DNA from: Haplodiscus bocki
Lineage: Eukaryota
Assembly (NCBI GenBank): GCA_965655095.1
Contig: OZ296652.1
Coordinates: forward strand, 61,442,001 to 61,506,000
DNA length: 64,000 nucleotides
Direction of reading: 5' to 3'
Shown here: positions 1-64,000 of the stretch, one piece after another
Position numbering within the stretch: the first letter of the stretch is position 1
Layout of the letters: each line of letters opens with the position of its first letter
Notes under the pieces: generated by a model
What the model saw: only the letters and a program-made list of their open reading frames with translations
What the model was told of the DNA's origin: nothing
The model's database searches: none
Program-made: the position numbers and the translations under genes

Positions 1-3000
1 CCTGGAAGTCCCGAAAAACAGTTTTAACATAATCATATCATAGGTTCTCTTGAACTGCATCTTGATGTAAAATAGAATTTTTTTCTTTATCTGTTTATTC
101 GAATATTTTTTCCATCATGTTTTCTCCATTATTTTAAAGTATTTTTAGTCTATTAGGTGATCTCTGTTTCGTCGTTCAAATGTTCTTCCCAAATGGAATT
201 ACTTTTCATTTTCATCAAAGAGAACAAGTTCTCCCCAGTTAATAGGATTTTCTTCACGGAAATGTATTTTTAGTTTGTTATTTTCTTATAATGAAAAACT
301 GAAATGTAAACTTCGAAACTTCCTAATTCGAAAATCCATTTTCCGTCTTCTTCTCTTGACAATTTTTTTCCCTAATGCTCTAATTAGTTTTTTCAAATGA
401 CAATCAAGATCTGCCTAATAATTTGTATGCCCAGCTATTCTTCTCTGTTTATCATGCCTAATTTTATATTCTTTTCTGTCAATTGTTGTTTTTATTTTGT
501 GAATAATTTCAGGTTTTTGCCAAAAACTTTTCCTCTCACTTTTAAGTTTTTTGTTTTCTTCTCTTTTTTTTTAGAACTGAAATTATATACTTTCACACTA
601 GTCCAATCTAGCATCCATTTTCCTTCTCCGTGATTCCACGAATCACCTTGGCTCGAAAAGCTGCATTTTAATTTTAAAGGAATATAAAGTGAGAAACGCT
701 CCATTTGTTTATTCAGTTTAACTTCTAAATTTTTTTTGTGGTTTGGATTTTATCCAATAAGAACATCAAAATTTTCAATTTCAGAAGCGAGAACTCTTAA
801 TGCATTTATATTCAATAACTTTGATTCCTTTACCTGATATATTCTTTAATATTTTCTTTTTGAGAGAATTGGTTTTCTTGCCGTTGTGGAAGCTACCACT
901 TTCAGTTTTGTCACTTTTTCAGTTGTTATGTATTTAGACTGTTAGCTAATTTTGTCATTCTTTGTGTCATTCTCTATTTTGATAAAAATGTAATACCGCT
1001 TTTCTGGAATCTGTCTTTATATTTTTTGTTGATTAATAATTATATAAATAATAAGCAGCACAGTAATTGTCGCTGCCAATCGAAGGTTCGCGTCCTTGGC
1101 GCCGTTAAATTTTATTATGAAATGTTTTGCTGCTCTTTTGATAATACATTCAGTTAATATGGTTGGCAGAAGGCAATCATACGAATCAACGTAGTTTTCT
1201 TTTTCGTATGTCACCCATTACGACCTTTACTAGGATAAAGAATAACAGTACCAATATTAGTTTCCAAATTACTGTCTCTCATGAATATATTACAAATAAT
1301 CCTAATTTTTTTAGTACTTCTTTTGTTTTCATATTTGATGTAGCTATATTTTTTGAATTATGAAAGGCAATAAAATCTAAAAGTTAATATCTTTTTTTCA
1401 TCTTCTATTTCTCTTCATTTTATATTAATAGATAAAAGTTCGTTTGGTGCTTCATCTGTCTGCATTGCCATAAAGATCAAATAAACTTTTATTATAAAGT
1501 TTTTGGTTTGTAGCTTTGATGGAATCAACATGTAAGTTTTTTAATCGGAAATGAAATTTTTCTAAAGTTTCCTCAACATATTTTTAAGTTCATTATGTTT
1601 TTCTCTGGAAAATACTCTTGCGTTTAGTTGTTCATATTTTTTTTCCTTTGACCTTTTTATTCAGTCTCTATTGCCTCAAGTTTCATTTCCATCTGATAAT
1701 AACCAGAATCCTGTAGTTTATCTTTTGCTGAGACCTTGTTTTAAAATTCACTTGTCCACAATTCATCATAACTGACATAACTCATCTTTTTATTTATGAT
1801 TTTGATTTAAAAAATTTCATTACTTCCATAAGAAATAAGGTTCTGTTCTAGTTTCTTTCGACGGTTTTTCTTAAGAATAAGCAGATATATATTTTTGATT
1901 TTTTATTTCCAGTAGACAATTCCGTAATCTCATCTCCCATTATATTATACATTTTTTGAAAGCTGGTAACATTGCTACTAATTTTTCAGCCCCTTTAGCT
2001 CATATTATGAATGATTAGGATTCATAATTTTTCGAATCAGCATTAACAACTTGTACGTTTACTACGTTATTTATTCTAATAAATATCTACCATCTAATAC
2101 CTTCCTGGTGGTTTCTCAAAACTGAAAAAAAAAGAATTCTTAGTTTTCAAAAAAGTTTTAGTTTTTTTCTGAAAGCCTTTCTGTGCTAAGATAACCCTGG
2201 AAGTCCCGAAAAACAGTTTTAACATAATCATATCATAGGTTCTCTTGAACTGCATCTTGATGTAAAATAGAATTTTTTTCTTTATCTGTTTATTCGAATA
2301 TTTTTTCCATCATGTTTTCTCCATTATTTTAAAGTATTTTTAGTCTATTAGGTGATCTCTGTTTCGTCGTTCAAATGTTCTTCCCAAATGGAATTACTTT
2401 TCATTTTCATCAAAGAGAACAAGTTCTCCCCAGTTAATAGGATTTTCTTCACGGAAATGTATTTTTAGTTTGTTATTTTCTTATAATGAAAAACTGAAAT
2501 GTAAACTTCGAAACTTCCTAATTCGAAAATCCATTTTCCGTCTTCTTCTCTTGACAATTTTTTTCCCTAATGCTCTAATTAGTTTTTTCTAATGACAATC
2601 AAGATCTGCCTAATAATTTGTATGCCCAGCTATTCTTCTCTGTTTATCATGCCTAATTTTATATTCTTTTCTGTCAATTGTTGTTTTTATTTTGTGAATA
2701 ATTTCAGGTGTTTGCCAAAAACTTTTCCTCTCACTTTTAAGTTTTTTGTTTTCTTCTCTTTTTGTTTAGAACTGAAATTATATACTTTCACACTAGTCCA
2801 ATCTAGCATCCATTTTCCTTCTCCGTGATTCCACGAATCACCTTGGCTCGAAAAGCTGCATTTTAATTTTAAAGGAATATAAAGTGAGAAACGCTCCATT
2901 TGTTTATTCAGTTTAACTTCTAAATTTTTTTTGTGGTTTGGATTTTATCCAATAAGAACATCAAGATTTTCAATTTTAGAAGCGAGAACTCTTAATGCAT

Positions 3001-6000
3001 TTATATTCAATAACTTTGATTCCTTTACCTGATATATTCTTTAATATTTTCTTTTTGAGAGAATTGGTTTTCTTGCCGTTGTGGAAGCTACCACTTTCAG
3101 TTTTGTCACTTTTTCAGTTGTTATGTATTTAGACTGTTAGCTAATTTTGTCATTCTTTGTGTCATTCTCTATTTTGATAAAAATGTAATACCGCTTTTCT
3201 GGAATCTGTCTTTATATTTTTTGTTGATTAATAATTATATAAATAATAAGCAGCACAGTAATTGTCGCTGCCAATCGAAGGTTCGCGTCCTTGGCGCCGT
3301 TAAATTTTATTATGAAATGTTTTGCTGCTCTTTTGATAATACATTCAGTTAATATGGTTGGCAGAAGGCAATCATACGAATCAACGTAGTTTTCTTTTTC
3401 GTATGTCACCCATTACGACCTTTACTAGGATAAAGAATAACAGTACCAATATTAGTTTCCAAATTACTGTCTCTCATGAATATATTACAAATAATCCTAA
3501 TTTTTTTAGTACTTCTTTTGTTTTCATATTTGATGTAGCTATATTTTTTGAATTATGAAAGGCAATAAAATCTAAAAGTTAATATCTTTTTTTCATCTTC
3601 TATTTCTCTTCATTTTATATTAATAGATAAAAGTTCGTTTGGTGCTTCATCTGTCTGCATTGCCATAAAGATCAAATAAACTTTTATTATAAAGTTTTTG
3701 GTTTGTAGCTTTGATGGAATCAACATGTAAGTTTTTTAATCGGAAATGAAATTTTTCTAAAGTTTCCTCAACATATTTTTAAGTTCATTATGTTTTTCTC
3801 TGGAAAATACTCTTGCGTTTAGTTGTTCATATTTTTTTTCCTTTGACCTTTTTATTCAGTCTCTATTGCCTCAAGTTTCATTTCCATCTGATAATAACCA
3901 GAATCCTGTAGTTTATCTTTTGCTGAGACCTTGTTTTAAAATTCACTTGTCCACAATTCATCATAACTGACATAACTCATCTTTTTATTTATGATTTTGA
4001 TTTAAAAAATTTCATTACTTCCATAAGAAATAAGGTTCTGTTCTAGTTTCTTTCGACGGTTTTTCTTAAGAATAAGCAGATATATATTTTTGATTTTTTA
4101 TTTCCAGTAGACAATTCCGTAATCTCATCTCCCATTATATTATACATTTTTTGAAAGCTGGTAACATTGCTACTAATTTTTCAGCCCCTTTAGCTCATAT
4201 TATGAATGATTAGGATTCATAATTTTTCGAATCAGCATTAACAACTTGTACGTTTACTACGTTATTTATTCTAATAAATATCTACCATCTAATACCTTCC
4301 TGGTGGTTTCTCAAAACTGAAAAAAAAAGAATTCTTAGTTTTCAAAAAAGTTTTAGTTTTTTTCTGAAAGCCTTTCTGTGCTAAGATAACCCTGGAAGTC
4401 CCGAAAAACAGTTTTAACATAATCATATCATAGGTTCTCTTGAACTGCATCTTGATGTAAAATAGAATTTTTTTCTTTATCTGTTTATTCGAATATTTTT
4501 TCCATCATGTTTTCTCCATTATTTTAAAGTATTTTTAGTCTATTAGGTGATCTCTGTTCCGTCGTTCAAATGTTCTTCCCAAATGGAATTACTTTTCATT
4601 TTCATCAAAGAGAACAAGTTCTCCCCAGTTAATAGGATTTTCTTCACGGAAATGTATTTTTAGTTTGTTATTTTCTTATAATGAAAAACTGAAATGTAAA
4701 CTTCGAAACTTCCTAATTCGAAAATCCATTTTCCGTCTTCTTCTCTTGACAATTTTTTTCCCTAATGCTCTAATTAGTTTTTTCTAATGACAATCAAGAT
4801 CTGCCTAATAATTTGTATGCCCAGCTATTCTTCTCTGTTTATCATGCCTAATTTTATATTCTTTTCTGTCAATTGTTGTTTTTATTTTGTGAATAATTTC
4901 AGGTTTTTGCCAAAAACTTTTCCTCTCACTTTTAAGTTTTTTGTTTTCTTCTCTTTTTGTTTAGAACTGAAATTATATACTTTCACACTAGTCCAATCTA
5001 GCATCCATTTTCCTTCTCCGTGATTCCACGAATCACCTTGGCTCGAAAAGCTGCATTTTAATTTTAAAGGAATATAAAGTGAGAAACGCTCCATTTGTTT
5101 ATTCAGTTTAACTTCTAAATTTTTTTTGTGGTTTGGATTTTATCCAATAAGAACATCAAGATTTTCAATTTTAGAAGCGAGAACTCTTAATGCATTTATA
5201 TTCAATAACTTTGATTCCTTTACCTGATATATTCTTTAATATTTTCTTTTTGAGAGAATTGGTTTTCTTGCCGTTGTGGAAGCTACCACTTTCAGTTTTG
5301 TCACTTTTTCAGTTGTTATGTATTTAGACTGTTAGCTAATTTTGTCATTCTTTGTGTCATTCTCTATTTTGATAAAAATGTAATACCGCTTTTCTGGAAT
5401 CTGTCTTTATATTTTTTGTTGATTAATAATTATATAAATAATAAGCAGCACAGTAATTGTCGCTGCGAATCGAAGATTCGCGTCCTTGGCGCCGTTAAAT
5501 TTTATTATGAAATGTTTTGCTGTTCTTTTGATAATACATTCAGTTAATATGGTTGGCAGAAGGCAATCATACGAATCAAAGTAGTTTTCTTTTTCGTATG
5601 TCACCCAATACGACCTTTACTAGGATAAAGAATAACAGTACCAATATTAGTTTCCAAATTACTGTCTCTCATGAATATATTACAAATAATCCTAATTTTT
5701 TTAGTACTTCTTTTGTTTTCATATTTGATGTAGCTATATTTTTTGAATTATGAAAGGCAATAAAATCTAAAAGTTAATATCTTTTTTTTCATCTTCTATT
5801 TCTCTTCATTTTATATTAATAGATAAAAGTTCGTTTGGTGCTTCATCTGTCTGCATTGCCATAAAGATCAAATAAACTTTTATTATAAAGTTTTTGGTTT
5901 GTAGCTTTGATGGAATCAACATGTAAGTTTTTTAATCGGAAATCAAAGTTTTCTAAAGTTTCCTCAACATATTTTTAAGTTCATTATGTTTTTCTCTGGA

Positions 6001-8786
6001 AAATACTCTTGCGTTTAGTTGTTCATATTTTTTTTCCTTTGACCTTTTTATTCAGTTTCTATTGCCTCAAGTTTCATTTCCATCTGATAATAACCAGAAT
6101 CCTGTAGTTTATCTTTTGCTGAGACCTTGTTTTAAAATTCACTTGTCCACAATTCATCATAACTGGCATAACTCATCTTTTTATTTATGATTTTGATTTA
6201 AAAAATTTCATTACTTCCATAAGAAATAAGGTTCTGCTCTAGTTTCTTTCGACCGTTTTTCTTAAGAATAAGCAGATATATATTTTTGATTTTTTATTTC
6301 CACTAGACAATTCCGTAATCTCATCTCCCATTATATTATACATTTTTTGAAAGCTGGTAACATTGCTACTAATTTTTCACCCCCTTTAGCTCATATTATG
6401 AATGATTAGGATTCATAATTTTTCGAATCAGCATTAACAACTTGTACGTTTACTACGTTATTTATTCTAATAAATATCTACCATCTAATACCTTCCTGGT
6501 GGTTTCTCAAAACTGAAAAAAAAAGAGAATTCTTAGTTTTCAAAAAAGTTTTAGTTTTTTTCTGAAAGCCTTTCTGTGCTAAGATAACCCTGGAAGTTCC
6601 GAAAAACAGTTTTAACATAATCATATCATAGGTTCTCTTGAACTGCATCTTGATGTAAAATAGAATTTTTTTCTTTATCTGTTTATTCGAATATTTTTTC
6701 CATCATGTTTTCTCCATTATTTTAAAGTATTTTTAGTCTATTAGGTGATCTCTGTTTCGTCGTTCAAATGTTCTTCCCAAATGGAATTACTTTTCATTTT
6801 CATCAAAGAGAACAAGTTCTCCCCAGTTAATAGGATTTTCTTCACGGAAATGTATTTTTAATTTGTTATTTTCTTATAATGAAAAACTGAAATGTAAACT
6901 TCGAAACTTCCTAATTCGAAAATCCATTTTCCGTCTTCTTCTCTTGACAATTTTTTTCCCTAATGCTCTAATTAGTTTTTTCTAATGACAATCAAGATCT
7001 GCCTAATAATTTGTATGCCCAGCTATTCTTCTCTGTTTATCATGCCTAATTTTATATTCTTTTCTGTCAATTGTTGTTTTTATTTTGTGAATAATTTCAG
7101 GTTTTTGCCAAAAACTTTTCCTCTCACTTTTAAGTTTTTTGTTTTCTTCTCTTTTTGTTTAGAACTGAAATTATATACTTTCACACTAGTCCAATCTAGC
7201 ATCCATTTTCCTTCTCCGTGATTCCACGAATCACCTTGGCTCGAAAAGCTGCATTTTAATTTTAAAGGAATATAAAGTGAGAAACGCTCCATTTGTTTAT
7301 TCAGTTTAACTTCTAAATTTTTTTTGTGGTTTGGATTTTATCCAATAAGAACATCAAGATTTTCAATTTTAGAAGCGAGAACTCTTAATGCATTTATATT
7401 CAATAACTTTGATTCCTTTACCTGATATATTCTTTAATATTTTCTTTTTGAGAGAATTGGTTTTCTTGCCGTTGTGGAAGCTACCACTTTCAGTTTTGTC
7501 ACTTTTTCAGTTGTTATGTATTTAGACTGTTAGCTAATTTTGTCATTCTTTGTGTCATTCTCTATTTTGATAAAAATGTAATACCGCTTTTCTGGAATCT
7601 GTCTTTATATTTTTTGTTGATTAATAATTATATAAATAATAAGCAGCACAGTAATTGTCGCTGCGAATCGAAGATTCGCGTCCTTGGCGCCGTTAAATTT
7701 TATTATGAAATGTTTTGCTGTTCTTTTGATAATACATTCAGTTAATATGGTTGGCAGAAGGCAATCATACGAATCAAAGTAGTTTTCTTTTTCGTATGTC
7801 ACCCAATACGACCTTTACTAGGATAAAGAATAACAGTACCAATATTAGTTTCCAAATTACTGTCTCTCATGAATATATTACAAATAATCCTAATTTTTTT
7901 AGTACTTCTTTTGTTTTCATATTTGATGTAGCTATATTTTTTGAATTATGAAAGGCAATAAAATCTAAAAGTTAATATCTTTTTTTTCATCTTCTATTTC
8001 TCTTCATTTTATATTAATAGATAAAAGTTTGTTTGGTGCTTCATCTGTCTGCATTGCCATAAAGATCAAATAAACTTTTATTATAAAGTTTTTGGTTTGT
8101 AGCTTTGATGGAATCAACATGTAAGTTTTTTAATCGGAAATCAAAGTTTTCTAAAGTTTCCTCAACATATTTTTAAGTTCATTATGTTTTTCTCTGGAAA
8201 ATACTCTTGCGTTTAGTTGTTCATATTTTTTTTCCTTTGACCTTTTTATTCAGTTTCTATTGCCTCAAGTTTCATTTCCATCTGATAATAACCAGAATCC
8301 TGTAGTTTATCTTTTGCTGAGACCTTGTTTTAAAATTCACTTGTCCACAATTCATCATAACTGACATAACTCATCTTTTTATTTATGATTTTAATTTAAA
8401 AAATTTCATTACTTCCATAAAAAATAAGGTTCTGCTCTAGTTTCTTTCGACCGTTTTTCTTAAGAATAAGCAGATATATATTTTTGATTTTTCATTTCCA
8501 GTAGACAATTCCGTAATCTCATCTCCCATTATATTATACATTTTTTGAAAGCTGGTAACATTGCTACTAATTTTTCACCCCCTTTAGCTCATATTATGAA
8601 TGATTAGGATTCATAATTTTTCCAATCAGCATTAACAACTTGTACGTTTACTACGTTATTTATTCTAATAAATATCTACCATCTAATACCTTCCTGGTGG
8701 TTTCTCAAAACTGAAAAAAAAAGAGAATTCTTAGTTTTCAAAAAAGTTTTAGTTTTTTTCTGAAAGCCTTTCTGTGCTAAGATAAC
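1..8786. repeat. Four short units (2195, 2195, 2198, 2198 bp), a deletion derivative of the long unit
   Basis: The junction TTCTTCTC|TTGACAAT at 355/356 joins sequences that lie at 9141 and 10817 in the long unit. Confidence 0.95.
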
Positions 8787-9290
8787 CCTGGAAGTCCCGA
8801 AAAACAGTTTTAACATAATCATATCATAGGTTCTCTTGAACTGCATCTTGATGTAAAATAGAATTTTTTTCTTTATCTGTTTATTCGAATATTTTTTCCA
8901 TCATGTTTTCTCCATTATTTTAAAGTATTTTTAGTCTATTAGGTGATCTCTGTTTCGTCGTTCAAATGTTCTTCCCAAATGGAATTACTTTTCATTTTCA
9001 TCAAAGAGAACAAGTTCTCCCCAGTTAATAGGATTTTCTTCACGGAAATGTATTTTTAGTTTGTTATTTTCTTATAATGAAAAACTGAAATGTAAACTTC
9101 GAAACTTCCTAATTCGAAAATCCATTTTCCGTCTTCTTCTCCTTTCAGAGGAGTATCAAAAGAGAATGTCACTGTTGGCTTATTCATTTCAAATTCTAAT
9201 GTCTCTTGCGGTGTTTTTTTGTTTGTTCTGTGAGAGTATCAGTTTTTTTGATATTTAAAATCAAGATCTCATCTTTTTTTTTAGGTGTGT
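8628..9290 (-). pseudogene. Minor capsid (penton)-like gene C, N-terminal part, truncated at the array junction
   Basis: TDTLTEQTKK/PQETLEFEMNKPTVTFSFDTPLKGEEDGKWIFELGSFEVYISVF ... PPGRY*MVDI is paralogous to the gene A N-terminus. It is cut at the unit junction near 8628. Confidence 0.62.
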
Positions 9291-9494
9291 ATGTATTTAA
9301 TATGATAATTGTTAATATTTATAAAGAGGAACTTGATTTATTTTTTAATAGTTGCAAAGTGGAAGTTAAGGTTTAACGTTAAAATCAACCAACTACAAAA
9401 ACAAGTTTTTCTCTTCTGTAGGAAAACTCATAAACCGATTGTAAAAAAAACTATCTACGTCGCGCAAAGTGAATACTTACCGACATGTCAGTAC

Positions 9495-10237
9495 TTAAAT
9501 TTTCCTTAGTTGTAAAGTCAGACTTTCCACCTTTAAAGTCATGTTCGTTTTTTTTATCATCCTCCAAATGAAAAGTTATCTTCCCATTATTAGATTTAGA
9601 TAAATTTTTAAAGTGTTTAATTGTAGGTTTGTCAATTCCTTTAGAACCAGGTGGTTTATCTAATGCAAAGTTTTAACATAGGTTGTCTACAATCATTAAC
9701 AATGCTTCCAGCAATACAGTAAAAAAATAGTCTCTTTTCAATTGTAGGATCACTCTAATAACCAGGAGTAAAAACTGAAAATATTTTGTTCTTCAGTTGT
9801 TTTGAAAACTAATTTATATACTTCCAAATTAGTTAAACCCAACAGTCACTTATCCTTCTCTCGTTTTGAGGCAGTTTCGAGGAAGAAACTTTCCTCCGGT
9901 TTGTTCAGTTCAAATTCTAATTTGTTTTTGGAAGTTTGTCTTTGTTCGTTCAGTAGAAACATCTGTCTTCTCTTTAATTGAATGTAATAAATCGTCTGCC
10001 AATATTGTTTATAAAAAGTTAGATTGTTTGAAGGGGTTTATACATAACGGAAAGTGAATGCTTATCGATGAGTTTGTAGTCCGATATTTGATGATGGAAA
10101 TGTAGATGTCGTTGTCCACCATTAAACTTGACAAAAATACAAACCTTTGTTTCTATATTTTGGGGGCTCATATAAAATTTGTTTGTATTTGAGTTTATAC
10201 TTGAGTTTCTGCATCTGAGGTTTAAACTGAATTTCAT
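9495..10237 (-). pseudogene. Minor capsid (penton)-like gene B; representative copy, long units only
   Basis: YCIAGSIVNDCRQPML/FALDKPPGSKGIDKPTIKHFKNLSKSNNGKITFHLEDDKKNEHDFKG../TLQLRKI* is paralogous to the gene A C-terminus. The start is uncertain. Confidence 0.66.
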
Positions 10238-10239
10238 AC

Positions 10240-11264
10240 TTAGCTTTTCAGTATTTGTAAAGTAGAGGTCATAGTTTCACCGTCAAAGTCAACTCTCTGT
10301 TTCTCATCATCTGCAAAATAAAATTTTATCCTGTTCAGAAGAGTCTTTTTTTATTGTATAGTTATTCGATTTTTAATTTTTTTTTTGTAATCATGTCGTT
10401 TATATAAAGCAAAACTATATAAAATAGGATGTCTACTTCCATTGACACTACTTCCATCAATACAATTATATTTCAAAAGAGTTAAATCAATTCCACTTTT
10501 TTTGACGAGTTTCTTACTCCTATGATTTCCTTTTAAATATTCATTCTTTGTTAATCCCAATTTTGGAATGGTGTAAGAGTTTTCGTCAAGCTTCAATACT
10601 TCACCTTCTCTACAATGCACAATTGAAACTACATTCAATCTAATTTTATCAATTGTTATTATAGGTGCTGTTAGGATTTTATTAATTTCTGTTATCTCAT
10701 AAACTCCAGTTGATAATATAAATACCTCAAAAGCTGGGCTGATATTTTTTTTAATCTATTACATAAACAATTTCATCAATTGTTAACTTCATTCTAAAAA
10801 CAGTAACGTCAATATCTTGATAATTTTTTCCCTAATGCTCTAATTAGTTTTTTCTAATGACAATCAAGATCTGCCTAATAATTTGTATGCCCAGCTATTC
10901 TTCTCTGTTTATCATGCCTAATTTTATATTCTTTTCTGTCAATTGTTGTTTTTATTTTGTGAATAATTTCAGGTTTTTGCCAAAAACTTTTCCTCTCACT
11001 TTTAAGTTTCTTGTTTTCTTCTCTTTTTGTTTAGAACTGAAATTATATACTTTCACACTAGTCCAATCTAGCATCCATTTTCCTTCTCCGTGATTCCACG
11101 AATCACCTTGGCTCGAAAAGCTGCCTTTTAATTTTAAAGGAATATAAAGTGAGAAACGCTCCATTTGTTTATTCAGTTTAACTTCTAAATTTTTTTGTGG
11201 TTTGGATTTTATCCAATAAGAACATCAAGATTTTCAATTTTAGAAGCGAGAACTCTTAATGCAT
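10240..11264 (-). pseudogene. Minor capsid (penton)-like gene A; representative copy (5' half only in short units)
   Basis: KPQKNLEVKLNKQMERFSL..GEGKWML..; STGVYEITEINKIL..ITIDKIRL; CIDGSSVNGSRHPILYSFAL; YFADDEKQRVDFDGETMTSTLQILKS*. The C-terminus fits Polinton/adintovirus penton-like proteins. Many frameshifts. Confidence 0.68.
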
Positions 11265-11426
11265 TTATATTCAATAACTTTGATTCCTTTACCTGATATA
11301 TTCTTTAATTTTTTCTTTTTGAGAGAATTGGTTTTCTTGCCGTTGTGGAAGCTACCACTTTCAGTTTTGTCAGTTTTTTTAGTTGTTATGTATTTAGACT
11401 GTTAGCTAATTTTGTTATTCTTTATG

Positions 11427-11859
11427 TCACTCTATTATGACAAAAATGTAATACCGCTTTTCTGGAATGTGTCTTTATATTTTTTATTGAATAATAATTT
11501 TATAAATAATAAGCAGCACAGTAATTGTTGCTGCGAATCGAAGATTCGCGTCCTTGGCGCCGTTGAATTTTATTATGAAATGTTTTACTGTTCTTTTGAT
11601 AATACATTCAGTTAATATGGTTGGCAGAAGGCAATCATACGAATCAAAGTATTTTTCTTTTTCGTATGTCACCCATTACGACCTTTACTAGGATAAAGAA
11701 TAACAATACCAATATTAGTTTCCAAGTTACTGTCTCTCATGAACATGTTACAAATAATCCTAATTTTTTTAAGTGCTTCTTTTGTTTTCATATTTGATGT
11801 GGCTAGATTTTTTGAATTTTGAAGGGCATGAAAATCTAAAAGTTAATATTTTTTTTCAT
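11427..11859 (-). pseudogene. Adenain-like (Polinton PRO) cysteine protease pseudogene; representative copy, one per unit (e.g. ~968-1400, ~26948-27385)
   Basis: Frameshifted translation across copies: ..ATSNMKTKEVLKKLGL/FMRDSNLETNIG(I/T)VILYPSKG/WVTYEKE(N/K)YFDSYDC..IIKR../(D/N)NYCAAYYLY..KAVLHF. This fits the GxHW...YFDSxG...xCxxYC layout. The catalytic His codon is destroyed at a frameshift. Confidence 0.72.
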
Positions 11860-11869
11860 CTTCTATTTC

Positions 11870-12243
11870 TCTTCTTTTTATATTAATAGATAAAAGTTCG
11901 TTTGGTGCTTCATCTGTCTGCATTGCCATAAAGATCAAATAAACTTTTATTATAAAGTTTTTGGTTTGTAGCTTTGATGGAATCAACATGTAAGTTTTTT
12001 AATCGGAAATGAAAGTTTTCTAAAGTTTCCTCAACATATTTTTAAGTTCATTATGTTTTTCTCTGGAAAATACTCTTGCGTTTAGTTGTTCATATTTTTT
12101 TTCCTTTGACCTTTTTATTCAGTTTCTATTGCCTCAAGTTTCATTTCCATCTGATAATAACCAGAATCCTGTAGTTTATCTTTTGCTGAGACCTTGTTTT
12201 AAAATTCACTTGTCCACAATTCATCATAACTGACATAACTCAT
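11870..12243 (-). pseudogene. Uncharacterised viral-element ORF remnant upstream of the protease (one per unit)
   Basis: MSYVSYDELWTSEF*NKVSAKDKLQD...VEETLEN, with stops; same strand and tight packing as the neighbouring genes. Confidence 0.4.
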
Positions 12244-15200
12244 CTTTTTATTTATGATTTTAATTTAAAAAATTTCATTACTTCCATAAAAAATAAGGTT
12301 CTGCTCTAGTTTCTTTCGACCGTTTTTCTTAAGAATAAGCAGATATATATTTTTGATTTTTCATTTCCAGTAGACAATTCCGTAATCTCATCTCCCATTA
12401 TATTATACATTTTTTGAAAGCTGGTAACATTGCTACTAATTTTTCACCCCCTTTAGCTCATATTATGAATGATTAGGATTCATAATTTTTCGAATCAGCA
12501 TTAACAACTTGTACGTTTACTACGTTATTTATTCTAATAAATATCTACCATCTAATACCTTCCTGGTGGTTTCTCAAAACTGAAAAAAAAAGAGAATTCT
12601 TAGTTTTCAAAAAAGTTTTAGTTTATTTCTGAAAGCCTTTCTGTGCTAAGATAACCCTGGAAGTTCCGAAAAACAGTTTAACATAATCATATCATAGGTT
12701 CTCTTGAACTGCATCTTGATGTAAAATAGAATTTTTTTCTTTATCTGTTTATTCGAATATTTTTTCCATCATGTTTTCTCCATTATTTTAAAGTATTTTT
12801 AATCTATTAGGTGATCTCTGTTTCGTCGTTCAAATGTTCTTCCCAAATGGAATTACTTTTCATTTTCATCAAAGAGAACAAGTTCTCCCCAGTTAATAGG
12901 ATTTTCTTCACGGAAATGTATTTTAGTTTGTTATTTTCTTATAATGAAAAACTGAAATGTAAACTTCGAAACTTCCTAATTCGAAAATCCATTTTCCGTC
13001 TTCTTCTCCTTTCAGAGGAGTATCAAAAGAGAATGTCACTGTTGGCTTATTCATTTCAAATTCTAATGTCTCTTGCGGTGTTTTTTTGTTTGTTCTGTGA
13101 GAGTATCAGTTTTTTTGTTATTTAAAATCAAGATCTCATCTTTTTTTTTAGGTGTGTATGTATTTAATATGATAATTGTTAATATTTATAAAGAAGAACT
13201 TGATTTATTTTTTAATAGTTGCAAAGTGGAAGTTAAGGTTTAACGTTAAAATCAACCAACTACAAAAACAAGTTTTTCTCTTCTGTAGGAAAACTCATAA
13301 ACCGATTGTAAAAAAAACTATCTACGTCGCGCAAAGTGAATACTTACCGACATGTCAGTACTTAAATTTTCCTTAGTTGTAAAGTCAGACTTTCCACCTT
13401 TAAAGTCATGTTCGTTTTTTTTATCATCCTCCAAATGAAAAGTTATCTTCCCATTATTAGATTTAGATAAATTTTTAAAGTGTTTAATTGTAGGTTTGTC
13501 AATTCCTTTAGAACCAGGTGGTTTATCTAATGCAAAGTTTTAACATAGGTTGTCTACAATCATTAACAATGCTTCCAGCAATACAGTAAAAAAATAGTCT
13601 CTTTTCAATTGTAGGATCACTCTAATGACCAGGAGTAAAAACTGAAAATATTTTGTTCTTCAGTTGTTTTGAAAACTGATTTATATACTTCCAAATTAGT
13701 TAAACCCAACAGTCACTTATCCTTCTCTCGTTTTGAGGCAGTTTCGAGGAAGAAACTTTCCTCCGGTTTGTTCAGTTCAAATTCTAATTTGTTTTTGGAA
13801 GTTTGTCTTTGTTCGTTCAGTAGAAACATCTGTCTTCTCTTTAATTGAATGTAATAAATCGTCTGCCAATATTGTTTATAAAACGTTAGATTGTATGAAG
13901 GGGTTTATACATAACGGAAAGTGAATGCTTATCGATGAGTTTGTAGTCCGATATTTGATGATGGAAATGTAGATGTCGTTGTCCACCATTAAACTTGACA
14001 AAAATACAAACCTTTGTTTCTATATTTTGGGGGCTCATATAAAATTTGTTTGTATTTGAGTTTATACTTGAGTTTCTGCATCTGAGGTTTAAACTGAATT
14101 TCATACTTAGCTTTTCAGTATTTGTAAAGTAGAGGTCATAGTTTCACCGTTAAGTCAACTCTCTGTTTCTCATCATCTGCAAAATAAAATTTTATCCTGT
14201 TCAGAAGAGTCTTTTTTTAATGTATAGTTATTCGATTTTTAATTTTTTTTTGTAATCATGTCGTTTATATAAAGCAAAACTATATAAAATAGGATGTCTA
14301 CTTCCATTGACACCACTTCCATCAATACAATTACATTTCAAAAGAGTTATAGCAATGCCACTTTTTTAAACGAGTTTCTTACTCCTATGATTTCCTTTTA
14401 AATGTTCATTCTTTATTAATCCCAATTTTGGAATGGTGTAAGATTTTTGGCCAAGCTTCAATACTTCACTTTCTCTACAATGCACAATTGAAACTACATT
14501 CAATCTAATTTCATCAATTGTTATTATAGGTGCTGTTAGGATATTATTAATTTCTGTTATCTCATAAACTCCAGTTGATAATATAAATACCTCAAAAGCT
14601 GGGTTGATATTTTTTTTAATCTATTACATAAACAATTTCATCAATTGTTAACTTCATTCTAAAAACAGTAACGTCAATATCTTGATAATTTTTTCCCTAA
14701 TGCTCTAATTAGTTTTTTCTAATGACAATCAAGATCTGCCTAATAATTTGTATGCCCAGCTATTCTTCTCTGTTTATCATGCCTAATTTTATATTCTTTT
14801 CTGTCAATTGTTGTTTTTATTTTGTGAATAATTTCAGGTTTTTGCCAAAAACTTTTCCTCTCACTTTTAAGTTTCTTGTTTTCTTCTCTTTTTGTTTAGA
14901 ACTGAAATTATATACTTTCACACTAGTCCAATCTAGCATCCATTTTCCTTCTCCGTGATTCCACGAATCACCTTGGCTCGAAAAGCTGCCTTTTAATTTT
15001 AAAGGAATATAAAGTGAGAAACGCTCCATTTGTTTATTCAGTTTAACTTCTAAATTTTTTTGTGGTTTGGATTTTATCCAATAAGAACATCAAGATTTTC
15101 AATTTTAGAAGCGAGAACTCTTAATGCATTTATATTCAATAACTTTGATTCCTTTACCTGATATATTCTTTAATATTTTCTTTTTGAGAGAATTGGTTTT

Positions 15201-18200
15201 CTTGCCGTTGTGGAAGCTACCACTTTCAGTTTTGTCACTTTTTCAGTTGTTATGTATTTAGACTGTTAGCTAATTTTGTCATTCTTTGTGTCATTCTCTA
15301 TTTTGATAAAAATGTAATACCGCTTTTCTGGAATCTGTCTTTATATTTTTTGTTGATTAATAATTATATAAATAATAAGCAGCACAGTAATTGTCGCTGC
15401 GAATCGAAGATTCGCGTCCTTGGCGCCGTTAAATTTTATTATGAAATGTTTTGCTGTTCTTTTGATAATACATTCAGTTAATATGGTTGGCAGAAGGCAA
15501 TCATACGAATCAAAGTAGTTTTCTTTTTCCAATGTCACCCATTACGACCTTTACTAGGATAAAGAATAACAGTACCAATATTAGTTTCCAAATTACTGCC
15601 TCTCATGAATATATTACAAATAATCCTAATTTTTTTAGTACTTCTTTTGTTTTCATATTTGATGTAGCTATATTTTTTGAATTATGAAGGGCATTACAAT
15701 CTAAAAGTTAATATCTTTTTTTTCATCTTCTATTTATCTTCATTTTATATTAATAGATAAAAGTTCGTTTGGTGCTTCATCTGTCTGCATTGCCATAAAG
15801 ATCAAATAAACTTTCATTAAAGTTTTTGGTTTGTAGCTTTGATGGAATCAACATGTAAGTTTTTAATCGGAAATCAAAGTTTTCTAAAGTTTCCTCAACA
15901 TATTTTTAAGTTCATTATGTTTTTGTTTGGAAAATTCTCTTGCGTTTAGTTGTTCATATTTTTTTCCTTTGACTTTTTTATTCAGTTTCTATTGCCTCAA
16001 GTTTCATTGCCATCTGATAATAACCAGAATCCTGTAGTTTATCTTTTGCAGAGACCTTGTTTTAAAATTCACTTGTCCACAATTAATCAAAAGTGACATA
16101 ACTCATCTTTTTGTTATTTATGATTTTGATTTAAAAAATTTCATTACTTCCATAAGAAATAAGGTTCTGCTCTAGTTTGTTTCGACCGTTTTTCTTATTA
16201 ATCAGCAGATATATATTTTTGATTTTTTATTTCCAGTAGACAATTCCGTAATCTCATCTCCCATTATATTATACATTTTTTGAAAGCTGGTAACATTGCT
16301 ACTAATTTTTCACCCCCTTTAGCTCATATTATGAATGATTAGGATTCATAATTTTTCGAATCAGCATTAACAACTTGTAAGTTTACTACGTTATTTATTC
16401 TAATAAATATCTACCATCTAATACCTTCCTGGTGGTTTCTCAAAACTGAAAAAAAAAGAGAATTCTTAATTTTCAAAAAAGTTTTAGTTTTTTCTGAAAG
16501 CCTTTCTATGCTAAGATAACCCTGGAAGTCCCGAAAAAAAGTTTTAACATAATCATATCATAGGTTCTCTTGAACTGCATCTTGATGTAAAATAGAATTT
16601 TTTTCTTTATCTGTTTATTCGAATATTTGTTCCATCATGTTTTCTCCATTATTTTAAAGTATTTTTAGTCTATTAGGTGATCTCTGTTTCGTCGTTCAAA
16701 TGTTCTTCCCAAATGGAATTACTTTTCATTTTCATCAAAGAGAACAAGTTCTCCCAAGTTAATAGGATTTTCTTCACGGAAATGTATTTCTTGTTTGTTA
16801 TTTTCTTATAATGAAAAACTGAAATGTAAACTTCGAAACTTCCTAATTCGAAAATCCATTTTCCGTCTTCTTCTCCTTTCAGAGGAGTATCAAAAGAGAA
16901 TGTCACTGTTGGCTTATTCATTTCAAATTCTAATGTCTCTTGCGGTGTTTTTTTGTTTGTTCTGTGAGAGTATCAGTTTTTTTGATATTTAAAATCAAGA
17001 TCTCATCTTTTTTTTTTAGGTGTGTATGTATTTAATATGATAATTGTTAATATTTATAAAGAGGAACTTGATTTATTTTTTATTAGTTGCAAAGTGGAAG
17101 TTGAGGTTTAACGTTAAAATCAACCAACTACAAAAACAAGTTTTTCTCTTCTATAGGAAAACTCTTTCATAAACAGATTGTTAAAAAACTATATACGTAG
17201 CGCAAAGTGATTACTTACCGACATGTCAGTACTTAAATTTTTATTAGTTGTGATGTCAAAGTTTTATTTTCACCTTTAAAGTCTTGTTCGTTTTTTTTTA
17301 TCATCCTCCAAATGAAAAGTTATCTTCCCATTATTAGATTTAGATAAATTTTTAAAGTGTTTAATTGTAGGTTTGTCAATTCCTTTAGAACCAGGTGGTT
17401 TATCTAATGCAAAGTTTTAACATAGGTTGTCTACAAACTTTAACAATGCTTCCAGCAATACAGTAAAAAAATAGTCTCTTTTCAATTGTAGGATCACTCT
17501 AATAACCAGGAGTAAAAACTGAAAATATTGTGTTCTTCAGTTGTATTGAAAACAGATTTATATACTTCAAAATTAGTTAAACCTAACAGTCACTTATCCT
17601 TTTCTCGTTTTAAGGGAGTTTCGAGGAAGAAACTTTTCTTCTGTTTATTCATTTCAAATTCTAATTTGTTCTGGAAGTTTGTCTCTGTTCGTTCAGTAGA
17701 AACATCTGTCCTCTTCAATTGAATGTAATTAATCGTCTGCCAATATTGTTTATAAAACGATAGATTGTATGAAGGGGTTTATACATAACAGAAAGTGAAT
17801 GCTTATCGATGAGTTTGTAGTCCGATAGTTGATGATGGAAATGTAGAAGTCATTTTCTACCATTAAACTTGACAAAAATACAAACCTTTGTTTCTATAGT
17901 TTGGGGGCTCATATAAAATTTGTTTGTATTTGAGTTTATACTTGAGTTTCTGCATCTGAGGTTTAAACTGAATTTCATACTTAGCTTTTCAGTATTTGTA
18001 AAGTAGAGGTCATAGTTTCACCGTCAAAGTCAACTCTCTGTTTCTCATCATCTGCAAAATAAAATTTTATCCTGTTCAGAAGAGTCTTTTTTTAATGTAT
18101 TAATGTATAGTTATTCGATTTTTAATTTTTTTTTGTAATCATGTCGTTTATATAAAGCAAAACTATATAAAATAGGATGTCTACTTCCATTGACACTACT

Positions 18201-21200
18201 TCCATCAATACAATTACATTTCAAAAGAGTTATAGCAATTCCACTTTTTTAAATGAGTTTCTTACTCCTATGATTTCCTTTTAAATATTCATTCTTTGTT
18301 AATCCCAATTTTGGAATGGTGTAAGATTTTTCGTCAAGCTTCAATACTTCACCTTCTCTACAATGCACAATTAAAACTACATTCAATCTAATTTCATCAA
18401 TTGTTATTATAGGTGCTGTTAGGATATTATTAATTTCTGTTATCTCATAAACTCCAGTTGATAATATAAGTACCTTAAAAGCTGGGTTGATTTATTTTTT
18501 AATCTATTACATAAACAATTTCATCCATTGTTAACTTCATTCTAATAACAGTAACGTCAATATCTTGATAATTTTTTTTCCCCAATGCTCTAATTAGTTT
18601 TTTCTAATGACAATCAAGATCTGCCTAATAATTTGTATGCCCAGCTATTCTTCTCTGTTTATCATGCCTACTTTTATATTCTTTTCTGTCAATTGTTGTT
18701 TTTATTTTGTGAATAATTTCAGGTTTTTGCCAAAAACTTTTCCTCTCATCTTTAAGTTTTTTGTTTTCTTCTCTTTTTGTTTAGAACTGAAATTATATAC
18801 TTTTACACTAGTCCAATCTAGCTTCCATTTTCCTTCTCCGTGATTCCACGAATCACCTTGGCTCGAAAAGCTGCCTTTTAATTTTAAAGGAATATAAAGT
18901 GAGAAACGCTCCATTTGTTTATTCAGTCTAACTCCTAATTTTTTTTGTGGTTTGGATTTCATCCAATAAGAACATCAAGATTTTAAATTTTAATAGCGAG
19001 AACCCTTGATGCATTATCATACAATAACTTTGATTCCTTTACCTGATATATTCTTTATTAATTTCTTCTTTTTGAGAGAACTGGTTTTTTTGCCGTTGTG
19101 GAAGCTACCAAGTTCAGTTTTGTCACTTTTTTTTAATTCTTATGTATTTAGACTGTTAGCTAATTTTGTTATTCTTTGTGTCATTCTCTATTATGACAAA
19201 AATGTAATACCGCTTTTCTGGAATGTGTCTTTATATTTTTTATTGATTAATAATTTTATAAATAATAAGCAGCACAGTAATTGTTGCTGCGAATCCAAGA
19301 TTCGCGTCCTTGGCGCCGTTGAATTTTATTATGAAATGTTTTACTGTTCTTTTGATAATACATTCAGTTAATATGGTTGGCAGAAGGCAATCATACGAAT
19401 CAAAGTATTTTTCTTTTTCGTATGTCACCCATTACGACCTTTACTAGGATAAAGAATAACAATACCAATATTAGTTTCCAAGTTACTGTCTCTCATGAAC
19501 ATGTTACAAATAATCCTAATTTTTTTAAGTGCTTCTTTTGTTTTCATATTTGATGTGGCTAGATTTTTTGAATTTTGAAGGGCATGAAAATCTAAAAGTT
19601 AATATTTTTTTTTCATCTTCTATTTCTCTTCATTTTATATTCATAGATAAAAGTTCGTTTGGTGCTTCATCTGTCTGCATTGCCATAAAGATCAAATAAA
19701 CTTTTATCATAAAGTATTTGGTTTGTAGCTTTGATGGAATCAACATGTAAGTTTTTTAATCGGAAATCAAAGTTTTCTAAAGTTTCCTCAACATATTTTT
19801 CAGTTCATTATGTTTTTCTTTGGAAAATACTCTTGCGTTTAGTTGTTCATATTTTTTTCCTTTGACTTTTTTATTCAGTTTCTATTGCCTCAAGTTTCAT
19901 TGCCATCTGATAATAACCAGAATCCTGTAGTTTATCTTTTGCAGAGACCTTGTTTTAAAATTCACTTGTCCACAATTAATCAAAAGTGAAATAACTCATC
20001 TTTTTGTTATTTATGATTTTGATTTAAAAAATTTCATTACTTCCATAAGAAATAAGGTTCTGTTCTAGTTTGTTTCGACCGTTTTTCTTATTAATCAGCA
20101 GATATATATTTTTGATTTTTTATTTCCAGTAGACAATTCCGTAATCTCATCTCCCATTATATTATACATTTTTTGAAAGCTGGTAACATTGCTACTAATT
20201 TTTCACCCCCTTTAGCTCATATTATGAATGATTAGGATTCATAATTTTTCGAATCAGCATTAACAACTTGTACGTTTACTACGTTATTTATTCTAATAAA
20301 TATCTACCATCTAATACCTTCCTGGTGGTTTCTCAAAACTGAAAAAAAAGAGAATTCTTAATTTTCAAAAAAGTTTTAGTTTTTTCTGAAAGCCTTTCTA
20401 TGCTAAGATAACCCTGGAAGTCCCGAAAAAAAGTTTTAACATAATCATATCATAGGTTCTCTTGAACTGCATCTTGATGTAAAATAGAATTTTTTTCTTT
20501 ATCTGTTTATTCGAATATTTTTTCCATCATGTTTTCTCCATTATTTTAAAGTATTTTTAGTCTATTAGGTGATCTCTGTTTCGTCGTTCAAATGTTCTTC
20601 CCAAATGGAATTACTTTTCATTTTCATCAAAGAGAACAAGTTCTCCCCAGTTAATAGGATTTTCTTCACGGAAATGTATTTCTTGTTTGTTATTTTCTTA
20701 TAATGAAAAACTGAAATGTAAACTTCGAAACTTCCTAATTCGAAAATCCATTTTCCGTCTTCTTCTCCTTTCAGAGGAGTATCAAAAGAGAATGTCACTG
20801 TTGGCTTATTCATTTCAAATTCTAATGTCTCTTGCGGTGTTTTTTTGTTTGTTCTGTGAGAGTATCAGTTTTTTTGATATTTAAAATCAAGATCTCATCT
20901 TTTTTTTTTTAGGTGTGTATGTATTTAATATGATAATTGTTAATATTTATAAAGAGGAACTTGATTTATTTTTTATTAGTTGCAAAGTGGAAGTTGAGGT
21001 TTAACGTTAAAATCAACCAACTACAAAAACAAGTTTTTCTCTTCTATAGGAAAACTCTTTCATAAACAGATTGTTAAAAAACTATATACGTAGCGCAAAG
21101 TGATTACTTACCGACATGTCAGTACTTAAATTTTTATTAGTTGTGATGTCAAAGTTTTTATTTTCACCTTTAAAGTCTTGTTCGTTTTTTTTATCATCCT

Positions 21201-24200
21201 CCAAATGAAAAGTTATCTTCCCATTATTAGATTTAGATAAATTTTTAAAGTGTTTAATTGTAGGTTTGTCAATTCCTTTAGAACCAGGTGGTTTATCTAA
21301 TGCAAAGTTTTAACATAGGTTGTCTACAATCATTAACAATGCTTCCAGCAATACAGTAAAAAAATAGTCTCTTTTCAATTGTAGGATCACTCTAATGACC
21401 AGGAGTAAAAACTGAAAATATTTTGTTCTTCAGTTGTTTTGAAAACTGATTTATATACTTCCAAATTAGTTAAACCCAACAGTCACTTATCCTTCTCTCG
21501 TTTTGAGGCAGTTTCGAGGAAGAAACTTTCCTCCGGTTTGTTCAGTTCAAATTCTAATTTGTTTTTGGAAGTTTGTCTTTGTTCGTTCAGTAGAAACATC
21601 TGTCTTCTCTTTAATTGAATGTAATAAATCGTCTGCCAATATTGTTTATAAAACGTTAGATTGTATGAAGGGGTTTATACATAACGGAAAGTGAATGCTT
21701 ATCGATGAGTTTGTAGTCCGATATTTGATGATGGAAATGTAGATGTCGTTGTCCACCATTAAACTTGACAAAAATACAAACCTTTGTTTCTATAGTTTGG
21801 GGGCTCATATAAAATTTGTTTGTATTTGAGTTTATACTTGAGTTTCTGCATCTGAGGTTTAAACTGAATTTCATACTTAGCTTTTCAGTATTTGTAAAGT
21901 AGAGGTCATAGTTTCACCGTCAAAGTCAACTCTCTGTTTCTCATCATCTGCAAAATAAAATTTTATCCTGTTCAGAAGAGTCTTTTTTTAATGTATAGTT
22001 ATTCGATTTTTAATTTTTTTTGTAATCATGTCGTTTATATAAAGCAAAACTATATAAAATAGGATGTCTACTTCCATTGACACTACTTCCATCAATACAA
22101 TTACATTTCAAAAGAGTTATAGCAATTCCACTTTTTTAAATGAGTTTCTTACTCCTATGATTTCCTTTTAAATATTCATTCTTTGTTAATCCCAATTTTG
22201 GAATGGTGTAAGATTTTTCGTCAAGCTTCAATACTTCACCTTCTCTACAATGCACAATTAAAACTACATTCAATCTAATTTCATCAATTGTTATTATAGG
22301 TGCTGTTAGGATATTATTAATTTCTGTTATCTCATAAACTCCAGTTGATAATATAAGTACCTTAAAAGCTGGGTTGATTTATTTTTTAATCTATTACATA
22401 AACAATTTCATCCATTGTTAACTTCATTCTAATAACAGTAACGTCAATATCTTGATAATTTTTTTTCCCCAATGCTCTAATTAGTTTTTTCTAATGACAA
22501 TCAAGATCTGCCTAATAATTTGTATGCCCAGCTATTCTTCTCTGTTTATCATGCCTACTTTTATATTCTTTTCTGTCAATTGTTGTTTTTATTTTGTGAA
22601 TAATTTCAGGTTTTTGCCAAAAACTTTTCCTCTCATCTTTAAGTTTTTTGTTTTCTTCTCTTTTTGTTTAGAACTGAAATTATATACTTTTACACTAGTC
22701 CAATCTAGCTTCCATTTTCCTTCTCCGTGATTCCACGAATCACCTTGGCTCGAAAAGCTGCCTTTTAATTTTAAAGGAATATAAAGTGAGAAACGCTCCA
22801 TTTGTTTATTCAGTCTAACTCCTAATTTTTTTTGTGGTTTGGATTTCATCCAATAAGAACATCAAGATTTTAAATTTTAATAGCGAGAACCCTTGATGCA
22901 TTATCATACAATAACTTTGATTCCTTTACCTGATATATTCTTTATTAATTTCTTCTTTTTGAGAGAACTGGTTTTTTTGCCGTTGTGGAAGCTACCAAGT
23001 TCAGTTTTGTCACTTTTTTTTAATTCTTATGTATTTAGACTGTTAGCTAATTTTGTTATTCTTTGTGTCATTCTCTATTGTGACAAAAATGTAATACCGC
23101 TTTTCTGGAATGTGTCTTTATATTTTTTATTGATTAATAATTTTATAAATAATAAGCAGCACAGTAATTGTTGCTGCGAATCGAAGATTCGCGTCCTTGG
23201 CGCCGTTGAATTTTATTATGAAATGTTTTACTGTTCTTTTGATAATACATTCAGTTAATATGGTTGGCAGAAGGCAATCATACGAATCAAAGTATTTTTC
23301 TTTTTCGTATGTCACCCATTACGACCTTTACTAGGATAAAGAATAACAATACCAATATTAGTTTCCAAGTTACTGTCTCTCATGAACATGTTACAAATAA
23401 TCCTAATTTTTTTAAGTGCTTCTTTTGTTTTCATATTTGATGTGGCTAGATTTTTTGAATTTTGAAGGGCATGAAAATCTAAAAGTTAATATTTTTTTTT
23501 CATCTTCTATTTCTCTTCATTTTATATTCATAGATAAAAGTTCGTTTGGTGCTTCATCTGTCTGCATTGCCATAAAGATCAAATAAACTTTTATCATAAA
23601 GTATTTGGTTTGTAGCTTTGATGGAATCAACATGTAAGTTTTTTAATCGGAAATCAAAGTTTTCTAAAGTTTCCTCAACATATTTTTCAGTTCATTATGT
23701 TTTTCTTTGGAAAATACTCTTGCGTTTAGTTGTTCATATTTTTTTCCTTTGACTTTTTTATTCAGTTTCTATTGCCTCAAGTTTCATTGCCATCTGATAA
23801 TAACCAGAATCCTGTAGTTTATCTTTTGCAGAGACCTTGTTTTAAAATTCACTTGTCCACAATTAATCAAAAGTGAAATAACTCATCTTTTTGTTATTTA
23901 TGATTTTGATTTAAAAAATTTCATTACTTCCATAAGAAATAAGGTTCTGTTCTAGTTTGTTTCGACCGTTTTTCTTATTAATCAGCAGATATATATTTTT
24001 GATTTTTTATTTCCAGTAGACAATTCCGTAATCTCATCTCCCATTATATTATACATTTTTTGAAAGCTGGTAACATTGCTACTAATTTTTCACCCCCTTT
24101 AGCTCATATTATGAATGATTAGGATTCATAATTTTTCGAATCAGCATTAACAACTTGTACGTTTACTACGTTATTTATTCTAATAAATATCTACCATCTA

Positions 24201-27200
24201 ATACCTTCCTGGTGGTTTCTCAAAACTGAAAAAAAAGAGAATTCTTAATTTTCAAAAAAGTTTTAGTTTTTTCTGAAAGCCTTTCTATGCTAAGATAACC
24301 CTGGAAGTCCCGAAAAAAAGTTTTAACATAATCATATCATAGGTTCTCTTGAACTGCATCTTGATGTAAAATAGAATTTTTTTCTTTATCTGTTTATTCG
24401 AATATTTTTTCCATCATGTTTTCTCCATTATTTTAAAGTATTTTTAGTCTATTAGGTGATCTCTGTTTCGTCGTTCAAATGTTCTTCCCAAATGGAATTA
24501 CTTTTCATTTTCATCAAAGAGAACAAGTTCTCCCCAGTTAATAGGATTTTCTTCACGGAAATGTATTTCTTGTTTGTTATTTTCTTATAATGAAAAACTG
24601 AAATGTAAACTTCGAAACTTCCTAATTCGAAAATCCATTTTCCGTCTTCTTCTCCTTTCAGAGGAGTATCAAAAGAGAATGTCACTGTTGGCTTATTCAT
24701 TTCAAATTCTAATGTCTCTTGCGGTGTTTTTTTGTTTGTTCTGTGAGAGTATCAGTTTTTTTGATATTTAAAATCAAGATCTCATCTTTTTTTTAGGTGT
24801 GTATGTATTTAATATGATAATTGTTAATATTTATAAAGAGGAACTTGATTTATTTTTTATTAGTTGCAAAGTGGAAGTTGAGGTTTAACGTTAAAATCAA
24901 CCAACTACAAAAACAAGTTTTTCTCTTCTATAGGAAAACTCTTTCATAAACAGATTGTTAAAAAACTATATACGTAGCGCAAAGTGATTACTTACCGACA
25001 TGTCAGTACTTAAATTTTTATTAGTTGTGATGTCAAAGTTTTATTTTCACCTTTAAAGTCTTGTTCGTTTTTTTTATCATCCTCCAAATGAAAAGTTATC
25101 TTCCCATTATTAGATTTAGATAAATTTTTAAAGTGTTTAATTGTAGGTTTGTCAATTCCTTTAGAACCAGGTGGTTTATCTAATGCAAAGTTTTAACATA
25201 GGTTGTCTACAAACTTTAACAATGCTTCCAGCAATACAGTAAAAAAATAGTCTCTTTTCAATTGTAGGATCACTCTAATAACCAGGAGTAAAAACTGAAA
25301 ATATTGTGTTCTTCAGTTGTATTGAAAACAGATTTATATACTTCAAAATTAGTTAAACCTAACAGTCACTTATCCTTTTCTCGTTTTAAGGGAGTTTCGA
25401 GGAAGAAACTTTTCTTCTGTTTATTCATTTCAAATTCTAATTTGTTCTGGAAGTTTGTCTCTGTTCGTTCAGTAGAAACATCTGTCCTCTTCAATTGAAT
25501 GTAATTAATCGTCTGCCAATATTGTTTATAAAACGATAGATTGTATGAAGGGGTTTATACATAACAGAAAGTGAATGCTTATCGATGAGTTTGTAGTCCG
25601 ATAGTTGATGATGGAAATGTAGAAGTCATTTTCTACCATTAAACTTGACAAAAATACAAACCTTTGTTTCTATAGTTTGGGGGCTCATATAAAATTTGTT
25701 TGTATTTGAGTTTATACTTGAGTTTCTGCATCTGAGGTTTAAACTGAATTTCATACTTAGCTTTTCAGTATTTGTAAAGTAGAGGTCATAGTTTCACCGT
25801 CAAAGTCAACTCTCTGTTTCTCATCATCTGCAAAATAAAATTTTATCCTGTTCAGAAGAGTCTTTTTTTAATGTATAGTTATTCGATTTTTAATTTTTTT
25901 TGTAATCATGTCGTTTATATAAAGCAAAACTATATAAAATAGGATGTCTACTTCCATTGACACTACTTCCATCAATACAATTACATTTCAAAAGAGTTAT
26001 AGCAATTCCACTTTTTTAAATGAGTTTCTTACTCCTATGATTTCCTTTTAAATATTCATTCTTTGTTAATCCCAATTTTGGAATGGTGTAAGATTTTTCG
26101 TCAAGCTTCAATACTTCACCTTCTCTACAATGCACAATTAAAACTACATTCAATCTAATTTCATCAATTGTTATTATAGGTGCTGTTAGGATATTATTAA
26201 TTTCTGTTATCTCATAAACTCCAGTTGATAATATAAGTACCTTAAAAGCTGGGTTGATTTATTTTTTAATCTATTACATAAACAATTTCATCCATTGTTA
26301 ACTTCATTCTAATAACAGTAACGTCAATATCTTGATAATTTTTTTTCCCCAATGCTCTAATTAGTTTTTTCTAATGACAATCAAGATCTGCCTAATAATT
26401 TGTATGCCCAGCTATTCTTCTCTGTTTATCATGCCTACTTTTATATTCTTTTCTGTCAATTGTTGTTTTTATTTTGTGAATAATTTCAGGTTTTTGCCAA
26501 AAACTTTTCCTCTCATCTTTAAGTTTTTTGTTTTCTTCTCTTTTTGTTTAGAACTGAAATTATATACTTTTACACTAGTCCAATCTAGCTTCCATTTTCC
26601 TTCTCCGTGATTCCACGAATCACCTTGGCTCGAAAAGCTGCCTTTTAATTTTAAAGGAATATAAAGTGAGAAACGCTCCATTTGTTTATTCAGTCTAACT
26701 CCTAATTTTTTTTGTGGTTTGGATTTCATCCAATAAGAACATCAAGATTTTAAATTTTAATAGCGAGAACCCTTGATGCATTATCATACAATAACTTTGA
26801 TTCCTTTACCTGATATATTCTTTATTAATTTCTTCTTTTTGAGAGAACTGGTTTTTTTGCCGTTGTGGAAGCTACCAAGTTCAGTTTTGTCACTTTTTTT
26901 TAATTCTTATGTATTTAGACTGTTAGCTAATTTTGTTATTCTTTGTGTCATTCTCTATTATGACAAAAATGTAATACCGCTTTTCTGGAATGTGTCTTTA
27001 TATTTTTTATTGATTAATAATTTTATAAATAATAAGCAGCACAGTAATTGTTGCTGCGAATCCAAGATTCGCGTCCTTGGCGCCGTTGAATTTTATTATG
27101 AAATGTTTTACTGTTCTTTTGATAATACATTCAGTTAATATGGTTGGCAGAAGGCAATCATACGAATCAAAGTATTTTTCTTTTTCGTATGTCACCCATT

Positions 27201-28085
27201 ACGACCTTTACTAGGATAAAGAATAACAATACCAATATTAGTTTCCAAGTTACTGTCTCTCATGAACATGTTACAAATAATCCTAATTTTTTTTAAGTGC
27301 TTCTTTTGTTTTCATATTTGATGTGGCTAGATTTTTTGAATTTTGAAGGGCATGAAAATCTAAAAGTTAATATTTTTTTTTCATCTTCTATTTCTCTTCA
27401 TTTTATATTCATAGATAAAAGTTCGTTTGGTGCTTCATCTGTCTGCATTGCCATAAAGATCAAATAAACTTTTATCATAAAGTATTTGGTTTGTAGCTTT
27501 GATGGAATCAACATGTAAGTTTTTTAATCGGAAATCAAAGTTTTCTAAAGTTTCCTCAACATATTTTTCAGTTCATTATGTTTTTCTTTGGAAAATACTC
27601 TTGCGTTTAGTTGTTCATATATTTTTTTTTATTGGACCATTTTATTCAGTTTCTATTGCCTCAAGTTTCATTTCCATCTGAAAATAACCTGAATCCTGTA
27701 GTTTATCTTTTGCAGAGACCTTGTTCTAAAATTCACTTGTCCATAATTAATCAAAAGTGACATAACTCATCTTTTTGTTATTTATGATTTTGATTTAAAA
27801 AATTTCATTACTTCCATAAGAAATAAGGTTCTGCTCTAGTTTGTTTCGACCGTTTTTCTTATTAATCAGCAGGTATGTTTTTAATTTTTTATTTCCAGCA
27901 GACAATTCCGTAATCTCATCTGCCATTATATTATATATTTTTTGATAGCTTGTAACATTGCTACTGTTTTTTCACCTCCTTTAGCTGATGTTATGGATGA
28001 TTCGGGTTTATATTTTTTCGAATCTTGTTTTGGTTTTTCTATGATTTTATCATTTAATGCAACGCGTATTGCTAACTCCATTTGT

Positions 28086-28450
28086 TATAAATTTTGTTCA
28101 TAATTTCATCTATGTAGTCTTCATCAAAAAATTCATCATCGCGAGACTTGCCACCTTTCACATTGGATTGGGTCATAAAAGTTCTTTGTGAAGTCTTTTT
28201 TCCTTTGAGGTTTTTTCTGTTATATGGCTACCCTTTTTGATGTCATTCATATGCCTTTTGATTGTTGAATCTGCAACCCCGTGTTTTCTGTTTTTTGTTT
28301 ATGGGCTAATTTAGGGTTTTGTTTTTTTTCCATAATAACTTTTCATTTTGTTCTTATATGTTTATATAGTCGTAGTGTTTAATATGAGTCTAGTTTTTCT
28401 GATCTAAAAGCTGAATTTATTGTAAAATTGAAGGACTTTTAACTTAAATG
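28086..28450 (-). pseudogene. Single-copy HTH-like ORF remnant of the same element
   Basis: ..NPKLAHKQ../GVADSTIKRHMNDI..NVKGGKSRDDEFFDEDYIDEIMNKI; GxxxSTIKR resembles an HTH recognition helix. Frameshifted. Confidence 0.42.
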
Positions 28451-30626
28451 AACTTAAATTAATTTCAATTTATTCGTGTTTTCTCAAATAATTAATAGTT
28501 TCCAATTTATTCTTGAGTAATTGTGTTTCAATGATCTTTTTGAATTTTTTTAAAGTAGGTTTAATGTTATGGGTTCAGAGTTACGTATATCAGTTTCATG
28601 TTTAATTCATATTTTATTCACTTCATTTTTTCTCACATTAAAAAATAAATTGGTATTTTTTTCCAAACATTTGTCTTCTAATTCAATAATATAGACTTTC
28701 AATATGCTTATTACCTATAGTTTACTCGAACTCATTGAAAAAATTAAAGTGCTGATTTGATTTTTAACCGCTCGTTTGACAGTAGTTTATTGCACTTTTT
28801 TGGTTTTTTGAGTGGTTAATGTCACCTACGAGGCCTATTTAAACTATCTCCCGTCTCATTAGCAGAGTCATGGTGCATTAGCTCAGATTTTGAGGTATAT
28901 GCCATCGAGAGGCGAAAAGATGTTTCGCCATAGAATCTGTAAAAAACCCTAGCGTCTTCATCAGGATTGCTCCAGAGGGTTGGGCAGTGCAGTTGCTTTT
29001 TCAAACATTAACACTCAGTATTTTTAATTCATCTCTACTTATATCAAAACTAATATCTTCTGTAATACAAAGTTGTATAATGTCAATACTTTCTTTTTTT
29101 GGTGTTTCGTTAGTAATTAAATAATCCAAGAATTGAGAATGAAAGTCGAATCCTTTTCCGTCAGTTTTTCGATGTTTTTGTTGGTAAAAGTTTTCCTCAC
29201 TTTTTTGCGATGTTCATTTCCTTTTTCATAAAGTTTACGAGGAATACAATATATCTGTTTTTCATTATAGAATTTATAGAAAGTATCGCAACGGAGCGCC
29301 ACTCATTTGCCATTTTATTCTCTGGAGTATGGTTCAACCAATCAAAATTTGTCAACCACTGTTGTAACACTACCAATGAGGGGAAGCGGAGAATTTGGGA
29401 TGTGGAATGTGGTTTTCAACATTAATATGGGCAAATTTGCAACTAGAAGAATCCTTGATGAATGAAACATCAGCTATAAGGAGAAGTAGCCTGGATGCAA
29501 TTTTTTCATCTTAACTTTGGCTTGTAGGAATAAAGTAAAAACGGGCTCCCTCGGCATTCCACTTTTGATGCCTTTCTTCCTCTTTAGCTTAACGTGCTTC
29601 TCCCGATACTTCTTTCCAATGGTAACTACTTTTTAATGGGGATCACCTTAGCTTTGTCATAAGCTTAGGTTTGATATATACCTTGCATCTCTCAAGAGAA
29701 TAGATTAGTAGCTTCTTTCAGTCATAGAGTTGATAGAGAGAAGTTCAATTCAAACTATGAACGATATTACAGGATAACAAAGGTAATGCAATATGCAACA
29801 ATAAGACATTCAAGTGGAATGATAGTTTTTTAATTCCTGAACGGTGAATCAGAACATTCAAGGCAGCCCTAACTGGTGTTGAAGTAGCGTTATTCAGTGC
29901 AGGTTCAAAATATAGTTTTTCCATTATTTGATCGTCATTTGATTGATTTTCCTTTCATTTTGGTGGACTAATAAGTTACTTTTCAAGGAGATTATTTCTT
30001 ATAATTTTATTTCTAGACTTTTCCTCCTATATATTGGGTTGAAACATGTATCTGTATCTCCGAACAAATCTTGTCAGTGTATTTCAGTAAATTCAGATTT
30101 AACAAATGCAACTACACCCAAACGTAAATTGACTACTTAAATTTCGTTGGAAATATCTGGATCAGTCTCATAAGATAAAAAAAGGATTCCATGATCGTTA
30201 AATTAAGAAGTTTTCCTTTTGTCAGTTGAGTAGTGTCATGATGCGACACATCAAGATGACGTACAGATCGAATTTCATCAACTTATTCAAAGTAAACAAT
30301 TAATGTTAGTCCAATTATGGACGAATAAATTGCTATTACATTTTGATTTTAAACGCAAAACTTCAGTTTATGTCATTCAAAAAGGAACTTCCGACCAAGA
30401 CTGACTAACATATTGTTCTTCATTGTTAAGTCCATCATTTTTTCTCTGCTAAATATAGTGGTAGTTCAGTGTGAAAACTAAGCAGAAAATGAAATCGCTT
30501 GAAAAACTGAGAAGAAAGTGCCTGGCATCCGCAAGATGGAACAATAACAAAAAATCAAGTCGGAGATCTCATCTCGCTTGATCAAGAATCAGAGAAAAAA
30601 TCATATATCTGTTTCATCGCCTTTCT

Positions 30627-30880
30627 AACAAGAAGGCCGGCTCCCACCGGCATATTTTCCGCCCTCTAACTTTTACAATGATGTTTTTTAAAAGGTTAAA
30701 AGCGTTTTTTTCTGATAAATTCCCTTTTTTTTTCTGCAATTTTTGTAATTTTGTAATTTTTTGTATTTTTTGTAATTTGAAACTTTTCTATTTTTTTAGC
30801 GAAAAATTTATCATTTTGTACAAATTCTACGGCAAATTTGCCACCTCTATCCATTTGGAAATAAATCAAATTTTCTAAAA
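30627..30880 (-). mobile_element. 3' end of a Helentron/DINE-like non-autonomous element with a (TTGTAATTT)-like microsatellite
   Basis: AACAAG at 30627, then palindrome GCCGG-CTCCCA-CCGGC (30636-30651) and TATTTTCCGC. About 90 bp is the reverse complement of the 59860-59951 end. The other end was not found. Confidence 0.6.
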
Positions 30881-31654
30881 ACCGAACTTTCATTAAATCT
30901 AGCTGGTAAGAACATTTTCTAATCTCAAAAGTCAGCCGAAACCAGCCGCCGTTTGGTAGAAGCGCCCTCAGAGGAGCAGGCTCCAAAATTTAACAAACAG
31001 GGTGCTCATACACGAATCTGGAAACAAAAAATTTTTCAAAAAAGCCGTGTTTTCGATAATTTTTCTGAGAAAACGCAGTCAATAGATTTTCCACGCAACC
31101 CAAAGTCCTTTGATGCAAAACTTATTGATAACATTTGCCTCGCGGTAAATGTCGAGCCCGTCCTTCAGTCACTTCAAAGTGAATCGTTTCCGAATAAAAA
31201 CTCGCAACGCGCCTCGCCTAGAGATCCAAGCTAACGTTCTATGGGATGCGCGTTTCAGCAAAACGTTTTCGATGTAAAGGTATGAATCCTTCTATCAAAC
31301 GTGCCGAAAGATTCAAGATGCTGAATATCCTGGAGGAAGTATTGATGAAGCTGAAATATGAAACTATAATTGTCGTTGAAGACGCGATATTCATTCAATC
31401 TTCTCGTGGTCTCATGTGCATGTGATGCTGGGCCAATAACCAGCAGAGTTTTGAACAGGGCTGATGACCTAATCGAAAGATCCTTCAGTTTGCTTTGAAA
31501 AATTTCCATTATCCTATTTAATGATAATTTTGGGTTCTCCGATGCCAAATTTTGGTTCCATGAATGCATTAGTTTATTGTTGTTTACACATTGACGGAAA
31601 AGAATGTGTATTGGGAGCCGGCTTGTGCATAGTTTTTATAAAAATTCTGTCCAA

Positions 31655-31862
31655 AACTCGCATTTTGTGACGTCATCAGACTCTAGTCAAATCTAGTGTA
31701 AACGGTCAAAAAGGGCCCTTTTTGACACATTTTGGCAAGTACTTGTTTGTTTTCGCGTTCTGAAAAGTGCAGAATTTTTGAACGTTGGTTTGAAAACAGA
31801 ACAACAGTTTTCTAAAAAGTAATGTTTCACATAACAATGTTTTGAACATGAGACAGTGCGGG
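31655..31862. repeat. Dispersed repeat (DNA-transposon-like end), copy 1
   Basis: Aligns with 45903-46098: TTTTGTGACGTCATCAGA...TTCTGAAAAGTGCA...TAATGTTTCACATAACAATGTTTTGAA(C/T)ATGAGACAGTG. Confidence 0.8.
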
Positions 31863-32916
31863 TCGTCTATAGTCATGCTTTTAATTAATGCGACTAAGCA
31901 ATTTGGATACGCTTTACAAAATCTCAAGTGGAGAATTAAATAATAGGAGATCAGAGTAAACAAAAGTACTGAAAAAGCTCATTAAAAGGGATAGCACATG
32001 GTTATTTTATTTGCCAAAAGAAGTACTTCAAAGAGGTAGACAATCGCGTCCCAAAATTGGGAAAATAAACTCTGCAAGCATTGCGATTATTGACTAATTT
32101 TAGCAGTTTTCGTTAAAAAAAACTTGACAATGACGAAAGATAGCAAGAAACAAATTAGATAATTTGTTAGTTTTGGTTATTCCCCAGAGCTTTCATCTTT
32201 ATCACTTTTTTCACAACTTTGAGTTTTCAGAAGAAATTGCGAAAAGTAAAAGTATAAATTTAACATCCTATTTTAATACATTGATTTTCGAACTTAGCAG
32301 ATTCAAAATGTATTTTAGAATAATTTTTGAAAACTTGTATGTTGACAGATGATATCAGCTGTCACAGAAACATCAGGGGCGTCTGTTGATGAATTAAAAA
32401 TCCAAAATTCTCAAAAAATGGAAAATTTTGGCCAAAAACGCATTTTCTTGTTTTTGCTCTAGTCGTTGGAAAATTTTCAAACAAACACCATTGTAATCTA
32501 AAATTTCTGAGAATATTTTGTTTCTGGTACTTTTTTCCAAATTGATTATTCTCGAAGTTATTCGTGCTTAAAGATGACTTATGCAATAAAGTTGTCGCAT
32601 TAATTAAAATCATGACTGTGTTAGGTGTCACCAAAAAAAAAGCATTACATGTACAAATTTTGAGTTCCCAAAATAGTTATTATTTGATAACAAGACATCG
32701 AAGATGAAAAACGTTTGAAGTTGTTCTGACGTTTTGCTGACAAATTTTGGCCATTTTTAAGAGCTCGAAATTTTTACAGTAACATTTTTTAGGACAAATA
32801 ATATTGGCCATTTTTGCTTTGTTTAATGTCTAAATCTTTTAACCATTAGGCTGCAAAATGGAGAATCTAAAAAGACTTGGTTGATGGATCGACTTTTTGA
32901 GTATCAGACACTGTGC

Positions 32917-33105
32917 CAAGTTCTTGTTTCCTTTCGACTTTTTCGAAGTACCTTCTGACAGACATCTAGTGTTGTTTTCTTAGAAATGTCAATCTTGTGT
33001 TCGATCAAGGTGCAAATATTTTTGAGGGCAATTGACTTTTTCAAGATCTTTGGCCTTAACTCACCAGTCAGAATGTGTTGCGAAGTTCTGCTTCGCCTCT
33101 GTATC
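32917..33105 (+). repeat. Diverged direct repeat upstream of CIAO2B
   Basis: Shares TTCGACTTTTTC, TTCAAGATCTTTG and the hairpin GCGAAG-TTC(T/C)G-CTTCGC-CTCTGT with 33964-34120. Confidence 0.75.
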
Positions 33106-33281
33106 TTAAGTTTGGATTATGATGAGCGTATTGGCTGTTTTGAGTTCCTTTACGAAAGTTTGTCAATGATAGTACATCTGGAGGAAATATTCGTTGACTT
33201 ATTTATTTAGGTTTTGTTTTAGTCGGAGAATATTGTGGTGCTGGATCATCGTGAGCGTGAGCTCGCAGAAACTTTGCAGTA

Positions 33282-33746
33282 ATGGATAACGATAATCCTG
33301 AGACTTTCGGTAAATTGATTGACCGACAAATGAGTCCCTACGCTTACGATGATGAAGTTTATGATGCATTTGATGCTAGAGAAGTTTTCGACTTGATACG
33401 GTCCATCACTGACCCGGAACATCCGCTAACCTTGGAAGAGCTCAATGTGGTTTCTGAAAGCAACGTGTCCGTGAATGATGACTTGAGTACTGTTGATATC
33501 TTCTTCACTCCCACTATTCCTCATTGCACGCAGGCAACTTTGATTGGACTGGCAATTCGGGTCCGTCTCTACAAATCCTTGCCCTCCAGATTTAAGGTGT
33601 CTGTGAAAATCTCACCCGGAACTCACGATCAAGAGCCGGCCATTAACAAGCAGCTGGCAGATAAGGAAAGAGTTGCAGCAGCACTGGAAAACTCGCATTT
33701 GCTTGCAGTTGTTAAACAATGCCTTCAAAGTTGCGAAACTTACTAG
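33282..33746 (+). CDS. CIAO2B: Cytosolic iron-sulfur assembly component 2B (FAM96B/MIP18 family), 154 aa, single coding exon
   Basis: [41 protein letters not shown] and [16 protein letters not shown] are hallmark CIAO2B motifs. Intact ATG to TAG. Confidence 0.96.
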
Positions 33747-33963
33747 AAAAATATATATTTTGAAGACCAGACCACTCAATTTGTTTTTAAAATAAAAAGA
33801 ATGAATATACCTTGATATTGTAATAGCCTGGATTTTTACTATAATTTGGAAAGTACAGAGATTGCTAATGCTTAGAAATGTTCGCATCAAAGCTGACAAC
33901 TTAGAATAATTAGAAAATGCAAAAGTTTTTACAATCTGCGAAAAGGTCTTGTCTGATCGAATA

Positions 33964-34120
33964 CAGGTACTTGTCTCAATTCGACTTTTTCTTAATTGCC
34001 AGCTGGTATAGTAATTCTAATAGTCAATCACATCTCTGATCAGGGTTTAGGACGTCGTTCAAGATCTTTGATCTCAACTGACAAGTCAATGTGTAGCGAA
34101 GTTCCGCTTCGCCTCTGTGT
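33964..34120 (+). repeat. Diverged direct repeat downstream of CIAO2B
   Basis: Partner of 32917-33105. Confidence 0.75.
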
Positions 34121-34424
34121 TGAAAATATTCATTTCCGTTGCCGAGCTGTTCACAGCTGGTGAACTGTAGGATTGGGCGGTTAATCGACTTTTCTTTATA
34201 GCTATTGATGTTCTAGCGAAAATTTCAATTACTAGAAATTAGACTTGGGTGATTCAATCAAATGATTATATAAAATCCTTTGCAAAGCTTAAAAAGCTGT
34301 ATGAACATTTATTTCACTAGTTTTCTTTGTTAAGAAAAAAATATTCGGCTGAAAGCTATGCTACCTCTATTGCTGGATCTGCGGCAAACCAGATGTTTTT
34401 GAATAGGCAAAGGACTATCCTTTC

Positions 34425-34475
34425 ATGTATATTTTGAGCCTGATGGGCGGCATTGACTTAGCCGTTCTCGCCTTT
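34425..34475 (+). mobile_element. 3'-end fragment of a DINE-like repeat
   Basis: ATATTTTGAGCC..GGGCGGCA...GCCGTTC(T/C)CG matches 55050-55100. Confidence 0.5.
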
Positions 34476-37444
34476 ATTTTTATGAAACGTTAAGTAATTT
34501 TGTTCTACAAATAATGGCCGTTGGTCAGCTTAAATTTAAAGTAATCTCTGCAGCTCATCTAGTTGTTCGTGAAGGATAGAATCAAAAATTTTGATATTTG
34601 GTCATCGCACAGCCCTAGTACACTCACGGTCAGATTTGTGCTGCAAGGGTCTCTTGGGTGGAACAGCTAAAAGAGTTGAATTGGGTTTATTTTCCTTGCT
34701 GAAGGCGTCACTTTAAACCTCATACTTCTCAATTTCAAATATTCTACCGATGCTTCTTTTCTAGAACAAAAACTGAATGTTAGGCTGGCGGTACCTACTT
34801 TTGGAACAACAACCAAATATGCAATTTTCTACCTCTATCCGGTAGGGCAACATAGGCGCCATTGAAAATTTCATTTTTGATCAATTTTGCAGATCGTGAA
34901 AAGGTTCCCCCAGCTTCAACGTTTCCGCTTGTTATATTCCGGAGGCGTGGTTGGCAGAATGAGTGGCATGGCAGAAGAGTGAAATTCCAAAAACAAATCA
35001 ATGAATTGTTGCTATTTGCGTTCAAGAAAAACTTCGAAAAATTCCATTTTTTACGGCAAGAAAAGAATTTTCTTAAAATTGCGCGTTTTGATTTCGTCAA
35101 TTTCTGTGCGAAAAAATTGATTGCGTGCAGCAAATAGCGGAAAATTAGGTATTCAATTTTGAATCACTTAACGGGCAATTTATGCAAAAACGCTGCTTTC
35201 AATGGTTTTTTTACACGACTCTTACGTTTTTGGAGGATTCTAGCGTTGAAAGTCGAATGCTGCCGCGTGGAAACTCAAAATTGTGACTGGAAAACAATTG
35301 ACAGGATTGATAAAACGAAAAATGAAAACATTGGGTGACTTACTCGCTTCGCTCGCTCGCCTCCAGAAAAAACTATGCCAAAAAGTGATTTTTTGCAATC
35401 CGGTCATTTCGGGGAAGTAGACTGTCAGAACAAGATATTTCTGAACCAAAGTGATATCAAATGTGGGGATGTTTCGTTGATGCTAACATCAAGCACTCTC
35501 ATTATATCACGGTCCCTCCAAAATTGATTGCCTTTCAGCTTTATTTCGACGAAAATCCTGCCGAAATAACTTCGGACCTCAGCTAAAAATCCATATGTAA
35601 TATAGTGAAGGCATTGGTTACGTCCATGGGCTATATAGGTGCTCTGGAGCTCCACGACGCATGAAAATATAACTTCGAGTACGAGAGTCCTAATAATCGC
35701 TCGACTTTCTGGTTTCTTCTGCCGAAAAACTAGCAAGAAAGTTGAACTGCATCCAAAAATGTTATCGTACCACCATCAAAAATTGATGAGTGATAGATTG
35801 GGGTATCGTTATATCTATACAAAGTTTAGGGAGTTTCGAGGAGACATATGTACCAGGATGTAGTTTTTGAGTTCAACAAAGTCTCTTAAAGAAGCCGAAA
35901 TTAGCTCGATTTTCAAGTTTTTTCCACAAAACGTCTGTCAAAAATTTCTAACTGAGCAAAAATTTTGTATTTATATGTGATACATTGGTTTGTTTTTGCT
36001 ACGATATGCCAAATTTAGATCATTTTGTGACATAGCTGCCAGAATATAAGACTTCACTTTGAGTTCTTTCAAAAAAACGTGTCGTGAAACGTTCGGACCG
36101 TAATCAAAATATTCCAATCAATAGATTGGAGTATTCTTGTTATGCGCATGCAAAATTTATGTGAATTATAGAGGTAGTTGCTAGGATATAGGACTTCAAA
36201 TTTGATACAGTTCTTCAAACCTGTCAAAAATTGATCGACTTTTAATTTTCTGTACAAAAAAAACTTACCAAAAAATGATCGGGCTGGAATAAAGATTTCG
36301 TATGTGGTAAAATAAAATTTTGTCTGGACGTCTCTACAAGAACCAGAAAATCCATCAAACAGGTGACGAGATGTTGAGCTTTGAAGAATGAAGATTTCGA
36401 GTCGAAAATAACAAAAAATTTACCTGTGGATTCCAAGCGAAAAGGCCAAAAATTCGGAAACTGCTGGATGATTTTTATAAATAAAGATTTTTCGCTGCAA
36501 ATTATAATTTTCCAAGAATGGTCGATAATTTTCGGAAGAGGTATGTAGGCAATAACCAAAATTTATTCTTTATCTCGTTTTATTCTCGCAGTTATCAGTA
36601 ACTTCTTAAAGTCTGGCGCGAAGGTTAACAAAAGTGAATTAAAAATTAAGCAAGAGCTAAAGGATTGAAATTCGATCGTTTCAACGAAGTCTTTCATTCT
36701 TACGTTTGGGATGGAAGCCCATTCTTTGCGGCAAATTTAGTTGAGCAAATGTACGTCTACTCAGGGTTTGCGAGAAATAGTGAAAAACATCTTGAAAACT
36801 TCAAAATTTTTTCCATAGTTTAATGATAATTTTAATAAAAGCACGAAAAGGATTACCTGGTGCAAAAAAAAGTTTATCCAAGGGTTCTGACATCGGTAAT
36901 TTTAACCACTAATCGCTAATTTGGCAATAGCTAAATCGCTTTTTTTAGGAAGCTATATTTGCTAAAATTAATCGAAATTCATAGCCAGATTTTTGTTCTT
37001 GGGAATGTTGTAACACTGGAAGTTATTTTAAAATTTTAATATTACTGATGCCTGGAGACGCTAAAAAGGCTCGTAAAATACTTCTTGGATTTTTTTGAGA
37101 ATTCGTGTCAACACTATGATCCTCATCATTATCGATAGAAACAAAATACACTGTACAGAAAACAGCTAATAAAATGATACCGCTAATAGAAATTGCTATT
37201 GAAATGATTCCTCTCCGTCAAACTGCGAACTAGCGGTCTGAGAAGCCTGCTTTACCATAAAGTATATATTAAATTGACCAAATGCGGTAAAAAAAAAGAT
37301 GATTGACCGAACCCAGTGAATAGTTTTTGTACCATTTTCAAAATATGGGGCGAAAAAAGTGGATACGATACAGGGTGCGCTACCATGATAACTCAGATTT
37401 CGATTTTTTGAGGTTTTCATATCAAGAAGTTATTTTTAATCAAG

Positions 37445-38229
37445 ATGAGAAGGTCGTCTATATGCACCGCGTCTAGAGGAAGTGGTGATGATTCAATGGG
37501 TGAAAAAACCAACTCTTTATTGCTCACATCTGTACTCCCAGAGGATATTAGGAACAACCTCTTTCCCAACATACGAAACTTCAACGAAGTGCAATCAGCC
37601 ATGTTCTCCCAGATTATGAACTCAGATAACTCAATTGCAGTATGCGCCCCTACTGGCTGTGGAAAAACCGCAATAATGGAACTTGCGATAGCACGACTTG
37701 TAATCCAAACTAAAAAGACAAGTATCGGTGTATGTCCCTGTAGTATTGTTTACGTTGCTCCCATGAAGTCACTCTGTGCCGAGAAGTTCAGCGATTGGTC
37801 AAAAAAATTGGGCTCTCTTGGACTAACTGTGTCTGAAGTGACTGGCGATACAACCGAGTCTGAAATTCTCAACAAACTTAATTTTCATGTTGTGGTTACT
37901 ACGCCTGAGAAGTGGGATCACGTTACACGTTCGATGGATCGCTCATTTTTTGACAACATAAAATTATATCTCATTGATGAAATTCACATGCTGAGTGATT
38001 TGACGAGGGGTCCGACGTTGGAAGTGCTCATAGCGAGAACAAAAGCCGCTAATCAGTTTAGCCAACAAAGTCATACACGTTTCATCGCAGTTTCGGCTAC
38101 CTGTCCCAATATAAATGATATAGGCCAGTGGCTGGGAACTCAAACTATACCTTCGGTCTCTTATAACTTTGATTCGTCATACCGACCGGTGCCCTTGGAG
38201 TTAATTGTTCTGGGCTATCCGTTCTCTGG
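37445..38229 (+). CDS. HFM1: HFM1/MER3 meiotic Ski2-like DNA helicase, coding exon 1
   Basis: Q motif FNEVQ, Walker A APTGCGKT, TTPEKWD, DEIH, SAT. Donor GTTAGT at 38230 (phase 2). An additional upstream exon cannot be excluded. Confidence 0.92.
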
Positions 38230-38595
38230 GTTAGTGCTATTCTCTAATGGCTGGAAAATTATTCATGTTTCCGGTTATTATAATTGCCCAAACAAGTGTT
38301 TTATCACAGGCTTCTGCGGAATTTTTTTCCGATGCGTTCACAACTAGCATTTGTTCCTAGATTGTGATCAAAGAAAATTATCGCCTCTGTGTTGATAATA
38401 ACTGCTTATTCCGAAAGTTTACAAATTGTGAAGTACTTCAACTACTGGAAAAAAAGTACTTCGTTTTAAAAATCAATTTTTAGGACTCGGGAAAATTTGA
38501 ATTTCTGGGCTTGGTAAAACATGATTTTTTACCCCAGGTATCTCATTTCCAGTGGGTCGTTTTGATTAAGTCGGTTCTCATAAATGTATTGCCAG

Positions 38596-38897
38596 GAATG
38601 TGTTCAAGTTTGACTTCAACCTGAATTATCGACTAAATGATCTGATCCAAAAGTACTCAGACGGAAAACCCACCTTAGTGTTTTGTTCTACGCGGAAGGG
38701 AGCTGTCCAGTCGGCTAAGATAGTGAGCGGTTCTTGCAGATATATCAAAAATTCTCTCCATTCTCAGAGAGTCCGACTTCTCTGCAACAACCTACACAGC
38801 GTCGAATTGAGAGAAATGGTATACAACGGAGTGGGCTATCATCACGCTGGTCTCCATTCGGACGACAGGAGGAATATAGAAGCCATGTTTTTAGAAG
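38596..38897 (+). CDS. HFM1: HFM1/MER3, coding exon 2
   Basis: Acceptor CCAG at 38592-38595; FKFDFNLNYRL..KPTLVFCSTRKG..GVGYHHAGL; donor GT at 38898 (phase 1). Phases are compatible with both neighbouring exons. Confidence 0.92.
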
Positions 38898-39257
38898 GTC
38901 TGAATCTTCTTCCACTTGTCTGTTCAGTTTCGAAGCTTTATTAGTACCCTTGTAGAAAAGGGAAAACCAATCTATGAGAAAAGTCGAACTTTGTAAAAAT
39001 AGGTTCTTGAGATTTGAGGTTCAGACGAATTTAATTCAGTTGTTTCTGAGCAAAAAACTGCAATATTGGTTTAAAAAATCCGTTTGTGATATGCGACGGA
39101 AATAAAACAAGACCACCAGCATATTTTTCGCCCAACTACAAATATTTTGATCAACTTTTGCTAACGGTTAAAAACAAAACAACTGTTTTGATATTAGTTT
39201 TCAAAGAGTTTTTACAAACATCAATTCGACCACTGATTTCTGTACTTTATGCAAAAG

Positions 39258-40670
39258 GGTATCACGTTTTTCCGTTGAAAAATTTTTGTCTCACAATGCC
39301 GAAAAATTTCGTAGGTGAACCCTTCAGTGTTTCAGAAAATTTTTGGTATCGAAACATGTTAAGTATAAGAGAGGGGGCGGGTATCACGATTTTCCGTCAA
39401 AATTGTTTTGTCTCACAGTACTGAAACATTTCGTAGAGGAACCCTTCTTAGTTTCAAAAAATTTTTGGTATCGAAACATGTTAAGTATAAGAGAGGGGGC
39501 GGGTATCACGATTTTCCGTCAAAATTGTTTTGTCTCACAGTACCGAAACATTTCGTAGAGGAACCCTTCTTAGTTTCAGAAAATTTTTTGTATCGAAACA
39601 TGTTAAGTATAAGAGAGGGGGCGGGTATCACGATTTGGCGTCGAAATTGTTTTGTCTCACAGAGGCGAAAAGTTTCGTAGGAGGAACTCTTCTTTGTTTC
39701 AAAAAATTTTATGGATAAGAAGGTGGGGGGAGAAAGGAGTATCACAATTTTCCGTCAAAAGTTTTTTGTCTCACAGTGCCGAAAAATTTCGTAGGGGAAC
39801 CTTTGTCTTTCACTAACTTGGGGTATCGAAAAATTTTATGCAAAGGAAAGGGTATGTCACGATTTTCTGTCGAAAATTTTTTGTCTCACAGTACCGAAAC
39901 ATTTCGCAGAGGAACCCGTCTGAGTTTCAGAAAAATTCTGTTAGCGAAACTTCTCATGCATGAGAAGGGGCGGTATCACGATTTTCCGTCGAAATTTTGT
40001 CTCACAGTGGCGAAAAATTTCGTAGGTGAACCCTTTAGTGTATCATTAATTTCGGGTATCGAAAAATTCTATGCTTCAGAGGGTTATGTCACGATTTTCC
40101 GTCGAAAATTTTTTTGTCTCAGTACCGAAACATTTCGTAGAGGAACCCTTCTGTGCTGTGTTTCAGAAAATTTCTGGTAGCGAAAAAGTTTATGGATAAG
40201 AGGGAGGGGGAAGTATCAAGATTTCTTTCGAAAAATTTTTGTCTCACAGTGCCGAGAAATGCCGTAGGGGAACCCTTTAGGGTGTCACTGATTTCGGGTA
40301 TCGAAAAATTTTATGCTTAAGAGGGTTATGTCACGATTTTTTGTCGATTTTTTTTGTCTCGCAGTACCGAAAAACTTTGCAGGGGAACCCTGCTATGCTG
40401 TGTTTCAGAAAGTTCCCCGTAGCGAAAAAAATTATGGATAAGAATGGGAGGCGGGGAGTGTCAAGATTTTACGTCGAAAATTTCTTGTCTCACAGTGCCG
40501 AAAAGTTTCGTAGGGGAACCCCTCTGTGCTGTGTTTCAGAAAATTTCCGGTAGCCAAAAAGTTTATGGATAAGAGGGGGGGATATCAAGATTTTCCGTCG
40601 AAAGTTTTTTGTCTCACAGTTTCGAAAATTTTCGCAGGGGAACCCCTTAGTATTTCACTAATTTTGGGTG
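39258..40670. repeat. ~122-bp tandem repeat, ~12 copies, internal to the element
   Basis: GTATCACG at 39381, 39503 and 39625; recurring TTTGTCTCACAGT..CCGAAA..TTTCGTAG..GAACCC. Confidence 0.93.
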
Positions 40671-40702
40671 TTGAAGTGTTAGGGATAAATCGTAAAAATT
40701 TT

Positions 40703-40781
40703 TGGCAGGGCAGTGACTCGAACCCCGAACCTACTGCTTGAGAACCCTGTTGTCGTACGCCTATCGCTGTCATTTCTGTCA
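40703..40781 (-). other. tRNA-like relic (Pol III B-box)
   Basis: The minus strand reads GGTTCGAGTCACTGCCCTGCCA at the 3' end. The cloverleaf is degenerate, so this is not a functional tRNA. Confidence 0.45.
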
Positions 40782-40970
40782 TTTATTTTTGAATAAAAAG
40801 AGTTGGCAATTTTGGTCAGATAAAAAAAAGAAAAACGACCCTACTGAAAGAATAATTTTTCTTGTATATTTCATATACGGCGAAAAATAAACATGAAATT
40901 TTTCTTTCAAATCTCATCTATTGTTTTGTTTCATTTATTGAGTTAAGGAAATGTATGAAGTTATGTCTAG

Positions 40971-43750
40971 GTCATCTTCCTGTTTTGTTCTCAACGTCCA
41001 CGTTGTCTGTCGGAGTGAATTTGCCCGCCCATCTGGTTATTATCAAGTCAACAGATTGCTATCAAAATGGGGTATTAACCACTGCTCCAATATCCCAAAT
41101 TATTCAAATGATAGGCCGGGCTGGAAGACCTCAGTTTGATACTCAAGCTAAAGCCGTAATTATGGTCAAGAATCACGAGAAAGAACAAATCAGGAAAAGT
41201 CTACTGGGACAACAAACAATTGAAAGCTGTCTGCATTTGAACTTCCTGGAACATTTGAATTCTGAGATCAACATGAGAACTATCAATTGCCATGAATCGG
41301 CTCTGCGATGGATGAAGTCAACATTCTTGTATGTGAGACTGCTCGCAGAACCGCAAAACTATTGTCTCAAAATAGAACCTGGGTCTGCGTCTTCTGTGAA
41401 CCAGTTTTTGACTGATATCTTGGAGAAAAATTTTGTGGCGTTAGAACGTTTGCAACTTGTACGCAAAGTTCACAATGTTTGTAAAACTTCGGACCAGAGT
41501 GACTACGATTTAACTATCACCCCACTCGGTTCCATAATGGCTTTCAATAACATAAACTTCAAAACAATGGAGTCCTTCATGGGTGTTACAGCTGCCGAAT
41601 CAATCCACCAATTATTGCGAAGGGTGTGTAGTTCCGACAATGTTGATAGTGTGGTCTTGAGAGTCGAAGAGAAGAAACAGCTGAATTCTTTGAAAGATCG
41701 AATTCCGTACAAACTGAATATGACCAAAGTGAAAACAGCGGATGATAAAATATGTGTTCTGGTACATGCTACGTTGGTGTCTCTGGCTATTCCAGAGTTT
41801 ACATTCCAGCAAGATGTGAACCAGATTTTTCGATTGCTTCCCCGGCTTGGGTCGGCACTCGTACAAATTTTGGAGTACAAAAAGTTTTATATGAGCCTGA
41901 AAAACGCGTATTTATTGCGCCAAGCGTTCTGCACAAAACTGTGGCACAATTCTAAGTTCGTAAGCAAACTAATTCCAAAAATTGGGCAAAGTTCAGCGGA
42001 ATTACTTGTTAATGGTGGCTATAGTACCTTTCAGTCTATATTGGACTCGAATCCTCGGCATATAGAATTGGTGCTGAACAAGCACGCTCCTTTTGGAAAC
42101 AACATTGTGAACTTCGTCAAGCATATACCCAAAGTCAGCTTACAACTTTCCGAAACATGCTCAAACGAACGCAGTATAATCAATGTTACTTTAGCTTTGG
42201 ATAATTTCTCCGAAATCAACAAATCTTCTCAATCTTCTGCATGGCATAAATTCATAGTAATAATCGGCACGAGTAAAAATGAGCTGATCTTCTATGGAAA
42301 GGTAAGTGAGAGTTTACTCAAATCCAAAAGATCCTGGTCTCGTTCTTTTGCTGCGCCTCCGGAATCGTCTGTTTTCGCAAGTGCTATCAGCTCAACTTGG
42401 TGTGGAGTTGGAGACACTGCTTGTATCAAAAAGCAAGAATTCACGGACCTTGCGCATCTGAGCAACCCTTACGTATCACAGGTTATTACCGAAACTAACA
42501 AGAAAAATAGAAAATCTCAGAACACCAGTGCTGATAGCAGTGAAAACCCTCAGGCGTGCAAGCATGCTTGCAAAGATAAAAAGAATTGCGCTCATTCGTG
42601 CTGTAAAGTTGGAATAGTCTCTCAAGTGATGTCCTTGCCAAAATCTTTGAACTCCGTTTCGGAGAATAATCAAGAGTTTTCTGGTCATATGCTGGGTAGT
42701 GTGGAAACGTCTGCCGTTTCTGGAGAAACTGTTCCTGGTGATCACTTATTCAGGCGATCGAATAATTTAATTTCGGGTGAAAAAAATTCCGGAGTGACTC
42801 TGTTCCAAACTAATAGTACTGATGTCCCAGCCAAAAAGTTTTCCTTCAGAAGGAAAGAAGATCTTCGGGAGAATTATATGTCCAAACACGAAGCATTAAA
42901 CTTGGACTCTGTCTCAGATATACGTGATAAGATTGGAACCCCCAGTAAAAGACCTCCGACTTTAACAAATGAAAGCGCCCCATTTCCTAATGAAGTCAGA
43001 TCGCCTTCCAAAAAGTCTCGAGAGGAAATTGAAAAACAAAATCCATTATCTACTTGTCCGTATGATAGTGCTTTCTACTCAAGGTCAACTAGCGAGGCAG
43101 CCGAAAAATCTTGTTACTTTTCTGGAGACAAAACTGAACAGCTTGAATTCTTGGATGATGACGGAATAAGTTACAGTCCCCTAATAGAGCAAGATACAAC
43201 GGTAATTTATACCTTTCCCAGAAACCAAGACAACAGCCCAGACTGCATAAACTTGGATTTCGACGACAATGATGATGAGCTCTTGAGTTGTGTACTGGAT
43301 TCTTCACCAGATAATTATCGCGAGGCATCTAGTTCTTCAAAGGTTCCAGAACGTGCTCTTGTGGATTCAAACTCCTCCCTTGAATCAACTGTCGCTATCA
43401 AATCGAACATCAATCCGTTGCGAATTCTTTTTCCGAAATTGAAACCTGACGAAGCTATGGACGAAGTCAATGAAGAACTTGAAGGCCCTATCGAAGACCC
43501 AGATGAATTTCTCAGTCAATTTAAGTGGGTAAGGAGGAACCAAATTAACAAAACTTATAATACTTCTTCGAAAAGTAGTTTACGCAACGTGCTTGTCAGC
43601 AACTTGCTTACGGGAGAAAGGGACAGAATTGGCAGTCAATATCAACGAGAAAAGCTAACCGGTAGTCGCTCTTCAAAATTTTGGCGTATAACGAACGAGG
43701 AAGAACATATAATGCAAAGCAAGGAGAGATATTATGAGAACGATTCGTAA
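40971..43750 (+). CDS. HFM1: HFM1/MER3, coding exon 3 (helicase C-terminal, Sec63, zinc finger, low-complexity tail); spliced CDS 3867 bp = 1288 aa
   Basis: Acceptor CTAG at 40967-40970; STSTLSVGVNLPAHLVIIKST, QMIGRAGRPQFD, and the HFM1-type Zn finger CKHACKDKKNCAHSCCKVG. Confidence 0.93.
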
Positions 43751-44379
43751 GAAGATTAAATTGTATGAACCTGTTCGCAGAGATGCACAAATTTGCATTG
43801 ATGGTTTGGCACACACCCAAAAACTTTCATTAAGAGTCTCCTCTAATAACGTTGCTAGAATGAAGACGAAGCCGAAACGCTCAAGTCGGCGCTGCGAGCA
43901 AAGGTTCAAAAAATATCAGGGGTACCATAAAATTTGGGGGTAAAAACATACCGAAAAGCCCTAAAATGCGACGTTTTCTCGAATTTTTTTAAAGACTTGC
44001 TTAGTCTCAAACCAGTATCCATGTGTTTGAAAACTTTTGTTCATACTTTTAGTCTCAAACTTTCTAGACCACCAGGGCCCTCGAGAGCTCCATTCGGTTC
44101 AAGACGGGTCCACAAAATCTCACTAAAATTCTAGGACCTTCAAGAATGAGAAAACGAGTCACTGTTAGAGTCGACTTTTAAAGTAGAACGCTGACTAATA
44201 ATCACTTTCAAATTTTTCTGATTTTTATGGCAAATACGTTTACAAACTCCAAAAAATCTATAAAAAATACAAACTTCTAAAATACTTCAGCCACGGAAGA
44301 AACTTTTGTGGGTGCTTTTTAACCCTTCTCTGAGTAGATTTTCTATAACACGACATTGAAGACGCTATCATATGCAGAC

Positions 44380-44806
44380 CAGTGTATTGCATCGCTACTA
44401 AAAAATCGCTAATCACAATTACCGCTTTTCTGAGGACCGCTAATCTTAAATGCCGCTTTGAAAAACAAGCGGTTAGTGGCCGCTGATTTTTGGAAAAACT
44501 CGGAACTGAATTTTGCTGTTTTGCCGAACTTGGGGAGATAATATTTACTAGAGGGAAAGAGAAGTTCTGACGTCGCCATTTCATTATGTTTTTGGTTTTC
44601 AAGAAAAAAACAGGATGTTGTTGAAATCTGCCACCGATTTTCTTAGCTATTCCAGAAGTTTCATTCCCTATATCGAATGATACTATGAATTGTTTGTGGC
44701 ACAATCCAAATATCCGCTCAACGGCCGTTTTTTCGAATTTAGAGCAGCTAATTCGCTCACTTTCGCCTAACGAGCCTCTATGCGCTATTAGCGGTGCAAT
44801 GCACTG
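44380..44806. mobile_element. hAT-family MITE, 427 bp
   Basis: TIRs CAGTGTATTGCATCGCTACTA / TATTAGCGGTGCAATGCACTG; 8-bp TSD ATGCAGAC / ATGAAGAC (7/8); repeated subterminal CGCT motifs. Confidence 0.85.
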
Positions 44807-45902
44807 ATGAAGACAAAAAAATCCACTGTACTTGGATTTTCTGTTCACTTGAAGTTTCTCTGTCTGACCTACTTAGTTAGGTATTTGGCACGATTCTCAA
44901 ACAGATGTCCAAAACTACAGTGGTGTGATGAAATAAAATGACTAAGCTCAAAAAACTTCACTATGCTGATTCGCGGACTTGTGCTCAACTCCAAAAAACT
45001 TTGTAATTTCCTCAATATCTGTACAGAAGTGATAAAACGAGCCCATTAAGGCAATCGAAATACTTAATTTGAGAACTATTGGCTAATTAAGAAGAAAGCG
45101 CTAATATTAATGGTTTAGTTACTACAATTTCTATTGATTTTGCGCTTTTAACTTTAACTGTGATACAAAACACTTTTCGCTAGACTTGTCTCGTCAAAAA
45201 ATCTGAAGTCATTGATACAGTCCAGGCATTAAATAATGCGACTAGACATTAATAATACGTCGTCTTGAAGCACGATTAACTTCGCCATATACATTTTAGA
45301 TGAAAGTGGCGGAAACAAATGTTCTTGAGAAGTTTTAGAATGTAATGGTTTTTCTTCGGAAAATTTCCGACCACTAGAACAAAAACTGGAAAATACGTTT
45401 TTTGATCTTCTGAAATTTTCATAACGTCAAAAAAATTATTTTGGAGCTTTATCAAATCAATAGATGCCCCTGATTTTCTAGTTTTCTGCGGCAGCTGATA
45501 TCATTTCCAAAAAATATTCAAAGGGTTGTCGTTTCGTTGGTAAAATTAAACCATGTATTAAAATAGGTTGTCAAAATCATACCTACATTTCCCAAAACTT
45601 TCTGAAAAATAGTTTTGAGAAAAGTGGTAAAGATTTTAGAAAGTTTTGAGGAATAACCACAACTAACAAATTGCCAAATCCGTTTCCTACTATCTGGCGT
45701 AATGTTAATATATGTCACAAAAACTGCAAAAATTAGTCAAAACACCCGATGCTTAGTTTTTTCATCGATTTTCGGACGCTTTTTCCTACCTACCTGTTGA
45801 AAGTAATTCTTTTGGGAAATAAAATAACCATCTGAGACTTTTATACGCATTCTGACTGAAAGCAAGCATGTGCATGGGAAACTGGCTTTTTTATCCTGTA
45901 CA

Positions 45903-46098
45903 GAATTTGAATTTTGTGACGTCATCAGAGAGTCTAGCCATCTAGTTTAAAGGGCCTTTTTTGAAACACCTTGGCAGGCACTTGTTTATTTTAGCATTCT
46001 GAAAAGTGCAACATTTTTGAAAATCGGTCTGACAAATCAACAGCGTCGTTGGAACTAATGTTTCACATAACAATGTTTTGAATATGAGACAGTGTGGG
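45903..46098. repeat. Dispersed repeat, copy 2
   Basis: Partner of 31655-31862. Confidence 0.8.
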
Positions 46099-46693
46099 CA
46101 GTGTATTAGGTTTCCTAAAAAACGTTAAATGTGAAAATTTGGAGCTCTCAAAAGAGTTAATAATGGTAAACAAGAAACGGTACTTTTGTCAAGTGGGCAC
46201 ATACCGCCTGTCAATCATGAAACATGACACCACTCAATCTCATATTGTGAAAATGGTCACTTTAGGTTCATTTTATGATTGTTGTTTCCACTTTCTTGAC
46301 CGAAATTATGCAACTTTTTTGATATCTCAACTAAGAATCACTGGTCTTTTATGATTGGCGAGTGAGTGTCGATGCAATTGTTTTTTTCATCTCTGTTTGT
46401 TTCTATATCAAACTCATATGGAGTTGTTCTTGGAAACCAAAAATTTTTGAATACGCAGATTTCTAAATCTTATCCTAATACATGTAATTTCAATACTCTC
46501 CCTTTTATGAGCTCAATATTTTGACTATCTCGAATTAGTTTCCAATTTAAAATGTACCAGTGGCTTTAGGATACTCAGGGGCGTCTTTCAATGATAAAAA
46601 ACATGCCAAAAAGTATTTTCTCAGTTGATGCAAAATTTTGAAAAACGCCAAGTTTACCGTATTTAATCGAATTACGGAAGAACACCAAGTTTA

Positions 46694-47073
46694 CCGTATT
46701 TAATCGAATTATTGTGGCGATCGAATTGAGCTCGCATTCGAATTCAAGCCGCACGAAAAGTCATTTGAAAAATTAGGCCGCACACGAATAGAAGCCGCAA
46801 CCAAAAATTGGCTTCTGCTTCTCAATGTTGACAAATCGTCTGAAAAATGCGAGAATTGGAACTTGAAATCGCACTAGGATAATTATAGTGTAATTATTAG
46901 TGATCTAGACGAAATCAAAGCGGAGTAATTTAATCTCAAAAATATTTTTCGTGAGGTGAAGTAGTTAGCTACCGACTGGCCGCATATGAATTGAAGCCAC
47001 ATTCGAATTGAAGGACGCAAAATTTTGCCCCAAAAAATGCTACACACGGCGTCAAAAATTCGTTTAAATACGG
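46694..47073. mobile_element. pogo/Tigger-like MITE, 380 bp
   Basis: TA-CCGTATTTAATCGAATT ... AATTCGTTTAAATACGG inverted ends; repeated internal GCCGCA motifs. The right TA target has drifted to TT. Confidence 0.75.
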
Positions 47074-48350
47074 TTTTTCTAACTTCGATATTGACCGTAG
47101 AAGGTCCAAATAAAAACGATTGCTAACTTGATTAAATTCTAAGAAATTTTTAACAAGGGTCATATTTGGAAAATCTTAATAGCTTTGGTGATATTCGAAT
47201 TTGAAAATTGCCGATTGAAGTTTATGTTCATCTCCAATTTTAGAGACCGAGATCCAGAAATTGGCAAGGTTTACGCTAAGTCAATTAAATATTCCACAAC
47301 ACCGCTCTGGGTAACATAAATGATGGAACAGAAAATTTTGAAAGACTACTTTCAAGAGTTAGGCTTGCTTTTTATCGCGGACAAAAATCAGATATCCTCT
47401 GAAGATTTGCAGCTTAAATGTTTCAAATATTGCTATGGATAATAGGAAAAGTTGGCAGAAAAAAATATCAGTGTACGTATATGCTACGATGATTGAAACC
47501 GCTAAAATTTGAATCTCAGTGTAGTAATTTTTCATTAAACTGACCAGTGAAAAATTAGCGACTACCGATTGCTTTACCTCAGATGACGACGACAAAGTAA
47601 AGAAGGTTTTTGAAGAAAGTGAATATATGAAAATGTACAGTGAATATATGAACAATTCAACTTGACTCCTAATACCTAGAGTTCTTCGATTGAATGTGAT
47701 CCATTGAAACTTGTACGACAAAAATGTATTTGTTGAAAACGTTTTTCTGAGCACGCCTCGGCTCAATTAATTGTAAAACCGAGTGAAGCGAACGCTCCAT
47801 CGATAGATAAATGTCTACGCAATAGATATTCTACAAATACCTATGTAGTTTCAAATACCTCTAACATGTCAATAATGCTTTGTTCAGTTAAGAGGATAAG
47901 TGGACAGGTTTGGGTTGTGTCCTTTCGGTGGCCGCTTGTCAAACATTCATTATTTAACTGAAAAAGCCGCGACGTTTATACCGTATTCAGTAGTATCGTT
48001 TTGAAATATTTCCTTGTTGCACTTTTGTGAGTATCTTCTGGTGTAATACTTTCAAAGATTTATTTTGTGGTACTGTCAGGATGTTTTATCTTTGTTGCAT
48101 TGAGCGATGTCAAGATTATTGTTTGCTAACAGACTGGCAGTGACACTGGAAAAAGATGATTTCACGTTGTTTATTCTTCATAATTATGATAGCCCCAATC
48201 GACCTAGCGCTGTTTTGAAACAGCCAACCGATTTTCCAACTTCCTATTTAATTTTTCAGCAGCCCGTATCCATTAGAACGCTTCATTTTTAGCATTATGG
48301 TTTCATTTAGTAAAATTCGAACAGCATTAGGTGTGAAGCGACACTTTAAT

Positions 48351-48660
48351 GTCTGCCGTTGAAAAATGCGCTTTTTTCTTGTCAAAAATTTTCACATTTT
48401 ATGAAAGTTCACTTTAAGGCAAAAGACACTTTTCTCCAAAATACTTGCTGCAAATGAGACGGCACCCCTATATCATCGCACAATCGTGTCGTGTGCTTAA
48501 GAACCCAATAGTACCCCGTTGTTACTAAAAGTCCTGAAGTGTGAATCGCCACGAGGGTTCAGGAAAGAAAAACCAAAATTCGAAACAATGGGGGGGGCGC
48601 TGCGACAGGAGCTCACCAGATTAAAATGAAAGCTCAATATTAGAACTTTGAAACGCGCAG
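48351..48660 (+). repeat. Repeat segment A, copy 1
   Basis: Aligns with 60185-60470 (TCTGCCGTTGAAAAATG.., AATGAGA(C/T)GGCA.., ACCAGAT(T/C)AAAATGAAAG). Confidence 0.8.
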
Positions 48661-49267
48661 TTAATAATTTCCCAGAAATGTGTAATTGTGGAGAAATTCA
48701 ACTTATAATGTTTTTCTCTATTTCATCCAAATTCTGCAAAACTTTCTGGATTAATTGGAGTTAACATAGTTTCAGCGCGCGCGTTCGTTTCTCACCGGTA
48801 GGAATTCGTTTTGATTAGGATAGATTAATTCTAAGGTGACGTATCAACTGGCCGACGGATCTGTTAACCGATTGTTCAACGAGCCGATTTTAGCTTACTT
48901 CTGAAATATTATTGGCTAAGGTAGTGTGTTTCGGTTACGTAATAATTCTGAGCGATGAGCAGAAGTCAAATACACGCAACACAAGTTCGTTCAGTAGCAC
49001 ATTTGGTTCAATGAGTGGTCGGCTAATTGAACGACACCCTAATTCTTACGAACATAACGTTATTCTCGGCAGCATCCCAAAACAATTGCTATTCGTTGTT
49101 TTGCGTTGAAAAAATTTTTCGGAAGGAAAATTTTCAATTCAGAACTCAAGTTTTTTTTTCTTGAAACTGCCCTTTCCTGAAAAACTTTTTTTCCTGGAAC
49201 TGTCTTTGACGTGCAGAGTTATGCCCGCGCATATGGCAGAACCGTTGATGCCTTGAATAATACATAT

Positions 49268-49328
49268 GTGTGGGCGTTAACGCGGTTAGGATGCCAGAGG
49301 TGGCGAGTTTGGATCCTGCTGTCGGCCA
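49268..49328 (+). other. tRNA-like relic
   Basis: GGCGAGTTTGGATCCTGCTGTCGGCCA; homologous to 60657-60717. Confidence 0.4.
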
Positions 49329-49869
49329 TATTTTTTAGTTATTTTTAGATACTCGTTAACGCATTATTTTTTAGTACCAAAAAACAAGATATTTTCGACA
49401 GAAATTTGGGTTTTTTGATTAGTGGGCTTTTTTTCTCGAAAATTATCCTTCTTCTGACATAACTGAAGCAAGCCAGTGTTTCTCTGTATTTTCAAGAAAC
49501 GGGAATATATTTTCGGTTTTCCAAAGAAGCAGAAAAAAGTTGAAAGTTAAAAAATGTGCTGAAAAAAAATTAAAAATGTAAGTATTTGCTTTTTTTCAGT
49601 TTTTGGGTATTTTTTTCGCTACCCTAGTTTCTCCGGCTCAAGATAAATTTACTCCGAAAATATTTCTACCGGAACATGTTGTTCTGTGATCCCCAGATTG
49701 AGTGAAAACCAAAAAGCGCAATTAGTACTTAATTTCCTTCACGTTGCAACTCCTTTTTATCCGAGAATGCAGGGCTTTATTCTTTCATTAGGTCTCAAAC
49801 AGAAACCATGTAATTGTACAAGAGTATTCCAACGAAAAATCGGTGGTTTTGTGCGTTGCGTCATAACTC

Positions 49870-51730
49870 TGTTTGTCCGAAATTTCCGAAGTGTTCTATC
49901 ATTAGTGATACATCTCGTTATTCAAACTTTTTTCTCAGCAACTACTAGTTTGATTTCTTCCATCAAGATCTCAATCGAAAGCCTTATTATTGTAGGCGAG
50001 CATTCCAACAAAAAGTCATCGGCTACGAGCGTTGCATCAGAATCATAGGAAACCGAAAATTTGCTACAAACTAACAAAAAGTGGTACTAACAAGGTTTCG
50101 ACCCAATATTCGAAATCATGTTTCTCCATGACTACCACTTCCTTTTCCGTCATCTAGGTCTCAATAGAAAACTTTACACTTTCATGAATGCATTCGATCA
50201 CAACATCATTGATTTTGATCCTTGCCTCAAAATCCTTATAGTCCGAAAATTCCGAGAAGTGCTATTAGTATTGATTTACCTCGATATTCATACTCATTTT
50301 TCTCGGTAACTACAAGCTTGATTTCCTTCATCAAGGTCTCAACTGAACGTTCTACTCTTAGACAATGAGATTTGATTGAAAGTCCACTCAATTTGTTCTT
50401 TGCATCTAAATCCCGATAGTCCCAAAAATTGGAAGGTGTTAATTCTTATTGATTCATCTCGATATTCAAAACCATACTTCGCCGTAACGACAAGCTTCAT
50501 TTCTTCCATCAAGGTCTCAATCAAGCAATTTTTATTTAGGCAGGAGAACTCAATTGGGAAGTCATTTATTTTCTTTCTTTATTTGGAATTCTCATGAACC
50601 GAATATTCCGAAATGAGCCATTAGTTTTGGTTTATCAAGAGATACAAAATCATTTTCCTCCGTAACTACCTGCATAATTTCTTTCATCAAGGTCTCAATG
50701 GACAAGCTATTAGTTGCAGATGTATTCTAGTTTGGGAAACCATGGATTCGCTTACCTGTGGTAGAATTTTGATGGTTCGAGAAAGCCAAGGAACTGCTAT
50801 TAGTTTAGACGTTTTTCCGATATTCCAACTCATAGTTCTCCATAACCGCTGATTTGATTTGATTCAAGGTCTAAATCTAAAGCCTTCTCTCTCTGGTAGA
50901 CTACTCGAGTGAATGTTTCTCGATTTTGTTCTTTCTGTCGGAATTCGGATATCCCAGAATGCCAAAATGCTCTCACTATTTATAAATCTGTAAACTTCAA
51001 TCTTATTTCTCCATAACCACAGGCTTGATTTATTCGACTAAGCTCGAATTCGAAATGCTTCGATTTTTTGAGGAGTATTGTGTTTAAAAACTATCAATGC
51101 CGTTCCTGCCTCGGAAGCCGGAAAAGCTTATAATTTGGACTCATCTGGATTTTCAATGTCGTTTTTCTCCAAATATACTGACAGTTTTTTCTTCAAGCTC
51201 TCAACCTAAAGTTTTCCGTTTTTGCTGGAATATGCATTTAGGAATTAAGAATTTTTGTCCATTCAGTGGAATCCTAAAGGACCAGAAATCCCAAAAAATG
51301 CTCTTAATCTTGACCTGCTATGTTCAATCTCATGTCTTTTAGCCCTACCTGCTTCTTTTTTCCGTCAAAATGTCAATTGATGGCTTTTTAGTTGAGGTAG
51401 ACTATTCAATTGTGGATTTTAAAGAATTTGTCTTCTACGTCAGAGTTGGAATTCCGATTTACCAGTTTTTGGCAAAATGCTACTAGTATTGAGATCTCGA
51501 TTTTCGAACTTGTCCTTCTCGAAAACTACATGTTTGAAATTTCTATCAAGGTCTGAATTGACGGTGATAATTTTTCAAAAGTTTATCAGATGAAATAATC
51601 AATGATTTTGTCCTCTACAATGGAATATTGATAGGCTTAACATGAAAAAAGTTCCAAGTAATGTTCATATTTCATCGATTTTCAGACTCATAAATATTGA
51701 TTCTTCCGCCGAGGTCTCTATCGAGATGTT
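49870..51730. repeat. Diverged ~175-bp tandem array, ~10 copies
   Basis: TTGATTTC..CATCAAG(G/A)TCTCAAT recurs near 49950, 50320, 50495, 50675, 50855, 51540 and 51710. Confidence 0.8.
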
Positions 51731-54719
51731 CTTTTGTCAGTATTGGGTTATTTGTTATTGTGATTTGCTGTATGTTCGCACAATTTTCGTATGAGCCACC
51801 TTGACGTAAAATATCGCTGTGCGACTGCACGTCTTGTTTATGATTCCGCTGTGTAAGGATTATGAAGTCAACATGTCTACTTACGAGAGTTCAAGAGAAT
51901 TCTCTTTCCTTCATAATTTCAGTGATAACAAGAAAAATCGATTTGAAGCCTATTTCGTCATACCATTCCAGTGTTGACTCTCTTCACCCCAATCTAGAGC
52001 CAGCGAACTAAAAAATGCAAGAAGCAGAATCAGGTTAATAAAATTTAAGAGATTTTTCATTTTATTTTCTTATACTCAATACATATTTGAAATAATAATG
52101 CAAAAAGTTTTGAAGCCATTTTTATCAACGAGATAAATGACTTTAGAAAATAACTTAGCGAAAATTCATTCTGGCGTATTCATTTTGAAGAGTGTCCTGA
52201 GAATACCCTTGTTATGAAAGCCAACTTAATTGCAATGATTATCAAAAATGGATATATTAGGGTGGTCTTCACTGGGAAGATTTCTTTGTTCCTTCTCACC
52301 TCTTTGCTGCAGTTTCCAGTAATTCCGTTTCCAAGAACTCTTCCGTGACTGGAAGGAAAGTTTCTGTGCTGTCTCGAAAAAAAGTATTGGTTTAACTGAC
52401 GCGAAATTGAATTTCAGCCAATCACAGAACAGTTCGCCTCCATGTGGTAGAGGGAGTTAAAATACTCGTCAATATGGGTGGTGAGTAGAATATATAACTC
52501 CGGATTGTCAACCAGTCAGATTTTGGTCCACTGGAGACTATTTACATTCTGATTTAGTTTCAAAAAACAAAACTAGAAAAATAAAAATTCAAAAAAAATC
52601 ACCATTCGTCAAACTGCGGCGCGATTTTTTTAATTCAATTTGGTTGAGGAACCCTTGTCTTTGAATAACTATTGAGCTATGAAGCTATGGGAGGATAATG
52701 ACCAATTTTACAGTTCTTAAAAAAGCAGAATCGCTGCTGTGAAAGTACAAATGGAACGGAATCGCCATCGGCTTGTACTTACTGTACCCTGGTTGAAAGA
52801 GTGTGTCGGCAGGTTAATTTTTTTTCTCAAAACTAATCAAAATCTTCTTCAAGCATGTGTCCGAACGAATTTGGTTTCTTACATTTCAATTCAATAAAAG
52901 TTGGAGATCGATGAAGATCCTAAATCGAGGCTATGATCAGAAAAATTAATGGCGAGTGAATGCGACTTGAATCTGATTGGCTCTTGATGTACTCGGAAGT
53001 TATCTCTCTCGGAATGAATTGCAATACTTTTGCTATCTCAACTTTCGAAAAATTTCATCATAGATTTAACAACAGGCCGTGTTGACTTTTGCTTTGGATA
53101 ATTGCGTTTGGAATAATTTTACGAAAAAGTTTTGTTCGTTGGAGTTAAACGTTTGAATCCTCGTTAAAGGATATCGTACAGGTTTTAGTTTTTAATGGCA
53201 ATTGTGGGTAGACCCGGTTCGATTCGTGTTCCATTAAAGTCAAGCAAATTTATGTCTTCAGCTTGCAATCCGGAACTTGTAGTACCAATGTGGTCTGCAA
53301 TATCTTTCCCAACTCAAATCAATATTTTAGAGCATGAGAGCACGCAACGATGGTAGTGCATTAACTTTATGGGCCTTTACGACAGAGCTAAAATAGCAAA
53401 TAACACGCGGATCGTATACTGACTACGATATCTGACTTTTTATAGCATCACAGACTGTTTTGTTTTTCTTAGAAACATGCATTTGTGTGCTTTGGACGAG
53501 TTCCCAACTTGACATCCGAAGCAATTTTGCAAAGGACCCGACGTCAAGCAATAGAAATAAAACTGAAGCATTGTCCTTTGTAATTGCAGGAGAATGTATC
53601 CTCATCAGGGTTAATGAATTGCAAAAACTCTCATTTTAATTTTGTCGAAATTAAGTAATTTCTTCAGTTGTATTGGTCAATGAGATGTCTGCCGTTTAAT
53701 GCTTTCATTCTGATCACAGTTTATTGACTTTAAATACGCAGTTTACTTCGAATCTGAGACTACGCACCTTGTTTTTGGCTGCAAGATATTCATTTTTGGC
53801 GCGTCGGTGGCCGCCTAAAATTTTTTTTCCTGCTTTGAATTTCTGCCATGAAATATGCGTGATTTTTGGTCCGCTCTAAAACGCGTCACAGCGTGAGTTA
53901 ACGAAATTTAGCGTTAAAAACAACGAAAAAGGAAAACCACGATCATTTTTTTTACTAATTTTGGCTCTTTTTTCATTATCAACTGCCTAAATAAACCAAG
54001 CCCCCAAAGTGTATTTTGTAAGCAGAGAACATTGGCTGCTCGCAAAAAAAAGTTGTGACAGACAGTTTCCATCAATTTTGTCTAAGACAAGTCAATTTTT
54101 TTTGAAAAATTGCGTGAAATTTCGTAAAATTTAGCGTCATATTCATTGCGAAATTTGAAAAAAAGCGTGATTTTTTAGTATGCCTGATTTAAATTAATAC
54201 TTTGCCCTGAGAAATACAAGTCTCTTATGATTACGTAATAGGTCACAGGTTGTGCCATTTGTCATTTTCCTGGAACGATTTTCATGATGAATTTAAGATA
54301 GCGAAAATTGATGAAAACTTTTGGTGGTGATTTACTGATTCGCTGATTCGATATACGTCAAGCTTGGTGTGAATGGCACTTTGTCAAAGGAAGCCAAGTC
54401 TGATGGTATACACGTACTGACGTAACCATGAAATTGATACGAAAATCATTGATGCAGCCATCAACTTTTTCAAATCAACAGTGCTGGAAGTAATGCGTAT
54501 CAGAAAGTTGAAGCCAGCTTTAAAATTGTCCGGGGAGCTGTAGCTACGGAAATTTTCTCCCTTGTATTTGCTTTTGATACTTTCATGTTCAGCTTCCAAA
54601 TCAGGAATGGATATGAAGCTGAAACTCTTGAATCATTCCAATTACAACTCCAATTTGCTTTTGGTCGGTGCTTTATGAAATAAAGATGCCACCTATTGCC
54701 GTTGTTTTTAAGGCAACAG

Positions 54720-55101
54720 ACGTTACTTCGAATCAATCCAATTTTAGAGTTTAATGACAGAATGTAGTAGGATATCTCCGTGGCGTAGTGAGAAAGATAA
54801 AAAGGGTTCCAAATCCACAGGTACCAGGTTCGAGCCCCAGTATAGGCTATATTTTTGTACATTTTATACCAAAAAATATACAAAAACTTAAACTTCGCTC
54901 CAAAATTTTTTCGTGGTACCCCCTCATAAAAATTTAATGAATCGACAGGAAGCGAGTGCGAATCCCAGCATAAGCTACGTTTTCGTATGTTTTATACCAA
55001 AAAATGTACGAGAAAATGTACCATTTTGTTCACTTATCAAAGTCCTATGAATATTTTGAGCCATGCGGGCGGCACCGTTTTTGGCCGTTCCCGGCTTGTT
55101 A
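54720..55101 (+). mobile_element. Short interspersed element with a tRNA-like part and a DINE-like 3' end
   Basis: Ends GGGCGGCACCG..GGCCGTTCCCGGCTTGTTA. The 5' boundary is approximate. Confidence 0.5.
54774..54849 (+). other. tRNA-like relic with A- and B-box
   Basis: TGGCGTAGTGAG (A-box-like, 54781) and GGTTCGAGCCC (B-box, ~54827); stems are imperfect. Confidence 0.5.
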
Positions 55102-57730
55102 GACAATCTAGTTATATAAAAGTATAAAAATCAAACCATATTGGTTTTGAGTTGACTTCAGTGTTATTTCTGCGGTCATGTCAAAAAAAACTACATCCTG
55201 TTATAAATTCTTGCATACGATTCGCTGAAGCGACGAAAAAAATGAACCACCTCATGGCCTTTTCTCGTATATGTCCATCATATAACGAAAAAAAATTGAG
55301 TCCAACATTAAAGTCGACTGTCTGGAAGAAAAAAGTGTTCGTCGTGTAAAAAGTCTTCTGTTCAGCAACAAAAAACCATTCCAAAGGTCTCTATCCTCGC
55401 GTTAGTCCTCCAAGTCAACCAGTGAATTGCTTCAGGTATATCACGATTAGCAGGAAACAATTAATTGTTCGAGCAAAACCGGGAAGGCAATCATTTACTG
55501 ACAAGGGAACGAAACTCTGAGAAACGCATGATTTTTGAAACTTTCCCGCCAATTTTTCAATTTTTGCTGAACAAAAATTTTTCTGTACTAAAACAATTAT
55601 ATGGTTGTGTAAAAAATATCTTTAGGCTCAGGAGTAGTTTTGGAATCAATCAATCTCTTTTGGCAAGGTCAGTCTATGTGAAAACACAGAAATCCTGGAC
55701 AAATGTAAAAAAAAATTCCCGAGTTTTCCGCTTATCTTGGGATAAAATGAACATGATGCTTTCAAGTGAACATGACAGTGCTCTTTCAAGCTTCTGAGCG
55801 TTGCTATCGATTACAACATCAATCAAATACATATTAGTTTTGTGGGAAAATCATTCAATTGTCAGAAGTGTCAAATAATTATAAAAAGTTGATTTGAACA
55901 ATTTTTGTCACAAGATTTTGGCAAAATTTTTAGGCGAAATATCTTCGCCCCAAAATACCATGCAGTTTTGTTCGTGTGCGAATTCCATAAGATAATCTTT
56001 CTAATCGAAACTATGGAACGCTTTTGCACTTTTGAAGAAAGCTAAAAAACATAAATTTTACTTTTGTGAATTTTTTCGCCAAAATTGCGCCCGAAAAGTC
56101 TGAAATTTTTCGACAAAATATCAGTGAACAGTTTCTTTTGTTTTCATTGATTAATGTGTCGGCTCAGCTGTAGACAATAAGAGCAGCTTTTGCACTGAAG
56201 AAACGTACAAAGTACTACTTGCTTTTCAAAATTACAACTTCTTTCAATTCTTTTCGTCTACTTTTCCACAGCGAAAATATCAAATTTCAGGAATTTGATA
56301 TTTTCGCTGAAAAAGGTGTTTGTAGTGAGTAGCTAATTGAAAACAGTGTTTCACTGGAAGTAGTTAATTTGGCGATTTTTCCCGAATTCTCGCATTTTTT
56401 TCCATAGCAACCATCTAATTAATAATCAAATCTGATACGACATAGAAGCACGAAGACAGCATTATTGAAAATTGCTCATTGGATATTTTCCGGTTTTGTT
56501 AAGTGAGAATTAGCTCTAATTTCGACTTTGCGGATTTTTCAATGTTGCTATTAATAGCTGCTATTCAGCAATAAATGCAATTAGTTTTTTTGCTCAAGAA
56601 CCAATGTAGACAGGTTTTAACGAAAATTAAGCAGTTCTAGGTAAAATTTCATTTGTAGCGTGGCCGAGTCAGCAAAAGTAGCTCTATTCCAATTTTTGCT
56701 ATGTTGCCTTCCAAATCAATTTTACTAGTGGGCATCCAGCTCCCATCTGTACAAAGAAAGAATTTTAAAGATTTTCCATACATCTCACATTTTCTTCCAA
56801 AGGGTACTTCTGGTATTTTTGAAATTAGTGCAAAAAAGCTAAATTTGGCGTTTTTTTCTAATTTTGCGCTCTTTTGTCTTCCAACGCAGTTCTTTAACTT
56901 CAAATGCTTCACGTGGGATGAATACGTTTTTGAGACTGTTACAAATCCCCACTTCAACACTTGTTTTAAGTTTGAGTCTTGTTATGGGATCTACTTTTTA
57001 ACCAAAAAAGAGCCTCGTCGCACCCTAGGGTGCCACGTTTTTCATTTGGTAGCCTCAAAACGCGGTTCTAAATTCTGTAACTTCGTTATTCGAGCCCCGT
57101 CAGGGGCCTATGTTGTTAAATTGAGTTCTGAATAGTTTAGTGTGGCCATTGGCTGTGAAAACTGAGTGATGGGATGAAATTCATTCTGTACATTTACTTT
57201 TTATCACGGATCCAATTTTTTTTTCATCACTTACGTTATATTATCAAATTGGCGTATTTCTGAGTTTGCATTGCAATATTTCCGATTAAATTTTAAGCTG
57301 GACATGGTCTGGTCTGCTACTTGTAAGCGAATTGGCAATCACAAGGGAGCATGTAACCAATGTCGTCTTCATTTAAACTCAAAATATTCGAGCTAGCAAA
57401 GTGGCCGTAATTCCTTTTCTGGTTCTTTGAAATGTTAAAATGCCGGGTTTTTGATTGTATTGTCCTACTTCGAAGACATTGATATGCATAGAAGTGAACG
57501 GAATCGGACATGCCAATTTTGTGTGCGCCATTTTGATTATGAAGTTGACAAGTGTGGATTCGGAGGGAGGGCGAGGGGAATCAAGCAATCCCGGTTTTGG
57601 ACCAATCAATTCTAAATGCAGTATCTTCGGTATAAAATGCTAATGATATTTTCTAAAAACGTTTTTTGTCCTCTTTTCAATGTACTTTCAAATAATCTAA
57701 CTGAAATGGATTTTCAGGTAATTGTTTGGA

Positions 57731-58021
57731 ATGGGAGCCTTGACAGAAGATTCTATCATCCCAACTTTGGATTTTTCTCTCTTTTCTACAGACGTCAAAG
57801 ATGAAAACATTGATATAGGTCTAATGACGTTTGTGTCTGAACACTTCATATTCGCGTTTGAAACTACTGGATTTTTGTTTCTCAAAAACTCGGGACTTTC
57901 TCTAGAAGACGTCATGACTATCAATAAAGTGACATCAATTTTTTTCAATCAGGCTGTTGAAGATAAAAAGAAATTTGCGAGAGATTTGTATGGAGAGAAT
58001 CATGGCTGGGTTGCTCTGGAG
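57731..58021 (+). CDS. 2-oxoglutarate/Fe(II)-dependent oxygenase (IPNS-like, DIOX_N domain), exon 1
   Basis: IPTLDFSLF...AFETTGFLFLKNSGL...FFNQ..EDKKKF...NHGWVALE; donor GTGAGA at 58022 (phase 0). Confidence 0.88.
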
Positions 58022-58099
58022 GTGAGACTAATGAAATTCTTGGTTTATTGCTGAAAACTGTTGACTCAACACTTTTCGGCATATGATATTGTTTTCAAG

Positions 58100-58274
58100 C
58101 AAGAAGGATTGGATCCCACGAAACCCGGTGACTTGAAAGAAGCTTTTAATGTGACGTCATTAAATTCTGGATCTCTTGAAAAGTGGCCAAATGAAGAGTT
58201 TCGGAAAGTTACGTCTGGTCTTTTCCAAAAAATGACCAAAATTGCACAGCGAGTACTGAGAATTATTGCATTAG
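58100..58274 (+). CDS. 2OG-Fe(II) oxygenase, exon 2
   Basis: Acceptor AAG at 58097-58099 (78-bp intron); QEGLDPTKPGDLKEAFNV..KWP..; donor GTGAGA at 58275 (phase 1). Confidence 0.88.
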
Positions 58275-59391
58275 GTGAGAATTTCATTATCCATTCCTCA
58301 ATATAATAGCCAACCGAAGTTCGGTAAAGAACATGAAAAATTGGTTCTTTTTCCTATTCTAAAAAGAGACAAATGCAGCTTATGTTCATGATTGCGAATT
58401 TCAGTAGAAAACTTACAGCCCAATTTTGAGCACCTGAAGACTGGTAATGGTTCAAAGTCGAAATGAATTAATCTTAAAGTGGTCATTGTGTCATATCTGC
58501 CACATATTGTTTTTTTTTCAGTTTTTATGTGGTATTTTCTAACTGGAAAAAACATAGTGGAGGTCCATATTACTGTGTCGCAAGCTGATATGTTTCCAGC
58601 TATTGCAAATTTGAAGTACAATAGTGTTTTCGAAGAATGGAGCTCAAGAGCGTTCACTGGTGCTATTTAGCCAATAAGATCTCGTCATTTGCTCTCAATT
58701 TGCTATCTCATCGGGGAGTATTTGCCAACTTTGGTAATCTCTACCATTTTTTTGAAATTTGATTTAGAAAAAACTTTTTCGGAAAATTTTGTTACCAGAA
58801 AAAATTTGGTCACAAAAATTCCCCAGAAGTTCATGAATTCATGCATATATTTTGATTTTAAAATATTTTGAAATAGCAAAGATTTCGCAAATTTTCAAAA
58901 AAATAAATCTTAAAACCTATTCAAAATATGTAATTTCGAAGCTCATTGTACACATACAGCAATTTTATGAGCAATTTAAAACAGTTTTGAAACCAAAAGT
59001 TTTATTGGTTTCAAGATATTTAGAGGACACTTGCGTACATTATGCTTCCTAAAAGTTTTTCATTGTGGCTTTTATATATCAAAAATACACGAAACTTATT
59101 TAAAGTTGACCAAAATTGACAATTTCTAACTCTTGCTCTGTTGGTCGCACAGTTTTCAAACAAAACCGATTGTTAACTAGATTAAAATCTAAGAAACTTT
59201 TCTTTCTACCAAAACCCAGCATTTCCAATACTTTCAGCGATATTGATGTCCAAAGATGGTCAATTTTTCATGGGAGCGCCATTCTTCTGAAACACTACTG
59301 TATTTGAGCTGTGCTGTCACCTAGGTGTTGCTTTGCGACAATTCTGAGCTGAGTGGAAATGTATGAAGTTTGTGACAATTGCCCAAATCCT

Positions 59392-59951
59392 TTATTATTT
59401 TGCGCTATATTGAAAATATGGAAAGCAAAATCTTCCTCTCAAATAGGTGCGTTTTTTAACCCGATGTTTGCCAATTGAGCTCGCGTTAAAAACGATGTTG
59501 GCTCGCGTCGTGAAAATTTTTGCCAAGATATAACCAAAAAAGACAGAATGGCCAAAGTCGCCAGAATGGCCAAAAATGCCGAGATTGTCAAGATTGCCAG
59601 GATTGCAGAAATTGACGGGACTAAATTAGAGATTTTTTTTGAAACGTTCGAAATTTGAGTATTTTTGGAATAGATGAGTTTTTCGGAAAAAGCTTGAATT
59701 GTATTGAATCTCTAACCGTGGCAAATTTGTTGTAGAATGCGTATCAAATGGTTTTTTTCTCAAAAATGTTTTCCGCCCTAATTCTGAGGTTTTTTGGCGA
59801 AAAAAAATCAGGAAACTTTGAACGTTGGAAAAATTAGAAAGTATGATGCAGTGTGATTTTTCGAGAAAAAAAAACGTTTCATCTTTTCAAAAACCTTCTT
59901 GACAAAAATGGGGAGGCGCAAAATATGCCGGTGGTAGCCGGCCGTCTTGAT
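59392..59951 (+). mobile_element. Helentron/DINE-like element, ~560 bp, with a 9-bp microsatellite
   Basis: Subterminal IR TATTTTGCGC (59396-59405)/GCGCAAAATA (59916-59925); palindrome GCCGG-TGGTAG-CCGGC; end CTTGAT; (GATTGCCAA)-like 9-mers at 59545-59620. Confidence 0.72.
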
Positions 59952-60184
59952 AACTTATTTCTGATCATCTTTTCCAAAGTAACTTATTTCATCTGCTTTA
60001 TATGCTAGCCACAACCCTGATGTGTTAACCCTAATTTACCCAACGGTTCTTCAAAGCAGCCAACCGTATTTCCACCTGCCCAATCAGTTTTCCACAAGCT
60101 CATTTTCATTAGCACGCTACATTTTGACTTTGTTTTCATTTTCTCCAACTCCAATAGCTTTAGATTTTGATGCGGCACTTCAAT

Positions 60185-60470
60185 CTCTGCCGTTGAAAAA
60201 TGTGCTTTTTTGTCAAAAAATTCAGTTTTCTTGAAAATTCACGTTATTTTAAAGTAATTTTTCTCCAAAATGCTTGCCGAAAATGAGATGGCAACCCTAA
60301 ATCATCACACACTCATGCTAAGTGTGAGAGAACGCAATAGTATGTTGTTATGCAATCGCCACAAGGGGCGAATGGCCGCGAAGAAGTAGTACCAGAGGAG
60401 GACGCTCGTGGCGATAGGATCTTACCAGATCAAAATGAAAGTTCAATAATACGCTTTTCAAATGAGCTGT
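60185..60470 (+). repeat. Repeat segment A, copy 2
   Basis: Partner of 48351-48660. Confidence 0.8.
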
Positions 60471-60656
60471 AAATTGTTTCTCAATTCACAATAGAGAAGA
60501 TTGAGCGGATGTTTTTTTCTCATTTTTATTTTCCGTCGAAAAAAATTCGGAAGGAAAATATTCAATTCAGTAGTTGGAGTTTTTCTCCTTTTCTTGATTT
60601 TGCCCATGACGCCCAGAATTGTCTGCAAAATTTTTGGTGGCTCGCATATAACATAT

Positions 60657-60717
60657 GTCGAGTGGCACGGCGCTTAGGTCGCCCACAGGTAGTGAGTTCG
60701 AATCCCGCTGTCCGCCA
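60657..60717 (+). other. tRNA-like relic
   Basis: GTGGCACGGCG...GTGAGTTCGAATCCCGCTGTCCGCCA: canonical B-box/T-loop and a tRNA-like 3' end. Confidence 0.55.
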
Positions 60718-61259
60718 TATTTTTTTTGAAAATTTTTTAGATACTCGTTAACATTTTCATTTTTAAGGAGCAAAAAACAAAGTTTTTTCAACTAAGTTCA
60801 TGTCCTACGATGAGCGGGATTTTTTTTCTGAACAAGTATCCGTTCTCTGACGTGAAAGAAACAAATTGTTCTGTTCCTTTCTTCGAAAAAGTAGGATTAA
60901 GTTTTCAAATTTCCTGCGAAGCCAAAACTTTTTTAATGAATCTGCTTAGAAAAATTACGTAGAAAAATGGAAAATGGAACTTTTTTAAGCTTTTGAGTAT
61001 CAGTTTTTTCCTTGTCCCAGTTTCACAGCAGTCACAAAAAAACAAATTCACTGCCAAAATATTTCTACTGGAACACATCGTTCTGTGTTCTCCACATTGA
61101 GGGAATGCCAAAAAGTGCAATTTGTTGAACCTCCTTGATGTTGCAACTCACTTTTTTCCAAAATTTAAGGCTCAATTCTTTCGTCTTGGTTTTATTGGGA
61201 AGCTTTTTTTGTACAAAAGTATTTCATTGACAGTCTTTTGTTGTGATTGTCGCGTTAGA

Positions 61260-63370
61260 ATCTTGACGGACTGGTGATCCGAAAAGTAGTGCCATTAGTT
61301 TCCGAAAATCTCGTTTTTCAAACTTTTATCTCGCCATAACCACTGCCTTGATTTCTTCCACCAAGATCTCAATCGAAAGCTTCATACTTGTAGAGGAGAA
61401 TTCTATTTAAAAAGCATTTTTTTTTAGATTTTTGCCTCAAAATCCATATGGTGCTAAAATTCCAAACCGGATAGTCCGAAAATTCCCAAAAATGCTCTCA
61501 ATGTTGATTAGTCTCGCTGTTCCAACTCATATTTTTCCGTAGCTACAGGCTTGATTTCTCTCATCAAGGTCTCAATCTGAAACTTTCAATTCGTGGCTGA
61601 CCATTCCATTGAAAAGTTGCCGATTTTGTTCCTTGCATCAGAAAACTGATAGACCAAATACTCCGAAAACTGTTATTAAGATTGATTTATCTTGATATTT
61701 ACGCTCTTTTCCCTTGATACTGGCTTGATTTTTTCCATCGAGCTCTGAGTTGAGACCCTTGAACTAGTGACAGGCCAATACATGGAAAAATTATTGATTT
61801 AGTTCCCAGCATCAGGATCCTGATAGTCCGAAGTTTCCACAATATGCTAGTGATTTTCTTTCATCTCCGTGATCAAACTCATATTTTTCCGTAACTACAA
61901 GACTGATTTCCTATATCAAAGTCACGATCGAAAGCTTTAAACTTGTGCAAGTGTATTCATTTCAAAAATCTTTTCTTTGCCTCGGAAGTCTGGTAGTCGA
62001 AATATGCCAAATTTGCTAATGATTTTCTTTCGTCTCTAGTGGAACTCATTTTTCCTCGTACTCACAGGGTTGATTTCTTTCAACGTAACAACTAGCTTGA
62101 TTTCATGTATCAAAGTGACGATCGAAAGCTTCAAACATGTGCAAGAGTATTCATTTCAAAAATCAATCTTTTTTCTATGCCTCGGAATTCTGATGGTCAA
62201 ATTATGCCAAATTTGCTAATGATTTTGATTCGTCTCCATAGTCGAACTCGTTTTTCCTCGTACTCACAGGCTTGATTTCTTTCAACGTAACAACTAGCTT
62301 GATTTCATATATCAAGGTTATGATCGAAAGCTCTAAACTTGTGCAAGGATATTCATTTCAAAAATCTTTTCTCCATGCCTCGGAATTCTGGTAGTCGAAA
62401 TATGCCAAATTTGCTAATGATTTTGATTCGTCTCTAGTCGAACTCATGTTTTCCTCATACTGGCAGGCTTGATTTCTTTGAACAGGATCTATAACGTGTT
62501 TTCCTTGAAGAGGAGATTCCATTTCGGAGTCAATTGTTTTGTTACTCGGATCAGAATTCTGATAGTCGGAAGATTCCAAATTGGGTCATTAAAATTGATT
62601 CATCACGAGATGAATTTTTTTCTCCGTAACTACCAGATTATGTCATTTCTTCAAGTTCTCAATGGACAGTAATGTACGTGTAAAGGAGTTTTGGTTTTAA
62701 AAGGCATTGATTTTGTTACTTGCTTTGAATTTTGATATTTCAAGAATGCCAAAGATGTGCTATTCCTTTCGAAATTTTCTCCATATTCCAATTCATAGTT
62801 CTCCTTAAAAAGCTTGACTTCTTGGTTCAAAGTCTCAGTCTGCAGATTTCTGTTTTTGTTGGTTTTCTTTTCGGTTCTGAAAGTTTTGATTTTGTATTAT
62901 GAGTCAGAAACTCGATAGTCCGAGATCGCCCTAATATGCTCCTAATAATGATATTTTTCTGAGTTGAAACTCGTATTTCTCCAAAACTATTAGCTCGATT
63001 AATTTCTACAAGGTAGCAACTAAAACTAGTTTTTGTCGTAGAGAATTTATAGGTTTAAAAAGTCATTGATTTTGTTTCTTGCGTTGGAATTTTGATGGAT
63101 CAAAAATGACAAAGAACTTCTATTAATATTAAGATTTTTTCGATATTCCAATTCATAGTTTTCGATGAATATTGAATTGATTTCTTGCTTCAAGGTCTCA
63201 ATCTAAAATTTTCTGTTCTGAATGGACTAATCGATTTCAAAATGATTGATCTTGTCGCTTGCGTCGGAATCCTGATAGTCCGAGAATGCCAAAATGCTAA
63301 TAGCATCGATAAATCTTTTTTCAAACTCATCATTCTCGAAAGCTACCGGCTTGAGACGTATTTTCCGTGG
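61260..63370. repeat. Diverged ~175-bp tandem array, ~12 copies, with a younger ~200-bp triplication at ~61890-62480
   Basis: Recurring GCTTGATTTC..TCAAGGTCTCAAT and GATAGTCCGA; GTAACAACTAGCTTGATTTCAT at ~62085 and ~62287. Confidence 0.82.
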
Positions 63371-63626
63371 AGATTTTTTTTATCATTTATGGGTTTCTTC
63401 GTAAAAATGATTTCTATGTTCGGTCAGTCTTTTTGCGCCCCATTGACGGAAAATATCGCAGTACGCCTGCGCCTCTTGTTTAGGTTTTTACGAAAAAAAT
63501 GGTCGATGGAGGGTTAAGTCGAAATGGTGAAGTTGAAGAAATGAATATGCTGTGCTTTCAGTCGAAATGCCTAATTTTTACTTAATTAGGGCTCCGTTAT
63601 TGTAGTGTTGGATATTTGCTTTGCAG

Positions 63627-63786
63627 GATTAGGGCTGGATCCGCAGTTCTTCAGTGAATGTCATGACATTGGATCGGCCCAGAATGGATCAACTTTGAGA
63701 AGCTTATTCTATCCTGCAATCACAAGCGGAAAGCTGAAGAACTGTAAACATGGGCAACTCCGATGTGGAGAGCATTCGGATTACGG
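63627..63786 (+). CDS. 2OG-Fe(II) oxygenase, exon 3 (gene continues beyond the window)
   Basis: Acceptor TTGCAG at 63621-63626, phase-compatible with exon 2; LGLDPQFF...TLRSLFYP...RCGEHSDYG with the HxD iron-binding motif; donor GTTAGT at 63787. Confidence 0.88.
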
Positions 63787-64000
63787 GTTAGTTCTGCCCT
63801 TACACAATTCATCTCGTGTGTGCTCCGTGAGAGATATCAAAATTCGTTCAATTTTATCCGAAGTGTCAAAATTAATAAGAAATACAATGTAACCGAGTTT
63901 TGTATTATTACACTTGCGCAAGCAAGTGTTATATTGCAGCCTTTTCATTTTTTTCCGATCCCTTCACAACTCACGTTTGTGCCTATATTCTAATGTTGCC

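Follow-up and report, generated by a model that had tools for sequence, protein, structure and literature searches.

A 66.1-kb array of kilobase-sized units, arranged head to tail, lies inside one decayed copy of a Maverick/Polinton element and was amplified there in place. The window is the whole 64,000-nucleotide stretch that was analysed (G000:C5:61,442,001-61,506,000 in a 1.5-Gb assembly), to which 80 kb of the left neighbour was added for the array analysis; the array runs from G000:C5:61,403,932 (window position -38068) to window position 28024. The best account, with a probability of roughly 0.78, is that a 3.9-kb segment of an already broken Maverick was copied 20-fold in place by microhomology-mediated tandem duplication, followed by neutral unequal exchange. 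Protein coding by the array is excluded, given the breaks in its genes and the neutral pattern of variation between its units, as the initial annotation of this DNA had held, and the array most likely has no selected function.

Self-BLAST over window positions 1-28024 gave periods of 2195 bp and about 3870 bp, with identities of 93-99.5%. Cut at its true junction, the array resolves into 20 units, 13 long (3866-4122 bp) and seven short (2195-2198 bp), which are ordered from left to right as eight long, seven short and five long. The array of at least 28 kb with 2.2- and 3.9-kb units that had been noticed at the outset is therefore real, and its actual length is 66.1 kb. The portions that fall within the window are listed below.

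1..28024, no strand: right-hand 28 kb of the array, the remainder being at G000:C5:61,403,932-61,442,000, left of the window
1..8617, no strand: short 2.2-kb units, the last four of the seven-unit block, with boundaries at 2029, 4224 and 6420; the first of the four begins just left of the window
8618..28014, no strand: five long units, at 8618-12486, 12487-16352, 16353-20245, 20246-24132 and 24133-28014

The GC content of the array in the window is 28-29%, against 32-41% to its right. No N bases occur in window positions 1-28024 or in the 144 kb examined. The units share one orientation, and comparison of the window with itself revealed no inverted match of at least 300 bp involving the array. 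Unit-specific indels and one 239-bp insertion distinguish the units, and 60-71% of the words sampled from the unit were present in all four listed sequencing runs (two samples of one study, which may include the source sample). No RNA run was listed as containing these words, which carries no information on expression. Outside the array locus, none of the scored candidates (39 of 419 and 40 of 1283) exceeded 80% identity over more than about 100 bp, and a dispersed satellite family was rejected on this basis. No Rfam family was detected in window 8600-34000. The array has head-to-tail kilobase units over tens of kilobases or more (20 units in 66.1 kb), and it is homogenised locally, with 0-1% divergence in its centre and diverged units at its edges (10.5% between the end units); we take it to be a macrosatellite. 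The original description of the units as highly similar applies to neighbours, whose mean divergence is 2.3%, and fails for the end units.

The long unit carries, on the minus strand, the 111-aa gene from about aa 21, a 148-aa gene, a protease gene, penton 1, an internally deleted penton 2 and the 5' part of penton 3. The remnants in one example unit are as follows.

12309..12496, minus strand: what is left of a conserved 111-aa Maverick gene, starting at about aa 21; all 20 units carry a frameshift near aa 50
11913..12243, minus strand: remnant of a conserved 148-aa Maverick gene; all 20 units have a stop at aa 15
11428..11836, minus strand: maturation protease pseudogene, clan CE, adenain-like; frameshift at aa 60-61 in 20 of 20 units
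10246..11209, minus strand: almost complete pseudogene of penton 1 (minor capsid); all 13 long units have a stop at aa 135-136
9511..9996, minus strand: penton pseudogene 2; in all 13 long units about 200 internal codons are deleted and the frame shifts near aa 293-296
8628..9273, minus strand: penton pseudogene 3, 5' part, cut off where units meet; 9046-9273 aligns with aa 3-76

The 3' end of penton 3 survives only past the left end of the array. The short units lack about 1.7 kb, comprising most of penton 1, all of penton 2 and the start of penton 3, and their deletion junction shows a 2-bp overlap, for example at 354/355. Frameshift-aware scores of the genes in the unit were 93-307, compared with 20-45 for shuffled sequences. 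The minus-strand frames are riddled with stops and the longest open stretch within the array is 134 aa, in agreement with the broken reading frames described initially. Five of the six gene remnants have at least one break that recurs in every unit containing them, the sixth being cut by the array boundary; in the protease, a second frameshift between aa 89 and 100 is also present in 20 of 20 units. At protein identities of 35-50%, the frameshift-aware aligner places breaks only to within several codons, so that the counts of shared breaks are approximate. Each long unit has 20-28 breaks, many of them private or specific to sub-groups. Among 20 stop sites at confidently aligned codons, one is present in all units, three in at least 80% of units (49 of 88 stop occurrences) and 17 in fewer than 80%. 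The earlier statement that most lesions are shared is overstated, as only three of 20 stop sites reach 80% of the units. Break density is 2.3-3.1 per 100 aa in the long units and 3.9 in the unamplified flank, which is of the same order.

The identity of these genes was established through unbroken relatives in the same genome; outside collections gave nothing for the broken stretch. With the broken penton stretch as query, none of 90 candidates in the protein collection matched, no Pfam hit was obtained, and the Atlas returned only unrelated epimerase leads, under 0.9. Against its own genome, the same stretch gave 150 scored matches (of 16,980 candidates), many of them in open frames of 356-364 aa. 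Eight such open-frame loci sit in AT-rich elements of 17-19 kb, and the relatives' elements contain polymerase B (PF03175, E 1.9e-18), integrase (PF00665, E 8e-13) and an A32 ATPase (PF04665, E 1.9e-6). A 417-aa relative from a further locus matches the double-jelly-roll capsid (PF21738, E 2.2e-9). Inverted repeats were present in five of the six relative loci viewed at 30 kb, and exact 6-bp target-site duplications in two of three young relatives inspected, one of which has AGTAGT...ACTACT ends.

An unbroken 137-aa protease relative was modelled with a pLDDT of 77.5, and its predicted fold resembles adenain and related proteases. The top four Foldseek rows for this model were adenovirus proteases, with weak E values of 0.13-0.3. 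In VIA-align, adenain was matched with Z 7.4 and rmsd 3.4 over 117 aligned residues, tied with others, and all of ranks 1-29 were annotated as proteases, deubiquitinases or effectors, which we presume, like the protease itself, to belong to clan CE. The unbroken sequence had no Pfam match and none in the PDB under E 0.4. In the alignment of relatives, His61, Trp62 and Gln101 are invariant in 82 of 82 sequences and Cys107 is conserved in 81 of 82; the universal frameshift at aa 60-61 of the array protease falls at the position of the invariant His-Trp. The array remnant itself matches this alignment with E 2.1e-9. An unbroken 356-aa penton relative was modelled with a pLDDT of 69. This model matched the mavirus penton (E 8.2e-7), adenovirus penton base and viral minor capsid proteins (E 8.7e-10), and its VIA-align match had Z 9.2 and rmsd 8.3 over 224 aligned residues; the array penton remnant matches the relatives' alignment with E 3e-23. 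The predicted folds and the remnant matches support the array genes as those of an adenain-like (clan CE) protease and penton-like minor capsid proteins of a Polinton/Maverick. The same assignment had been made from motifs alone, and the frameshift-aware and structural comparisons with Polinton proteins that it called for returned both the adenain-like and the penton match.

Both ends of the array interrupt a gene that continues outside, the 111-aa gene at the right and penton 3 (aa 3-356) at the left. A 10-bp microhomology, TTTTCGAATC, is found at 28015..28024 (the right end), at the left end and at 18 of the 19 internal junctions, the remaining junction having one mismatch. Left of the array are remnants of the 133-aa, 177-aa, ATPase, 281-aa and major capsid genes, then of the polymerase on the opposite strand. 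The main features of the parent element outside the array are listed below.

28025..29171, minus strand: unamplified continuation of the same element, with the start of the 111-aa gene (to 28081) and DNA 72% identical to the neighbouring decayed Maverick
28180-28327, minus strand: weak trace of an HTH gene, score 49
-41752..-42328: A32-like packaging ATPase remnant, score 246
-43382..-45596: double-jelly-roll major capsid remnant, split by a 1-kb insertion
-47616..-45741, strand opposite to the array genes: protein-primed DNA polymerase B remnant, score 631, with 13 frameshifts and 14 stops

The order of genes through the array into the left flank (111-aa, 148-aa, protease, pentons, 133-aa, 177-aa, ATPase, 281-aa, major capsid) is that of the unbroken relatives. 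No match to a retroviral-type integrase was found between -50000 and -36000, where the capsid and polymerase ends are 145 bp apart. An integrase is present in the young relatives and several old ones, and the parent copy is not a complete member of the Maverick/Polinton group because it is absent here. Terminal inverted repeats, which the young relatives have, were sought by comparing window 28025-33000 with -56000..-38100 and gave no inverted match; the ends have possibly decayed or lie further out. DNA identity between the parent and members of the old subfamily is 64-72%. This subfamily is characterised by three pentons, the young family having two; the idea that the third arose as a product of the array was rejected, as array-free old relatives also carry three.

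Over 568 codon columns, variants between units are distributed as 117, 118 and 119 by codon position. They comprise 73 synonymous and 276 non-synonymous changes and 17 stop gains, with omega about 1.14. For the genes of unbroken copies, five sets gave a third-position excess and omega 0.31-0.49. Gene death preceded amplification, because change between units is neutral and breaks are common to all units; the same order had been proposed initially, and the difference in omega between units and unbroken copies bears it out. Neutral codon statistics are uninformative on a role of the array as DNA or RNA. No CpG-specific transition excess exists among the units (16 of 108 CpG sites vs 133 of 992 other C/G sites, p 0.66), and methylation-driven decay was rejected for this reason.

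Divergence between units increases with their distance along the array (Spearman 0.71, the pairs not being independent), from a mean of 2.3% at lag 1 to 10.5% at lag 19, and the unit tree follows position. The short block is 0-1% diverged and contains a duplication offset by three units; two of its units show no difference over 2195 bp, and a second pair is separated by two substitutions. These near-identical units are either very recent or an assembly over-count, which could affect part of the short block. Judged from this gradient, amplification was drawn out and gradual, without a single late burst. The initial proposal of one much later amplification does not agree with a divergence that climbs from 0 to about 10% along the array. 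All dates are relative only.

The proposed sequence of events would begin with the insertion of an old three-penton Maverick, which then decayed. A first dimer may have formed when the 10-mer within the 111-aa gene and its counterpart in penton 3 were joined through slippage or the repair of a break. Misaligned exchange between sisters or homologues, together with conversion, would have enlarged and homogenised the array, most recently in its middle. The 1.7-kb deletion that yielded the short unit occurred in one unit, which was probably amplified in the same way into the block of seven, one late step having a three-unit offset. We infer the exchange mechanism from the pattern of the units only; rolling-circle reinsertion or conversion could yield similar patterns.

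Several other internal arrays were found in the same genome. On another contig, C2, a 225.6-kb array at 150.68-150.90 Mb (182 matches of at least 1 kb) is built from a 1.24-kb unit of an ATPase/281-aa segment, with parent genes on both sides. The neighbouring decayed element contains an array of three copies of a 1545-bp 177-aa/ATPase segment, and a further old copy has a 3.48-kb unit repeated at least 2.2 times, with capsid and polymerase fragments. These three arrays came from a set of 20 old-subfamily loci selected for kinship or proximity, duplication playing no part in the choice (eight relatives, two neighbours and 10 more, mostly in partial views of 20 kb); the loci at C4:96.54 Mb and C9:3.58 Mb were left out of this count, having been chosen for doubled matches. 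Duplications of almost the same module as in the present array occur in younger copies. No internal gene duplication was seen in 16 young elements taken in even steps through the first 100 listed motif matches. In a sample of 20 evenly placed 10-kb windows, one of two Maverick windows had a 1.9-kb direct repeat, and none of the 18 non-Maverick windows had a period of at least 1 kb at 90% identity or more. An array of three 3.37-kb units without a Maverick gene match also exists. The suggestion that capsid and protease genes have a special place in such arrays was not upheld, as the other arrays use ATPase, 177-aa, 281-aa, major capsid and polymerase regions. These samples are small and suggest, short of demonstrating, that kilobase-period arrays are enriched in Mavericks.

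Other explanations of the array carry less weight. That it is largely an artefact of assembly is highly improbable: the short block does contain two pairs of units with no or almost no differences, as an artefact might produce, but units are up to about 10% apart in a position-dependent manner and carry their own indels and the 239-bp insertion. Moreover, the 144 kb examined is free of N, the parent element continues in both flanks, and 60-71% of the sampled unit words recur in all four runs (which may include the source sample). Two points favour an amplified piRNA or siRNA template silencing related Mavericks or viruses, as raised in the initial annotation: small RNAs can come from tandem arrays, and young Mavericks are very numerous in this genome, where a 19-nt protease motif has 1,870 exact matches (control 0). 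The unit matches the young family poorly, however: none of 148 non-overlapping unit 26-mers lay within two mismatches of the 24 young loci tested and two lay within three, whereas the shuffled unit gave 0 and 0 and the same module of a young copy 103 of 150. The near-perfect match to an active target that is expected of a piRNA cluster was thus absent at these loci, all units are head to tail without an inverted match of at least 300 bp, and the other arrays are built from unrelated parts of the element. The silencing idea is weakened accordingly and a present role of this kind is very unlikely; the array may have had such a role in the past, against the old subfamily or a virus absent from the genome. 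Retention as structural chromatin, whether as a heterochromatin block, a boundary or an incipient centromere, is just as hard to credit. It is favoured by AT-rich, locally homogenised kilobase units near the middle of a 119-Mb contig, and by transposon-derived repeats with kilobase monomers that occupy some plant centromeres (PMC3648361). Against it, the array measures just 66 kb at a single locus, was not shared with other contigs among the scored candidates, has host genes from 5 kb away (33261-33746 and 37412-43750) and shows no CpG-specific transition excess among its units.

A further alternative places the cause in the elements themselves: strand-displacement replication or recombination among thousands of copies would make Mavericks inherently prone to tandem amplification of internal segments, and the array would reflect the biology of the element beyond host drift. 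The internal arrays in three of 20 old loci, the repeat in one of two Maverick windows against none of 18 others and the duplication of almost the same module in younger copies all point this way, as do the tandem morphogenic modules reported for related viruses (10.64898/2026.10.13.758929). Yet none of the 16 young elements had an internal gene duplication, the present array formed after gene death, so that the element's own polymerase was not the driver, the 3.37-kb array of three units has no Maverick gene match, and the samples are small. Such proneness is accordingly unlikely, if clearly less so than the alternatives above. Neutral amplification in place, starting from a short microhomology in a dead copy, remains the preferred account of this locus. 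A broader and still doubtful extension of it is that old Mavericks act as a recurrent nursery of macrosatellites, in which any internal segment between short microhomologies may grow to tens or hundreds of kilobases, some arrays perhaps being recruited as chromatin or small-RNA loci. If this is true, thousands of insertions would form a dated series of satellite births in which the parent, the first junction and the state before amplification can be read.

Satellites derived from transposons are already known, and the present array is a well-resolved new variant of them. Maverick/Polinton fossils with polymerase B, A32-type ATPase, double-jelly-roll capsid, penton and cysteine protease genes have been described, most copies being degraded (PMC8097293). 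The young relatives found here agree with these Mavericks in their terminal inverted repeats, 6-bp target-site duplications and, in one case, AGTAGT...ACTACT ends. The present copy differs from them in having three pentons, in being without an integrase or detectable inverted repeats and in the 20-fold amplification of an internal segment. Tandem repeats formed from parts of retrotransposons include CRM1TR and CRM4TR of maize and sobo of potato, which has a 4.7-kb monomer and extends over about 360 kb (PMC3648361). As in these repeats, a segment smaller than the element has become a locus-specific array through illegitimate recombination at short homologies, with local homogenisation. They consist of LTR or UTR DNA in or near centromeres, whereas the unit described here is coding DNA of a virus-like DNA element whose parent is readable on both sides (PMC3648361). 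The Bari1, R1 and hobo arrays of Drosophila resemble it in their size of tens to hundreds of kilobases, in unequal exchange and in internal deletions that amplify as sub-arrays; however, they come mostly from double insertions of whole or near-whole elements, whereas the dimer here arose inside one dead copy (PMC5932611). Another such case is LmiSat34-299 of the locust, a satellite homologous to Polinton coding sequence (PMC4935994). It is a 299-bp monomer recognized by read clustering and a Repbase match, and the passage that presents it gives no parent locus, junction or multi-gene unit (PMC4935994). In Triatoma, Polinton-like sequence adjoining satellite arrays has been mentioned (PMC5983683). 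A literature search confined largely to open-access main texts turned up no account of a kilobase array with several genes per unit within a Maverick.

The origin of a satellite is usually hidden, its source sequence having gone. At this locus the parent, the first junction and a test of neutrality, in the form of dead codons, are all preserved, and independent arrays of different sizes in the same genome make the rates and modes of array birth and growth measurable. For viral or immune mechanisms the array indicates nothing new. In genomes such as this one, dead arrays can inflate gene-level counts of viral capsid or protease copies.

The Maverick load of the Haplodiscus bocki genome is very heavy. 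One 19-nt protease motif has 1,870 exact matches genome-wide (control, 0), a penton search of the assembly returned 16,980 first-look candidates, and of 20 windows of 10 kb sampled at even spacing, 2 lie in Mavericks. Copies of the young family are ~17–19 kb in length, and the identity of their inverted repeats reaches 99.7%. In several old copies, namely the parent element of the window array and those in the assembly stretches L029, L039, L126-L127 and L140, no integrase is found between closely spaced major capsid and polymerase ends, which suggests an integrase-less sub-lineage among the old Mavericks.

Tandem repeats and duplications in or beside Mavericks, with other features at the window locus (contig or window positions; L-numbers denote assembly stretches; negative positions lie left of the window)
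C2:150,678,109-150,903,725 (L124, L125, L088-L102, L049-L053, L043): tandem array in an old Maverick, 225.6 kb
C5, window -74433..-69778: 1545-bp repeat, three units, 96–97% identical, in the second decayed Maverick
C1:159.35 Mb (L126-L127): tandem repeat of a 3.48-kb unit, 98.7%, ≥2.2 copies, with its right end open
C4:96.54 Mb (L029-L030): single internal duplication, 2.57 kb, 96.4%
C9:3.58 Mb (L031-L032): single internal duplication, 3.25 kb, 99.1%
C11:24.72 Mb (L015-L016): single internal duplication, ~2 kb, 81.5%, offset 3.1 kb
C7:43.665 Mb (L136): 3.37-kb array, at least 3 units, 98–99%
C7:80.0 Mb (L160): Maverick with a 1.9-kb direct repeat that is truncated where the stretch ends
Window -34318..-34080 (L005): 239-bp insertion, leftmost unit of the window array only
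Window 33261-33746, 37412-38347, 39257-40647 and 40856-43750: open frames of host genes

The 225.6-kb array on C2 consists of ~182 units of 1.24 kb, with 0.7–9% divergence between sampled units, and its host is an old Maverick other than the parent element of the window array. The unit gives weak matches (scores 55–71) to the end of the ATPase and the start of the 281-aa gene. The array is flanked on one side by the 177-aa gene and pentons, and on the other by the end of the 281-aa gene, major capsid and integrase; no microhomology was identified at its ends.

On C5 itself, the parent element has a second decayed three-penton Maverick (L001, L002) 25 kb to its left, and a third old copy lies left of the second. 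The 1545-bp repeat within the second copy contains the 177-aa gene and the end of the ATPase. Elsewhere, the 3.48-kb unit on C1 is composed of major capsid and polymerase fragments, and the module duplicated on C9 is almost the one amplified in the window array. The 3.37-kb array on C7 yielded no Maverick gene match, and its end adjoins a Maverick fragment. In the Maverick at C7:80.0 Mb the gene order differs, with the protease directly after the major capsid.

The 239-bp insertion in the window array shows 85–93% similarity to a short tandem repeat family located elsewhere in the assembly. Right of the array, the host genes encode a DEAD/Helicase_C/Sec63 helicase, the two long open frames of which lie on either side of a 122-bp tandem repeat, and a domain of Fe-S assembly type (PF01883).

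What the first reader, a model, noticed from the sequence alone, without database searches (positions are those of the whole stretch)
39104..63482. Chimeric mobile-element design: Helentron-type ends + tRNA-like head + internal satellite
Seen in three elements of two families (39104-40892 minus; 49096-51839; 60523-63482). The architecture is a 5' subterminal IR/stem-loop, then a tRNA-like sequence with B-box 100-170 bp inside, then a 122- or 175-bp tandem array, then a 3' subterminal IR, usually a GC hairpin, and CTTGTT. A fourth element (54720-55101) also pairs a tRNA relic with a CTTGTT end. Knowledge: subTIRs, a 3' palindrome and central repeats typify DINE-1/HINE elements, while tRNA heads typify SINEs. 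Inference: rolling-circle elements here recurrently carry a Pol III/TFIIIC site, which could transcribe the satellite, act as an insulator or open the origin.
Basis: partly seen in the sequence, partly recalled or inferred. Interest (0 to 1): 0.7.

Follow-up and report, generated by a model that had tools for sequence, protein, structure and literature searches.

The report
Rolling-circle hitchhiker elements with tRNA relic
These are gene-less passengers of Helentron-type rolling-circle transposons, a known kind that carries satellite repeats, and their one unusual feature is a decayed tRNA-gene fragment that several families share by descent or exchange and for which no function is shown.

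Summary
The architecture is real. Family A (39106-40890, minus) and family B (49096-51838; 60526-63480) have sharp ends shared by thousands of candidate copies. Each has TT, a 5' subterminal inverted repeat nested in a hairpin, a tandem array of 122 or about 178-202 bp, a 3' inverted repeat, a GC hairpin and CTTGTT. No target-site duplication was found. This is the published HINE/DINE-1 (non-autonomous Helentron) design.

The "tRNA-like head" is only a relic. It has a T-arm/B-box, an acceptor-like 3' strand and an oligo-T at the position of a tRNA-gene terminator. ARAGORN finds no tRNA. Rfam's tRNA model gives nothing at E<=10.

The relic cassette is homologous in A, B and the fourth element (family D, really about 54655-55101). 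It was therefore inherited or exchanged, not recurrently invented. The oligo-T would stop Pol III before the satellite. The youngest family (A) carries a damaged B-box. A fifth HINE-like element in the window has no relic.

The junction CTTG-TT-5'end occurs 549 times in the genome against 9 for the control. Long Rep open frames exist in the genome, but their termini could not be fetched.

The scan noted the same idea earlier on other DNA of this genome (s1-382638). No RNA data were available.

The parts
39106..40890 (-). Family A element: a non-autonomous Helentron-type (HINE) copy that lies next to a helicase exon
   Evidence: The 5' end is sharply shared by 30 other copies. The 3' region is 98-99% like other copies up to 39114, where this copy has lost the hairpin.
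40855..40888 (-). A: 5' subterminal inverted repeat (ATTTTTCGCC) nested in a hairpin with its partner GAAAAAT
   Evidence: DNA fold z -2.75, with 1 of 200 shuffles folding as well.
40690..40770 (-). A: tRNA relic (B-box-like GGTTCGAGTCA at 40724-40714, acceptor-like strand, oligo-T)
   Evidence: The B-box has 1 mismatch in 31 of 33 copies, sits about 157 nt from the 5' end and has a T-run at +26. It is not a tRNA by ARAGORN.
39257..40645 (-). A: 122-bp satellite, 11.5 units (242-bp higher order)
   Evidence: TRF and the repeat finder D3/D7. Each unit holds TTGACGGAAAAT.
39106..39132 (-). A: 3' subterminal repeat GGCGAAAAAT and CTTGTT terminus (hairpin deleted in this copy)
   Evidence: The loose-end consensus at 39114 shows the hairpin in other copies.
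49096..51838 (+). Family B element (copy 2, more decayed)
   Evidence: 5' and 3' motifs.
49243..49336 (+). B copy 2: decayed tRNA relic and oligo-T
   Evidence: Aligned with the other B copies; the repeat finder D16.
49800..51700 (+). B copy 2: diverged tandem units of about 178 bp
   Evidence: the repeat finder D1, D2, D5.
60526..63480 (+). Family B element (copy 3)
   Evidence: Genome matches begin at about 60522-60530 and end at about 63481; ends.
60527..60560 (+). B: 5' subterminal repeat ATTTTCCGTCG nested in a hairpin with GGAAAAT
   Evidence: DNA fold z -3.21, with 1 of 200 shuffles folding as well.
60634..60726 (+). B: tRNA relic (T arm with B-box-like motif at 60695-60705, acceptor-like strand, T8)
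   Evidence: 88% identical to the family consensus, whose T arm is a perfect 17-mer. No Rfam tRNA hit at E<=10.
61200..63350 (+). B: tandem units of about 176-203 bp, including a younger 202-bp unit in 3 copies at 61890-62483
63445..63480 (+). B: 3' subterminal repeat GACGGAAAAT, GC hairpin and CTTGTT
54655..55101 (+). Family D element: its 5' module is unrelated to B's, and its relic is embedded in a 128-bp tandem unit (second partial relic at 54943-54993)
   Evidence: Genome matches span query positions 92-105 to 541-542. Alignment with the L055 copy. nhmmer with the B profile gives E 2e-7 and 1e-3.
54781..54856 (+). D: A-box-like TGGCGTAGTGA (54781-54791), exact B-box (54827-54837) and oligo-T (from about 54852)
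   Evidence: The A-to-B offset is 46 nt, as in tRNAs. The L055 copy has a perfect A-box.
30627..31604 (-). Family C HINE-like element without a relic (5' end tentative)
   Evidence: The 3' end has GGGCGGAAAAT, a GC hairpin and CTTGTT. There is a microsatellite and no B-box-like motif.

Best explanation
The elements are non-autonomous Helentron-type rolling-circle transposons (HINE/DINE-1-like).

Mechanism, inferred from the family: a Rep-helicase made by autonomous elements elsewhere in the genome recognises the 5' module (TT, subterminal repeat, nested hairpin) and the 3' module (complementary subterminal repeat, GC hairpin, CTTG). It nicks at ...TT(D)^TT-like sites, peels off one strand and inserts it at a TT in T-rich DNA without duplicating the target. 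Insertion often falls directly behind another CTTG. The central arrays are the satellite-like cargo usual for this group and vary in unit number between copies.

The tRNA-like stretch is a decayed tRNA gene fragment with a T arm, the 3' acceptor strand and the gene's own oligo-T terminator. Family D also keeps an A-box at tRNA spacing. The fragment entered an ancestral internal module once, or a few times from one source. It has since been carried along passively and exchanged between families.
For: Shown here:
- Ends are sharp and shared genome-wide, with thousands of first-look candidates.
- The subterminal repeats are complementary within each family although they differ between families: ATTTTTCGCC/GGCGAAAAAT in A and ATTTTCCGTC/GACGGAAAAT in B.
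- The 5' hairpins fold with z -3.2 and -2.75. The 3' GC hairpins have different sequences in A, B, C and other families.
- There is no target duplication: 3.2 nt mean against 3.08 for shuffled flank pairs, p 0.28.
- The flank logo is TT-N before the element and T-rich after it.
- One paralogous uninterrupted site was found.
- The junction CTTG-TT-5'end occurs 549 times against 9 for the control.
- No ORF of 150 aa or more lies inside the elements.
- The genome holds at least 147 Helitron_like_N matches, many in open frames of 2300-2780 aa.

Relic:
- The B consensus has a perfect 17-nt T arm followed by TGTCGGCCA and T9.
- The T-run sits at +25/26 in A, B and D.
- One D copy (L055) has a perfect A-box and a 10/11 B-box at tRNA spacing.
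- The cassette is homologous in A, B and D.

Passive carriage:
- The whole 340-bp 5' module of B is evenly conserved.
- The young A family has a duplicated T loop and a mismatched B-box.
- Family C lacks the relic.

The published definitions match (PMC4067079; PMC7492417).
Against: - No autonomous element with the same termini was shown. None of the junction-motif matches listed on contig C1 lies in a Rep array.
- The single empty site is a paralogue of only about 70% identity, so the exact cut within the T run is unresolved.
- tRNA origin rests on about 35-45 nt of resemblance, and no covariance model or cloverleaf search supports it.
- The cassette keeps a similar offset from the 5' end (157-175 nt) even in family D, whose terminal module is unrelated. 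Pure passive carriage does not predict that.
Confidence: 0.75

Rival explanations
1. The tRNA-derived cassette is a working Pol III/TFIIIC unit that the elements keep because it helps them. It might do so through a bound B-box that keeps chromatin open near the 5' end, acts as a boundary, or yields a short RNA.
For: The ancestral B sequence had an exact B-box, a perfect T arm and a terminator. A D copy has perfect A-box geometry. The cassette is shared by three families, one with an unrelated terminal module, at a similar 157-175 nt offset. Between A and B, the detectable similarity is concentrated in the terminal block and in the relic plus downstream block.
Against: No RNA runs exist for this organism in the index, so nothing shows transcription. 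The oligo-T directly after the relic excludes satellite transcription from it. The A-to-B box gap in B is only 21 nt. The youngest and most uniform family (A) has a mismatched B-box and no A-box. Conservation in B is no higher over the relic than beside it. Family C has none.
Confidence: 0.12
2. The relics are independent insertions of one abundant tRNA-derived SINE, or independent captures of similar tRNA genes, into each family. This is true recurrence.
For: D's first 130 nt are unrelated to B's (z -0.8) while the relic part is homologous (z 5.5). The nhmmer match of the B profile to A is not significant on its own (E 0.16).
Against: The A and B 5' modules are collinear and homologous along their length (z 6.7; z 4.0 without the terminal block). 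In 364 kb of held sequence, the relic hits lie behind a B-type 5' end or in D copies. The two exceptions are one diverged B copy and one hit at a locus edge, so no free-standing SINE copy was seen. The relic ends in a gene-type terminator, not a SINE body.
Confidence: 0.1
3. The resemblance to tRNA is a coincidence. The GC-rich hairpin with a GGTTCGA loop would then be a structural part of the 5' module, for example a protein-binding hairpin.
For: No tRNA model or cloverleaf finder recognises any copy or consensus. Folding energies of the segments are not unusual (z -0.8 to -1.2).
Against: The exact B-box motif is expected 0.14 times in the whole window. Even so, the consensus carries it inside a perfect 5-bp stem with the canonical 7-nt loop. 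An acceptor-length strand and an oligo-T follow at the tRNA-gene position in three families. A perfect A-box lies at tRNA spacing in one D copy.
Confidence: 0.05

Closest known systems
HINE / DINE-1 non-autonomous Helentrons (Thomas et al. 2014, PMC4067079)
   Same: They are non-coding. The subterminal inverted repeat begins 2 nt from the 5' end, and an inverted partner forms a 5' hairpin. The 3' subterminal repeat lies upstream of a short palindrome that ends 8-9 nt from the terminus. They carry central tandem repeats and have runs of T at the boundaries. They insert at TT in T-rich DNA without duplication.
   Different: They carry a decayed tRNA-gene fragment in the 5' internal module, and the 3' terminus is CTTG(TT). 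The autonomous partner was not identified here.
Cg_HINE elements of the Pacific oyster (PMC7492417)
   Same: Each element combines flanking modules with satellite-like central repeats of 120-200 bp. Related flanks occur with unrelated repeats and the reverse. Elements often sit inside other repeats. The partner Helentron was not linked there either.
   Different: No tRNA-like segment is reported there ('tRNA' does not occur in the text). In the oyster the left flank carries a microsatellite rather than a relic.
IS91-family rolling-circle insertion sequences (PMC13181058)
   Same: There is no target duplication. A tetranucleotide target, 5'-CTTG, abuts the end where replication starts, and a similar tetranucleotide marks the far end. 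Here elements end in CTTG and 549 copies start right after CTTG-TT.
   Different: IS91 elements are bacterial and encode their own transposase. Homology of the enzyme was not examined here. The parallel is one of mechanism only.
Canonical Helitrons (5' TC ... CTRR 3', inserted between A and T)
   Same: A 3' hairpin lies close to the terminus, there is no duplication, and host sequence is captured.
   Different: The ends are TT-ATTTT ... CTTG-TT, and the target is TT rather than AT. Subterminal inverted repeats are present.
tRNA-derived SINEs
   Same: A B-box and, in D, an A-box lie at tRNA spacing.
   Different: The boxes lie 150-210 nt inside the element and an oligo-T follows at once. There is no LINE-type tail, no duplications and no 5' truncation.
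tRNA-Cys cluster overlapping annotated Helitrons in Arabidopsis (PMC10701932)
   Same: tRNA genes are repeated within Helitron-annotated units. The authors discuss capture of a non-coding RNA gene by a rolling-circle element.
   Different: There the tRNA genes are intact and local, and the Helitron prediction tools did not confirm the elements. Here the fragment is decayed and is dispersed in thousands of copies.

Membership tests
HINE / non-autonomous Helentron | No coding capacity | tested here: met
   No ORF of 150 aa or more lies inside any of the elements.
HINE / non-autonomous Helentron | Subterminal inverted repeats of about 11-15 bp. The 5' one lies 2-4 nt from the end and the 3' one lies upstream of the palindrome. 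| tested here: met
   10-12 nt cores are complementary within A and within B although they differ between the families. The 5' core starts after TT. The 3' core starts about 36-37 nt from the end.
HINE / non-autonomous Helentron | Short palindrome (stem-loop) near the 3' terminus | tested here: met
   GC stems of 5-6 bp end 8-9 nt from the terminus in A, B, C and other families, with different sequences. Single-copy fold z is only -0.6 to -1.5.
HINE / non-autonomous Helentron | Inverted partner of the 5' subterminal repeat (DINE-1 and Cg_HINE type hairpin) | tested here: met
   z -3.21 (B copy 3) and -2.75 (A). B copy 2 is decayed, z -1.3.
HINE / non-autonomous Helentron | Central tandem repeats or microsatellite | tested here: met
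   A copies range from 586 to 1768 bp through unit number.
HINE / non-autonomous Helentron | Insertion at TT in T-rich DNA without target-site duplication | tested here: met
   No duplication signal. TT is present at both junctions in more than 90% of A copies. One TT is shared in 549 head-to-tail junctions. One paralogous empty site was found at about 70% identity. The exact cut is unresolved.
HINE / non-autonomous Helentron | An autonomous Helentron in the same genome sharing the termini | not testable with these tools
   Rep (PF14214) matches with open frames of up to 2780 aa exist. No Rep fragment lies in the held loci.
Canonical Helitron | 5' TC and 3' CTRR termini, with insertion between A and T | tested here: not met
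   The ends are TT-ATTTT and CTTG-TT, and the flanks are T-rich.
tRNA gene or pseudogene | Cloverleaf recognised by a covariance model or ARAGORN | tested here: not met
   Only a 13-nt T arm appears, at E 2.7-9.
tRNA-derived SINE | Internal A and B boxes at the 5' end of the element, a LINE-type or A-rich tail, variable duplications and 5' truncation | tested here: not met
   The boxes lie 150-210 nt inside the element. The 3' end is a hairpin followed by CTTGTT. There are no duplications. The 5' ends are uniform.

The most novel reading that the evidence does not exclude
A tRNA-gene-derived cassette (B-box, T arm, terminator) is kept about 157-175 nt from the 5' end in three Helentron-passenger families, one of which has an unrelated terminal module. 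The reason would be that TFIIIC or Pol III binding there helps rolling-circle mobilisation or protects the element. This would be a DNA transposon that has domesticated a Pol III control element.
Probability: 0.1. Interest if true: 0.7.

Novelty: new variant of a known kind. Interest (0 to 1): 0.38.

Why it matters
Helentron passengers are a main route by which satellite DNA spreads through animal genomes. This genome adds families that also spread thousands of B-box-bearing tRNA relics. That matters for annotation, because these relics should not be called SINEs or tRNA pseudogenes. It could also seed TFIIIC sites genome-wide. The 549 CTTG-TT-5'end junctions give a testable clue to where the Rep enzyme cuts, and they parallel the CTTG target of bacterial IS91. 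Capture of a non-coding RNA gene by rolling-circle elements is hardly documented. My literature searches found no report of it for Helentrons. PMC10701932 calls such a capture a potential first.

Tried and rejected
- Rfam and ARAGORN on the window, on three short stretches, on the best-kept locus copy and on the consensus sequences gave no tRNA.
- RNA folding of the relic segments was not unusual.
- A search for RNA runs found none. Laying DNA contigs gave repeat depth and the hairpin consensus but no read that skips the whole element, so no empty site came from reads.
- Joined-flank searches within the held 364 kb gave one paralogous empty site only.
- Pfam on the longest ORFs of the loci found a retroviral-type integrase but no Rep.
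- Comparing coordinates of element hits with Rep hits found no adjacency.
- A protein-atlas look-up to learn the taxon only confirmed a Sec63-domain helicase next to element A.
- Canonical Helitron, SINE and intact-tRNA readings were rejected (see the membership tests).
- Consensus sequences were built only for the non-coding 5' modules of these transposon passengers. None was built for the virus-like array in the first 28 kb.


Full report
**Setting.** The window is AT-rich (33% G+C). It comes from a 1.5-Gb eukaryotic assembly with at least 12 large chromosomes. Words of the repeat described here also occur in coral-reef metagenome runs. The organism itself is coded.

The ORF at 40862-43750 is an exon of a Sec63-domain, Mer3/HFM1-like helicase. 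Element A sits just upstream of it on the other strand. The first 28 kb of the window are a separate macro-tandem array and are not part of this finding.

**Observation.** Three elements with the described layout exist.

Family A (39106-40890, minus strand):
- It begins TT-ATTTTTCGCC at a position shared by 30 other copies, beyond which the flanks are unrelated.
- In 23 other copies it ends GGGCGAAAAAT-ATGCCGGTGCTAGCCGGCCGT-CTTGTT.
- The window's copy has lost the hairpin. The loose-end consensus of reads at 39114 shows this too.
- Copies are 89-99% alike. Their length runs from 586 to 1768 bp because the number of 122-bp units varies.

Family B (49096-51838 and 60526-63480):
- It begins TT-ATTTTCCGTCGAAAA and ends TGACGGAAAAT-ATCGCAGTGCGACTGCG-CCTCTTGTT.
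- Copies are about 70% alike.
- The interior holds about ten diverged units of 176-203 bp.
- First-look candidate counts run from 1400 to 4500 per query. The summed word depth over A is 10^5-10^6, against 20-50 in the flanks.

**What kind of element.** The anatomy matches the published definition of Helentron-associated non-autonomous elements (HINE, DINE-1; PMC4067079; Cg_HINE, PMC7492417).
- A subterminal inverted repeat starts two bases from the 5' end.
- Its inverted partner 20-30 nt downstream makes a hairpin (z -3.2 and -2.75).
- A complementary 3' copy lies upstream of a short GC palindrome.
- Central satellite-like repeats fill the interior, and T runs mark both boundaries.
- The repeat cores differ between A (TCGCC/GGCGA) and B (CCGTC/GACGG) but stay complementary within each family. 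The hairpins of A, B, C and further families in the loci differ in sequence but not in form. This pattern argues for function.
- Flank pairs show no target duplication (3.2 nt against 3.08 for shuffled pairs, p 0.28).
- The flank logo is TT-N before the TT-ATTTT start and T-rich after CTTGTT.
- One A copy (L062) lies inside another repeat whose uninterrupted paralogues (L076:520-687; window 45022-45180) run straight across the site. At about 70% identity they cannot place the cut within the T run.
- Canonical Helitron termini (TC...CTRR, AT target) are not met. SINE behaviour (tail, duplications, truncation) is absent.

**A new quantitative point.** The 16-mer that joins a 3' CTTG, a single TT and a 5' subterminal repeat (CTTGTTATTTTYCGYC) occurs 549 times in the genome, against 9 for the reversed control.
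- In the loci, 3 of 23 A copies start directly behind CTTG, one of them behind a B-type 3' end.
- Only one TT lies between the two elements, so that TT is shared.
- Either the site behind CTTG is a favoured target, or head-to-tail multimers are made directly.
- Both fit a rolling-circle enzyme whose target cut resembles its own 3'-end cut. Both recall IS91, whose target is 5'-CTTG next to the origin end and which makes no duplication (PMC13181058).
- Four copies also carry tandemly duplicated 5' termini (L017, L072, L082, L083).

**The tRNA-like segment.** It is a relic, not a tRNA.

Evidence against a tRNA:
- ARAGORN finds nothing in the window, in 300 kb of loci or in the family consensuses.
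- Rfam lists no tRNA at E<=1 on the window, or at E<=10 on 126-261-nt stretches around elements 3 and 4 and the well-kept copy L024. There only the 13-nt T arm registers, at E 2.7-9.
- Folding is unremarkable.

Evidence that the resemblance is not chance:
- The B consensus carries GCGGG-TTCGAAT-CCCGC. This is a perfect T arm around an exact B-box, a motif expected 0.14 times in the whole window. TGTCGGCCA and T9 follow it.
- In A, B and D the oligo-T starts 25-26 nt after the B-box start, where a tRNA gene's terminator lies.
- A D-family copy (L055) has a perfect A-box (TGGCCTAGTGG) 46 nt upstream of a 10/11 B-box, which is tRNA geometry.
- The segment is present in every sampled copy with an intact 5' end. 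The B-box is exact in only 5 of 29 B copies and in none of 33 A copies.

**One cassette, not recurrent invention.**
- The 5' modules of A and B align along their whole length (z 6.7, 0 of 500 shuffles). Without the terminal block z is 4.0. The relic part alone gives z 2.8.
- The B profile finds the relic of the fourth element at E 2e-7, and its second, partial copy at E 1e-3.
- The fourth element belongs to a family D that spans about 54655-55101, not 54720-55101.
- D's relic and downstream stretch are homologous to B (z 5.5) and to A (z 6.0). Its first 130 nt are unrelated to B (z -0.8). The cassette therefore occurs behind two different terminal modules, as expected if HINE modules recombine. 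The oyster study describes such reshuffling for flanks and repeats.
- In D the relic is part of the 128-bp tandem unit.
- In 364 kb of held sequence, the relic hits lie behind a B-type 5' end or in D copies, apart from one diverged B copy and one hit at a locus edge.
- A fifth HINE-like element in the window (family C, 30627-31604, minus strand) has the same style of 3' end but no relic.

**Function.** Nothing shows that the relic works.
- In B the A-box-like and B-box motifs are only 21 nt apart.
- Column conservation across 31 B copies is as high beside the relic as within it.
- The youngest family (A) has a duplicated T loop and a B-box mismatch at the position of the conserved C61.
- No RNA run of this organism is indexed.
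- One fact is left unexplained by passive carriage: the cassette sits 157-175 nt from the 5' end in all three families.

**Autonomous partner.**
- The genome has at least 147 Helitron_like_N matches, many inside open frames of 2300-2780 aa spaced 15-17 kb apart.
Shared termini are therefore untested.
- None of the junction-motif matches listed on C1 falls in a Rep array.

**Caveat on independence.** The 540 bp upstream of element 3 are about 72% identical to a stretch 355 bp upstream of element 2, while the downstream flanks are unrelated. The two B copies may descend from one duplicated locus or from a copy that carried 5' flank along. The family-level conclusions rest on the other loci.

**Comparison and verdict.** This is a HINE, a known kind, with an unusual cargo.
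- Searches of the held literature found no Helentron, HINE or DINE-1 report of a tRNA-like segment. A 2023 paper calls Helitron capture of a non-coding RNA gene a potential first (PMC10701932).
- The same idea was noted earlier by this scan on other DNA of this genome (s1-382638). My tests agree with its follow-up.
- I rate the finding a new variant of a known kind, of modest interest. The functional reading remains possible but unlikely.

Noticed in passing
genome-wide (G000); example L078:1465-1520: The junction CTTG-TT-ATTTTYCGYC joins one element's 3' end, a single shared TT and the next element's 5' repeat. It occurs 549 times against 9 for the reversed control. The matches include a third abundant 5' type, ATTTTCCGCC, which fits family C's 3' repeat.
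   Followed up: partly
window 1-28024: Large tandem array with 2195-bp units (1-9141, 99% alike) and about 3.87-kb units (6942-28024, 95-97.5% alike). It was left alone as virus-like.
   Followed up: no
window 30627-31604 (minus): HINE-like element (family C) with a GGGCGGAAAAT 3' repeat, a GC hairpin, CTTGTT and an (AAAAATTAC)n microsatellite, but no tRNA relic. The 5' end is tentative.
   Followed up: partly
window 59990-60525 and 48160-48740: The upstream flanks of the two B copies are about 72% alike. The stretch lies 355 bp further from the element at copy 2. The downstream flanks are unrelated. This could be an old local duplication or carry-along of 5' flank.
   Followed up: partly
L017, L072, L082, L083 (5' ends near position 1500): Tandemly duplicated 5' termini (40-77 nt) lie in front of full elements.
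   Followed up: no
window 39257-40645: Every 122-bp unit of the A satellite contains TTGACGGAAAAT, the core of the B-type 3' subterminal repeat. The unit's start resembles the block that follows the relic in B (ACAT-TTTTT-GATAC-CG).
   Followed up: partly
window 37445-38347 and 40985-43750 (+): There are two long open frames. The second encodes a Sec63-domain Mer3/HFM1-like helicase. Element A lies between the two frames on the opposite strand.
   Followed up: partly
window 1085 and 3280 (+): A B-box-like GGTTCGCGTCC with a T-run at +25 occurs in each 2195-bp unit of the macro-array. It may be another tRNA relic or chance.
   Followed up: no
window 38188-38384: A short stretch with about 100-fold higher word depth than its flanks in the DNA runs. 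It is an unrelated small repeat.
   Followed up: no
L069:1-1329: An open frame with integrase core and zinc-binding domains (retroelement) lies next to an A copy.
   Followed up: no
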